Positions 1-64,000 of a DNA stretch of 64,000 nucleotides are shown one piece after another. Below the pieces are notes generated by a model. It was not told where the DNA came from and did not search any database. It was given only the letters and a program-made list of their open reading frames with translations. Positions within the stretch are counted from its first letter, which is position 1, and the number at the start of each line of letters is the position of its first letter. The DNA is from Anolis carolinensis (lineage: Eukaryota). The DNA is taken from positions 323,277,402-323,341,401 of the forward strand of contig NC_085841.1 of NCBI RefSeq assembly GCF_035594765.1, in the 5' to 3' direction. Both the position numbers and the translations under genes were made by a program.

Positions 1-818
1 AAAAAGATGCAGACACCAAAAGTAGATTTAGGATAGAAATACATTTTTTGCTGCCAAGTCTATATTCCTGCTTTAGTCAACCTACAGTTCAAACAAGTTT
101 TAAGAAAGAAAATGGCAAACCCTTCACTTTTATTCTCCCCCCCCCCCCCCCCGTTCTTTCTTAAGCTAACCCTGCAAGCTAAACATGTACCATTTATTTT
201 TAAATTAAGTGAAAATTAGCCAGGTGTGTTAGATAAGCTTTCTATACACAGGTCTAAATATTGACAAAGAGAGATGTGTCACTGGAAAATCATCAGTCTA
301 GCAATTATCACGTTAGCATGTTAAGTAGAAAAAGATGTGAAACTTCCAAATGTGTCAATACAGATGATTTCATTTCCACCAGCCATCAGCTATATTGTGA
401 ACACTGATGTCTTGATATATACACAAAAGCAGGTCACCTCCTACAAGCAAAGGCTCTCTGTATGTCAAGTAGAAATGCTAGGATCAGAGGGAAACCAGAG
501 ATGTTTCATAGTTTTGGATCCAAGGTCAGGAATTATTGAGTACTGAACAAATAGAAATAGTTGTTGTTCTTTTGCAGCCTGGCATTGAGAAACATACTGC
601 TTTGATTTTGGAGGTGAGTTGGCATTCACATTTGGCAAATGCCAGGTCCCACCACTGGCACCTCCGCTAGGCTATCCTTGAATAATTTTTTCATAAGAAG
701 AACCCTGCGAAGTCAATTTTCACTTCCCCCCCTTTTTTTGCATTCTTTTTCCCCCTAATGTTTTACCCAACTGTTTTTACCTCTCCCCACCTGCCCCCCC
801 AACCCTCCCCCTAATCCC

Positions 819-952
819 NNNNNNNNNNNNNNNNNNNNNNNNNNNNNNNNNNNNNNNNNNNNNNNNNNNNNNNNNNNNNNNNNNNNNNNNNNNNNNNNNN
901 NNNNNNNNNNNNNNNNNNNNNNNNNNNNNNNNNNNNNNNNNNNNNNNNNNNN
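819..952. other. Assembly gap (134 N)
   Basis: Run of N, preceded by a C-run-rich tract. Confidence 1.
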
Positions 953-1381
953 GGGAAAGTCCATGGGAAGCCCATCATTGGACTTGAGTATAATGGCACC
1001 CCCAGTATCACATCTAGAGTTGAACATTTAGAGCTGCCACCTCAGGCCTGAAGTTTCTAGTTCAAAACCTGAGCTATAGAGAGAGACCCTAATGATGCCA
1101 TTAAGCATTTTCCATGAAGCACGAGCCACAATTGCTCACAGCTTATAATTAAAATAGATATATATGCCAGCCCTTCATATAACTTTTGCAGATTTGACTA
1201 TTCAAGGATTTAATATGATCTCTCAAAGAATATCTAGGTCTTCCAGAACAATTAGGGGTGACCTCTATTAGATGTTGTCCATAGAGCTGCATTGGAGGAC
1301 CTAAAGATTCCAGCATAACTCAATGGTCAGCCTTTGTCAGAATTTGATTATAGACATACCGGAAAACCTAAATATTCCTGC

Positions 1382-2101
1382 GACCTCATCACATTGAGAT
1401 GGGAAAGCACGGGTCACCATCCTTTTAACATAGAGAATTGCCTTTCTGAATTGTCAGTCTCTCCATTTCGAGTTCTGCCTCCCCATCACACTCACACGTG
1501 GAAACCTAATTGCTGGCAATACATTCATGTTACATTCATCACTTTTTAATCACAGAAAACTACAATATCCAAAAACCAAGGGATTCCTTGCCCAGCCCCA
1601 AACCTTTTATGATAAAGGAGACAGTGCACCAGTTTAAAACCTCTTCTTCGCATGAGATAAATTTACCCTACCCAAAGCCCATGCAGTCATGCCGGCCACA
1701 TGACCTTGGAGGTATCTATAGACATCGGCGGCTCTTCAGCTTAGAAATGGAGATGAGCACCAACCGCCAGAGTCAAACATGACTAGACTTAATGTTAGGG
1801 GAAAACCTTTATCTTTAAAGCATGTTATGATAAAGAAGACTGACAAGGGCGGGCAATGAAACAGGATGGGAAATTTTGATGGTTCCAAAGCCACCTGTTT
1901 TTCAGCTGAAACCATGGAATGAAACACCATAGGAGGTAGGAGTTTTGAACACAATTGCTGGCCCATGTTCAGAGTTCCCTCCTTTCAGGACCTTTCTGCC
2001 TCTTTTCAACCCTGGAATATGTTATGATCTCCGTGACTCTCCATCCTTGAAAAGAGGCTGAAGTGCCCCACAACGGGGAAATTTCTCAGTGTGATGAAGT
2101 C
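1382..2101. mobile_element. Non-autonomous DNA transposon (PIF/Harbinger-like) containing a Sauria SINE fragment
   Basis: Terminal inverted repeats GACCTCATCACATTGAGA / TCTCAGTGTGATGAAGTC. Confidence 0.55.
1679..1817 (+). mobile_element. Sauria SINE, 5'-truncated
   Basis: Matches the 3' half of the full-length copy at 15863-16191. Confidence 0.9.
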
Positions 2102-2515
2102 CTTAGAGATGTGTTCTATCTGGTTAAAAAAAGCAGTTTTTATTTGCATTTTCTCCACTTTTATGGAGGTCAACTTTTTTTATTACACTGCCCACCATAA
2201 CCTCAATGTCCTTTTTTCCAATCTAACATTTTGCAAATGAAACTCAAGTTGTAGCTCTGGAACATTAAACATAACAGCTAGAAGCAGCCACGCAGCACTG
2301 CTGAAACATTGCTTGGAGAAGGACTGAGCAACCAGGTAAGCCTGCCATGGCTATGTTTTCAGTAGGTTTTAATAAAATTAAAATTTATCTCATACCAAAG
2401 TTTTAAAATTGTAATTAAACTGTCAATAAGCTGGACACTAACCAACAAGCTGCAGAACGTGGCCCCAAGTCACAGAGATTTTAGGCAACAGTTTCTCCTG
2501 TGTTTAAATTTTAAG

Positions 2516-2537
2516 AGCAGTTGCCATAGCAACTGCT
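2516..2537. promoter_or_regulatory. RFX X-box within a 22-bp palindrome
   Basis: AGCAGTTGC-CATA-GCAACTGCT contains the consensus X-box GTTGCCATAGCAAC (2520-2533). Confidence 0.45.
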
Positions 2538-5500
2538 AGACACAGCATATGGTATGTCTGCTACCTCTGGGATAACAGAGCAATTTCTAAAGAATTTACT
2601 TTACAATATGGTGTGAACACTTGTACTTTTTACCATTTTTTCCAGAGTGTTGTATAAGGTACTGTTGTTCCCTGACATACTCCTCATGCCGGATGCTCAT
2701 TTTGTGCAATCTTTACATGCAAAGCAAACACTTTCATCCTTTTCCTCCATTTAGTCTTCATAATTCCCTGTACGTTCAAAGCAAAAATAGGAAATATTAA
2801 AGGACACAGTCTGCCGCATTTTTTTTTCTAAGCAAGCTGCCGTGTAATCTGTATGCAAGCTTACAGGAGTGTGCATAGTTCCTGTAAAGATGGAATGCGG
2901 ACAAAGCATGGGATGTACACACCTATAACATCTGCAGTTATTGATTTTCTCCCCTTCCCATCCTCATTTTTTGCTCTGCATCCATACTACACAGTAATAC
3001 CAATCTGATACCACTTTAACTATCATGGTTCCATCTGGAATGTGTAATTTGTAGAGATAGTTGACGTTCTCCGTAGATATACACTAGAGCTCTCAGGAAA
3101 ATATTTACCAAACTACAAATCCCAGGATTCCATAGGATTCCATAGGAGGGAACCAAGGCTGTTAAGCTGGTATCAAAGTGCTGTAATTACACAGTGCAGA
3201 CACACCTGACATGTCTAATTCCGTAGGTGTTATTTAGCATTTGTTTTTCTATGAGACAAAATGTCTCCAATTTTTTGTCCACTCACTTTTTTGTGCTCAT
3301 TTGTGAAATTGTAACAAAAGCTTAATAATGCTTCTTGCACTAATTGCTTTATTCACATTTAAAATGTGCAGGTTTTGGAGATTCATGATTTTGCACAATT
3401 TTGTGCCCGTCTTGATCAGTCAAATTGTTAAATGTGTTTATACTCTTATATTTCTGGAAAACTGAAATTATGTCTTCTTTTTAAAGAACCCAGATTGCTC
3501 TAAATTATTTTAAATTAATTAACCAGTATACTATTCTGAGATCTTGTGGCATAAGGTGGAATGAACATATGTTAATGCATAAATACATTCATATATTTTC
3601 CCCAGATTTTATCTGTTGCTGTCTATCAATATGCAGATTCTACACTGCAAATGTTGTGCAGCCCATAGCCCAAGAGATTTCAAGCAGCTGAAACACAAAG
3701 GCCATCAGAGGAACCTCCTTGGACATCCTGAGACAAAATAGATATGCCTTTCGGGATATATACTGTTGGTAGTCCTTTTTCATTTACTGTGTTGCCTTTT
3801 AACTGTAAATCCTGTGGACTGTTTGAAAGAGTATAATTATCTTCCTTCTCTTCTAGTGTCCATGGCCATTTTCTTTTATTAAAATTTGCCACTTTAAGAA
3901 AGATAGTATCATTGAGAAATGTGAGCAATAATAGCGGATTTGTCTAGTAGAATACTCAACTGGCAAAGCAGAAGCTGAACCGCAACCAGTCTCTCAGGAC
4001 CCACTTACACTACTATATAATCTAGTTTCAGAATGCAGATCAACTGCATTGAACTGGATTATATGAGTCTACACTGGCATATAATCCAGTTCAATACAGT
4101 TAATCTGAATTCAGAATCTGGATTATATGGCAGTCTAGATGGAGCCATAGATCATCTAGAAAAGAAATAGCTTAGTCTTTTTTCCAGAACCCTATAAAAT
4201 TAGTTTTGCTTCCAGTCTACTTTTCCATGATCAAAATAGTGGTCTAATGAAGGGGGAAAATGAAAGGAGAAAATATTTTTAGATTAGAGTAATCCGGGAA
4301 GAAAGTGGATAGGTAACATTAGACAGACAGAATGTCAACAATCATGCAAACTAGATGTTAGTAACTAATGACACTTAAAAGATTGTTAACTATGGCTGAG
4401 TATTAGCCATTGCCAATCCAAAATTCTGACCTCAAACAACACATGAAGATTTAAAACATATTCACACATACGTTCTTATGTCATGCATTGCCTAGAAGTA
4501 CATTAGATTTGCACTAGAGACACATCCAGTACCATGGCACCTTCCAGATATATTTGGACTAAATATCTTATTCACAGCCAACATGCCTGTGTGACATGGG
4601 TAGTGTAGTCCAGTATCTTTGGAAAGACCACATTTGTAAAAGCTGCATGAGACTTTCCAAACCAGAATAAAATAGAACTAAATGCAGACACCTTATCTTT
4701 AGATGTTTCTAATAAGGTATGATGCTACATATGGTCAACATAATCTTATTTGTTTAGGTTTGTATGTCATACATATTCCATGAAAACTTTCTTCTAGTTT
4801 TAACCGGGCTCATAGCCTGCAGTCAACAGTACATGAATGATGCCATTAGAAAAATAAAGCTTGCATACTCACAGTGAGTTCATCTTAAAATATGCACTGA
4901 TCCTATTGTGTTTGCACTCAGTGTTGATCTGCTTTCCCAGGACAATTCAAGGAAGCATAAAGTCAATAAAGTTCAGGCAGTATTTTTTAACAGAGAAAAG
5001 AAAATAGGCAATTTGAAAGACTCAAGACTGTAATGACTTCCAAGTATGACACATCTTAAAAAATGAAAGTCTTTTCCAAACACTTCCATTTTCCCAAATG
5101 CTTTTAGCGCCTACGTACATCACTTGGACAACTTTAAAAAGGAGTGCCGAGCATTAGAATAAATGCAAATACAGCTTCATTAGCTGTACAAACGCAAAGG
5201 GTGCGACAAGCTAAGAAGGCACTAAAACGTGAAGTTATGTCTCTGTGCTTTCTTTGCCAGTAATTGCTCCAATATTGTGAGTCACACCACACCTAATAAA
5301 CAAAGATCATTTCACTCTTGACACATGACAGGGCTCTTGCCTTCTCCAATCTTTACAAAAAATACAAATGGAATTCTGTTGTCAAATAATAATTTGTTTA
5401 AATTGTGATGTTAAAACAATCATAAAAATAAAACTAAATATATCTACTGTGGTGTAGAAGTATAAGAAAGTAGATCTGCAGTTCTCTCAATATAAAAGCT

Positions 5501-5984
5501 TCATAAATATTCTAAATATCCCAAGTGTATGCTAGAGGCTTACTTTTACTTAGGTAATCCCTCGTTGTCCAAGTATGTTGGCCTTCAAGTGTAGTGTCTT
5601 AGCGGTGGATACGTAGGTGACTATTCTTGACCTGCATGTTCTTCCACAGTAAGGACGTCAGTTTCCAGATAGAAGTCGTTCCCGGTCAGGCTTGGCCTGA
5701 AGTGCCTTCCTATTGATACATTTCTCCCTTTCACCCTCCCTTCATGCCTCTTCAAATTCCACAGCACTGCTGGTCACAGCTGACCTCCAGTTAGAGAGCT
5801 CAAGAACCAGGGCTTCCCAGCTCTTGATGTCTATGCCATGGTTTTAAAGCAGGGGTCCTCAAACTTTCTCAGTGGAGGGCCAGTTCACGGTCCCTCAGAA
5901 GGTTGGGGGGCCGGACTATGATGAAATAGTCCAAAGTTAGGATTGTTGTTGTTGTGTGCCTTCAAGTTGTTGCAGACTTAAGCT

Positions 5985-6298
5985 AGGTAAAGATTTTCCC
6001 CTGATGTTAAGTCCAGTCGTGACCGACTCTGGGGGTTGGTTCTCATCTCCATTTCTAAGCCATTTCTAAGTTGTCCATAGACACCTCCAAGGTCATGTTG
6101 CCGGCATGACTGCATGGAGCACCGTTACCTTCCCACCGGAGCGGTACCTATTGATCTACTCACATTGGCATGTTTTCGAACTGCTAGGTTGGCAGGAGCT
6201 GGGGCTAACAGTGGGTGCTCATTCCGCTCCTGGGATTTGAACCTGGGACCTTTCGGTCTGCAAGTTCAGCAGCTCAGCGCTTTAACACACTGCGCCAC
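5985..6298 (-). mobile_element. Sauria SINE nested in the hAT element
   Basis: Reverse complement of the Sauria SINE at 15863-16191. Confidence 0.92.
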
Positions 6299-6406
6299 CT
6301 AACTTTAGACTTAGGTCAACCTTAAGTCTAAAGTTTAGGACAGGGGCCAGGTCAATGACCTTGGAGGACCGCATCCAGCCCATGGGCCTTAGTTTGGTGA
6401 CCCCTG

Positions 6407-6672
6407 ATCTAGACGCTCTCATAAGACCATAGGTAAGGAAAGGGACCCTCAATAGCCATCTAGATGATCTCATAAAGCCAACAGAAGACCATAGATAAGG
6501 AAAGGGACCCTCAAAGACCATCTAGATGGTTTCATAAGACCATAGGTAAGGAAAGGGACCCTCAAAGGCCATCTAGACTGTCTCACAGGACCATAGGTAA
6601 GGAAAGTGACCTCCAAAAGCCATCTAGACGATCTCATAAGACCATAGATAAGCAAAGAGACCTCCAAAGACC
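6407..6672. repeat. About 51-bp minisatellite, 5 units
   Basis: Unit ATCTAGAnnnTCTCATAAGACCATAGGTAAGGAAAGGGACCCTCAAAGGCC starting at 6407, 6458, 6520, 6571, 6622. Confidence 0.9.
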
Positions 6673-8997
6673 AGAGAGACTTAGGTCAACCCTAAGTCTA
6701 AAGTTCAGGACAGGGGCCAGGTAAAGGACCTTGGGGGGCCGCATCCAGCCCACGGGCCTTAGTTTGGGGACCCCTGTTTTAAAGGTTAGCTTCAAGCTCA
6801 TCTTTAAATCTCTTTTCCTGCCCACCAACATTCTGTTTCCCATTCTTGAGTTGGGAGTATAGTAACTGCTTTGGGAGATGGTGATCCGGAATTCAGACAA
6901 CATGGCCAGTCCAGCAGAGTTGATGGCTTAGGAGCATCACTTCAATGCTCGAGATCTTTGCTTCTTCCAGCACACTGACATTTGTCCGCCCATCTTCCCA
7001 AGAGATTTGTGGCAGAAAAGACCTTCTAAAATTACAACTCCCAGGATTCCATAGCAGTGAGCCATAGCAGTTAAAGTGGTGTCAAACTGCATTAATTCTA
7101 CAGTGTAGATGCACTCTGTCTTAATTAGAAATCCTAAAGGGACAGTAAACTTTTTCCATTTGAAATATATTTAAATATGTACGTTTTCTTGGTACCCTGA
7201 TTATACAATGAAAACACTGTTTAGTTATAGGAAACTTGTTTCCATCTTTCATGACGTAGTCATCTACATACTATGCTACTTATAAAACCAAAACTCTACA
7301 CAAACTTTATCTAGGAGTAAAATGTACTGAATATGAACACACAGACAGAGATAGTTGGCCTTATAGTAAATGCGCTAAAGGCTGTGCTAGAAAGGAACTA
7401 ATAGATATTTCTTCTAAAACATTTTGTGTTTTCAGTGAGGTAGGGTAGAACAGAATATTAATAACTCACTTGTATATGCATGAATTAATCTCATTTCTAT
7501 CCTGTTCAGTATTTTAAAGTCTTTTCTTCCCCAACCTGTAATATGTCACTACCTCTCGAGTAGGTTAGTCCCAGGAGGTCCCGTAACTGCAATTACTGCA
7601 TTTAAATATTCCACATATCTGTCAAGTTTCAAAAGTATTCTGTGGTGTCAGTTTAAATATAAATATCTATAATTCTAGTTAATCACCATCACTTTTCGTC
7701 AGTTTTGAAAACTCACTTGATGTCTATTTTGTGCTTGCGGCTGCGTGCTGCTCTGGTTGCAGCTCTTGCCATTGATTTATTGGTTAAGAGGTTACCCAAA
7801 GCTATTCTGCGACACAACAGTGTTCCTGTACAGACAGTCCAGAGCTTTTCACAGAAGTAAAACTTGTCAATATCATTTTCCCCCTAATTGGCCAAAGAAA
7901 TTGTTCTGCTTTTCATAAGGAACGGTAAGTGAAGCTGGAGTTGTTACACAAATATCAGGCTCGATCGGGGCTCTCCTTACAAAAGCACACGCTTTTCATT
8001 CAAGGTGCCTTCTGTTTCTAAAAAAAAAAAACCTCCATTTATTTAACCAGCAATGCCAAAACTGTCAATACTTCTCGTCCGGCTATACCTTTTGAAGCCA
8101 GTGCTTCTATATAGTAGATCTTATAAGTGGCCTGAATGACCATACAATGAGAAATATGGTTTTGAGTGTATAGGGTGAAGCTACAGTCCGCTAATTTTGA
8201 CCAGAGATGTGTCGCAAGAGCATTGTGTTTACCTTTAAACTTAGATGTGTTCATATGTCAACATTTATTTATCCTACACTAATAGTCCTTGCAGTATAGA
8301 TAAAAGTGCAATTATTTTTACAACAATGAAAGATTCAAGGTGCCAGAACTAATATCCTTGTGCCCAACAACCATAACTAGAACCAATGAAAAGCACTTCA
8401 AAGCTTTTAATCTCCATGACAACCTACATCACATTCTTCAATAAAAATACCACTTTACACAAACATACTCTTTATGCACACCTACTATATATTCATAAAT
8501 ATTACTTCCATTGCACACTGAACAACCTGTTCTTTAACACCCTTTTTCTGGCAAAATTAATCAATCAGCAGCACAGTTCAAATGGAACTTAATTTTATGC
8601 TCTTATGTCTCAGGTTCACTGTGGAATAATTCAAAGAAACAGATAGTGAAATTGGAAAAAGCTTTATGGTTGGTAGGAGATTTATACCCATTAGACCAGA
8701 GACATTTGTATAACAACTAAACTGCAATGTATTATTTATTTATTGCATGTATACTCTTACCTTTTCAGCCCATACATGGCACAAATGGCAGAAATAAGGG
8801 TAAACTCAAAAATAAATAAAATTAAAACACAAAAGGCTATTGGGGAGGAGGCACAATCTAGTGAGATGATGATGATTAATTACATATACACTCTTACCTT
8901 TTATCCCATAAATGGTATGAATGTGAGAGTAAACCCAAAATCAAATACAATTAAAAGATATTGGGGGGCAGAGGCACTGTCTAATGAGATTATTTAA

Positions 8998-9420
8998 GAT
9001 CCTCTGGGGAGGCCCTGCTCTCAATCCCACCTGCCTCACAAGTGCGGCTGGTGGTGGTGGCGCCTCGGCTGTGAAACTTCCTCCCTAGTGATATCCAGCA
9101 GGCTCCATCCCTTTTGAGTTTTAGAAAGGAAGTGAAGACCTGGCTATGTGAGCAAGCGTCAAAGAATAAGTTTTGTTGGCTTCGGCTTGGTCTGGATTAA
9201 GGTTTATGTACAAGGTTTTGTGGATGAATGGCTCACGTATTTTGTATTGTTTTTAAATCTGTATATTGCATATTGCTAATTTGTTTAACTGTTTTTAACT
9301 GCTTATGTTTTATTCTTTTGTATTGTTGTGTATTGGCATCGAATTCTGCCAGTTTTGTAAGCCACCCTGAGTCCCTTCGGGTGAGAAGAGCGGATGGAAA
9401 TACATAAATAAATAAATTAT
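8998..9420 (+). mobile_element. L2 LINE 3' end
   Basis: Decayed SSGEALLS...PRL*N.LP..I.QAPSL.SFRKEVKTWL, 3'UTR, GTAAGCCACCCTGAGTCCCTTCGGG stem-loop and TAAA tail. Confidence 0.8.
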
Positions 9421-10023
9421 TATTATTACTACTACTACTGTAGTTATACTCTCCCTTTTCCCCAGTTCAGAGCTCAAGGCAGCTTATAACAATTAAAGCA
9501 AAAATAGCTTAAAAATCTCTATGTACAAATATTAATAGTATAAATAAATTATCAAAAAGTAAAAAGAAAACATCACACGGAAAATCCACATTAGGCAATT
9601 TCATCTCCCGTGGGCAGTCTTCCAAGGCCTGAAGAAACAATACAAAATTTTACCTCATTATGAAAACACAGCAAGGTTACCTGTTGAGGTTTTCAGGGAA
9701 GGAAGTTCCAGAGCCTAGGAGGAGAAGGCCCCGTCCTATGTTCCCACCAGATGTAACTGAGGGGTGGTGGGATAGACTGAAGGGCCATCCTCAAATGATC
9801 TCAAAACATAAGTAGACTCATGCCAAACAGTAAAATCCTTCATGTAATATGAACCTAAACTGTATGCATGTGTGTTGACTTATCATCCAACCATTTATTT
9901 AATGGATCTTCTTTAGCTGGGGCTAGCAATATAATTTCTGTATTATATATTTTGCCAGACTTAAGGAAGGTAATCCTTAGATTTGGATAACAGAGTTGGA
10001 AGGGACCACAAGGGCCATGTATG

Positions 10024-10378
10024 TGATCTTATCACAAAGCCCAGGCAAAGTGTCCTGCTTTGCCTGGCTTCGTGAAGGAAAGAGAGGGGCAGTGCGGCAA
10101 ATCCACCCGCCCACAGTTCCCTCTTGGTGAGGCTTTCCCCCTCACATACGGGAAGTGTCACTCTTCTGGGGAGGATCTGACTGGCTCCATTGGAGCCAGC
10201 ACAACACAAGAAGCCTTCCACATTCTGAGGGAAGCATCCAAGGACAGTTCCACCCCAGTTGGGGATGGGGCCTCCACCGGAAGCCACACGACATTGTGTG
10301 ATGGCTAGCGTGGGGTTCCATCCCCAAAACAGGCTGGAAGTGTCCTAGGACACTGAATTTGGTGAATGTGATGAGGTC
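10024..10378. mobile_element. PIF/Harbinger-like MITE
   Basis: TIR GATCTTATCACA / TGTGATGAGGTC; homologous along its length to 22927-23251. Confidence 0.7.
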
Positions 10379-11421
10379 ATAAGTCCAATGACCTTCCAGG
10401 CAGAAAATACAATGAAAACACTAGCACCCTCTAAATCATTAGAGAGAGGAAGTGTGGTTTAGTGATTTGAGTTGTAAGCTAGGATTTTGTGAAAAGAATT
10501 CTGCTGACAGGATATTTCCACCAACAGATATTTGGTTGAGACCCAAGAAATCCAATATAATTTTGATTAAGAATAATGAGTATTGTTTCTATCACAATCT
10601 ACTAAAAAGACCTTCTCTGCCTGCAAATTCTTCTTCTGTTCCACCCTGTTTTTTAAAAAAATCTTTCCCTGATTTGTGCTCTAGACTAGAGCACAACTAG
10701 ACTAGAGCAGGGAATGTACTGGTTTATTTTCCTGGTTGCATGAACGAGATTAAAAGAATCTTGATCAAGAAGAAATCTTGATTAACATGCTCAAGGAAGA
10801 TGACATTGCAAATGGCAATCTTCTCCTGCTAACTGCACATATTTCTTTCTGCCTGGATCTCCTATATCTTGAAATGACAACTCATTGACAACTTGATACA
10901 GTGATTCCTTCTTCTGTTATACACCTGTTAATTAAAAGATACAGTACCTTTCCTTTTTTGCTTGCATGTATTCACAAGTATCTCTTTGGCTTCACTTTCT
11001 TCCAGCGTCCTCCCCTGCTCATAGACATATAATCCGATTCAAAGCACATAATCAGGATTTTATATGCCAGTGTAGAAGGGGCCCAAGGGAATAATACTGG
11101 AAGGTTTCTTGCCTCTTGTGAGTCACTTTTGACTGGCTACTTAATTTAAAAATGGCAGAAAAGGCATTTTGATTTATTTTCCCTGCTTTTTCTGGAGCAA
11201 GCAAAGTTTCTAGTTTAGGAAATAATAATCAGCCTGCCTAAGGAGGCTGAACATGTTAAGCAGCCAAAACCAAGTGCAACTGAGATATTTAATTAACCTT
11301 GTTAGATGATATCTGGGAAAATGATACAAATGCTGTGTCCTGGTAGAAGATATCTAAAGCCCTAAACAATGTTAGACACTGGTTGTCTAAAGAACTCTTT
11401 TCAGGTCTGCAAGGAGGCCAA

Positions 11422-11611
11422 GGCCCCTTCTACACTACCATATTACTTAGATTATCAGAGCAGATAATCCACTATCTGCTTTGAACTGGCTTATAGGAAT
11501 CTAATATTGATGCTATTTATTTATTGTTTTGATCTGTTTATTTGTTCATTAGGGCATTGAATGTTTGTCACTTTTGTTCCTTGGGGAGCAGGGCAGGTTA
11601 CAAATAAAGTT

Positions 11612-11684
<73 letters not shown>

Positions 11685-11746
11685 ACTGCCATATCATGTA
11701 GTTCAAAGCAGATAATCTGGATTTTATATGGCAGTGTAAAAGGTCC
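11422..11746. mobile_element. Harbinger-like MITE containing a (TAT)n tract
   Basis: TIR GGCCCCTTCTACACT / AGTGTAAAAGGTCC; related to 22779-22921. Confidence 0.6.
11613..11682. repeat. (TAT)n microsatellite
   Basis: Direct inspection. Confidence 0.98.
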
Positions 11747-13604
11747 CCCTGAGATTTCAGACAACAGTAGTTAGGCATTTTTGTTTTGCTTTTCTGTATC
11801 CTTTACATGTGTGAAACATTTTTTTCTGTTCATTTCCTATAAGATGCAACTATGGCATTAAAAGAGAAACCTAGCACTGTAAGAATGTTGTGTGAAACAG
11901 ACCATAGATTCAGCCTCTACAAATTAGTCTAAAAGAACTTTGTTTTTATTTCATTATTTTATTTAGTTATGTACTTTTGTAAACATGAGGCTGTTGATAT
12001 CTCCTTGTTGTATATGGGTGGTGCTTTTTCTTTATATAAATACCGATCCTCATCTACTGCAATAGGTGAAATGGGTCCATCCATTTTATGTCATTATTCA
12101 GGCTTAGTAATGCATAAAATGATATTTACATGCAAGAAGTTTTGCCAGAAAGGGATGAACATTTATGAACTCATCCACAAAAAGCAAAATGGTGTGGGTG
12201 TAAGTTTGCATTGGGTTGCACACCCAAATGAGTTTATGATTACACCCCACAATTTATGTTCTGACAGAGGATACACCCATTGAAGCCTACTTCATGTATA
12301 AATCTTCTTCGGATTGGGGCAGGTGAATTGCTTTGTTATGTCTGATTTTTTCCAATTAAACTAAGGAAGAAATGCAATGTAATGGAAAGATACAATGAAC
12401 ACACAGCACTGAACTTACAGCATAACATTAAGCAGTTGTTATTTTTCTTCAAGTCAACTCCAATTTATAGCAACCTTGTCACAGGGTTTTGTGGTAAGAT
12501 TTATTCAGAGGAACTTTACTTCACCTTCTTTATGTTATGGATAAGTTTTCATGGGTGAGCAGGGATTCAAACCTTGGTCTCAGAGAATTCCAACCCAACA
12601 TTCAAACCATTACACCATGTAGCTTTAAATAAATTGTTGCAATTTTATAGACAAATATAGATCAAACTTTGAGAAATGTAATAAATGGTGGCATAAATAG
12701 CATGTGAGCAAACTGGGGGTGAGAGGCAGAGTATTGTAGTTTAACATTTTGTATTAGAGTAGGTGTACCAAAAGGTTCTCTAGTAGGGCTGTGCAAAGCT
12801 TAGGACCTCTGTTTCGTAATTCGGAGATTCGTATGATTCGTTAATACTAATCTCCGAATTAAATCGCAAAGGGATCCCCTCCTAAGCATTACGAATCAAA
12901 ACAGAAGCCTCCGAAACATTTGTAAGGAATTGTTATTTCTGAGGGTTTTTTTTTTCAATGTAACATACTCTGTCATCCATAACTGTCTGGGGTGGGAGGG
13001 GATGGGGACTCATGTGATTGACAAGGGCAGCTGTATGCTTTTTTCCCCCTTGTCAGCTAATCAGAAGAAGAATCGCATGGCTTTCTGCAAAGCTTTCAGG
13101 TCCTTTCAGGGTCTCTCTCTATGTCTTTGTGATGTGTGCAGGACAGATAAAGATGTGTATTTGGAGATCTGTTCTGTTTCTGTGTGTTTTTAAAATGAAA
13201 CTTATAGTAGCTTTTTGAGAATTCTGTTTATGTCTGTCCCTTTCATATCCAGTTTGGGAAGTCGAAAACCTTTGTAAGCAGAGTATTCAAAAGGCTCCAC
13301 CTGAAACTACATTTCCCAAAATTCTGCTTGCGGCAGAAGAATGGGGCTGCCCATGTTAAAGCCCCAGTGTAGATTAATCACATGTGCTTAAATTGGGAAA
13401 AGTCTTTAAAATCAGTGGATAGACTGATTGTTCTGAAACTCGGCAGGCTTGCTACCCTGCTCATGTTGTCTCATTGTGCCACAGTTTGAGAAGACACCTC
13501 TTGTAGTTTTTAAAAAATATTTTAATTGAAAAAAAATTTAAATTCCTAATAATCAGCAGATGAATGAATATTTCCGAACCTTTTATATATTATATATCCG
13601 GGGT

Positions 13605-14002
13605 CATGTAAAAAATGTCTTGGACAGCATGCATCCAGAGGCATTCTTACTAGGCGTAACAGCTACATCACTTTTGAAGATGTATGACTGACTTTTATTT
13701 TGATAACAACTGCAGCAAGAATTATGTATGTGCGGACGTGGAAAGTAAAAGAAACACCCAAAATGGAAGAAGGTATCTTCAGATAAAAGAACTCTCAATA
13801 TTCAAGAAATATTGGGAAACTTTCAAACATTTCCTGGAAGAAAAGATAACTCCAACATGCGGATTTCATGTTTAAAATGTTAATCTATTATATTTTACAC
13901 AATGAAGTAGATAATATAGAAACAAAAAAATTATTATGTATATGAAAAAACATATACAGAAATTTGACAATGTATTTCAATAAAATAAAATTTAAGAAAA
14001 AA
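13605..14002 (+). mobile_element. L1 LINE ORF2 C-terminus and 3' end, decayed
   Basis: Fragments HPEAFLLG...TTAARIMYVRTWK...P.MEE and FKKYWETFKHFL, followed by AATAAA and an A-rich tail. Confidence 0.6.
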
Positions 14003-14216
14003 TATGTCAGGTGGAAAGAGTTCACAATGGAAAAAGTTTAAGAAGCCCTATCCTAGATGTTGTTGGTCCAGAAGTCCCATCATCCTGAAACATTGGCTTT
14101 GCTATCTGGAACTCATGGTTTCTGGAGACCAAAAAAGCAATATTGTATTGATTAAAAGAAAAATGTTCAGGAACACCTTTAGCAACTTTGTCTGGAATGC
14201 TAGCCAAGATTTGTAC

Positions 14217-14476
14217 TTTCTTACTTACAAACTTACTTAGGCAATCCCTCCTTGTCCGAGTTTGATGGCCTTCCAAGTGTAGTGTCTTGGCGGTGGATAC
14301 GTAGGTGATCATGAGCCATATTCATGACCCGCACGTTCTTCCACAGTGAGGGCATCGGTTTCCAGATGGAAGGCAGTCCCGTTCAGGGTTGGCTTGACAC
14401 GCCTTCCTCTTCACGCATTTCTCCCTTTCGCCCTCCATTTGTGCCTCTTCAAATTCCACAGCACGGTTGATCAAAG
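14217..14476 (-). mobile_element. RTE-clade LINE 3' fragment flanked by a ~105-bp direct repeat
   Basis: Homologous to 5546-5780; direct repeats at 14112-14216 and 14477-14581. Confidence 0.85.
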
Positions 14477-15658
14477 CTCATGGTTTCTGAAGTCCAAAAT
14501 AAAAGCACTGCATTGATTAAAAGAAAAATGTCCAGGAACACCTTTAGCAACTTTGTCTGGAATGCTAGCAAGGATATGTAACCTATAATTCTTTACAAGC
14601 ACCAAATGAAAAAGAGCACGTGACCTTATTTTTAAAAATTACAACGCAGCAAAATTAGCACTGACAGTAAACATGGCAAATGCCAGTTATCACTATCTAA
14701 AATAACAATTTGGTATGCTTAGTGTAGACACCAGGCATAAAGATATGTTTCATTTAGCGGCACTGTCTTTATATGAGCCTGGCCTTTTCTTGAAAAAAAT
14801 ATCTGTTTTAAATACACTTAATACATAACTATGGTTTGCATTGTAGAAGTGGCCCCTGAGCCAAAAAGCCAGTTTTCAGAAACTCGCAGCTGACATTTAC
14901 GGGGCCTTCAATTAACTAATCAAATCATTTCTTGCCTCCTTTTCCCTCCTTTATTATATTGCCATGAAAAAAATTATATACTTCATCACTTCGGAATGGT
15001 GCTTGTTCTTTTTTCAGCTTACTGCCTATAGAGAACAAAAACTTTGAGGTATGGGGTGAAGGTAATACTTGAAACTATAGTTTCTAGCTATATATAATTA
15101 CCTTCAATGGAGCAAAATCATAATGAGAATAGCTTTATTGTCATATTTTTCACTGGTGGGTGTGAAGAATGATTTAACTTACAGGTACTGATTATGTAAT
15201 TGTATTGATATAGGGCACACAGCCTACTCTCCCTTATGAATCACGTAGACTGACAAGGGAGGTGTAGAACACCCCACATACTTTTGGCTTCATAAAAGGA
15301 GAGAGGTGCTCTTGCAGGGAGCCTTTAAAGTTCACAAATATACATCAAATAAAAGAGGACATGGCAGTGCCATGTGGTGCCATTTAGAAACTAATTGGCC
15401 GAAGCAAACCAACACATGCACACTCCAGATGTCTATTAAAGGTTGCCAGTGGACTGAAAATAAGTCGCAAGCTCACCTAAACAGGATTGATATATAATGC
15501 ACCAATTTATTCATATTTTGCTTATGAAACATTCGATGCAACCTCACAAATAAACCTATAAGAATTACTGGCTTTTCTATGGATGATGAGTACGTATTAG
15601 TTTATGTTGGCCAAACAAGAGGTGGAGACTGTAATAGGTAGGGAAATGCAATCAAGTA

Positions 15659-15794
15659 CAGAGTTTCTCCAACTGTGCTCCTCCAGGTGTTTTTGGACTT
15701 CAGCTCCCACAATTCCTAACAGCTGGTAAACTGGCTAAGATGTTTGAGAGATGAAGTCCAAAACACCTAGAGGAGCACAGTTTGAGAAATGCTG
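15659..15794. mobile_element. Short palindromic hAT MITE
   Basis: Inverted ends; 8-bp TSD ATCAAGTA / ATCTAGTA. Confidence 0.75.
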
Positions 15795-15862
15795 ATCTAG
15801 TACAAAGAAATCTTTTTGATGAACAGGAGGGATGGATTATTCTTCAGCTAGCCCTTATAGTA

Positions 15863-16191
15863 GGAGCCCCGATGGCGAAGTGCGTTAAAGCGCTGAGCTG
15901 CTGAACTTGCAGACCGAAAGGTCCCAGGTTCAAATCCCGGGAGCGGCATGAGCGGCCATTGTTAGCTCCAGCTCCTGCCAACCTAGCAGTTCAAAAACAT
16001 GCCAATGTGAGTAGATCAATAGGTACCGCTCCGGCGGGAAGGTAACAGCGCTCCATGCAGTCATGCCGGCCACATGACCTTGGAGGTGTCTACGGACAAC
16101 GCCAGCTCTTTGGCTTAGAAATGGAGATGAGCACCAACCCGCAGAGTCAGACATGACTGGACTTAACATCAGGGGAAACCTTTACCTTTTC
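15863..16191 (+). mobile_element. Full-length Sauria SINE
   Basis: tRNA-like head (GGAGCCCC..TGGCG..G; B box GGTTCAAATCC), ACCTTT tail, 15-bp TSD CTAGCCYTTATAGTA (15848-15862, 16192-16206). Confidence 0.95.
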
Positions 16192-16319
16192 CTAGCCTTT
16201 ATAGTAGTGGTTCTCAACCTGTGGGTCCCCAAAGGTTTTGGCCTTCAACTCCCAGAAATCCTAACAGTTGGTAAACTGGCTGGGATTTCTGGAAGTTGTA
16301 GGGCAAAACACCTGCAGAC

Positions 16320-16580
16320 CAGGGCTGTAGCCAAGGGGGGGGGGGGGGGGGTTAGGAGTTTAAACCCCTCTCTGGCCAAAAAAATTCAGGTTAAAAAAGC
16401 CCTGGTTTACTCATGAATTTTAACTGATTATCCAAATCCCCATGAGTGTCCACTGAAGTTTATCTGTCTTGAGTGTCCAATGGAGCCTGATTTCTAAATT
16501 ATTTTGCTACTACTCTTCATGATTTGCTAAAAAAAAAGTTTCAACCCCACCCCCTGATTTTTTTTCTGGCTATGGCCTTG
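16320..16580. mobile_element. hAT MITE nested in another short MITE (16205-16598)
   Basis: TIR CAGGGCTGTAGCCA / TGGCTATGGCCTTG; TSD CTGCAGAC / CTGCAAAC. Confidence 0.75.
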
Positions 16581-17519
16581 CTGCAAACCCACAGGTTGCC
16601 TTATAGTGTCTATACTGGCCAGAAAATAAAGATGAAGCAGTCTGACAGGTCTTTGTTCACCTGCATGGAACTCATGAACCAGCAGATTCCATGGTACCAT
16701 AAATGCTAGTAATTGTATTAAGACAATGCAAGCTTTTGTCCTAAGTAGTTTGTTCTTCCATTCATTCCTGTCTCTATTTGTTTTTCAAGAAATGTTTGCT
16801 GTCAGCTCTGCAAATCATACCACAGTGGTTAGCAAATCTGGTTGATGTCTTTCCCCATAATTACATCATTTACCCAGTGAACTCATAGAAGGTGGGTCAC
16901 TTGATAATTATAAATCTCTAAAGCATTAAAACATGACAAATATAGCAGTAAGACTTCACTCATAAGCTAAACACAATAAAATGGGCAATTGGAGTTCTTT
17001 TTTTGTTAAAAAAATGGACAGAAGAGTAACTACATATCTTTTCTTCTTACCTTGGCTTCTGAAAAGGCTAGAAATTTACTTGCTCATGATGCAATGGCTG
17101 GAATCCAGGTAAAGGCAAGCCAACTGGGCAAGATGGAAACTCAGTAATTTCATGAGTTTTAACTAGCTGTATATGGAAAGCAACATCATATAGATACAGA
17201 AATACAGCAGTGTTTTTATCTTTAAAGATTTTCCAGAAAAAGAAACAGGGCAAGGCCATACAGCTTTAGCTGTCCACTGGCCTACCAGCCAACTTGATTT
17301 GATTCTGTCTTTTTTTCCTGAAAAAAAATCATTTAGATATTTATGTCAGTATACATTTCATTGCCCATTCTGGTGCCACCACAAACTCATTGTTGTAGAA
17401 TTGTACTGGGTGTGAGACAAGGATAACACGAAGAGTGGCAGCTGTAGCTAAGTAAGGTATGATGAAGGAGTATCATTTCCTTGATCTTCAGAGCACTCAT
17501 TTTGATCTGCTTATAAGTC

Positions 17520-17521
<2 letters not shown>

Positions 17522-17570
<49 letters not shown>
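17522..17570. repeat. (TA)n microsatellite
   Basis: Direct inspection. Confidence 0.98.
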
Positions 17571-17574
<4 letters not shown>

Positions 17575-17738
17575 AGGAATTCCTGATAACCAACATTCCA
17601 TGTATTGCCTAATTTGGCCCTAGAACAAATTAATCATAATATAATATGTTTTTTTAAAAAAATCAAATTATAATTAAACTCAAACTTTGCATTGACAGTG
17701 GATCAAAAAACTATCTCATTCAAATAACATACTTCATA

Positions 17739-18073
17739 GGTTGTAAAGGTAAAGGTTTTCCCCTGACTTAATGTCCAGTCGTGTCCTAATCTGGGGGTTG
17801 GTGCTCATCTCCATTTCTAAGCCGAAGAGCCAGCATTGTCCATAGACACCTCCAAGGTCATGTGGCCGGCATGGCTGCATGGAACGCCGTTACCTTCCCA
17901 CCAAAGTGGTACCTATTGATCTACTCACATTTGCATGTTTTTGAACTGCTAGGTTGATGGAAGCTGGGGCTAACAGCAGGCACTCACTCCACTCCGCAGA
18001 TTCGAAACTGCGACCTTTTGGTCTGCAAGTTCAGCAGCTCAGCGCTTTAATATGCTGCGCCACCGGGGGCTCC
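17739..18073 (-). mobile_element. Full-length Sauria SINE
   Basis: Reverse complement of the consensus; 13-bp TSD AACATACTTCATA (17726-17738, 18074-18086). Confidence 0.95.
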
Positions 18074-19434
18074 AACATACTTCATAACTGTCATTATATT
18101 CAATATTATTCTGGGATTTTTTAAAAGGAGCTGCCATAATGTTTAATGTGATAATGGTGATCCCTGATCTATTGTTAAATATGAAATTTGGAATATAAAT
18201 GATTTCCATATTTCTGCAAAATTGCCTTTTAGTATTTTTGTTCTTCCCACTTGAACTATCATTGCCAAGGACAATACACCAAATCCCATCCTGCATTTTT
18301 TCAAGATTGTGCTAAGTATTACTATCTATGAATTAAAAAAAGTTGCTCATATGAGTGGCAATCACATTTACGGTAATTTTTACTGAAGCTGTGTGAGGAT
18401 CATAAAGTTCATTTCATCCCATTTACATGCAAAGAATAATGAAAAGTTGGGTTGCTTTGGATAAACCAGTTCACCTGAGGCATGCATACAATAACAAATC
18501 CAGGAACATTCCAGTATTTTTAAATTCATGATCACATAGAATGAGCTGATTGCAATCAGATAGTAGAGATCCTAAAACTTGTGTTGTCTGTGTGCAGTGA
18601 AACACTATGAGAATATCTAGATCTTCATTTGTTACTTTGGGCACAGTAGCTCCAGCTGCTGTTTTCTCTGGCTGTAGATATATCCTTTTTGCCTGAGTCT
18701 TTCTCCCCCCACCACCACCTTCAGAGTTAATTAAGCGAAAACTAATTTTGCACATTGAACTCAGTTTGCAGCAATGAAGTAAGGACAAGGAGAATAAAAT
18801 GAGAATACACCTACACTATAGAATTAATGCCACTCAATGTTACAGAATCATGGGAGCTGTAGTTTGGTAAGGCACTAGAAGTATTTAGCAAGTAAGGTTA
18901 AAGACCTTGAAAAATTACAAGTATTTCAGATAAGGGATACTCAACCTGTATAAAATCTGAAAGGACAGGAACAAAATCTTACTTTTCAATAGGTTTGGAC
19001 TGGAACTAGGGGTCTTGAGAGAAAAAGTAGGGTACAGATGATGATGATCAAGAAGAATTTATTACCTCCCTCTCCTTGCAGCTCAAGGCAGGGTACAACA
19101 GGGTTAAAACAAAGCAATAAAACACTGCACTTACTAAAATACATATAACAACATACACTCAAGACATCCCCATTAAAATGCAGGATGATGATGATGAAAA
19201 AGAAGATGAAGATGATGATGATATGTAAATACTGCCCTAAGTGTCCTTTTACATGCAAGTTAGACTTTTGTGCATAAAGCATGAAGGGCTAAAAGGACTC
19301 TATAACTCCATTAAGTTGAATGCTACTACAGAGCTCCTGCTATCAGAAACCCCAATAAGATCAGGTTCCTGGTTATGGGAACTTGATAGTCATGTTTAGC
19401 TAAACAGAACCCTTTTCATACTTTTACACCAGAA

Positions 19435-20284
19435 TCGTTGGTCAATTCACCCCAAACCAGGCCTGTATGCCAAATTTGGTCCAGACCTGACCTTGCCTGG
19501 GTTCAGTGCTCTCTGGATGTGGGCGAACTACAATTCCCAAAATCAAGGTCACGTCCCACAAACCCCTGCAATATGTTCACTTTGTCATGGGGCTTCTCTG
19601 TGCCAAGTTTGGTCCCAGTCCATTTTTAGTGAGGGTCACTGTTTCTCTGGAGGTAGGTGAACTATAACTTCCAAAATCAAGGTCCATTTCCACTAACCCC
19701 TGCAATATGTTAACTTGGTCATGGGGCTTCTCTGTGCCAAGTTTGGTGCCAGTTCATTGTCGGTGGAGGTCACAGTATCAGTGAAGGTATTGCAAGCCCC
19801 ATTATTCATGGCAAGTTTGGTCCAGATCAATTGTTGGTTGGGTTAACAGTGCTCTTTGGATGTAGGTCAAGTACAACTCATGGTGAATTCTCCCCAAATC
19901 TCCCGTTCAGTTGCTGATCAATTCCTCTGTTTATTGTGTGTCATAGGAAAGGGTAGGAAAGGGTTAAGGTAGAGGCAGTGGGTGGGGCCATGCAAATTAA
20001 GAAACTCTGGGATGTCTATTTTGGAAGAAAAACAGTACATCTAGGATGAAATTGTCCCCGCATGAAAGCCTTCACTTGGGTGGGGGGCAGAATGGTGTTT
20101 GTGGAGGACACTGGCAGCGTTTGGGCTGTATGTTCATGGCACTCACTATAACCTGCATGTCATTGGAGGGAAGGCCATTGGTGTCTCCTGTTCAGTGAGA
20201 ACTATGGCTGTTTGTGGAAGTGGGAGGTTGTCTGAGTAAGTGGACACCTCCACATACACATTTTTCACTTTTTATGTGTATAGA
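19435..20284 (-). mobile_element. Helitron-like non-autonomous element with internal ~120-bp tandem units (5' part)
   Basis: Minus strand begins TCTATACACATAAAAAGTG; repeated CCAAGTTTGGTCC...GGTGAACTACAA units; homologous to 56336-58335. Confidence 0.6.
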
Positions 20285-21724
20285 TTGGCAAAACAATCTT
20301 GCCCCCTCTTTTGCATCACATTCTCAGAGAGACTAGAATGACAGGTGCTTTTCTATGCCAAAAACTAAGGTGTTATACAGAGCAAAACTATTCAAATAAA
20401 ACAAACCAGTTGAAACACAACACAACATTAGAATAACAAAAAACCACAGTAAAAATGAATGAGAAATCTGTACTGTATTGTGTTGGATATTGTCTGTTTC
20501 TCTGCTAAAAAGCAACTTTGAAGACTGCAGTCTTGTTTTCATTTACGTATCTAAAAGGAAGGGTTACTGACTGTAAATTGCACAAAGAAAGAATACATAA
20601 GGAAAATATTGTCTCAGTTGGCAAGAGAATAAAATTAAGTAGATAATGAATTCATCAGTATATCACAGGAAGAAACAGAGGGTAGATTGTAATATAGGAA
20701 GAATGGCAGTGCAAGCAGTGCTTTAGAATTAGCTATGGGACTTACTTGTGGCAACAAAGGCCTGATTCTTGAAAGTGACTTATCCAAAATGTGTGCACTC
20801 CTCTCTCTAATAATTGAATTATAACTTGCAAAATCATTGCCTCATCGTAAATTAGAACATTCCACCCAAAGAGCTAGATCTGCTATTTTAAAAAAGGGAA
20901 CAGCTCATTTTTATAATTCATCAGTTTTAGTAACTCCTCCATCTTGATACATAACTACAAAAATCTTTGATACCCTCTAGTGGTGACAGTTTATAGTCTG
21001 GAGGTGTTTAATGAAAATACTAATATTATGGTTCTACAAAGGAAAGGTTCGAACAGTGTATTTTGGTTACAATATCATTATTGAATAAAAAGTTTGATGT
21101 ATCCTACATGTATGCAGTCACCTGTAATTATCTGTAATTTTATTCACCTGGCAAATTTAATCATATGTCTATCACACATTACAATGTTTTGAATGCAAGG
21201 ATATTATATGTGAAGATTTTCAGGTGGGGAGAATAATATTAAAGGAGAGCTGCCCAGGATTCAAATCTATGATCAGCCTTTGAAACCAACTGGGCAAATC
21301 ACACTGTCTCAGCTTCAGAGGAAGGCAAAAGAAAAACCCCACTGAACAAATGTTGCCAAGAAATTCCCAGGGTAGGTTTACTGCAAGGTTGCCATAAGTC
21401 AGAAGTTACTTAAAGGCACACTAGAATGCACAAATTCAAATATAGATATAAAGATATACATATTGTGTGAGGTGTGATACTGACATCATCTCCTCAGAGT
21501 ATTATAGTCTTATATGAGAAAGTATGAGCTATTTGTACAAAATTGCCTGCTCCTAAGAGCTATACCAATCACTGTATTTGTTTTTACTCTAGTTGTTGCA
21601 TTCCTCCTTCACTCCAATGATTGCATTGCCTTCTGCAGTCTTTGCAATACATTCTGCAAAACGTACTTCAACTAGATTTTCCGCCCAAAGCTAGACTTTC
21701 TTGATGAGTTATTAACCCAAGGAA

Positions 21725-22016
21725 TTCTTTTTTCGTAGCAAGAGCGACTTGAGAAATTCCAAGTCACTTCTGGTGTGAGAGAATTTGACATCTGCAAGGA
21801 CGTTGCCCAGGGGACACCTGGATGTTTTTGATGTTTTACCATCCTTGTGGGAGGTTTCTCTCATGTCCCTGCATGGAGCTGGAGCTGACAGAGAGAGCTC
21901 ATCTGTGCTCTCCCCGGGTTGGATTTGAATCAGCAACCTTCAGGTCAGCAACCCAACCTTCAAGTCAGCAGTCCTGCCAGCACAAAGTCTTAACCCATTG
22001 CACCACCGAGGGTTCC
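21725..22016 (-). mobile_element. tRNA-derived SINE (second Anolis-type family)
   Basis: Minus strand head GGAACCCTCGGTGGTGCAATGGGTTAAG with B-box-like GATTCAAATCC; body distinct from the Sauria SINE 3' half. Confidence 0.75.
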
Positions 22017-22255
22017 TATATACCTAAGGAAATGAAAACTAGAATTGAGAGAGGATAATTCACAAATGTCACTACAGTATGTGTGAACACCCCTAAAGGC
22101 AAGATGGACTGGGTTAGAATACAGTTCCACAGAAGATTGACTGCACATTTGCCAGTAACTTAATTCCTACAGGAGCTAGAAACTTACATTTAAAAAAAAA
22201 AAAAGAAAATTGGAAAAGAATCCCAAATTATGATCTAAATGTGATGTTTGGCCTA

Positions 22256-22680
22256 CCGTGTTTCCCCGAAAATAAGACAGTGTCTCATATTATTTTTTAC
22301 TCCCAAAGATTTGCTAGGTCTTATTTTCAGGGGATGTCTTATTTTTCCATGAAGAAGAATTCACATTTATTGTTGAAAAAAAAAGAACATTTATTCTATA
22401 TTGTACAGTAGTTGTCATCACAAACTAACATAACCAAACCAGACAAACTGTGACTCCTGTCAAGAATTTCTTGTTAATACTATTATTTCCATATACAACT
22501 GGTATGTACATTTATCAATCCTGCATGCTATGGTGTTTTTTATTTGGCGGGCGCCGGGCATGCTTCCAAACAAAAACTTTGCTAGGTCTTACTTTCGGGA
22601 GAGGCCTTATATTTAGCAATTCAGCAAAACCTCTACTAGGTCTTATTTTTTGGGGACATCTTATTTTCAGGGAAACAGGG
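22256..22680. mobile_element. Tc1/mariner-pogo-type MITE
   Basis: TIR CCGTGTTTCCCCGAAAATAAGA / TCTTATTTTCAGGGAAACAGGG; TA on both flanks. Confidence 0.85.
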
Positions 22681-22778
22681 TATATATAAATCTGACTAAA
22701 CCAATGGTATAGCAATGGTAGCAATACAGAACACGACAAGAGTCTCCAGAACTAATATTATGGAGGAGATATGTCATA

Positions 22779-23690
22779 GGCCCTTCTATATTGTCCTATA
22801 TCCCAGATCTGATCTGCTTTGAACTGGATTATATGAGTCTACTCTACACTGCCAGATAACCTGGGATAATCAGATAATCTGGGATCAGATTCTGGGGTGT
22901 AAGGGCAGTGTAGAAGGGGCCTTATGGCCTTATCACAAAGGCCAGGTAAAGTGTCCCACTTTGACTTCACAGAGGAAAGAGAGGAGCAACAGGACGAATC
23001 CGTCACCCCCCACACAGTTCCCTCTCGGCGATGCTTTCCTCATCACATGTGGTAAGCATTGCCCTTCTGGGGAGGGTACGTGCTGGCTCCATTGAAGCCA
23101 GCCAACATGGGAAGTCTCCAAGGACACTTCCAACCTGGTTGAAGGTGAGGCTTTCACCAAGTCACATAACATCGTGTAATGGCCAGCATGGAGCTTTGTC
23201 CCCCAAACACGCTTGAAGCTTCCTTGGACGCTGAATGAGTGTGATGAGGTCGTTAGTCACGATGGAAGTTAAGGCTAAGTGTTGTTTGGAAATAAAGAGA
23301 AGGAAGCAAGTTGCCTGTGTCTAAAACCCATAGACACCAGTTACAACCTCATCAGACAAGGGTTAAATCAGTGGCATGTGCCAGTTCACCTTCTCCTTTA
23401 TGATGATGGCGACTGGCTCCCATCCCACAATGCACTGCAACTTCCAGCAGGGCTCTGCTGTAAAGGAAAAGACGACTCAGTGCATGCACCACTGTGGCAA
23501 CATGAGAGGTTTCCCATGTTGCCTTGAATCAATGAAGGGAAGCCGGGCAGCAAACGCTTCCCCGCATGGGATGGGGATGTGGGTGAGTCAGGCAATGTGG
23601 GGCGATGGGTTCCCCATGCCCCCAGACGGGCACCAATAGAATTGCCATGATATGTGGTGATTCTGGCGGCATGTGTGAAGAGGTCCATAG
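22779..23690. mobile_element. Cluster of three Harbinger-like MITEs (about 22779-22921, 22927-23251, 23345-23685)
   Basis: Each has inverted ends of the GGCCC.TTCTA or GACCTCATCACA type seen elsewhere in the window. Confidence 0.55.
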
Positions 23691-24377
23691 TCAGACCTAT
23701 GGAGATTGATTTGGGCAAAAGCCCCAGGATCTGGCAAGAATAATAGCCAGTGTTATCAGGGGGAGGGGCCCTGTTCTGACATCCATATGATGTTCTTACC
23801 CTCTTGCCATTTCTGATGTTTTTTCTAGCATTTCTAGCAAGTTTGGGGCCCACTACATTTAAATTTTTTTTAAATGGTAGGGAGAGGTCTGTTCCATGAA
23901 GAGCCCTTGGTAAATGTCCCATATTGATATTCATTGTCCTGGTTCCTCCTCTGAACTTTTGAGTGATTCTACTGATAATATTTTGAATATTTTGAAACAG
24001 ATGCTTACTACTGCTCTCCTTTTCCTCTTTACATTTCTGGTCATCAGATGGAACATTCTTTCCCTCTCTTCCTTTTTAGTTTCAATGGACCTTCAATATC
24101 TGAAGTTTGATACCAGAACCTCCTGTGGATACCAAAATCTGTGGATGCTTAAGTCTCATTATTTCAGTGGTATAGTAAAATGACAATCCTTATATAAATT
24201 GGTAAAATTAAACTTTGGGGATTTTTAACAAATATTTTCAAGCTGTGGATGATTGAATTCATGCATGCAGAATCTGTGGATGTGAAATGCTGACTGTACA
24301 CTGATGAAGTGATATAGCACTTTAGTGCTTTGGCTATAACACAAAGAATACATCTGAAAGCTTAAGATGGTAGGTGT

Positions 24378-25243
24378 TGTCAGATCCCTGGCTGCTGGGC
24401 ACCAATAACCGTACACGGAGGCCAATCTCTATCTAATATCTTTATTAAGGAAATATATAAAAGCAATAAAAACAAGTGAACAGTATAGTTCAGAAGCAGA
24501 CCTTTCAAATGAGGTCAAATATAGTCCAAAAATGTATTGTCCAATAAATGATATTAGAGTTCAAAGCTTTAATCCACTTGACCGAAACACACACTTTTGC
24601 CAAGCAATAGTGTGGGGAAATTTCAGAGTCTTGGAAGTCCAATGAAACTTGACAACAAGGCTGGAAATAACTTGGTACTTGACTAGGTCCGTGACTAGAA
24701 ACAAGGCAAAACGTGAAGCGTGGAACAAGGTCCATGGTTAAACAGCAAGGCAAGACAAAGGCTTGAATGCTCGATCCGGGAAGCAAGGAACTGGGGTTAC
24801 GAAGTCCACACATGATCTCTCTCCTGAAGCTGATCAATTGACTCCGCAAAGAATCTCGTCAAACACCTATATTGGGTCTCGTTTTCCCGCCAACAGAACT
24901 CTTTCCCTAGAGAACAAGAAGCGAAACCCAACTCTGTCCAGATGCAAGACTCCTTAGAGTTTCCCAAGGGAAGCAGGCCTAATCAGCCTGTTGTTTGGCA
25001 GCGATCCGCAAACTCCTCCGATTTGCTTCTCTGACTCCTCTGTCTCTAGAATAAGATTCCCTCCTGGGAAACGGAGGGGAGTAATGCCCAAGGCCTGTTT
25101 TACTGAATTCTTGAGGGCAAACATCAACATCCGGCAGGTGAAGGGACTCCGGCTCTTGCTGAACCAGCGAAAACCCCATGTTTTCATCTTCATCTGCCAC
25201 AATAGTACTAGGAACAGGACTACAAGGCCCATGAGGCATCACA
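24378..25243 (-). mobile_element. Solo LTR A (866 bp) with an 86-aa ORF at 25239-24979
   Basis: TGT...ACA ends, 5-bp TSD GGTGT (24373-24377, 25244-25248), AATAAA about 65 nt from the minus-strand 3' end. Confidence 0.9.
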
Positions 25244-28200
25244 GGTGTTGAGCTCATGGAGATGACGACATGGGGAAGGATGACACCCTGCATAAAGCAA
25301 TACAACTCACATTCCCATTTATTGGGCAAACAGTACTTGTGTAATTACTAGTTACTCAGATCAAAGCTAGTAATTACATGCTGGCCTAAGCTTAGCAATC
25401 ATAGCTGGTAGAGAACCAGCTAGGTTCATCGAAGGAGGTCTGGTAGCTACATCAATCGGTTGCATATCATGGCTGGTTGTCTGAAAGCTGATAGAAAAGT
25501 GCCTTGAGGTTTGCAACACACAACTCATTTATCCATGTTGTAATTACCAAGGGAAACAACCTGACAGGAATATTATCATTGAACAGAAATTATTCTATTT
25601 TAGCATAGAGAGGTTTTTGTTTATACCACTTCTATCTCAAAACCTCCAAAGCAGTTTACCTCATGATTTGTATTTATCCTATTTTAGATTACATTAATGT
25701 TCAGCCATTCTATTAATAGGAAAAACTGCACAATGAATTCCACTTACAGTGCAATCCTATGCATGTCTAATGAGGAAGAAATTTCCTCAAGTTCTTCAGC
25801 CTTTACACTCACATAAATGACAGAATTGTAGCATTGAATAGGTAGCTTCAAACCACAAATACAAAAATGTTTTTTTTTAGTTGAATGCAAGAGCAGCTCA
25901 ATTGTAGCTATCTTCACTCAATTCATATTTAATTGGACTCATGACAGTTCAGAATACTCACATCCAGCTGCATCAGAAAAGATGAACCATTAAAAGTGTG
26001 AACCAAGAAAAACGGAAATGAAGGACAACTGAACCTACATGGTGTTTTGAAGACCAAGGAACGTAGCTGAATGATGGTGCATTTATATAAACACATAATA
26101 CTTGTGAACCACATAAGAACAAAGCAATGGAAACCTACAGGCAACATCTGAGCACTCCCTGGCGAAGCCACATGGTCACACAGCAGGGGAAATATCATTC
26201 CTAGGCACTGCGGCTCACGTAGCTCCTTATTATCTGAGCAACCCTGGAACAAGAGACCTGAAATTGCTGTTTTGTGAAAAAAAATCCTGCTGCTAAGAAG
26301 GTGGCATGTTTGAATTTAAAAAGCATCCAGCACAGCCAGAGGTTGTTCCTGGATCAAAACACTCACACAAGGATGTAAGAATGTAACAGAAGATATTCTT
26401 TTTTTTCACACACAAAAAGTAATGTTCTGTGGTAAACAACAGATTGATATGCCTAAGAAATGATGAGTCGGAAGTTAGTCTAAAGGCAACAAGTACAACG
26501 TCGTAAGATGAGCTGTCTGAACATTTATTTCTTCTCTAAAATAGTACAGAACCGAGATTAATTGTCTATTAATTTTGATTGTAGCCTTTTCCTTGCCTGC
26601 TTATTTGGGAGTCGTCCTCGTTGCATATAACTTGGAATTAAAAACTAGAAGGAACAAAGTAATTGTAATTTGGCGCACACATCCCTTTTGGTAGCAAGGG
26701 CAAAATGAAATTACATTTCAAATGTAATGGCTTTCTGGTGTGATAAGTAACATTTCTAAAGTTATTCCTTAAGGGCATTTTAATGACAACACTGTTCTCA
26801 GTTGAACTTTTCAAGTTTTATACTATCCCCTTATTAGTTCTTATGGTTTCGTGTTGGGAGTTAAGGGCAGAAGCTAACATTAATACATTACTGGGAAGGC
26901 TTTACAACATTTAAGATAATTGTTAAAAAAATAACATTCAAAACTCAGAATGGAGCTTACATCTGAATTAAACATGTTTGGAACAGAGCTGCACAGGTAG
27001 CATTTTACCTGAATGCTTTACTTGCTGTTTTAAAGAAAGGTCATACATGAATTTCCAAGTAATCACTGTTGTATTGGGTTTTTATTTTGTTGACAACAAA
27101 ACATAAAGTGTAAGTTATTTTGAATAGACCAAGTCTGTGGCCATTTTCATGATAGGTAGTTGCGAAGATGACTTCCAGCATAGCTAATAATAAAATCCAG
27201 TGCAGCTGTAACACTAGCAAACTGTAACCACAGTTTTTCAAACAGGGTTCCTTGTAACCCTAGGGTTCTGCAAGAGGTCTTTAGGAAAGCATGATTGGTA
27301 AACATTTCTTTAAAACTGTAGGTATAATAATGTTTGTGAAAAAGGTCCCTGAAATTTGAAAATTGTTTAAAAGGTTCCTCCAGGGCAACAAAGATGAGAA
27401 AGATTAACCTACATTGTTAAAATTATGTATCTATATTATCCATCCCCATGCTACCCAACAAGACTAATAGCAATTTCATATCAGGGGTATATGGATTCAT
27501 GAAATATACAGGAAGGAAAATGTAACTCCTTCTTCTCCCATCTGCAATAATGCGATCTAAATCACACCACTTACTATTTTGATCACCACTTCTACCACAT
27601 TTTCCACATGTACCACATTTTCAGCTATTCCTAGTGATTCATTTCTGTGTACAGTAATGTTCTCTCAATTTATGCATTCATTTATTCAGGGTTGTTGTTG
27701 GTTTTTGTTTTGTTTTCTAATTTCAATATACCCTCGTATTTTCCTCTCCCGGTTTCATTCCCCAAAATACAAGAAGATGGGTTGAACCTGTTGGAATTCA
27801 TCCATCTACATAAGTTTCAAAGATTGCAGAAACACTTTCATTGAAGCATTTCCATGATTGTGGTCCTTTGTGAAACAAACAGCACTAAAATGAGGAGGGG
27901 GGAGACCCTAAAAACAAGAGGGAGGAGCAAGTGAAGGACATAGCTCCAAAGATACCAGTGACATGCAGTGCAAAGCAGAGAGGTTGGTGCATAAAGACAA
28001 CTAGGGAGAAGAACACAGAGGTATTATGGAAATCAGAAATGAGAAGGGAGATATGGCTGAACTGGCAAGCAATAAGTGTGACAAGATGGTTAGAAATTTG
28101 TTATCTATAACTTAAATATCCCACAGGAAGACATAGGTCTCCAAAACTCCTAAAAGAGCAATTAATGAGACCCTAAGCAAGTAGATGGGTGGTGCCAAAG

Positions 28201-28257
28201 TTAAACAAATATTGAATCTCAAAGGAAGGTACAAATTTAGCAGTGTTCAGATCTGAA

Positions 28258-28341
28258 TGTGCTTTGAATGTGATTCTCCTGCTTCTTGGCAGGGGGTTGG
28301 ACTGGATGGCCCATGAAGTCTCTTCCAACTCTGATTCTATG
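28258..28341 (+). mobile_element. CR1 LINE extreme 3' end
   Basis: Matches the 3'UTR and ATTCTATG tail of the CR1 at 33272-33727. Confidence 0.85.
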
Positions 28342-28696
28342 TGTCTAGATCCTGAGTGGGAGAAATCATCTTCATTTTCTTCAGCCAAAGGTTATCCACC
28401 AACAGAGAAACAATCTAACCACAATAGGGAGGAGGCTTCATTTTACATCACATGCTTCCTCTCAAAGATCTAAATATATTGATAGGTTACCTCCATTTCA
28501 TAAATCATGTGCTATTTGTATTATGCTCTTAGGTATGAATTATAATTTAGCACATGTAACAACATTTTATATAAGACAATAAATTTTAGTCATAGAAACC
28601 ATCATCCTTATCCACGGTATTGCTTTCATAATAGGCTCTGTGCTTTAAATGAGCTATCCAAATGCTGAGGTCTCTTTCCAAAATAGTTTCAGGATA

Positions 28697-29019
28697 CAGT
28701 AGTCTCTCACTTATCCAACACTCCCTTATCCAATGTTCTGGATTATCCAAGCCATTTTTGTAGTCAATGTTTTCAATACATTGTGATATTTTGGTGCTAA
28801 ATTCGTAAATACAGTAATTACAGCATAACAGTACTGCGTATTGAACTGCTTTTTCTGTCAAATTTGTTGTATAACATGATGTTTTGGTGCTTAATTTGTA
28901 AAATCATAATCTAATTTGATGTTTAATAGGGTTTTCCTTAATCCCTCCTTATTATCCAACATATTCGCTTATCCAACGTTCTGCCAGCCCGTTTCTGTTG
29001 GATAAGTGAGACTATACTG
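28697..29019. mobile_element. Tc1/mariner MITE (CAGTAGAGTCTCACTTATCCAA family)
   Basis: TIRs and TA flanks; further copies at 29995, 30205, 37692, 46069. Confidence 0.9.
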
Positions 29020-29257
29020 TATTGGATAATTCCCTCAGACTTGGATCAGACTAAAATTCAGAGCAGTTTTACTGTTCCGATGACATTAGAGTCACTCGCC
29101 TCCACTGAATATTTTTCTTCCTATAATGAGGAAATAGATGATTCCTCGCTGCAGCATTAGTTGTTTTCAACTACAGAAATGCCTGTGGAGAGAGGTAAGG
29201 GACCTCTTTTCTGACAAAAAAAAAGCCTGCAGCAAGGCCAAGGGAGGTAGAATGTGT

Positions 29258-29818
29258 TGTCATGAACAACTTGGAAAGTGTGGATGAGAAGATGCTGTTG
29301 GAAAGCTCAGCTAGCACCCAGCAGCTCTCTCAGTCAAGATCTGAAGCAACATCCCTGGAAGGAGCTACTATACAGCCTGCTGAACAAATGCAAGTGAGTT
29401 CCTCTGAGCAGAATGAGGAAGCATTAACTTTTCCAGCTTTCAGGGACCTGCAAAGAGAGGTCTCGGCTGTGCGGGTCATTGAGATTAGCTGAAAAGAGAG
29501 CCAGCAACAGGTAACACCTGTGAATTTAGGATTTAAGGAACTGTAGATTGGTAACTGGTGGCTGACTGCAATGTCAGTTCTAGAAGCTATAACCCTGGAC
29601 TCTTGCTATCTCGTGTTTCCTGAACCCTGGACTTACCTTACCTTGGACCTTGGCTTATGGACTTTGATTCAACTTTGTACTCTGGTAGTCAGCTCATGAC
29701 CCTGGAACGGACATTTGGATTCTCTCTTGTGTTATTCTATTCATGTTTGCGTCTCTGTTGGACTTCAGCTTGATGTTAACGCATGCTTTACTGGTATTTG
29801 GGGGTTGAGGATTTGACA
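29258..29818 (+). mobile_element. Older LTR-like element C with ORF 29262-29492
   Basis: TGTCA...TGACA ends, ATG at LTR position 5, GA-rich coding-like 5' half and TGGAC-repeat-rich 3' half as in the other LTRs; no TSD found. Confidence 0.55.
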
Positions 29819-29994
29819 AGAGAACTTCTATATCTACATGTATATTGGTGGATTTTAACTGAATTTTTAATACTGTCTGTGTTTAGTTCTAATTTAATGT
29901 TTATATATTTGTCTATTTTAAATTGGATACCAATGCTTTTATGTCAAGCCACTTTGAGTCCCCTTTGGGGAGATAAAGCGGGATAATAATAATA

Positions 29995-30664
29995 CAGTAG
30001 AGTCTCACTTATCCAACATAAATGGGCCGGCAGAATGTTGGATAAGTGAATATGTTGGATAATAAGGAGGGATTAAGGAAAGGCCTATTAAACATCAAAT
30101 TAGATTATGATTTTACAAATTAAGCACCAAAACATCATGTTTAACAACAAATTTGACAGAAAAAGTAGTTCAGTATGCAGTAATGCTACATAGTAATTAC
30201 TGTACAGTAGAGTCTCACTTATCCAAGCTAAACGGGCCGGCAGAAGCTTGGATAAGCGAATATCTTGGATAATAAGGATGGATTAAGGAAAAGCCTATTA
30301 AACATCAAATTAGGTTATGATTTTACAAATTAAGCACCAAAACATCATGTTATACAACAAATTTGACAGAAAAAGCAGTTCAATATGCAGTACTGTTATG
30401 CTGTAATTACTGTATTTACGAATTTAGCACCAAAATATCACAATATATTGAAAACATTGACTACAAAAATGGCTTGGATAATCCAGAAACTTGGATAAGC
30501 GAGGCTTGGATAAGTGAGACTCTACTGTATTTACAAATTTAGCACCAAAACATCACCATGTAATTAAAACATTGACTGTAAATACATTGACTACTAAAAA
30601 GCAGATTGCGTTGCATAATCCAGAATGTTGTGTAAGCGAATGTTGGATAAGTGAGACTCTACTG
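29995..30664. mobile_element. Tc1/mariner MITE containing a second copy of the same family (30205-30527)
   Basis: Outer and inner TIR pairs, each flanked by TA. Confidence 0.92.
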
Positions 30665-32386
30665 TAATAATAATAATAATAATATAAGGAGAAAGACATG
30701 GAATACCTTTGGATCTGTATTCTGAAAGTGGGGTTCAGTCTTGGAAAAATAGGCAGTGACTTGCCAATCTGCTATCAAGTCCCACTTGTTTTGGGTTCCA
30801 CATTAAATATCCAGTAGCTTAGTTCACCTACTGAAGATTCAACATAAAGGCAGGAATCATATGAAATTGACACCAGAAAAATCAATAAAATGGGGTGGAC
30901 CCTGTGACCAAGCACTAATGTAAAAGATATAAGCACAAAAATACTGAGGTCATTTCAAGATGGAGCCCTCCTTCCAAATGCAGCTTTTTCATTTCATTAT
31001 CAAAGTTTCCCCCAAAAGGAATAAGATAGAGGGGATAGGAAATACAAGGGGCAAATATTATTGCATGGATATCATGTGTGGCCTCCATAAAATTCAGACC
31101 ATTCGGTAGGGAGATGGCACAGGAAAAGCACCTTATGCACATCTGAAGGTGCACATAAGATGCTATCTAGCAGATACCAAAACTAGAAGAAAAGCTCAGT
31201 GGGTTAATGAAATCTATTAAAGATGAATACCTGTGAAGCTGTACAATAAAATTCTGCATCAAGAATGTCAACAGTCCAATGGGAAGGGAGTCTGAAATTG
31301 TCCTGTCCAAAACTCTTGTCCCCCAATTCCAGTTTTGTTACTAAAATTATCACAACCAGGGCCCGAAGATGAATGCTGATTTGGTACATTTGGACTGTGT
31401 TAAGCTAAAAGTCATGAAGCAAATAGTCTTTACAGAGCACACTAGAGTGGTTTAAAAGATCTTTTTAATTGCTCAGCAGGGGTGCTAACTCAGCAAAAGC
31501 ACTAATTGCTCGATAAATTTGATAAGATGAAGAAATCTAACCATTAGAGAAGCAAAGTTCCGTAAAGTAATAATCTCCCATGAGCAACTGTAAATGTAAA
31601 AGCAGATAAAATGAGGTGTTTACATCTCAGGAAATTATTAGGTGATAAGTCTGCATAGAACTTCTCAAAGCAATTTCTCAGATATACATATATTCTCTGA
31701 TAATTTTCTCCTATGTTTTAAAAACATGCAAGATGAAAGGTTAATGTTTATTACTATACTTAGTCTTTAAATGCTACAGGAAAATGTATTCCAACATCAG
31801 TCACACAATGTAATTCTATGTGTGTTTATTTAAAAGTTCTATTACGTTTACTGAAGCTTACTGACAAGTCAGGATGCATCTACACTATAAAATTAATGTG
31901 GTTCAACACCTCTTTAACTGCGGTGGTTCAGTGCTATGTAATCATGGGAGCTATGAGGCACCAGCATTTCTCAGCAGAGAAGGCTAAAAACCTACTAAAA
32001 CTATAAACTATGATCCTATAGTATTGAGCAGTAGCAGTTCAGGTTCGAACAAATTCTACAGTGTAGATACACCCCAAGTCTACATAGTATGGCTCCATGG
32101 TCTTATTAAGCAATGGATGTAAAGGAGGGTAATGTGTTTTGAATGAATAAAGATTTTAATTTGTGCAATATTATTTCATATTATACAGCTAACATGAAGG
32201 TTATTTTATACACCATATTGTTCATAATTGTGTGCATGAAACCAGTTTGTGTACACTAAACCATCCGAAGGCAAAGGAGTTACTATCTAACCATCAATGT
32301 GGACAATGGACTTGATAGAATGAGCCTTTCCCACATTTGTCCACCTAGGAACTTGGTGCAACACAATCTCAGTTGAGAGTTTAGAG

Positions 32387-32520
32387 CAGTGGTTCTCAAC
32401 CTGGGGTCCCCAAATGTTTTTGGCCTACAACTCCCAGAAATTCCAGCCAGTTTACCAGCTGTTAGGATTTCTGGGAGTTGAAGGCCAAAAACATCTGGGG
32501 ACCCCAGGTTAGAACCACTG
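32387..32520. mobile_element. Short palindromic hAT MITE
   Basis: TIR CAGTGGTTCT; perfect 8-bp TSD GTTTAGAG. Confidence 0.9.
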
Positions 32521-33271
32521 GTTTAGAGTCAGGAGCTGTCATCATCCATAAAGATTCCACCTCCCTCACGAGAAAACATGTCCACCATAGGAACAGTTTT
32601 GAAGATTAGCATTTGGTGCTGGGTGATGGAAGGAAATCCAGGACACTACAGGTTTATTGCCTACCCCACTACCCAGCAATAGCCTTGCATAAACTGGTCA
32701 AGGTAATCTTGGAAGGGGTGTTCGAGCACTATAGGATTAAGATTCATGGGACTTCAATATACTTGCCATGGCTGTCCTCAGCACTCTATAGGTATAATGG
32801 CAGCTACAGATCTGCTTCAATACCTCATTGGCTCAAAAAAAAACTTGGCAGGACATATCTTGGACCTGGTCCTTGCTGCTGAAACAAATGGCGAATGCTC
32901 AAAATCCTTTTGTATTGGTCAGATCATGTCATTGAAAAGGCCTTCATTTCCCTGATTTATGACCTACTCTGGATGGAAGACAGTAGAGTACTACCATGTT
33001 GCTATTCTTAAGTATCTTGGCAGCTTCTTATAACATTGATCATGGTATCTTATGAGACCACCACCACTGGATGGTAGTAGGAAACACTGTGTTACAGTGG
33101 CTCTGCTTTTATCTATGGAACCAATCCCAGGGATTAGCACTAAGGATTTCAGTTCAGCTCATCGCTATTGATCTGTGGGATGGCACAAGGTACAATTGTA
33201 TCTGTTCTGCAGCTCAATCTATATGAGGTCACTGGGAGATCTTAGGTGGGGTTTGACTACTGCTTGTCATC

Positions 33272-33727
33272 AAAGCGTCCAGAGGAGGGCAACTAAAATG
33301 ATCAAAGGTCTGGAGAACAAGCCCTATGAGGAGAGGCTTAAAGAACTGGGCATGTTTAGCCTGCAGAAGAGAAGGCTGAGAGGAGACATGATAGCCATGT
33401 ACAAATACGTGAAGGGAAGTCATAGGGAGGAGGGAGCAAGCTTATTTTCTGCTGCCCTGCAGACTAGGACACGGAACAATGGCTTCAAACTACAGGAAAG
33501 AAGATTCCACCTGAACATCAGGAAGAACTTCCTCACTGTGAGGGCTGTTCGGCAGTGGAACTCTCTCCCCCGGACTGTGGTGGAGGCTCCTTCTTTGGAG
33601 GCTTTTAAACAGAGGCTGGATGGCCATCTGTCGGGGGTGCTATGAATGCGATTTCCTGCTTCTTGGCAGGGGGTTGGACTGGATGGCCCATGAGGTCTCT
33701 TCCAACTCTACTATTCTATGATTCTAT
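33272..33727 (+). mobile_element. CR1 LINE, 5'-truncated (ORF2 C-terminus still open)
   Basis: [39 protein letters not shown]...[13 protein letters not shown] and ATTCTATG tail. Confidence 0.95.
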
Positions 33728-34962
33728 CAAAATCATTTGCAGGTTCTGGACCTGGATTTTGTAATAAACTCATTAAGGGCCATTAAACTGCAGCTGAATC
33801 ACACAAAAATGGAAAATCTTTCCTGGATGGGGTTGCACTTTTGGGTGCAGTCATAGACAGATATCTCAGACTGCTTGAGGCCAGCTCTGATTTGCTAACT
33901 GACCACAGTTGACCTTTGGTGAACTGAAGCCCTATTTACACTGACCATTTGAAGTAGTTTCAAGCTGGTACTGAATAAAGCAGATGATTACATAGGAAAT
34001 CCTGGAGCCACTTTGAGACCCAGATGGTGATGGCACACACCACAGAGCACTGAGGCACATTAAGGATTTCCATCCACACATTTTTGTGGCAGTTTGTTGT
34101 CTATTTGCCTCAGTTTGAAATTAGCTTTGAACTGCATTAAATTGTCAATGTAGATGGGGCCACAGATAACTTACACACAGTAGTCAATGCACCGACAATT
34201 TCTCAATTAAAATACAACAGTACATTTTACATAACCTTCCCCTAGTGCAAAATGAAGCAATAAAACTGCTGAACACAACATCACACAGAAACCAGATGAG
34301 ATCAATTTGTTAAGTACAGTAATTATATTGACTACCAATACGCTTCTGGTTTGAATTCAAGGTCCTACCATTTTAACTACTTGTAGTTTTAATGTTTTTT
34401 TCCTTTTACCTTGTTAAATTATAATATATTTTAACGTTTGCAAATCCCTTTGACTGTTTATATTATTTTTAATTGCCCAATTTCTTTATTGAATGTTGCC
34501 CTGAGATGGACAGCAGGATATATATACTTTGATGAATAATTATGTGAACATGGTGCTAAAGGGCAAGGTGATGTCTGATTCACTGTATTTATTTATTTCA
34601 ATTATTTATACCCCGCCCTTCTCACCCGAGGGGACTCAGGGGGGCTTACAAGTGGCAATTGATTGTATTGGTACTTGCTTCTGATATAAAAATTTTAGCC
34701 AGATAGTAGGGTAGTTATACTGTAGAGTCAGCTCTCTGTGGCTGCATCCTCACTGTAAAATTAATGCAGTTTGTCTGAGGCAAGTGTGAATATTGCAATT
34801 GGCCAGCTTGATTGGCATTTGAATAGCCTTGCAGCTTTGAAGCCTGGCTTTTTCCTGCCTGGGGGAATCCTTTGTTGGGAGGTGTTAGCTGGCCCTGATT
34901 GTTTCTTGTCTGGAATTCCTCTGTCTTCTGAATGTTGTTCTTTATTTACTGACCTGATTTTA

Positions 34963-35203
34963 TTATTTATTTATTTATTTATTTACAGTATTTATATTCC
35001 GCCCTTCTCACTCCGAAGGGGACTCAGGGCGGATCACATTACATATATAGGCAAACATTCAGTGCCTTTTAACATAGAACAAAGACAAGACAAACATAGG
35101 CTCCGAGCGGGCCTCGGACTCATGACCTCCTGGTCAGAGTGGTTCATTGCAGCTGGTTGCAGCTGGCTTGCTCTCCAGCCTTGCTCTCCAGCCTGCGCCA
35201 CAG
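34963..35203 (-). mobile_element. tRNA-head / L2-tail SINE, short variant, nested in Penelope
   Basis: Shares head and tail with 46464-46920; (TAAA)n tail on the minus strand. Confidence 0.8.
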
Positions 35204-35731
35204 AGTTTATATTACATACTGGTAGCCAAATTGTGTTCATTTTCATGGTTTCCTCCTTTCTGTTGAAATTGTCCACATGCTTGTGGATTTTAATGTCTTC
35301 TTTGTGTAGTCTGGCATGGTGGTTGTTAGAGTGGTTCAGCATGTCTGTGTTCTCAACTAATATCCTGTGTCCAGATTGGTTCATCAAGTGCTCTGCTATG
35401 GCTGACTCCTCTGGTTAAGTTAGTCTGCAGTGCCTTTCATGTTCCTTGACCAGTATTTTAAAAAATCAGGACAGTAAATAAAGAACACAACTCAGAAAAC
35501 AGAGGAATTTCAGACATGAATCAATCAGAGATAGCTAACACCTCCCAACAGAGGATTGCATCAGGCAGGAAGAGCCAGGCTTTGAAGCTGCAAGCCTATT
35601 AAATGCTAATCAGGCTGGCCAACTGCAACATTCACACTTGCTTCAAGCAGACAAGAGTTCTTTCTCCCACCCTGGACTTTCCACAGATATATAAACTGCA
35701 CTTGCCTAGTTTCCAACAGACTTCACAATCT

Positions 35732-35766
35732 CTGGGGATGCCTGCCATAGATTAAGGCGAAACGTC
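35732..35766 (+). ncRNA. Minimal hammerhead ribozyme motif of the Penelope pLTR (core mutated)
   Basis: CTGGGGA (consensus CUGAnGA), stem GCCT...AGGC, then GAAAC-GTC. Confidence 0.55.
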
Positions 35767-36029
35767 AGGAAAGAATGCTTCTGGAACATGGCCATACAGC
35801 CCGGAAAAATCACAACAACCCAGACGGTAGGCTGTTAGGAATTGTGGGAGCTGCAGTCCAAAATACCTGCAGAGCACAAGTTTGCCCATGGCTGACTATA
35901 CAGCTCGGAAAATTCACAGCAACCCAAGCCTAATGAAGTTTACTGACCATCAAAAGGCGCAGATGCTAAAACCTCCAAACGGGAGCAATGCTCCAGAAAC
36001 GTTCCACTCTTCCTTTTTTTTCTTTTTTA

Positions 36030-36140
36030 AAAGGCAACGTCACTCGAGCGTCCGCATCCAATAGGTGGGCTCTGAGCAGGGGGCGGGGCTTCTTCCCAGT
36101 GTTCCTTCGTGACGTAAGCGGATGTTGGGGTTTGAATGCC
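36030..36140 (+). promoter_or_regulatory. G2E3: G2E3 proximal promoter (CpG-rich; CRE-like, CCAAT, GC box, CHR)
   Basis: ACGTCA 36037-36042, CCAAT 36058-36062, GGGGCGGGG 36080-36088, TGACGTAA 36110-36117 and TTTGAA (CHR) 36131-36136 lie in the most CpG-dense patch of the window, followed by a GTGAGT donor at 36196. Confidence 0.75.
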
Positions 36141-36195
36141 TCGGCGGTTATTTTGGACCAGGCGGCTGCGGAGCGTGGTTCGAGCGAACGAGTGG
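36137..36195 (+). other. G2E3: Putative first (5'UTR) exon of G2E3; start approximate
   Basis: Directly downstream of the promoter motifs; ends at TGG|GTGAGT (36196-36201). TSS cannot be determined from sequence. Confidence 0.6.
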
Positions 36196-36224
36196 GTGAG
36201 TGAATTAGGCGAGTTCGTGTAAAT

Positions 36225-36393
36225 CAGGCATGGGCAAACTTGGCCCCTCCAGGTGTTTTGAACTTTAACTCCCACAATTCCTAACAGCCTCAGCTTAAGC
36301 GGCTGAGGGAGAAAGGGAAAGGACCTGAGGCTGTTAGGAATTGTGGGAGTTGAAGTCCAAAACACCTGGAGGGCCTAAGTTTGCCCATGCCTG
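36225..36393. mobile_element. Palindromic hAT MITE at the start of G2E3 intron 1
   Basis: TIR CAGGCATGGGCAAACT; perfect 8-bp TSD GTGTAAAT (36217-36224, 36394-36401). Confidence 0.92.
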
Positions 36394-36796
36394 GTGTAAA
36401 TTGACCGAACTGGGCCCAGAGGGAAGCAATAGCCAAAGGGTGGCGGTGTGTGCCTGTGAGGCTTTGTTTCTGTGAGTTCCTTTCCTCACGAAAGGGCCTC
36501 CCCAAAACACTCAGGCGCTTCTCCGTGTGAGAGACTCAGGGTTTGTTGTTTTTCCTGTCAGAGCTTTCTAGAAACGCTCCATGGTCTCCACTGCACTACC
36601 CAGAACCCCCTAGTCTGCGTTGCCCCTGAGTTGTAGTCCAAAAGAGTTAGTTAGTTAGTTAGTTATGTTGAGTTTCTCTCCTTTGGTTCAACTGTGCGCA
36701 AAACCGATCTAGAATGGTGCATCTACATCAGGCATGGGCAAGCTTGGACCCTCCAGGTGTTTTGGACTTCAACTCTCACAATTCCTAACAGCCTAT

Positions 36797-37505
36797 GTCC
36801 TAGTCTCCAGGGAAGCAGAAAATAAGCTTGTTCCCTCCTCCCTATGATTTCGCCTCACATATTTATACATGGACATCATATCTCCTCTCAGCCTTCTCTT
36901 CTGCTAGCTAAACATGCCGTGCCTCATAGGGCTTGTGCTCCAGACACTTGATCATTTTAATCGCCCTCCTCTGGACACTTTCCAGCTTGTCAACATCTCC
37001 TTTCAACTACGGTGCCCAGAGTTGGACACAGTATTCCTGGTGTGATCTGACCAAGGCAGAATAGAGGGGTAGCATGACATCTCTGGATCTAGACACTAAA
37101 CTCTTATTTATGCAGGCCAAAATCCCACGGGCATAACCGCATCACATTGTTAGCTCATGTTTAACTTCTTGTCCACGAGGACTCCCAAGATCTTTTTCAC
37201 ACGTACTCCTGTCAAGTCAGGTGTCCCCCATTCTGTATCTTTGCATTTCATTTTTTCTTCCTAAGTGGAGTATCTTGCATTTGTCCCTGTTGAAGTTCAT
37301 TTTGTTAGTTTTGGCCCATATCTAACCTGTCAAGATGGTTTAGAATTATCCTGTCTTCGGGAATATTAGTCTGGAGTATTAGCAATCCCTCCCAATTTGG
37401 TGTCATCTGCAAACTTGATGAACATGCCTTCTAACCTTTCATCCAAGTTATTAATAAACATGTTGAACAGGACCAGGACAGAACCCTGCGGCACTCCACT
37501 AGTCG
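36797..37505 (-). mobile_element. CR1 LINE ORF2 fragment
   Basis: Reverse-complement homologue of the CR1 at 42790-44440 (GVPQGSVL...[10 protein letters not shown] region onward). Confidence 0.88.
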
Positions 37506-37691
37506 CGTTTTTCCATATATACATTACTACTTGTGATATAGTACAATATATTATATAATACTAAAAGCATAATATACTGGCAGTGTATTATATATGTTGT
37601 GGTATAATAATATAGTACAATATGATAATATATAATAATATTATATATTACATGTAATAATAATAATATTCAGTATAGTGGTATAGTATTA

Positions 37692-38013
37692 CAGTAGAGT
37701 CTCACTTATCCAACACTCGCTTATCCAACGTTCTGGATTATCCAACGCATTTTTGTAGTCAATGTTTTAATACATCGTGATATTTTGGTGCTAAATTCGT
37801 AAATACAGTAATTACTACATAGCATTACTGTGTACTGAACCACTTTTTCTGTCAAATTTGTTGTATAACATGATGTTTTGGTGCTTAATTTGTAAAATCA
37901 TAACCTAATTTGATGCTTAATACCCTTTTCCTTAATCTCTCCTTATTATCCAACATATTCACTTATCCAACATTCTGCCGGCCCGTTTACGTTGGATAAG
38001 CGAGAGACTACTG
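37692..38013. mobile_element. Tc1/mariner MITE
   Basis: Same family as 28697-29019; TA flanks within an AT-rich tract. Confidence 0.9.
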
Positions 38014-38099
38014 TATATAGTAATATATAATACAACATTTGCTATGCTTATAATATATTATATATACATATAATAGTGATAATAACACTATAGTGTAAT

Positions 38100-38292
38100 A
38101 GGTAAAGGTTTTCCCCTGACATTAAGTCTAGTCGTATCTGACTCTGGGGGTTAGTGCTCATCTCCATTTCTAAGCCCAAGAGCCAGTGTTGTCTGTAGAA
38201 GCCTCCAAGGTCATGTGGCTGGCATGAATTCATGGGGCGCCGTTACCTTGCCACTCCGCTCCCCAGATTCGAATCACTGACATTTCAGTCAG
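38100..38292 (-). mobile_element. Sauria SINE, internally deleted
   Basis: Tail and 3' body match the other copies. Confidence 0.8.
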
Positions 38293-38494
38293 CAAATTTG
38301 ATTGTGAGACGCTTTGAGTCTCCGTATGGAAAGAGAAAGCGGTATATAAATAAATAAAATATATAAACACAGCACTACAAATATGTACACTAAAACATAC
38401 CTCCATAAAATTTACTACCAAAACATATCTATGAAACACAGAGATTAAACAACACAGAGACTAAACAAAGATCATGCATTAAAATTTATGTTTA

Positions 38495-38710
38495 TGTTTG
38501 AAGACTGTCTGGGTAAGCTGTCTTAAATTCCGATAGTTGATTTAGCTCTACCGGCAGGTTGTTCCACAGCCTTGGGGTGGCCAATGAAAAGGTCTTCTGG
38601 ATGGTGGTTGCCAGTTGGGTTTTGGCAGGCTGGAGCAGACCCCCCCCCCCCAAAGACTGAAACATGTGGGGTGGATTGCATGGGAGAAGGCGCTCCATTA
38701 GGTAACCTGT
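38495..38710 (-). mobile_element. L2 LINE ORF2 end fragment
   Basis: TFSLATPRLWNNLPVEL....FKT motif. Confidence 0.65.
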
Positions 38711-41097
38711 TTATTTAGTTAATAATTGTAGTTTGCTGAGGCAGCAACACTACAGTTCTCCTTGAATCACGGCAGTTAAAATGGTGTCAAACTGCAGTCA
38801 TTCTACAGTATAGATGAGTGGATATAACAAAAACCAAATTGGGGTGCGTATAATTGCATTATATTGTTCTTTACTGCATTATATGGCAGTATATAACCAA
38901 TCTAGTTGTGGTTAAGATTGAAGCTTTAAACAAGAATCTTTAGGGAAACAGAAATTACTCTGAGTTAGAGATGCAGAGCTTATCTCCTTTAGTCCCATTG
39001 GTAGAGCACACTTACCTGGAAGTAACTAAGTGCACATCTACACTGTAGAATTAGTGCAGTTTGACCCCACTTAATTGCCATGGGTTGATATGAAATCCTT
39101 GGATTTGCTGTTTGGTGAGGCACCAGCACTCTTTGGCAGAGAAGGCTAAAGACCTTGTAAAACTATAACTCAGAATTCCATAGCTTTGAGCCATGGCAGT
39201 TAAAATTCTGTCAAACTATGAATTTTACAGTGTGGAGGTACTTTAAGAAATTACTTGAAGGCACATAACAGCATACTGTAGTTTAATAAACAAGTATTTT
39301 GTTAATACAGCCAAGGACATTTCCAGACATTTTTATTTTAGCAACCATATGAGTTCTCAAAGTAGTGGATGACCTAATTTAGTTAGCTTAATGCAGTACA
39401 GTACTTGTTTACTCCATACATGTTCACATGTTGGGTTCCATTCATTGGATTTATTTTCTAAATTTCTTTAAACTGCATCACAGTTCAAATACATCCCTTT
39501 TCCTGGAAGGGATTCCTGTTTTGGGTCTCCTTCTGGGTGTGTTGCCAAAGCCATAAGTCCAAAGCAAACACATTAAGAGAAAAAGGTCCTTTGAATCCAG
39601 GGAGACTTACTAAACACGTTTAGTTTGAATTATTGGGCTATAATACTTTCAAGATGCTTCCTAAATTTAGGAAGTTTATATCTTTTTCAGACTTGCTGAG
39701 CATAATGAGCTTGGGTTTATTGTTGTCACTGGGAGCCGCCGTTCATCTCAGTGAGCATTTCCACTGAAAACAGAATATGATTTGCTAAACAAATAGCCCA
39801 GTGGTTTCCTTTCAAGTGGTGGTATTAGGCTGTCACAAACCACAATGTGAACCTGGGACCTTTTCATATTTAAATTCAAAGCACATACCATGAACTGAAA
39901 TGGCATCTGTGAAAGCCACTGAAATGCAGGCTGTCTTTGTTGCCTTTAAACAGAAGGGAAAACATGCATCTGAAATTCTGCCACCTTCTACTGTTTTTTT
40001 AAAATATTTGGAACATCTTATTTAAATCAGACTGCTTTGAACACTCTTTTGTTTATAGAAGTGCCGACTTTGAAGTCAGACACATATTGAGAGAGGATAG
40101 GTTTTGCTTCTTATTTGCTGTGTATCTTTTCCAAAAATATTTTAGTACAATATACATTATACAGATTTCTTTTCACAGATTTCAATAACAAGTGTGAACT
40201 TCAGGTCACATATTGTTTTGCCTGAAGCTATGACAGCATCTAATTTAAAATCGTATAGTCATAAAAGAGTGCTATCTGGTGAAATCTGCCTTGTTTTATT
40301 TTACTAATTAATGTGATTCATTTAAAAAATTGGTTTCTTACCAAGACAAGGATCCAGTTTCACAAAAAACTGGAAGTACTCATTTTTCATAATTAGTCAA
40401 ATTATTTTGTATTTTTTAAAATAAACATACAGATTCACAGTTTCTACTTATTCATTGTAAGCTTCAAGTCATTCTTGTGGGCAGTGAGGGGAGTAAACTA
40501 CTAGAGTCGCTTGGGCTCTGCTTTAACTATTTGGGAGGTAGTGGAATCTCTTCCTCTAGACATCTTCAAAAAGGATATCAGAGGATTCAAGAATGGATGG
40601 GCAACCATGGAAAACTGGGGCCCCACATGAACCCTAGGAAACCTTGGAGGGCCAAACTTCTTCATTATACCAGCTCTCACTAAGATTATTACCCTATTAA
40701 CTCATGTTTGGGGCTAGAAATTGTACTCAAAAATCCGTTCAAAAAACCTGGGTCAGTTTATTCATGGCCCACTGTGAATACCATCACTTATCAAAACAAG
40801 GAGCAATCCTCCTCTCTGAGAAGAGTGGCAAAAGGAAAGGGCTTAGTTCGTACAGTAAGAGCCAAAAAAGAAACATTGATTTACTCTTCTCTCTATGTCA
40901 TAGTGTTGCTTTGAACATTTTGAATGGCTAGGAGGAGAAATGTTGCTGAGGCTGGGGGCAGCTGCCCCCTACAACAGCATTGGTGCTTCCTCCTCTTTGC
41001 AGAATGATCCTCAACCTACCCACAGGCTATATCAAAATTCACAATTTTGGCCCCCAAGCCTGCTCTTGACTTATACACAAGGACGATTTCTATATGA

Positions 41098-41418
41098 GTA
41101 AAGGTAAAGGTTTCCCCTGACGTTATGTCCAGTCATGTCCGACTCTGGGGATTGGTGATCATCTCCATTTCTGTGCTGAAGAGCTGGCGTTGTCCGTAGA
41201 CACCTCCCAGGTCATGTGGCCGGCATAACTGCATGTAGCGCCATTACCTTCCTGCCGGAGCGGTACCTATTGATCTACTCACATTTGCATGTTTTCGAAC
41301 TGCTAGGTTGGCAGAAGCTGGAGCTAACAGTGGACGCTCACTCCGCTCCCCGGATTCAAACCTGTGACCGTTTGGTCAGCAAGTTCAGTAGCTCAGCACT
41401 TTAACACACTGCGCCACA
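41098..41418 (-). mobile_element. Sauria SINE, near full length
   Basis: Reverse complement of the consensus. Confidence 0.92.
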
Positions 41419-41879
41419 AGGGAGTATGGAGTCATTTTTGTTACATTTTTGATCATAATGGGTCATTTTAAGCCCACAAGAGATTTTTTTAGCAAAAAGT
41501 AAACAAATTTTTTTTCTTGTTCACTTCTTTTCTTTTTTTAAAGACCCTATCTTGATCTTAAATAGGCCCATGTAGGTCACAGAGTAGTAGAAGAATGTGC
41601 CCTTGCTTTTCAGGACAATCTGTTGTTTTTTTAAATGCAAACATTGTTTTTGACCCCTGGTGAGCCCAGAGAGCCTCCAAACTAGGTGGAAATGCCTTAC
41701 ACACCCTTAGAGTATGTTGCTTGGGTTGGGAGGGGGAATTGTGGAGCAAAGAAAATTGGGAGTTCTTGGGAGACTCACGCTTTGCCAATTTTCTGCATTA
41801 ATAGCCTATGGGGTTTTTTTCTAACTCTGATTCTATAGCATGGGGTAGCTTGTCCAGAAGGCCTAACAAGACAAATGGC

Positions 41880-42021
41880 TTCAAAGGCTAGGGTTTGAAA
41901 TTCCCTCCCATTCCCCTGATTGGCCAGCACTGACAAGCCAGCCAGCATTTTCCTGTACCCTGATTGGCTGAGGGGCAGGCCCAGCCAGTCGCACGCTGAT
42001 TGGCCCCGGGGTGATGACGCA
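41880..42021 (-). promoter_or_regulatory. Promoter-like cluster: three CCAAT boxes, CHR pair, CRE-like site
   Basis: CTGATTGGC three times (ATTGG at 41919, 41963, 41999), TTCAAA 41880-41885, TTTGAA 41894-41899, TGACGCA 42015-42021; minus-strand GTGAGT donor at 41778-41773. Confidence 0.5.
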
Positions 42022-42963
42022 GCTGGGAATCCCCTCCCTGCCAGGCGAGGAAGCCCTGGAGCCTCCAAACATCAAGCAGAAGCATTTCTCAGGGCAGGGA
42101 GATCGCCAAGATCTGCACCCATTTCTGGGTTTTGGTCAATGGAATGTGGGAGACAATGAGTGTCCAGATGAGAGCATAATGAGATTATGCAGATATCAGG
42201 TCTAGGATGCAGAGACAATGAATGTCAAGTCCCCAGGTGTCTTCCCACACTGGGAAGACAAATGATAAGGTCCAAGAAAATGTCTATTGGACATACTGGG
42301 GCCATTAGAGTCATCATAGTACATGCCTGGGTCCCCAGAGTGGAAGTTCCAGATGGCGAACGGGTGAACTCCTGCTGGGTGCCAGGAAGGACATTGTTTC
42401 AGGGGTGATTATATAAACTTGCCTTTGGAATATTTGATATTGCTCAAGTCAAGCAGAAGTTAAAACAGTTCATTGCATTTTGCCTTCTATTGATTATATT
42501 TCATAAATAATAAAAAAATAAGTATCCAGTGAGGTTTCAGCACAAATTCATACTTCTTGGAAATAAGGGAGAAGCAGGGGTATTTCTTGGCTGCACAAGA
42601 GGATAGGAGAAGTCATTTTTCGATAGAGTTACAAGCTAAGTAGATACGGGGAATGCCGTGGATGTAGCCTATCTGGATTTCAGTAAAGCCTTCGACAAGG
42701 TCCCCCATGACCTTCTGGCAAACAAGCTAGTGAAATGTGGGCTAGGCAAAACTACGGTTAGGTGGCTTCATCTTGGAAAGAAGTTACAAGGAGTGCCGCA
42801 GGGTTCCGTCCTGGGCCCGGTTCTGTTCAACATCTTTATTAATGACTTAGACGAAGGGTTAGAAGGCATGATCATCAAGTTTGCAGACGACACCAAACTA
42901 GGAGGGATAGCTAACACTCCAGAAGACAGGAGCATAATTCAAAATGATCTTGACAGATTAGAG

Positions 42964-43899
42964 GAGGGGTCCTCAAACTTTTGAAGCAGAGGGCCAATCC
43001 ACAATTCTTCAGACTGTGGAGGGGGCCGAATTATCATTTGAAAAAAAATACAATTTCCTATGCATACTACACATGTCTTATTTGTAGTGCAACAATAACA
43101 ACAACGAAAGAACAATACAATATTTAAAAATGAAAACAATTTTAACCAACATAAACCTATCAGGATTTCAATAGAAAGTGTGGGCCTGCTACTGGCCAAT
43201 GAGATAGTCAAGTTAATTAGGATTGTTGTGAGCCTTCAAGTCATTTCAGACTTTGGGCCTAAGTCTAAAATTATTTATTTATTCATTTACTACATTTATT
43301 TACTACATTTATATCCCGCCCTTCTCGCCCCGAAGGGGACTCAGAGCAGCTGTATGTACATGCAATATATTATATCATTATCATAGCACAATATTAGCAT
43401 TATATATTACTATATTAAACTATACCACTATACTGTAATATTATATGTAATATACAATTATTATTATTATATGGTATTATTATTAGTATTATATTGTATA
43501 ACATTATAATATTATTATCAATATTACATGTATATACAATATATTATATTATTTAAAATGATATAAAAATATCTATATATATAAAAGGGTAATGAAATTT
43601 CTGCCTAGGACAAAACAACAAAACTACACATCTCAGAAACACTAAACGTGGCAGCACAACTCCTCATCCTTTCCTCTACGTTCATACAACAAAAAGCTCC
43701 AGCTACTCCAGAAAATGGCCAGGCTTTGAGACTGCAAGGCTATTCACTGCTATTCCACCTGGCCAACAAAGGATTCTCATAAGCCACAGCAACGCGTGGC
43801 CGGGCAAAGCTAGTTATATTTTAAAACTGAGGGCGGTGGGCAGGTAAATGACCTTGGAGGACCACATCCAGCCCCCGGGCCTTAGTTTGGGGACCCCTG
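42964..43899 (+). mobile_element. hAT non-autonomous element (same ends as 5850-6776)
   Basis: TIRs; perfect 8-bp TSD GATTAGAG (42956-42963, 43900-43907). Confidence 0.92.
43572..43813 (+). mobile_element. Complete non-autonomous Helitron
   Basis: 5' TC, 3' hairpin GCCAC...GTGGC (43783-43800) then CTAG, inserted between A and T; absent from the sister hAT copy near 63930. Confidence 0.88.
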
Positions 43900-46068
43900 G
43901 ATTAGAGAGATGGGCCGAAACTTACAAAATGAAGTTCAACAGGGACAAATGCAAGATACTTCAGTTAGGCAGAAAAAATGAAATGCAAAGATGCAGAATG
44001 GGGGACGCCTGGCTCTACAGCAATACATGTGAAAAAGACCTTGGAGTCCTCGTAGACAACAAGTTGAACATGAGCCTACAATGTGATGCGGTGGTGAAAA
44101 GAGCCAATGGGATTTTGGCTTGCAGAAATAGAGGTATAGCGTCTAGATCCAGGGAAGTCATGCTACCCCTCTATTCTGCCTTGGTCAGACCACACCTGTG
44201 TTCAATTCTGGGCACCGCAGTTGAGGGGAGATGTTGACAAGCTGGAAAACGTCCAGAGGAGGGCGACTAAAATGATCAAGTGTCTGGAGAACAAGCCCTA
44301 TGAGGAGCGGCTTAAAGTGCTGGGCATGTTTAGCCTGAAGAAAAGAAGGCTGAGAGGAGACATGATAGCCATGAACACATATTTGAGGGGAAGTCATAGG
44401 TAGGAGGGAGCAAGCTTGTTTGCTGCTGCCCTGCAGACTAGGACGCAAAACAATGGCTTCAAACTACAAGAAAGGAGATTCCATCTGAACATCAGGAAGA
44501 ATTTCCTCACGGTGAGAGCTGTTCGGCAGTGGAATTTTCTCCCCCGAACAGTAGTGGAGGCTCCTTCTTTGGAGGCTTTTAAGCAGAGGCTGGATGGCTA
44601 TCTGTCGGGGGTGCTTTGAATGAGATTTTCCTGCTTCTTGCAGGGGGTTGGACTGGATGGCCCGTGAGATCTCTTCCATCTCTATGATTCTATGATCCTC
44701 CTCTTTGTTCTTATTTTCTTCCCTGCGCACATGGTAATGTTCAAAGGAGAGAAAGGAAAAAGGATACATAGAGTTTGAGAGAAAAGTGTTGATGAGGCCT
44801 ATGGATGTGGATACATTGTAGCATCATAGGAATTATGTTTCATTTTGTTAGGCTGGAAGTTTATGTGCCTAGAAAGTCGTCCTACGGGGCCACGGTCCTG
44901 TTGACAACTGCTGGTGCATACCTGTCACCAGCCAAGGGGGCCCCTGCCCCCCCCCCCCCACACACAAACACACTCACACTGATGCAGCATCGGGATCGGT
45001 ACAACCATCTGGGATACCTGGGGATCATCAGAAGAGACTCTCAGGTGGACTTAGACCCATGTGACCTGCAGTTGCCCGGCCATTCTTGGAGGTGGGGAAC
45101 TCTATGTTCTGATCTGAACCAGTTTAGATTAAAGGGTTAAGTCGAACTGTGTAAGCAGAGGGGAAGTGGACTTGGAAATGGGGTTGGCTGCTGGTCTAGG
45201 AAGGGTTGAGGGTTCCGAGAAAGGGCGCTGTTGCAATTAATTATGGCCCCTTGCCCTTGGAAAACTATAACTCCATTCCATGTTAAACTATATATCTCTT
45301 ATATTAGGGATCGGGGTAGTTGTGTTCAATAACAAGTTCACATTCCAGGGAATTTCCAAGGAATTTCATAAAAAGGTTACTTTTTAGAACGATTAGAAAA
45401 GACCATGTGGCTGGCTGTATTTTCCAATGGAGCCACATCTGATAAGGCAAATATATTATATATTCATATTTGGAGGGGGGGGGGGTCTGATTTCACTGGT
45501 ATTGTATTTAAGCCTGAGACTTACACCACTTCTGAAAAGCCTAAAATGATTGTACAATTTAGATTCAGTGGCGCTGTGAACAGAACAGAATTATTTCACT
45601 AGAACAAGAGAAGAGAGTGGTGCTTTCTTCCAATTTCCCATGACTACTGTGTCCTTTGATGTTGAGGTCATCCTGAGTAGCATGAAAGAAAGGCAACTTT
45701 AAAAACTCACCTGTCTCTTTCTTCAGCTGGCCTTTTTAGTTCGATCTCTGCTTTCATACATGAAAAAAGCCCATTTACAGAAAACATACCTTGGATCCAA
45801 TGTGCTTGACAGTTTTCTTCAAAGCAGAAATCTTGCCTGAGGCTCATCCAGATTCCAAATATGTTTTCAGCTACTTGGAACTGGTGCATATATACCATAT
45901 TCTGGAACCAGTAGAAATGAACCATCAATCCCACCACACTGTCAGAATAAGAGTGCAGCAAAACATTGTTCTACATTAATTAGTACCATCCCAATCTGAT
46001 CAAACCAAACTCTTCTATCTTTGCTTGTTGGACTTTCAGTGTTTGAGTGGAAAATAATAAGCAAAGTA

Positions 46069-46388
46069 CAGTAGAGTCTCACTAATCCAAGCCTCGCTTA
46101 TCCAAGCCTCTGGATAATCCAAGCCATTTTTATAGTCAATGTTTTCAATATATCGTGATATTTTGGTGCCAAATTCATAAATACAGTAATTACAACATAA
46201 CATTATTGTGTATTGAACTACTTTTTCTGTCAAATTTGTTGTATAACATGATGTTTTGGTGCTTAATTTGTAAAATCATAACCTAATTTGATGTTTAATA
46301 GGCTTTTCCTTAATCCCTCACTATCCAAGATATTCGCTTATCCAAGCTTCTGCCGGCCCGTTTAGCTTGGATAAGTGAGACACTACTG
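46069..46388. mobile_element. Tc1/mariner MITE
   Basis: Same family as 28697-29019; TA flanks. Confidence 0.9.
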
Positions 46389-46463
46389 TAGTTTCAATTA
46401 TTTTCTTCTGGGTTACACTCCATTTCCATGATAATATCAGACGTATGAATTGCTAAGGGATTC

Positions 46464-46920
46464 ATTTATTTATTTATTTACAGTATTTATATTCCGCCCT
46501 TCTCACCCCGAAGGGGACTCAGGGCGGATCACATTATAACACACATAGGGCAAACATTCAATGCCCATAAACACATCAAACAGAGACTGAGAGACACACG
46601 CAGAGGCAAGTTAACCTTCTTCTGAGGGCATGTTCGATTCTGGCCACAGGGGGGAGCAGCTGCTTCATCATCCACACTGACGGCACTTCCTCATTCCAGG
46701 TCGTAAATTAGTTAATCTTGCCTCCCCACTTTAGTGGTACCTTATCTCCTACTTGATAGATGCAACTATCTTTCGGGTTGCTAGGTCAGCAACGAGCAGG
46801 GGCTATTTTTTATTTTTAATTGACGGGTGCTCACCCCGCCACGGGCTGGCCTCGAACTCATGACCTCATGGTCAGAGTGATTTAAGGCAGCTGCTCAACA
46901 GCTGCGCCACAGCCCGGCCC
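46464..46920 (-). mobile_element. tRNA-head / L2-tail SINE, long variant
   Basis: Minus head GGGCCGGGCTGTGGCGCAGCTG...GAGTTCGAGGCC; L2-like stem-loop and (TAAA)n tail. Confidence 0.8.
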
Positions 46921-47726
46921 CTGTCATTATTGTGGCAATGTCATTATTGTGGAAATCTAACTGTTCTGCATTATTGTGGAAATCTAACTGTTCTGCTTAA
47001 GATTGAGGTTGGAGTGGTGAAGACATTGAACTGAATTTGAATACAGAATGAGATATTTTTAAAGAAAGCAGAGCAGTAGTTTATACTTATTGCCATAGGA
47101 AAACTGTTACTGTTCTAGCCTAGGACAACAGTCTTTGTGAGCTAATGATCCTGATGTAACAGCCTTTGTGACTTATTCTCTTATCTACTGCTAACCTGTT
47201 CAGTTGATACAGTACACTTAGCTCCCTTCTCATCCCCTCCCCTACCCCTCCTTCCCTTTCTCTCTTTCTTTTTTGTTTTCTTCTCTTGTCTGTTATCATC
47301 TACTTCTCTGGATGAAGGCTTGAGGCAGGGCTCTCCGCTAATTCACAGGGACAAAATTACTAACAACAGGGACACTAGGAGCATATTTTCTTCTGGATAA
47401 TTTTGTACCATCACAGAGATAATGTATTTACTTTTCTAAATTTCTCTTTTATTCTGAAGAAGAATAAAATTATTTATTTCTACTAGTAAATTAAAGCTGT
47501 AAGTGAAATGGAAAAACCTCAAGGATCAAATAATTTAAGTACAAAATCTAATACCAGATTTAGTATCGCAATGGAGGGAGATATTGTGAATACTTAACAT
47601 AGTATTTTTGTCCTGATTGTTTTTGACTTTCGTCTGTAAGAGCAGTAAGTAATTTGCTAAAGTAATAACATTTTTTGCAATTGTTTTTCCCTTTATATAT
47701 TGCACAGTTGGAAAGAAAGCACTAAG

Positions 47727-47763
47727 ATGGGTGATAATGTTAAAATCTGCATTCAGGATCTGC
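47727..47763 (+). CDS. G2E3: G2E3 first coding exon (exon begins 47708): MGDNVKICIQDL
   Basis: Pyrimidine tract and CAG acceptor ending 47707, AAGATGG start context, GTAAGT donor at 47764; phase 1 joins the next exon in frame. Confidence 0.85.
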
Positions 47764-49253
47764 GTAAGTAGTTTTTACAACATTTGATAATTTAGTTTAA
47801 AATTATCAGACAGTTTGAAATTCTCCTTATTTAATAGTTGTGCATTTTACCTGTTCAGGTTGATGTGATAACTTCAGAGAATTGATGTTCTTCTCATGCC
47901 ATCAAACTTTGTTCCCCAAGTCCTGTACATATTGATGGTGCGAATATTATACTGGCTCTATTGTACATATTGGGATCAAGTACTGTGATAATTATTGTAG
48001 TAGTTATTAACAGTTAGCAGGGCAAGAGAGTTACCTTAGTTTCTTCCAGAAATGTGAGATAAATTAGTCCATTGGCATAAATTCTGTGGAGAGTAATGCC
48101 ATGAAATAAATTACATATATGTTTTCATTAGTGAATAGGTAAAAAATGTTTAAGAATGTTTTATAGTTACCAAATAAAAATTGTCAATCTCAATTAGTCA
48201 TTAAACAGCCAGTCTGTTTAATGAAGTGGTTGCAGAATCTGATATGAATTCTGCACTTCTATAAAGAAGTGGTTGCAGAATCTGATATGTCTAATGCTGG
48301 GCATTTAATCTTCTATATCAAAACTTTCCAAACATTTCATGTTGGTGACACATATTTTAGACATGCATTATTTCACAATACAGTTATTCAATTTTATTTG
48401 CAAATCACAGCTTAAAACATCCCCTCATAAGAGATATAGACACATACATAAATTGTAATAACAAAATCTATGGGGACACAACAGATCTCATGAAAGCCTT
48501 TCAATTATATTCCAAAAAATATATGATTTATTTCTTCTTTCACATCGTCTCAGATGTTTGTTTCTTTTGCACAACACACTGCAGCTGACATATTTAAAGT
48601 GCTGCGACATACTGTTTGGAAACCTCTGCTCTATTAAGTTGCTTTCTCAGTCTAATTTGATCTTGCTTACATCCTCCACTAAATACAGTTTTCTTTAAGT
48701 ACTGAAACAAAAGTAACTGAAATAGTTTAAACCTATTCCCCTAAAATGTGAAACATTTTTGTGTTTTAATTCATTAATTATATTAGTTGGTTAAGCAATG
48801 TTTCCATAAAGCTGTCCCTAATTCCCCTTCTCATGTGGTCCAATTGCTTTTTGTATGCTGCAAAGGGAAGACACGTGTTGTCATCTTGTTTGAATAATGA
48901 CAATTTCCACATATGTTATCCACCAATGCACCTGCATCCTATTTTTAGACAAGAATGTCTAAAAATGTCTATGCAGAAATACAGTCAATAACAACTAACT
49001 TCATTGCACCTGGCAGGTACTTCTACTATGATGATGAAAATAGTTGCAACTCAATATATGACTGAGGTAATCATCTTTAAAAGTCAGGTGAATTGGAAAT
49101 GACCTCTAAACTCACTAAAGCTGCCCACCCTTAATCTGTAACATGTATGTAGTGTATCTCCATGTGACATTTTGTAGTTCTGCTTGTTCTAATCAGCATC
49201 CCTCAAAATGATACTTTATAGTAAATGTGTCTTAAATTGTTTTTCAATTTTAG

Positions 49254-49351
49254 CTTGTGAACTCTGTCAACGGACTGATAACTGTCCTGAAAAATATGGG
49301 GAAAAAAGGACTTATGAGGACTATAATCTTACTGTTCATTATTATTGTGTG
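49254..49351 (+). CDS. G2E3: G2E3 coding exon: (P)[32 protein letters not shown]
   Basis: TAG acceptor and GTAAGT donor; matches the G2E3 N-terminal C2HC pre-PHD motif (CxxC...YGEK...TVHYYC). Confidence 0.95.
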
Positions 49352-49767
49352 GTAAGTGTTTTCTTTCATTTTCTATTAATCTGCTAAATTGTGAGAGCTA
49401 ATTACTTTTCAGAAGTAGAAAACATCAAAGATCTCCCACTGTATGCCCTTAAAACAGTGGTTCCCAACCTTTTTTTTGACCACTTTAATTTTTTGTTGTT
49501 AGCAGGGACCACAAGGTTCAAGAATAATAAACTGTGTTAATCTAAAAATAAACTTTAATCAAAACGTTTGACATACTTGTTAAACTTAATAGTAAGATGA
49601 ATTACTAGTAAGATGAACTACTATAGTAAGATGAACTAGTAAGATGAACTACTATACTATAATATTAAAAAGAACATTTTAAATGGAAAATTACATTCTG
49701 TTTGCATCAATATGATTTTTAGCTTGCTTCTTTACAAGTTGGGTAATACTGGAACTAACATTGCTCA

Positions 49768-50020
49768 AGGAAGCAGAAAGGAGGGAGGGAAGCGAGGGAG
49801 GGAAGAGATGGGACTGAGAGGAAGGGAGAGAGGGGGAAGAGAAGGAAAGAAAGGAAGGAGCAAGGAAGGAGGGAGAGAAAAAAAGAAAGGAAGAGGGAGG
49901 CAAGGAAGAAAGGGAAGGAGGGAGAGGAAGGGAGGGAAACGAGAAAGGAAGGAAAGGAGCAAATAAGGAAGGAGGAAAGCAGGGAGAGAGAAAGGAAGGA
50001 AGGAAGAGGGAGGAAGGGAT
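49768..50020. repeat. GA-rich polypurine low-complexity tract
   Basis: GGAA/GGGA-type units on direct inspection. Confidence 0.9.
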
Positions 50021-53005
50021 GGTACCAAGGGATGGAGGCCTTCAGAGCTCGAGGAAGAGACAGCAGCGCAGAAACCAAGCCTCGGGAAGAGCAAATAAAT
50101 AAAAAGCAAGCACTGCCCTGGATCATGGGTTCACAAACCACAGAACACTGATGCATAAACCACAGGGCACTGATGCATTTGGAGCTTTCAGGTGCTTTTG
50201 TGGGGAGTTCATTGTTTGGCTGCCTCACTTTGAAGCTACGTTCAAACTGCATTAAATGGTCATTATTAGATTAGCTCTTTGACCCTTCACAGTAGAGGGG
50301 AGTGTACAAGAGGAAGATCACACTGCCATCTTAAATCCATGGCCTGCCAAGTATTCCCCCCCCCCCCAATATTTTTTATTAAACATTTACTGGGAGTGTG
50401 GGGGGTGAGGGAAAAAGAGAAGGAAAAAGAAAAAAAAATAAGGGAAAATATTATTAGTTAGTTGCATCTTTACACATATCTAATATGTTGCAAGGAGAAA
50501 ACAGAGGGTGGGAATAACTGGGGTATTGGAAGTTATTTTACAAAATTCTCATTACTACAATTCGGTCTTCTCTATTTCATAAAATATTGAAGAGACTAAC
50601 CATTTTAATTTTTAGTCCGTTAATGTATCTCCTTGTGTCTTCTCACATTATCTCATGATCTTCATATCTCCTTTTCCAGTTCTTCAATGGAAATTTATCT
50701 TGATGTTTCATAGCAGATTGTTTCTCTTAATTCTTTTCTTAAGTTATTTATTATTATTAACGACGAAGAAAATTACACAATTTTCATTTAGTAGGTTAGT
50801 ATTTGTATCATTTTAATATTATCATGCTTTCTCTCTTTTTGTATTACATCAGATTTATATAATTCTATATAAACAATCTTTTTTTAATATCCATCTCAAT
50901 CTTATTAGTTAATGTCATTTCACAAAATTTCTTAAATTTTGGGTGGGTGCTTAGTACAAAATAATTACATACACACTGTATACACACACACACAATATTA
51001 ATAGTAATAATATTTTCCATCCACAACTCTTGAGTTCAAAATTTCATGGTTTTTATATATATTTATTTGATTAAAAGCCAAACTTTCCATGCCTCAAATA
51101 TTGAAGCCCAATTTAATTTATTAAATTTGGCCATTTCAAAAACTCTTCTGGTCTAACCATAATCACTCAGTATGATAATATTTTAAAGACTTTCCCAGAT
51201 TACTCTCCAACTTCTCTTTTTCAAGGTTTTGTTCATGCTGGCCCATTCAAAATTTGTCTCCAGTATCTGGCACAGTTCTTTCTCTACCTCTGGTTCCTGT
51301 TTTTCATGTTCTGCAACTTCAGTCCATATCTTTCTCAGATTTTGAACATTTTCATAGACACCTCTCCATCTGAGTAAGGACCTTAGTAAATGAACTGGTT
51401 GTTATTTTAGCTATATATTATCTTGTATACAGATCTTTTGACTGAAGATAATCCAGCTTTGATACCTCTCCAGTTGATTTATTCTTTATTAAGGTTCCAA
51501 ATTTGTAATGTAGTATGTCTATAGTGCTTGATATGTCTTGTAATTTATCCAGTTGGCTGTTTGCAGTTTCAAAGGCATTGTTTAAAATTTCAATTTTTCT
51601 ATTCATTTCCTTTTTCCATTCTTCTCTTCCGTTTCCATCTGCTTTTTCTTCTGAATCTATATACACAGTCATCATTTTATCTTGTTCTTTTGTTGGCCTG
51701 TCAAGTGTCTATGTCTGTCTTTGCCAGTGTTTTTGATTGCACCAATGTTGAAAAAAATGGTTTACAGAAAGTGCACATACTTGTTAGTCAAGTAGCCCAT
51801 GGTTCTTGTGCTACTCCACTTAGAATCCAATCAATTAATAAGTCTTCGACTAATGAGTCTTGTAAGAAGGGCCAATTTGTCATACATTTCCAAAATTGGA
51901 AATTCTCTATGTGGAAATCCTCCAGAAAGCAGAAGCTCCATATATCAGTATCAGTAGAGAATTATCTATTTATAGATTTTGGGATTTACAAACTTCTTCT
52001 TACAAGAGAGTAAGGACTCTGTGCCCTCAAGGAGAAGCCTTCTTGTAAAGTATATATGGTTACTTACTTGGGATTCTTATTGAATGATCATACATTCCTC
52101 TTTTCAGAGGGCAGTCATTATTATAAGACTTTGTGTATACAACAGATATGTCCACTATATATGTCTATTACTATCATGTTGTAAAAAACCATTACTATTG
52201 TAATTGATATACCTCAGCAAATGACACATCCCAAGATTCCATGGCAGTTAAAATGGCATCAAACCGCATTAATTCTGCACGGCAGATGCAGACCACAGAC
52301 ACTTGTGATCTGCATCTACCGTGGGGCAGGGTTGTGTTTTGGAGCATGGGTAAGTGAAACCATGGCTACTGAGTTTGCAGATATGTTTGCTGTGTTGTAT
52401 TCATTTCTTAAAACAAAGTACTGTAAAATAAAAATTTGTTTGTGATTGTGGCTTGTTAACAAAGGAAACCTGTTGTTGTCCATCCTTGCATCACAGAGCC
52501 CCCACCCCCCAATCCCATGTTAACAAAGCGAGCAGGTGTTTTCTAATAACAAACATGATTCAAAAGTAAATGAATAGGCAGGTGCTAAACTTGAGTATTA
52601 CTTTATTTTCATTAGTCACAGTAGTTTTTCAGTGAGCTGCAGCTGAATTAGTTGGGAATTGCTTGTGACACAATATCCACAAAAACAGGCTGCAAGTGTC
52701 ATGTAATCATAGAATTATTCTGAACTCGTTTATTGTTAAATCCCAGTTCATCTCAAGTGAACAACAGTTCCATAACCAAGTTTTTCAAGTAGTTCCCTTT
52801 GGTACAGAAGAAAATGATATAGGAGTTGAATGAGAAACAAAAGTTGAAGCCTTCCATACTTTTAGCAGTTTCCTCGTTTGATCCTAATAGGAACGCTTGT
52901 TCAGTAATCCAGGCAATTAAATAGTAGTGGTAGAGTCATTCAAAAATGATTGCATTACTCTAGCCTTACATTTCTAATTGGGCACAAGATGTGGTCATAG
53001 TGCAA

Positions 53006-53365
53006 TAGATGGTAATAGAAAAAGAAGATTAGGAAGAAAGGAGGGAGAGAGGAGAAAGGAAGAGAAATAGCAAAAAGGAAAGAAAAGGAAAAGACCTCAA
53101 GAAGATACCAGGAAGTCACGAATCTTTTAACTTACCATCTAATGTTTATGATTGTCTTAATCATCTATTGATCTGCTTACCTTCCCTCCCGCCTCCTTTC
53201 TCTAATCTTTCCTCTGTCTCTATATCTTATTGTACTTTTCTCTTTCTTTCCTCCTCTCTCATTCTTTCTACTTCTCTCTTTCCCACTTTTCTTTTTCTTT
53301 TCCTTAAATTTTCTTTTATTAATATATATTTTTTAAAAAAATTAATAAAGATTATATTTTTAAAA
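53006..53365 (+). mobile_element. Retroposed insert, probably an L1 3'UTR
   Basis: Perfect 20-bp TSD AAGATGTGGTCATAGTGCAA (52986-53005, 53366-53385); AATAAA and A-rich end. Confidence 0.7.
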
Positions 53366-53403
53366 AAGATGTGGTCATAGTGCAAAAGAGCAATGGGATA
53401 GAT

Positions 53404-54143
53404 TGCGGTCGGCGGCCAGACTAATAACTGGGGCGAGTTACAGGGAGAGATCCACTCCCTTGTTCAAGGAGCTCCACTGGCTACCGTTTATTTTCCGGTC
53501 CTAATTCAAGGTGCAGACCATCATTTATAAAGCCCTAAACGGTTTGGGACCCACCTACCTTCGTGACCGTATCTCTTATCATAAACCTGCCCGATCCCTT
53601 CGATCGTCAGGGGAGGCTCTCCTGTCATCACTGCCAATATCTCAGGCCCGCCTTGTGGGAACAAGGGAGAGGGCCTTCTCTGCTGTGGCCCCCCCATTGT
53701 GGAACTCACTGCCCGGTGAGATTAGGCAAGCCCCCACACTAGCAGCCTTTAAAAAAGACCTGAAAACATGGCTCTTCCGTTGTGCCTTTGGAAAGTAATC
53801 ACTACATACATCCCTTTTGCTGCTCTCCTTCAATATTTGTCCTCCAGATCGCACCACCACTTTATGATCCTGTCCTCTGTGGTTTTTACTCCTACTTCCT
53901 TTCTCACCTCGAGTTTTAATCTAGAGTTCATGTGGCCTGCCCTTGGTTTTATTGTTCTTTGATCTTGTTTAATGTAGTGTATATTTTCTTTTATTGTGTT
54001 GTTTAATGTGCTATGATTTGTTGTTCTATTATATTTTGTTATATTGTATTGTTCTGGGCATGGCCCCATGTAAGCCGCCCCGAGTCCCCATTGGGGAGAT
54101 GGTGGCGGGGTATAAATAAAGTTTTTTATTATTATTATTATTA
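53404..54143 (+). mobile_element. L2 LINE 3' end (fairly young)
   Basis: LFKELHWLP...YKALNGLGPTYLRDRI...RSLRSSGEALL...RAFSAVAPPLWNSLP...FKKDLKTWLF; stem-loop and (TTA)n tail. Confidence 0.93.
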
Positions 54144-54315
54144 TAGATGACCAGATACAATTCAGTTTTTAAGCACATTGTAACTGTCAGTTCATTGGAT
54201 TTATCCACAATATGTTAGTGCATGCAAAACTCTGCAGTGATTGAATAACATGTTTTCTGTCATGAACAGCTGATAGAAGGATGTTTGTGTCAATATAGCT
54301 TTTTTCCCATCATAG

Positions 54316-54417
54316 TTAATGTCTAGTGGGATTTGGCAGAGAGGTGAAGATGAGGAAGGTTTTTATGGGTTTTTACCTGAAGACATCCTGAAAGAAGTTA
54401 ACCGAGCTGCAAGGCTG
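54316..54417 (+). CDS. G2E3: G2E3 coding exon: [34 protein letters not shown]
   Basis: TAG / GTAAGG splice sites; the MSSGIWQRG...YGFL..DI.KEVNRA signature of G2E3. Confidence 0.96.
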
Positions 54418-54766
54418 GTAAGGATATATCTCACATAGCTTGTTTGATCAGAGGGGTGTGGCCCCAGATATGCTAAAGCATTGTGCTAATTGATATTATA
54501 ACTGTATTGCAGTTAGCTAATGCTTTCTTTTAAAGTTTGCAGGGTTTCATCATCAAGGAAGGTATTTGTAACATTGAATTAAGAAATTTATGTATAATTG
54601 ATCCATAAATTTGATGTAATATTTTGGGTGAGAGAACAGTTCCAGAACATCAAAAGTACATGTGCAGTAAACAATGAATTTAGCATTTTTCTTTTGTTGC
54701 TTGAAGTGAAAAGAACAAAAACACATCTTCCATCTGATCAGTGGGACTAGCACACACTCATATATA

Positions 54767-54801
<35 letters not shown>

Positions 54802-55688
54802 GCATGTGTAAGACAAGATAAATGAATCCGACTTTGAAATGCTAGAACTGGCTGTTGTTTCTCCCAAAATGGCTCATGGTTTGAGAGTCCATATGAACAC
54901 TTCCAGTGACGTTAGTAAATAGCATACAAAAGTAAATATAAAAATAGAATTAAAGGATTTTAATAATAATAAAACAATATTTACCTTTGTAAAAAAGAAC
55001 GCTATTTTAAAAAATGAAAGATCTTAAAACATTTCTGTTAAATCAACACAGCAGTGCTCAGCCTGTTTCTTTAAAACCTTTCTGTTTTAAAAGTTTATCT
55101 GAGTAAATGATAGTAGCCTGCCTTCTTGGTTTGCCAGGAAGGGATGGGGCAGCTGTACAACATTGCCTCCAAATCCCAAATTCAAAACCTCCCACAACTG
55201 TACACTTCTACCATCCATCACAGAAATACTAAACATGTATGGTGGGTGTCATGTGCAAAATTGTTGGGTATTTCAAATCTATCAAAGCTATCTTAATGTT
55301 GCTGTTACAACAAAGATTTGTAATTAAAAAATGTAGGAATCAAGGGTCAAATGAACCTCTGGAATTCTGCTGGCTAACAGTGGAATCCATTGCAGGCAAC
55401 ACAGAAACCTGATGGGATAAGTGGGTGGTTTTTTTCCCATCTATTTTATCTTGATAATAAAAAATAAGGTCCAGTTTTATTTAGATCATTACTTTACAGT
55501 TCAACCCAATATGCTTTTCCCTCCATGTAAGCTTGTATGTAAACTAACTGTATCTTGTTTCTGAATCTGGAAATGATTACAGACCTTAATGTATGCATTG
55601 AAATTAGTTTTTAATTTAAAACAAAACACGGTAGATCAGAAGGTTGCTGAGCTGCTTTAGGCTAATGTGTTTATTATTTTCTTTTTAG

Positions 55689-55813
55689 AAATGCAGTATC
55701 TGTAAGAAAAAAGGTGCTTCAATTGGTTGTGTGGCATCCAGATGCAAACGAAGCTATCATTTGCCCTGTGGTACTGAGAAAGGATGCATCTTCCAGTTCA
55801 GGGGTTCTTTCCC
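55689..55813 (+). CDS. G2E3: G2E3 coding exon: [41 protein letters not shown](P)
   Basis: TAG / GTAAGG splice sites; extended-PHD core CxxC..GASIGC....C.RSYH.PC. Confidence 0.96.
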
Positions 55814-56018
55814 GTAAGGTTTTTAAATCTCTTTCAGTAGAATTATGTGAATTAATTTAATTTCTGAATTGTACACTACAGCTGTGTAGTTTGCTTCAGC
55901 AGAAGGGATGAAGAATCCAGTGGCACCTTAAAGATTAAAAAGTTTTATTTGCCTTATGTTTTTATAGGCTGCAGCCTCTTCAGCTACTTTCCTAGATTTC
56001 CTGTGTTTTACCTGTTAA

Positions 56019-56310
56019 CAGGCCTGTAGCCAGGATTTTGTTAGGGGGGGGGAGGGTGAGTCTGAGTGAGAGAGGATCTAACCTAGCAAACTTTTGTATT
56101 GTTTATCCCAATACCCCCATGCATTTGGAATATATTGAGCATGGTGATCAGATCATGATATGAATAAACATAACACTTTAAATAATAAATGTTATTTATT
56201 TACTTTCATTAACAAAATGTACCAGTAAGGCCTTCTCGCGGACCACCCTGAGGATTTCAGGGGGGCTGAAGCCCCTCAAGCTGCCCCCGCCCCCCGCGGC
56301 TACATGCCTG
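56019..56310. mobile_element. hAT MITE
   Basis: TIR CAGGCCTGTAGCC / GGCTACATGCCTG; perfect 8-bp TSD CCTGTTAA. Confidence 0.88.
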
Positions 56311-56335
56311 CCTGTTAAACTTTGTTTATTAAAAA

Positions 56336-58335
56336 CTAGCTTGGGAACCCGGGTTATTTGAAAAGGCATTATTTGTCTTTGATTGTTGGGTATTCTCAGT
56401 TTGGAGTGGGTGAACTACAATTCCTAGAATCATGGGTCAATCCTCCCCAAACCCTGCCAATATTCAGAGTTGGCCATTTTGGGTCTGTGCATCAAGTGTG
56501 GTGCTGATCTGTCATCGCCTGGCTGCAGTGCTCTCTGGATGGGGGTGAACTGCTACAACTCCCAGATTCCAGGGGCAATTGTCCCAAAACATCTGTCAGT
56601 ATCCACAGCAGGCTATGTTGAGTCTGTGTGCTAAGTTTGGTCCAGATCCATCATTGGCCGGGTTCAGTGCTCTTTGGATGCAGGTGAACTACAACTCCAA
56701 AAAGCAAGGCCCATTCCCACAGACCCCTGCAGTATGTTCAGTTGGTCCTGGTCCATTGTCGGTGGGGGCCACTGTTTTTCTGGATGCAGGTGAACTATAA
56801 CTCCCTTTCCCCCAAACTTGTCCAATATGTTGTATTAGTTATGGGGCCTCTGTGTGCCAAGTTTGGTCTTGGTCCATCATCGGTGGGGTTTGAAGTGCTC
56901 ATTCATTGCAGGTGAACTATAAATCCCAATACCTACTCCTCCCAAATGTCCAGGTCAATTCCCCTCCAAACCCACTGTTGTGTCTCAGAAACAGCATAGC
57001 CAAAGTAAGGATGAAGGAAGGGGATTCTGGGTTTCAGATACAAGAGCCAGATGATGGGATGCAGGATGAATTTCAGGACGATGGCATGGGGATGGGAATC
57101 ATACAGGCTGATTTAGAGGCTCGAGAAATGCAGCTTGAGCAGAATGAACTGTTGACCCAGCCGGCCATAGATAACAGCCAGGATGACATTCCCATGGGAA
57201 TTTATGAGCAAGAGATGTCTCAAGCCCCGGTGTCTCAAGCCCCGGTTCAGGTGCAAGATAACAAGGACCTTGAAGGGGCACCATCATTATCTAGGGCGGA
57301 CCGGTTGTTATGGAAGGGAGTACCTCAGCCTCGGAGGAGTGTAAGATTGGCGGGGAAGAGAGAGGCCTTGGAAGGAAAGAGAAATGCATTCTTGGGTTGC
57401 TTTTAAAACTGTGTGTTTTGAGATAGATTTTTGTCAAAGCAAATTCTCACTTCATCTGAATGGATGTTCCTGCTTCATGCCTAAGAGAAGTTTCCTGTTC
57501 CTGGATCTTGGTAACCTTTGAGCCTTTGTTCTTTGGGATCTATTGTCTAATGTTTTGGCTTATGGACTATTGGATTTTTATGGTTTATGGACTATTGGAT
57601 TTTTATGGCTTATGAACTATTGGATTCCTATTGACTCTTTTACTGCAACTTTGAAAACCTTATAACTGCCTGCTTTGATATATTCGTGCTTTTGTTCAAT
57701 AAAACTACAAAAGACTTCCTTCTGTATGTGACTTGGTGTCCATAGCAAGGTGAATTATTCTGAGGTGCGACACCCACCAGTATTCAAATCTGGGCATATC
57801 AGGTATGCATGGCAAGTTTGGCCCACAGCCATCATTGTTTGGGCTTATAGCATTCTGGGTGTAGGTGAACTACAACTCCTCTAAATTCCCAGTTGGAGTC
57901 ACAGTGCTCTGACGATGCAGCGTGAACTACAACTTCCACCATGTGCAGTCAATCCCGAAACTCCTCCAGTAAGTTTAGTTCCTTCTCAGTTCTGCAGACA
58001 GATTTGAAAGGGAAGAGCAGTAGGTGGGGTCATGCAAATTCCACAGCAATGGAGAACCCTGGGATGCCTGCCTGTGGTGCAAGGGCAGTGGGCGGGGTCA
58101 TGCAAATTTCACAGCAATGGAGAACCCTGGAATGTCTGCCTGTGGTGGAAGAAAAAGCAAAATCTAGGATGAAATTGTCCCCAAATGAAAGCATTCCTTG
58201 GGTGGTGGGCCGTAGTCTTTGGGAAGGACATTGGCAGGGGTAGGGCTGCATGTTCATTGAGCTCGCTGTAACCGGAATGTCAGTGAAAAAGAGTGACTTG
58301 CTGGCTTCTTGGCACTGGGAACTGCTTCAACTTCT
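56336..58335 (-). mobile_element. Helitron-like element with tandem ~120-bp units, interrupted by solo LTR B
   Basis: CTAG at 56336-56339 next to the palindrome AACCCGGGTT; body homologous to 19435-20284. Confidence 0.6.
56976..57772 (+). mobile_element. Solo LTR B (797 bp) with a 131-aa ORF at 57011-57406
   Basis: TGTTGTGTCTCAGAA / TTCTGAGGTGCGACA inverted ends, 5-bp TSD CCCAC (56971-56975, 57773-57777), AATAAA at 57698. Confidence 0.9.
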
Positions 58336-58584
58336 TTCTGTACACAAGCTATAATGTATCACATTATGCATTTCATGAAGCAGACTAGCTTACAAAGGGT
58401 CATGGTAACATAATGTTTCAAAAGTTTCTTTCAATTATTCTGAAAAACTTTTTTTTTAAAAAGAAAGTTTGTGTCACTCAGGTTGTTATCAGTATAATTA
58501 TATTTACATTAGTCTGTGTTTTAGATACTGATCTTGTACAAGCAGAAAGATAGGATATTAAACAAATGTGATTGTGTACTCCAG

Positions 58585-58747
58585 ATCATATTGTTGGAAA
58601 CACCGTCCTACTCAAAAACGGCCATCTACTGCTAAAGGATCATCACAATGTACAATATGTTTGGAACTGGTTGAACATGCCCCATCATACAATATTCTGA
58701 CAAGTCCATGCTGTAAAAATGCTTGGTTTCATAGAGAGTGCTTACAG
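58585..58747 (+). CDS. G2E3: G2E3 coding exon: [54 protein letters not shown]
   Basis: CAG / GTATGT splice sites; RING-like finger CTICLE...[14 protein letters not shown]. Confidence 0.96.
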
Positions 58748-59691
58748 GTATGTCTGGAATGCCATGATAGTACTGGCTTTTAAAAATTAAGAAAAAGCTA
58801 TTAAATGTGACCATAGACTAGTGAAACCTAAATTTTATTTTGGACTTCAGTACCCAGAAGACACAGCCTGCTTGGTCAACAGTTGGGAATTCTGGCAACT
58901 GAAATCCAAAGCATCTGGAAAGCTAAAGTTTGGAAAACACTGATCTATACAGTAGTTCAGTTTTTAATGTTGTTTTGTACTTTAAATGTTACAGACTTTT
59001 ATTAAGAATGCCAGTCAGCCATATTCTCTTCCAAAATCCTCCCCAGAGTCAGCTAACATTCCTGTAGAACTGCTGTATTACTGTTGGGGTAGTTTCCTTT
59101 AATGGGGTTCTCCTTCATAGCTGTCTTAATGATTTCTTGTAGTTCTGCAAAATTTGGAGTTCCCCAGATCTACTGATACATTATTTTTGGTGTGTATGCT
59201 ATCATTTTGACTACATAAAGATAAACACTTGGAGATGTGCTACATGATAAAAAATATTTAATATGCTAACATGTAGTTGTAGAAAACCCAACCCTCAGCT
59301 GATAATATGCAAAACTCAAAAGTATTAAATGTTGCATTAAGTCACGTTTCCACCAGCTGTATTAGGACAGTTAAAGAGAGTGCTCAGTGAATCTAACAAA
59401 AACCTAACTTGGAAATAAATTATGCAACAATTGGTCTGATGGGATGGATCGATTTCAGGTTTCCACATCACCAAACCGAAGTAACTGAAATGGAGCTCAA
59501 GAAATTCGGCTGTATGGTATTATGGGTACATCACCAGATTTTGCTTTAGCTGTAATGCCAACATCTGAACTGAGTACAAAAGTACAATCATTTTCACAGC
59601 AGGTAAACAAGAGTTCTGCTCTTGCTTTTCTCAGCCATATTCCAACAAACAGTTCACCACTTGGAAAAATTAATGGGCAATAAGTCAAAAA

Positions 59692-60412
59692 TGGAGTAAC
59701 AAAGGCTTACTCTTTGGCTCTCATGACAGACAGAATGATGCACTTTAGTCCTGAAACACCCAGTACCAAACCCGAGTCCAGTAGTACTAACTACAAAAGT
59801 TTATTAGAAAAGCAGGTACAAATAGAAAAAGGGCATTTCCCAAAAGGGCAGAAAAGTACAGAATACAAAATAGCAATACTCCAGAAATGTCCAAGTACAG
59901 AGAGCCAAAATCCAGAGCAGTCATTCAGACATATATCCATAAGCATGAAATCAAGAACTTATTCCAAGGCAATTCCTTCAAAGAACATAAGTAAACAGAA
60001 GACTTGAATCATGAACTTGAGAGCCGAGGCAAGAAAGCCATCCTTAAGGTAACATCTTCTCCTTAATCTAAGCCTGACCAAGAAGCCATGAGAACATGCC
60101 GAAGGCACCTGGACTTCAAAGACTTCTCACGGATTCTCTCACATTAGTCAATTTTTCACTCCTCCCATTCTCAAGTCTAATCTAACTTCTCTTGAAAATT
60201 CCCCATCAGAAGGCTCTTTCCCAGGGGACTCTGGACTTTCACTTTCCCTTGTTTCCCCTGTTGCCTGGGAACAGGTACTGGAATTCAAAGCATCAGCCTC
60301 GTCTGGCTGCAGTTCTCTCCTAGTATGGACAGACCCATCACTCTGAAACCCATCAAATCCTTTGTCCTCTGAAATATCAGAAAAATCCTCCATTGCTTGC
60401 TGAGCCACAACA
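59692..60412 (-). mobile_element. Solo LTR D with an 81-aa ORF at 60393-60148
   Basis: Minus start TGTTGTGGCTCAG resembles LTR B; AATAAA near 59800; candidate TSD AAAAA is low complexity, so the left end is uncertain. Confidence 0.65.
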
Positions 60413-60712
60413 AAAAAATTCTGCTTTGTTACCTGCGCTGCTGCTGTTGTCCAGCTTGCCCCATTGCCACCTTCTTCTTCTGCAAACCAGTGAATGGTCT
60501 TCTGTAATCCAAGAAATGTTATCAGCACTGCAGCACTACAGTGTGTGTGTGGACTCATTTCTAGTTCTGATAAGAATTTACAAAAGCAAAGTGATCATGT
60601 CAATAGGTTTGATAACTAAAAAAGGCCGGGTCATTGTAGCTACCAGAATATTGTTATATGAGCCTATAATAAATAATCTTTATTTTTCCTTCCTTCTCAT
60701 TTTTGGATCCAG

Positions 60713-60819
60713 TGTCAAGCTCTGAGTGCAGGAGTGTTTTTCTTTAGATGCCCAGTATGTAATAATACAGAGAAATTTCAGAGTGAAATGTTGAGAATGG
60801 GCATTCATATTCCAGAAAA
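60713..60819 (+). CDS. G2E3: G2E3 coding exon: [35 protein letters not shown](K)
   Basis: Long pyrimidine tract plus CAG; GTAAGT donor; [11 protein letters not shown]...[13 protein letters not shown] motif. Confidence 0.96.
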
Positions 60820-60955
60820 GTAAGTGCTTCCTGAATTTTTATTTTTATTATACTAAATTGTTTTACGGGCCTGCTGCTCCAATTCCATTTGCTATTTTAA
60901 CAAGGCGAAAATATAGAACTGGAAATGTTCTAAATAAACACTTCACTCTTTCCAG

Positions 60956-61072
60956 AGATGCCTCTTGGGAACTGGAGGAGAATGCATATCAAGATCTTCT
61001 TCAGTGCTATCAACACTGTGATGTAAAAAGGTGCCTCTGCCGACATGGAAGAGATTACAGTGAGCCTGATAG
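60956..61072 (+). CDS. G2E3: G2E3 coding exon: [38 protein letters not shown](S)
   Basis: CAG / GTATTA splice sites; [12 protein letters not shown] signature. Confidence 0.95.
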
Positions 61073-61404
61073 GTATTAATAAATGCAACTTTGAAAAGTC
61101 TGGATCACAGGATTCTATCAATAGAAGAAACCCTATCAGAATGGAACCTCTGGATCCAATCCAATATTTTTATTATAGTGGTGCCTTTCTCCGCAAATGT
61201 GCTGGTTATTTGCTTTTACTTCTGTTCCAGTGGCATGCGTATGGTGTTATCTTTTGATAATTAGCACAAGGCACTTTTTGATAATCTTTGTAATAGAAAG
61301 GCAGATTTTAAAATGTAAAATTATATATTTTGATAATATTCCATCCAGTTTTATTGTGCAGGCAATGCATTGAGCTGAATTTCAAATGCATTTTTCCCCT
61401 TTAG

Positions 61405-61532
61405 TAAATGGGAGATAAAGCGCTGTCAGTACTGCGGCTCCAGTGGAACTCACTTTGCGTGTTCCTCACTGACGAGTTGGGAGAAAAATTGGGAATGCGC
61501 TGGATGCAGAACCATTCTTGCCGAATCAAATG
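61405..61532 (+). CDS. G2E3: G2E3 coding exon: [42 protein letters not shown]
   Basis: TAG / GTATGA splice sites; third PHD finger (C..CGSSGTH.AC...WEC..C). Confidence 0.95.
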
Positions 61533-61617
61533 GTATGAAATGACTGCTAATGAGACTTAAATTAACTAAAACTTGTTAAGTAATTCCAAAAGTGATACTA
61601 TGAATTTAATCATATAG

Positions 61618-61750
61618 GGAACATTAAGAAATGGAGAAAACGTTCTTTGAGTACGGCAGAAAAAACAGATATCGGAGATGGTTTGCGAGAAGATCCCTCA
61701 CCCAAATGGCCAAGACAGTCTCCTGGATCCCATCTTGGCTTCCTCATCAG
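61618..61750 (+). CDS. G2E3: G2E3 coding exon: (G)NIKKWRKRSLSTAEKTDIGDGLREDPSPKWPRQSPGSHLGFLI(R), probable GC donor
   Basis: TAG acceptor after an 85-nt intron; SPK.PRQSPGS linker as in vertebrate G2E3; ends at CAG|GCATGT, which gives the phase needed by the next exon. Confidence 0.8.
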
Positions 61751-62774
61751 GCATGTTTTTTTCTCTGTCTTATGGCTACATAGAATTAACAGTGGCTATA
61801 TTTACACATCAAAACTCAAGTTACCATGACCACCTCTGCTGTCAGTAGGGCACTTGAATTTAACAGAAGGGGATCTTAACTACTTAGAAGCTAGTCTTAG
61901 TTGTGCCTCTGCCCTGAAAGAGGTTAAGGATAATGAGGTCACTTCAAGATCTCAATTAACCAAGCCAAAATGTTATTCAATCCTAGCTAGCACTATGAAC
62001 AGTCAGAACGGGCTGTAGTGTTAAGAGGAGAAAGCTGTTATCTAGCTACCTCACTTCTCTTGATTGATATTACTAATTATTCTGAAGGGCTTCCAGGCAG
62101 TGCCAACCCAATAAGTGGAAAACCCAACAGTCATCTCACAAATTGTGCCAGTTTGTCCATTTGCAATACAGCAACCATTTTGAACAAAGAAACCAAGTAT
62201 TATCAATGCCTTTTTCAGTTGCTATGTCTCTGCCTGTGCCATGTTTTGATCGGGATTTATGACTGCAGCAAATTTCATCCATGGTTGGTAACAAACGTGA
62301 GAAGTTATGCCTGCTGTCCCCAGGTTTGTGCAGCATCCAAACAATCTAGAATTTCCTCTACTTCCACCTCCTTTATTGCCCCTTTCCCCCCATTTCATCC
62401 AAGGAAACATAGGGCTGGAAGTACAATTGCTTAGTCAGCTATCTTACCAAAGATAATGGCTGTGGCTATCTTTTATCAGCAATCCCTCTTTAGTCTAAAG
62501 CAGCAGAAAGGAATACTACCCAGTAGATGTTGTCAGTTTCTTATATTTACAAATTATTCCTATTGCTTGAACTACTCTTTTGTAAAGAAATTTAGTTGCA
62601 AACTCCACACTTGTCTGTTTTATGATGCAGAAATAAATGTTGCAGGTTCAAACTGCAGTGATAAATAAAATGTATATGCCTGTATATTTGTGCATAACAG
62701 TTTATGAATAATTGACATATATATCTAACTCTCATAAGTAGAAATCAAAACTGTTCTGTTTTTCTTTCTTTCAG

Positions 62775-62903
62775 ATCCCCTAAGATATACCCCAATGCCT
62801 TTACCCATTGTTCACAACTGGATCTTTCCTGTTCTGATAACAGACTGATATCTTCACCCTCCTTGATCAGTCCTTCAGTGAGGAATCTATCGCTAAGAAA
62901 ATC
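62775..62903 (+). CDS. G2E3: G2E3 Ser/Pro-rich linker exon: SPKIYPNAFTHCSQLDLSCSDNRLISSPSLISPSVRNLSLRK
   Basis: Strong pyrimidine tract plus CAG, GTAAGT donor, 129 nt phase 2-2 and open in the G2E3 frame. The gene continues beyond the window. Confidence 0.7.
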
Positions 62904-63020
62904 GTAAGTAGAACTGTCTCTACAGATTTTGAGAAGTGATGGATTTAAGGCTGAAGGGGTTTTTTTGTGTTAGTAAGTTACCTTATGGATTTTTGACACT
63001 AAACTGCTGTTTTCTGCATC

Positions 63021-63025
<5 letters not shown>

Positions 63026-63060
<35 letters not shown>

Positions 63061-63061
63061 G
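63026..63061. repeat. (TAA)n microsatellite (L2 tail)
   Basis: Direct inspection; adjoins the L2 3' end. Confidence 0.95.
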
Positions 63062-63079
63062 TAATAATTTTTTTAAAAA

Positions 63080-63350
63080 AAGTTTATTTATACCCCGCCA
63101 CCATCTCCCCAACGGGGACTCGGGGTGGCTTACATGGGGCCATGCCCAGAACAATACAATATAACAAAATATAAAAGAACAACACATCATAACACATTAA
63201 ACAATGCAATAGATAATAATATACATTACAACACAAAATCGGGGAAGCAATAAAAACAAGGGCGGGCCATATGAACACTAAGTTAAAACTCGGGGTGAGA
63301 AAGAAATAAGAATAAAAACCACAAAGAACAGGGTCATAAGATAGTGGTAC
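63080..63350 (-). mobile_element. L2 LINE 3'UTR
   Basis: Reverse complement of about 53860-54125. Confidence 0.88.
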
Positions 63351-63359
63351 AGTCTAGAG

Positions 63360-64000
63360 CAGAGGTCCTCAAACTTTTTAAGCAGAGGGCCGGTCCACAA
63401 TCCTTCAGACTGTTGAGGGGCCGAATTATCATTTGAAAAAGAAATATGAACAAATCCCTATGCACACTGCACATATCTTATTTGTAGTCCATAACAACAA
63501 TGAAAGAACAATAAAATATTTTAAAATGAAAACAATTTTAACCAACATGAACCTATCAGGCCAATGAGATAGTCAAGTTAATTAGGATTGTTGTTGTTGT
63601 TGTGTGCCTTCAAGTCAAGTGGGCAAGCTTAAGTCTAAAATTATTTATTTATTCATTTACTACATTTATTTACTACATTTATATCCCACCCTTCTCACCC
63701 CGAAGGGAACTCAGAGCAGCTGTATGTACATACAATATATTATATTATTAGCATAGCACAATATTAGCATTATATATTACTATACTGAACTATACCACTA
63801 TACTGTAATATTATATGTAATATATAACATGTAATTAATATTATTATATGGTATTATTATTAATACATTGTATAATATGATATTATCAATATCATATGTA
63901 TATATAATATATTATTAAAACTGATATAAAAGTATTATATTATAAATGAGGGCGGGGGCCAGGTAAATGACCTTGGAGGGCCGCATCCGGCCCCCGGGCC
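63360..64000 (+). mobile_element. hAT non-autonomous element (third copy, cut by window end)
   Basis: Begins CAGAGGTCCTCAAACT; collinear with 42964-43899 but lacks the Helitron. Confidence 0.9.

What the first reader, a model, noticed from the sequence alone, without database searches (positions are those of the whole stretch)
24378..60412. Four different solo LTRs each encode a small acidic protein ending in an HMGN-like RRSxRLA motif
Seen: LTR A (24378-25243, minus), C (29258-29818, plus), B (56976-57772, plus) and D (about 59692-60412, minus) show no obvious nucleotide similarity beyond their termini, yet share one layout. Each has an ATG within the first 36 nt of the LTR, a 60-110 residue Asp/Glu-rich low-complexity stretch, then a basic end. 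The ends read A ...YSRDRGVREANRRSLRIAAKQ, B ...LSRADRLLWKGVPQPRRSVRLAGKR, C ...RLCGSLRLAEKR (one frameshift) and D ...FSREVRLDLR/NGRSEKLTNVR (one frameshift). Established: the HMGN nucleosome-binding core is RRSARLSA, which docks on the H2A-H2B acidic patch, and U3-overlapping accessory ORFs exist in retroviruses (MMTV sag, lentiviral nef). Inference: these retrotransposon families may carry a U3-encoded chromatin-tethering microprotein, or a Pol/integrase tail extending into the LTR, conserved at the protein level across families. I know of no description of this in squamate LTR elements but cannot search to confirm.
Basis: partly seen in the sequence, partly recalled or inferred. Interest (0 to 1): 0.82.

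Follow-up and report, generated by a model that had tools for sequence, protein, structure and literature searches.

The report
Retrotransposon integrase tail with HMGN motif
These four lizard repeats are leftover ends of chromodomain retrotransposons whose integrase gene reads into the terminal repeat, adding a conserved tail that ends in an HMGN-like motif and likely grips nucleosomes; they are likely not stand-alone microproteins.

Summary
The four LTRs are real, and three carry the motif in the window; D's quoted reading is a frameshift artefact. The ORF is likely not an independent gene. In full-length copies of family A and of B's clade, Pol (PR-RT-RH-IN-SH3-chromodomain) reads through the polypurine tract into U3 of the 3' LTR and ends at the motif. 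A D-type LTR is followed by the same kind of gag; no internal region was found for C. An early in-frame ATG is absent in 25 of 25 B and 20 of 23 D copies, and the tail lies upstream of the inferred promoter. The tail is under protein-level selection: no commonest-codon stop in 409 codons versus 62 of 818 in other frames; 10 of 11 shared indels keep frame; dN/dS 0.30 in the A clade. RRSxR[IL] follows the chromodomain in 60 of 71 tail-clade copies and 0 of 34 of a tail-less sister lineage, and recurs as PRRSARLKA in Podarcis elements. It matches tested acidic-patch binders (yeast Dot5 RRSARIAT, HMGN RRSARLSA). Binding is untested. Plant CRM elements give the precedent for an LTR-encoded integrase tail. 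Verdict: new variant of vertebrate chromoviruses.

The parts
24378..25243 (-). Solo LTR, family A (young chromovirus family), 5-bp TSD ACACC
   Evidence: the other 39 listed matches are 95-97% identical, with three LTR pairs 5.4 kb apart
24979..25242 (-). U3 frame equal to the last 87 residues of Pol in full-length copies; intact in this copy
24994..25020 (-). HMGN-like motif RRSLRIAAK
24838..24873 (-). TATA-like box (LTR nt 371) and 10-mer at LTR nt 397 complementary to the self-primer of full-length copies (inferred transcription start)
29258..29818 (+). Old LTR, family C; no TSD seen; internal region not found
29259..29514 (+). Decayed U3 tail frame of C with frame breaks; motif remnant CGSLRLAEK at 29470-29496
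56976..57772 (+). Solo LTR, family B, 5-bp TSD CCCAC
56977..57406 (+). U3 tail frame of B (141 codons in intact copies), frame break near codon 14 in this copy; motif RRSVRLAGK at 57332-57358
   Evidence: read-through from the chromodomain in B-clade elements
59736..60412 (-). Old LTR, family D (3' end corrected from 59692)
60123..60411 (-). Decayed U3 tail frame of D; stop and frame break before the motif, remnant ERIREK at 60123-60140

Best explanation
The LTR frames of A and of B's clade (likely also C and D) are the C-terminal tail of the Pol/integrase of a clade of self-priming Gypsy chromoviruses, read through the polypurine tract into U3 of the 3' LTR, and the tail's terminal RRSxR[IL] motif likely docks the integration complex on the nucleosome H2A-H2B acidic patch. 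Shown: the read-through (A, B clade), the domain order, the protein-level selection and the motif conservation. Inferred: the tail is translated only from the 3' LTR of genomic RNA, since U3 of a 5' or solo LTR lies upstream of the start site; solo LTRs, including these four, are non-expressed leftovers. Also inferred: the acidic 60-110 residue stretch is a disordered tether, and arginines 1, 2 and 5 act as anchors like those of HMGN, Dsup and Dot5. The group I chromodomain would read a histone-tail mark while the tail holds the nucleosome face, giving two-point capture of a target nucleosome.
For: L021 has a 1275-codon Pol frame ending RRSLRIAAKQQAD inside the 3' LTR, with Pfam RT, RNase H, integrase, SH3_Tf2-1 and Chromo. 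B-clade elements L305 and L307 (LTR pairs 95.9% and 98.6% identical) have Pol frames that run through the chromodomain to RRSARLARK inside the LTR; L269 shows a TGTTGTGACC LTR start in frame with the chromodomain. A self-primer predicted from B-type LTR sequence found two B-family 5' LTRs followed by gag and protease (2 of 3 hits). The same logic found one D-type LTR with gag behind an insertion with an 8-bp TSD (1 of 2 hits). Among 110 of 150 chromodomain hits fetched, RRSxR[IL] lies within 690 nt in 60 of 71 tail-clade copies (43 in the same open frame) and 0 of 34 copies of a short-LTR lineage. Selection: the commonest codon is a stop in 0 of 409 tail codons versus 62 of 818 in the other two frames (p=8e-12); shared indels are multiples of 3 in 10 of 11 in the tail versus 7 of 41 downstream (p=1e-5). 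A-clade shared versus singleton N/S is 68/60 versus 49/14 (p=0.001; downstream control p=0.87). Pooled pairwise dN/dS is 0.30 for the tail, 0.17 for its last 33 columns and 0.11 for the chromodomain. Motif arginines use all six codons and the serine both codon families. Podarcis Pol ends PRRSARLKA in 5 of 6 chromodomain-bearing cluster members. Dot5 RRSARIAT needs R6, R7 and R10 for nucleosome binding (PMC13347269); RRSAR is the part resolved on the acidic patch for HMGN2 (PMC12487698). 39 of 91 A-clade copies have Ala at position 4, as Dot5 does.
Against: No binding, expression or integration data exist here. A five-to-six residue basic motif could also be an NLS, a kinase site or a DNA contact. 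Selection tests are uneven: B (p=0.12) and C (p=0.15) are not significant, D is significant but so is its downstream control (p=0.0005), and C's synonymous fraction is not higher in the tail frame (0.29 versus 0.37 and 0.23). The dN/dS pairs are non-independent, were chosen for intact frames, and dS is near saturation in the last 33 columns. Rhineura, Vipera and Crotalus proteins have an acidic, Arg-rich tail without the strict motif, and only 1 of 150 representatives carries it. D-family copies have Glu at position 4 and C-family copies Glu at position 8, unlike HMGN. No PPT junction was seen for C or D. A sister lineage has many copies with no tail, so the tail is not needed for transposition in general.
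Confidence: 0.6

Rival explanations
1. The tail is a real Pol extension, but the basic end works as a nuclear-localisation signal, a phospho-switch or a non-specific DNA contact rather than an acidic-patch anchor.
For: Snake and amphisbaenian tails keep an Arg/Lys-rich end without the strict motif. Basic NLS-like segments were noted in CRM integrases (PMC3605345). Dot5 also binds free DNA at low salt (PMC13347269).
Against: Ser at position 3 (90 of 91, 25 of 25, 23 of 25, 23 of 25 copies) and Ile/Leu at position 6 are as conserved as the arginines while position 4 varies. That is the HMGN/Dsup/Dot5 pattern and, from my own knowledge, not a classical NLS pattern.
Confidence: 0.22
2. The tail is cut from integrase by the element's protease and acts as a separate small chromatin tether, like MLV p12.
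For: The PPT linker evolves almost neutrally (dN/dS 0.85) and the tail resembles a small acidic-plus-basic protein. p12 is a cleaved tether suggested to bind the acidic patch (PMC9040877).
Against: No cleavage site was looked for or shown. The linker's relaxed dN/dS is expected from its overlap with the PPT. A released C-terminal peptide has no evident second anchor to the complex.
Confidence: 0.08
3. The LTR encodes an independent ATG-initiated or spliced microprotein, also made from solo LTRs.
For: A-clade and C LTRs have an ATG at codon 2. Some anole gene models splice the LTR frame onto host genes (P0005, P0007, P0010; P0009 unnamed).
Against: No early Met in 25 of 25 B, 20 of 23 D and 19 of 19 related copies. 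The codon-2 ATG is part of the terminal sequence and also starts 7 of 27 readable tail-less LTRs. The frame is continuous with Pol and lies upstream of the inferred start site.
Confidence: 0.06
4. The frame is neutral read-through, kept open by chance or by nucleotide-level constraint on U3.
For: B and C individually show no significant excess of synonymous shared variants, and D's control is also positive.
Against: 0 stops in 409 codons, frame-keeping indels, third-position bias in the A clade (67 of 127 shared changes) and synonymous recoding of the motif.
Confidence: 0.04

Closest known systems
Vertebrate Tf1/sushi-group chromoviruses (V-clade: Sushi-ichi, Amn elements)
   Same: gag, then PR-RT-RH-IN with a C-terminal chromodomain; self-priming PBS; TGT..ACA termini; 5-bp TSD (PMC6317226 and PMC3601003 passages)
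   Different: Most amphibian and fish relatives seen here, and the short-LTR lineage in this genome, end Pol near the PPT or read on without an acidic tail. This clade adds about 60-140 U3-encoded residues with a conserved terminal motif.
Plant CRM group A centromeric retrotransposons (CR motif / CHDCR)
   Same: [quoted passage not shown]
   Different: In CRM the CR motif replaces the chromodomain; here a group I chromodomain is kept upstream of the PPT and the tail is added. CRM uses a tRNA-Met primer. The tails hit no Pfam family at E below 0.14. Sampled copies are spread along chromosomes.
HMGN nucleosome-binding motif and its like in Dsup and Dot5
   Same: RRSxR[LI] core with Arg 1, 2, 5 and Ser 3; anole RRSARIAA[KR] versus Dot5 RRSARIAT; Podarcis RRSARLKA versus HMGN RRSARLSA
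   Different: It sits at the end of a retrotransposon Pol after an acidic linker. No homology to HMGN outside the motif, and binding is untested.
Retroviral acidic-patch tethers: foamy virus Gag CBS and MLV p12
   Same: An arginine-anchor contact with nucleosomes that influences integration (PMC12125541 abstract, PMC9040877 passages)
   Different: Those are Gag-derived. Here the candidate tether is on integrase, is LTR-encoded and has the HMGN-type sequence.

Membership tests
Ty3/Gypsy chromovirus, Tf1/sushi group | PR-RT-RH-IN order with a C-terminal chromodomain | tested here: met
   (family A); tblastn and translation for the B clade
Ty3/Gypsy chromovirus, Tf1/sushi group | Self-priming PBS complementary to the R start | tested here: met
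   10-nt match in L022, L023 (8 nt in L021) and L307; the prediction located B- and D-type 5' LTRs
Ty3/Gypsy chromovirus, Tf1/sushi group | TG..CA termini and 5-bp TSD | tested here: met
   A, B and full-length copies; degenerate or absent for window C and D
Ty3/Gypsy chromovirus, Tf1/sushi group | Internal region linked to family C LTRs | tested here: inconclusive
   0 of 4 pattern hits was a C LTR; no linked pol in 25 flanks
Ty3/Gypsy chromovirus, Tf1/sushi group | RT phylogeny with named reference elements (Sushi-ichi, Amn) | not tested
   Trees used the IN C-terminus and chromodomain with fish, amphibian and squamate database proteins only
Plant CRM group A | Integrase ORF extends into the 3' LTR | tested here: met
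Plant CRM group A | CR motif in place of the chromodomain; tRNA-Met PBS | tested here: not met
   PF00385 chromodomain upstream of the PPT and a self-primer
HMGN-like nucleosome-binding motif | RRSxR[LI] core with three arginines and a serine | tested here: met
   window C and D copies are decayed
HMGN-like nucleosome-binding motif | Arginine-dependent binding to the H2A-H2B acidic patch | not testable with these tools
   Needs EMSA or cryo-EM; AlphaFold 3 is reported to misplace HMGN2 itself (PMC12487698)
HMGN protein family | Homology over the whole HMGN protein | tested here: not met
   No HMG14_17 or other Pfam hit below E=0.14 for 12 tails, and 0 PDB hits at E<=10
Independent U3 accessory ORF (sag/nef type) | Own conserved start codon or spliced mRNA, separate from pol | tested here: not met
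   Frame continuous with pol; no early Met in B, most D and related copies; splicing not testable

The most novel reading that the evidence does not exclude
A squamate-wide chromovirus clade evolved a bipartite nucleosome reader: an integrase chromodomain plus an LTR-encoded HMGN-type acidic-patch anchor that sets where and when it integrates. Thousands of solo LTRs then seed this ready-made nucleosome-binding exon across the genome, where host genes may occasionally splice it in.
Probability: 0.4. Interest if true: 0.8.

Novelty: new variant of a known kind. Interest (0 to 1): 0.63.

Why it matters
It would be, as far as my searches reach, the first retrotransposon integrase with an HMGN-type acidic-patch anchor, an animal parallel to the plant CR motif whose partner was unknown in the 2011 survey. 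It extends a motif so far tested in HMGN, Dsup and Dot5 to mobile elements. A short peptide makes the claim directly testable, and a tail-less sister lineage in the same genome is a natural control. It also explains why abundant solo LTRs in lizard genomes look coding and get spliced into gene models.

Tried and rejected
A PPT pattern for B-type LTRs gave 22 hits (20 distinct) and no pol upstream; the real junction has a different purine tract. A first self-primer guess for B gave 1 hit without gag. The SH3_Tf2-1 search returned only a non-chromodomain Gypsy family whose Pol stops before the PPT (30 of 30 loci read). The C self-primer pattern gave 4 hits, none a C LTR. L266 and L265 (B-family 5' LTRs) lack the 3' junction. 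Expression: no RNA holder listed; four runs guessed as RNA are contigs only and show nothing about transcription. No tail-histone complex was modelled. Three look-ups of earlier findings returned nothing. Gao et al. 2008 was not held. Five rows with more than 3 stops were dropped before the tree; L236 was left out of the dN/dS. Literature searches found no description of this tail (listings and abstract openings only). Repbase and subscription journals could not be searched, and no supplements were read, so the read-through may be noted there. UniRef anole and Podarcis gene models already include the tail without comment.
Full report
Observation. The four repeats are at the stated places, with D ending near 59736. 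They share no blastn similarity with each other. Each has many relatives in the own genome: the 40 best-scored matches were about 95-97% identical to the window copy for A, 85-95% for B and 70-86% for C and D. In all four families one frame opens at LTR nt 2, runs through an acidic stretch and ends in a basic segment. The motif pattern hit 3 times in six frames of the window, in A, B and C. Shuffles of natural tails give RRSxR[IL] with probability 1e-4 to 1e-3. The closest named proteins are from Anolis carolinensis.

The ATG claim fails. An in-frame Met in codons 1-12 is present in 0 of 25 B, 3 of 23 D and 0 of 19 related copies. In A and in 11 of 20 C copies it is codon 2, part of the terminal TGTGATG/TGTCATG, and TGTCATG also starts 7 of 27 readable LTRs of a lineage without any tail. 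The window B copy has a frame break near codon 14, and the window D copy a stop and break just before the motif.

Full-length elements. Three A elements of 6.2 kb have LTRs 98.6-99.3% identical and 5-bp TSDs. L021 has an unbroken 1275-codon Pol frame that passes the chromodomain and the polypurine tract and ends inside the 3' LTR at the motif; L022 has one stop in Pol, and L023 has stops and a break at the motif. Pfam gives RT, RNase H, integrase, SH3_Tf2-1 and Chromo, and a Ty3-type gag with a zinc knuckle. The bases after the 5' LTR are complementary to LTR nt 401-410, 30 nt behind a TATA-like box. Self-priming is described for the Tf1/sushi group (PMC6317226, passages). The tail (nt 2-265) is therefore in U3, upstream of the inferred start, and would be transcribed only from the 3' LTR. 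This is inference; no RNA data bear on it.

Families B, C and D. Two first patterns found no internal region. A primer predicted from B-type LTR sequence found two B-family 5' LTRs (77-81% identical to window B) followed by gag and protease, 2 of 3 hits. Their integrase led to L269-L274: L269 has a TGTTGTGACC LTR start in frame with the chromodomain, and the full-length L305 and L307 have Pol frames ending RRSARLARK and GKRNA[FL]LGCF inside the LTR, as B's tail does. These LTRs are relatives of B, not B itself. For D, 1 of 2 hits was a D-type LTR (67-75%) with the primer, an insertion with an 8-bp TSD, and gag. For C, 0 of 4 hits was relevant; C is assigned by layout only.

Internal controls. 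Of 150 chromodomain hits, 110 were fetched: 71 belong to the tail clade, 34 to a short-LTR lineage and 5 to host genes. RRSxR[IL] lies within 690 nt in 60 of 71 and 0 of 34. The short-LTR lineage stops at or soon after the PPT, and a non-chromodomain Gypsy family stops before it. The tail families form one clade (99/99). With Rhineura, Vipera and Crotalus they group at 94/87, and with Podarcis added at SH-aLRT 91, which is moderate support.

Selection, counted column by column among natural copies (91 A-clade, 25 each of B, C and D). The commonest codon is a stop in 0 of 409 tail codons versus 62 of 818 in the other frames. Shared indels keep frame in 10 of 11 versus 7 of 41 downstream and 29 of 82 singletons. 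Shared versus singleton N/S is significant for the A clade (p=0.001, control 0.87), not for B (0.12) or C (0.15), and for D it is matched by its control (0.0008 versus 0.0005). Pooled pairwise dN/dS among 10 intact copies is 0.11 for the chromodomain, 0.85 for the PPT linker, 0.40 for the acidic part and 0.17 for the last 33 columns; the pairs are not independent and dS is near saturation at the end. Motif arginines use all six codons. In old C and D copies some motif columns mix R, C and H, as CpG decay would give.

Other species. Podarcis Pol proteins have an acidic tail ending PRRSARLKA in 5 of 6 chromodomain-bearing cluster members. A Leptobrachium family ends RRSPRLQA without an acidic linker in 4 of 6 (shuffle p=0.01, weak). 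Rhineura, Vipera and Crotalus proteins have an acidic, Arg-rich tail without the strict motif; the Salvator record is acidic but ends early. Only 1 of 150 representatives has the strict motif.

Mechanism. Cryo-EM places HMGN2 RRSAR and Dsup RRSSR on the acidic patch with the fifth arginine as anchor (PMC12487698, passages and section 8). Yeast Dot5 RRSARIAT needs its three arginines and the patch (PMC13347269, passages). A-clade tails with Ala at position 4 (39 of 91) match Dot5 at 7 of 8 residues. Foamy virus Gag uses an arginine anchor that affects integration sites (PMC12125541, abstract), and MLV p12 is suggested to bind the patch (PMC9040877, passages). I put a nucleosome-tethering integrase tail at 0.6, an NLS or DNA-binding role at 0.22, a cleaved tether at 0.08, an independent microprotein at 0.06 and neutrality at 0.04.

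Comparison and novelty. An integrase ORF entering the 3' LTR and encoding a targeting motif is known from plant CRM group A, where it replaces the chromodomain (PMC3059260, passages; PMC3605345, passages and section 7). The elements here are members of the vertebrate self-priming chromoviruses, not CRM and not HMGN homologues. Nine library searches listed no paper on this tail or on an HMGN-like motif in a retrotransposon integrase; Repbase, subscription journals and supplements were not seen. Verdict: new variant of a known kind, interest 0.63.

Noticed in passing
L099-L120: A large, diverse set of solo LTR subfamilies starting TGTTGTGACTCAG, nearly all with the same acidic frame and an RRSxR[IL]-type end; likely thousands of copies.
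   Followed up: partly
P0005, P0007, P0009, P0010, P0026: Public gene models (ATP13A-like cation ATPases and others) include the LTR tail frame as an exon. These may be annotation artefacts or real exonisation of a nucleosome-binding motif.
   Followed up: no
L236 / L267 (G000:C6:61588102): A very divergent chromovirus with a 466-bp LTR and a short tail ending RRRSARLAARN, close to the HMGN core.
   Followed up: partly
L121-L150; window 54039-54144: A young non-chromodomain Gypsy family with many open frames of about 1600 codons; Pol stops about 45 nt before the LTR. A fragment of its LTR lies in the window.
   Followed up: partly
P0187 cluster (Leptobrachium): Frog chromovirus Pol reads on past the chromodomain and ends RRSPRLQA without an acidic linker; older origin or convergence is open.
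   Followed up: partly
Distribution on small contigs differs among families (A 1 of 40, C 0 of 40, B 6 of 40, D 10 of 40 outside C1-C6); no consistent link to the tail.
   Followed up: partly
D family, LTR codons 116-204: Shared variants downstream of D's stop also show third-position bias (21 of 39) in the same frame; unexplained.
   Followed up: no
window 28695-29022, 30203-30529, 37687-38017, 46057-46390: Four copies of a roughly 330-bp repeat that is also inserted inside LTR L101.
   Followed up: no
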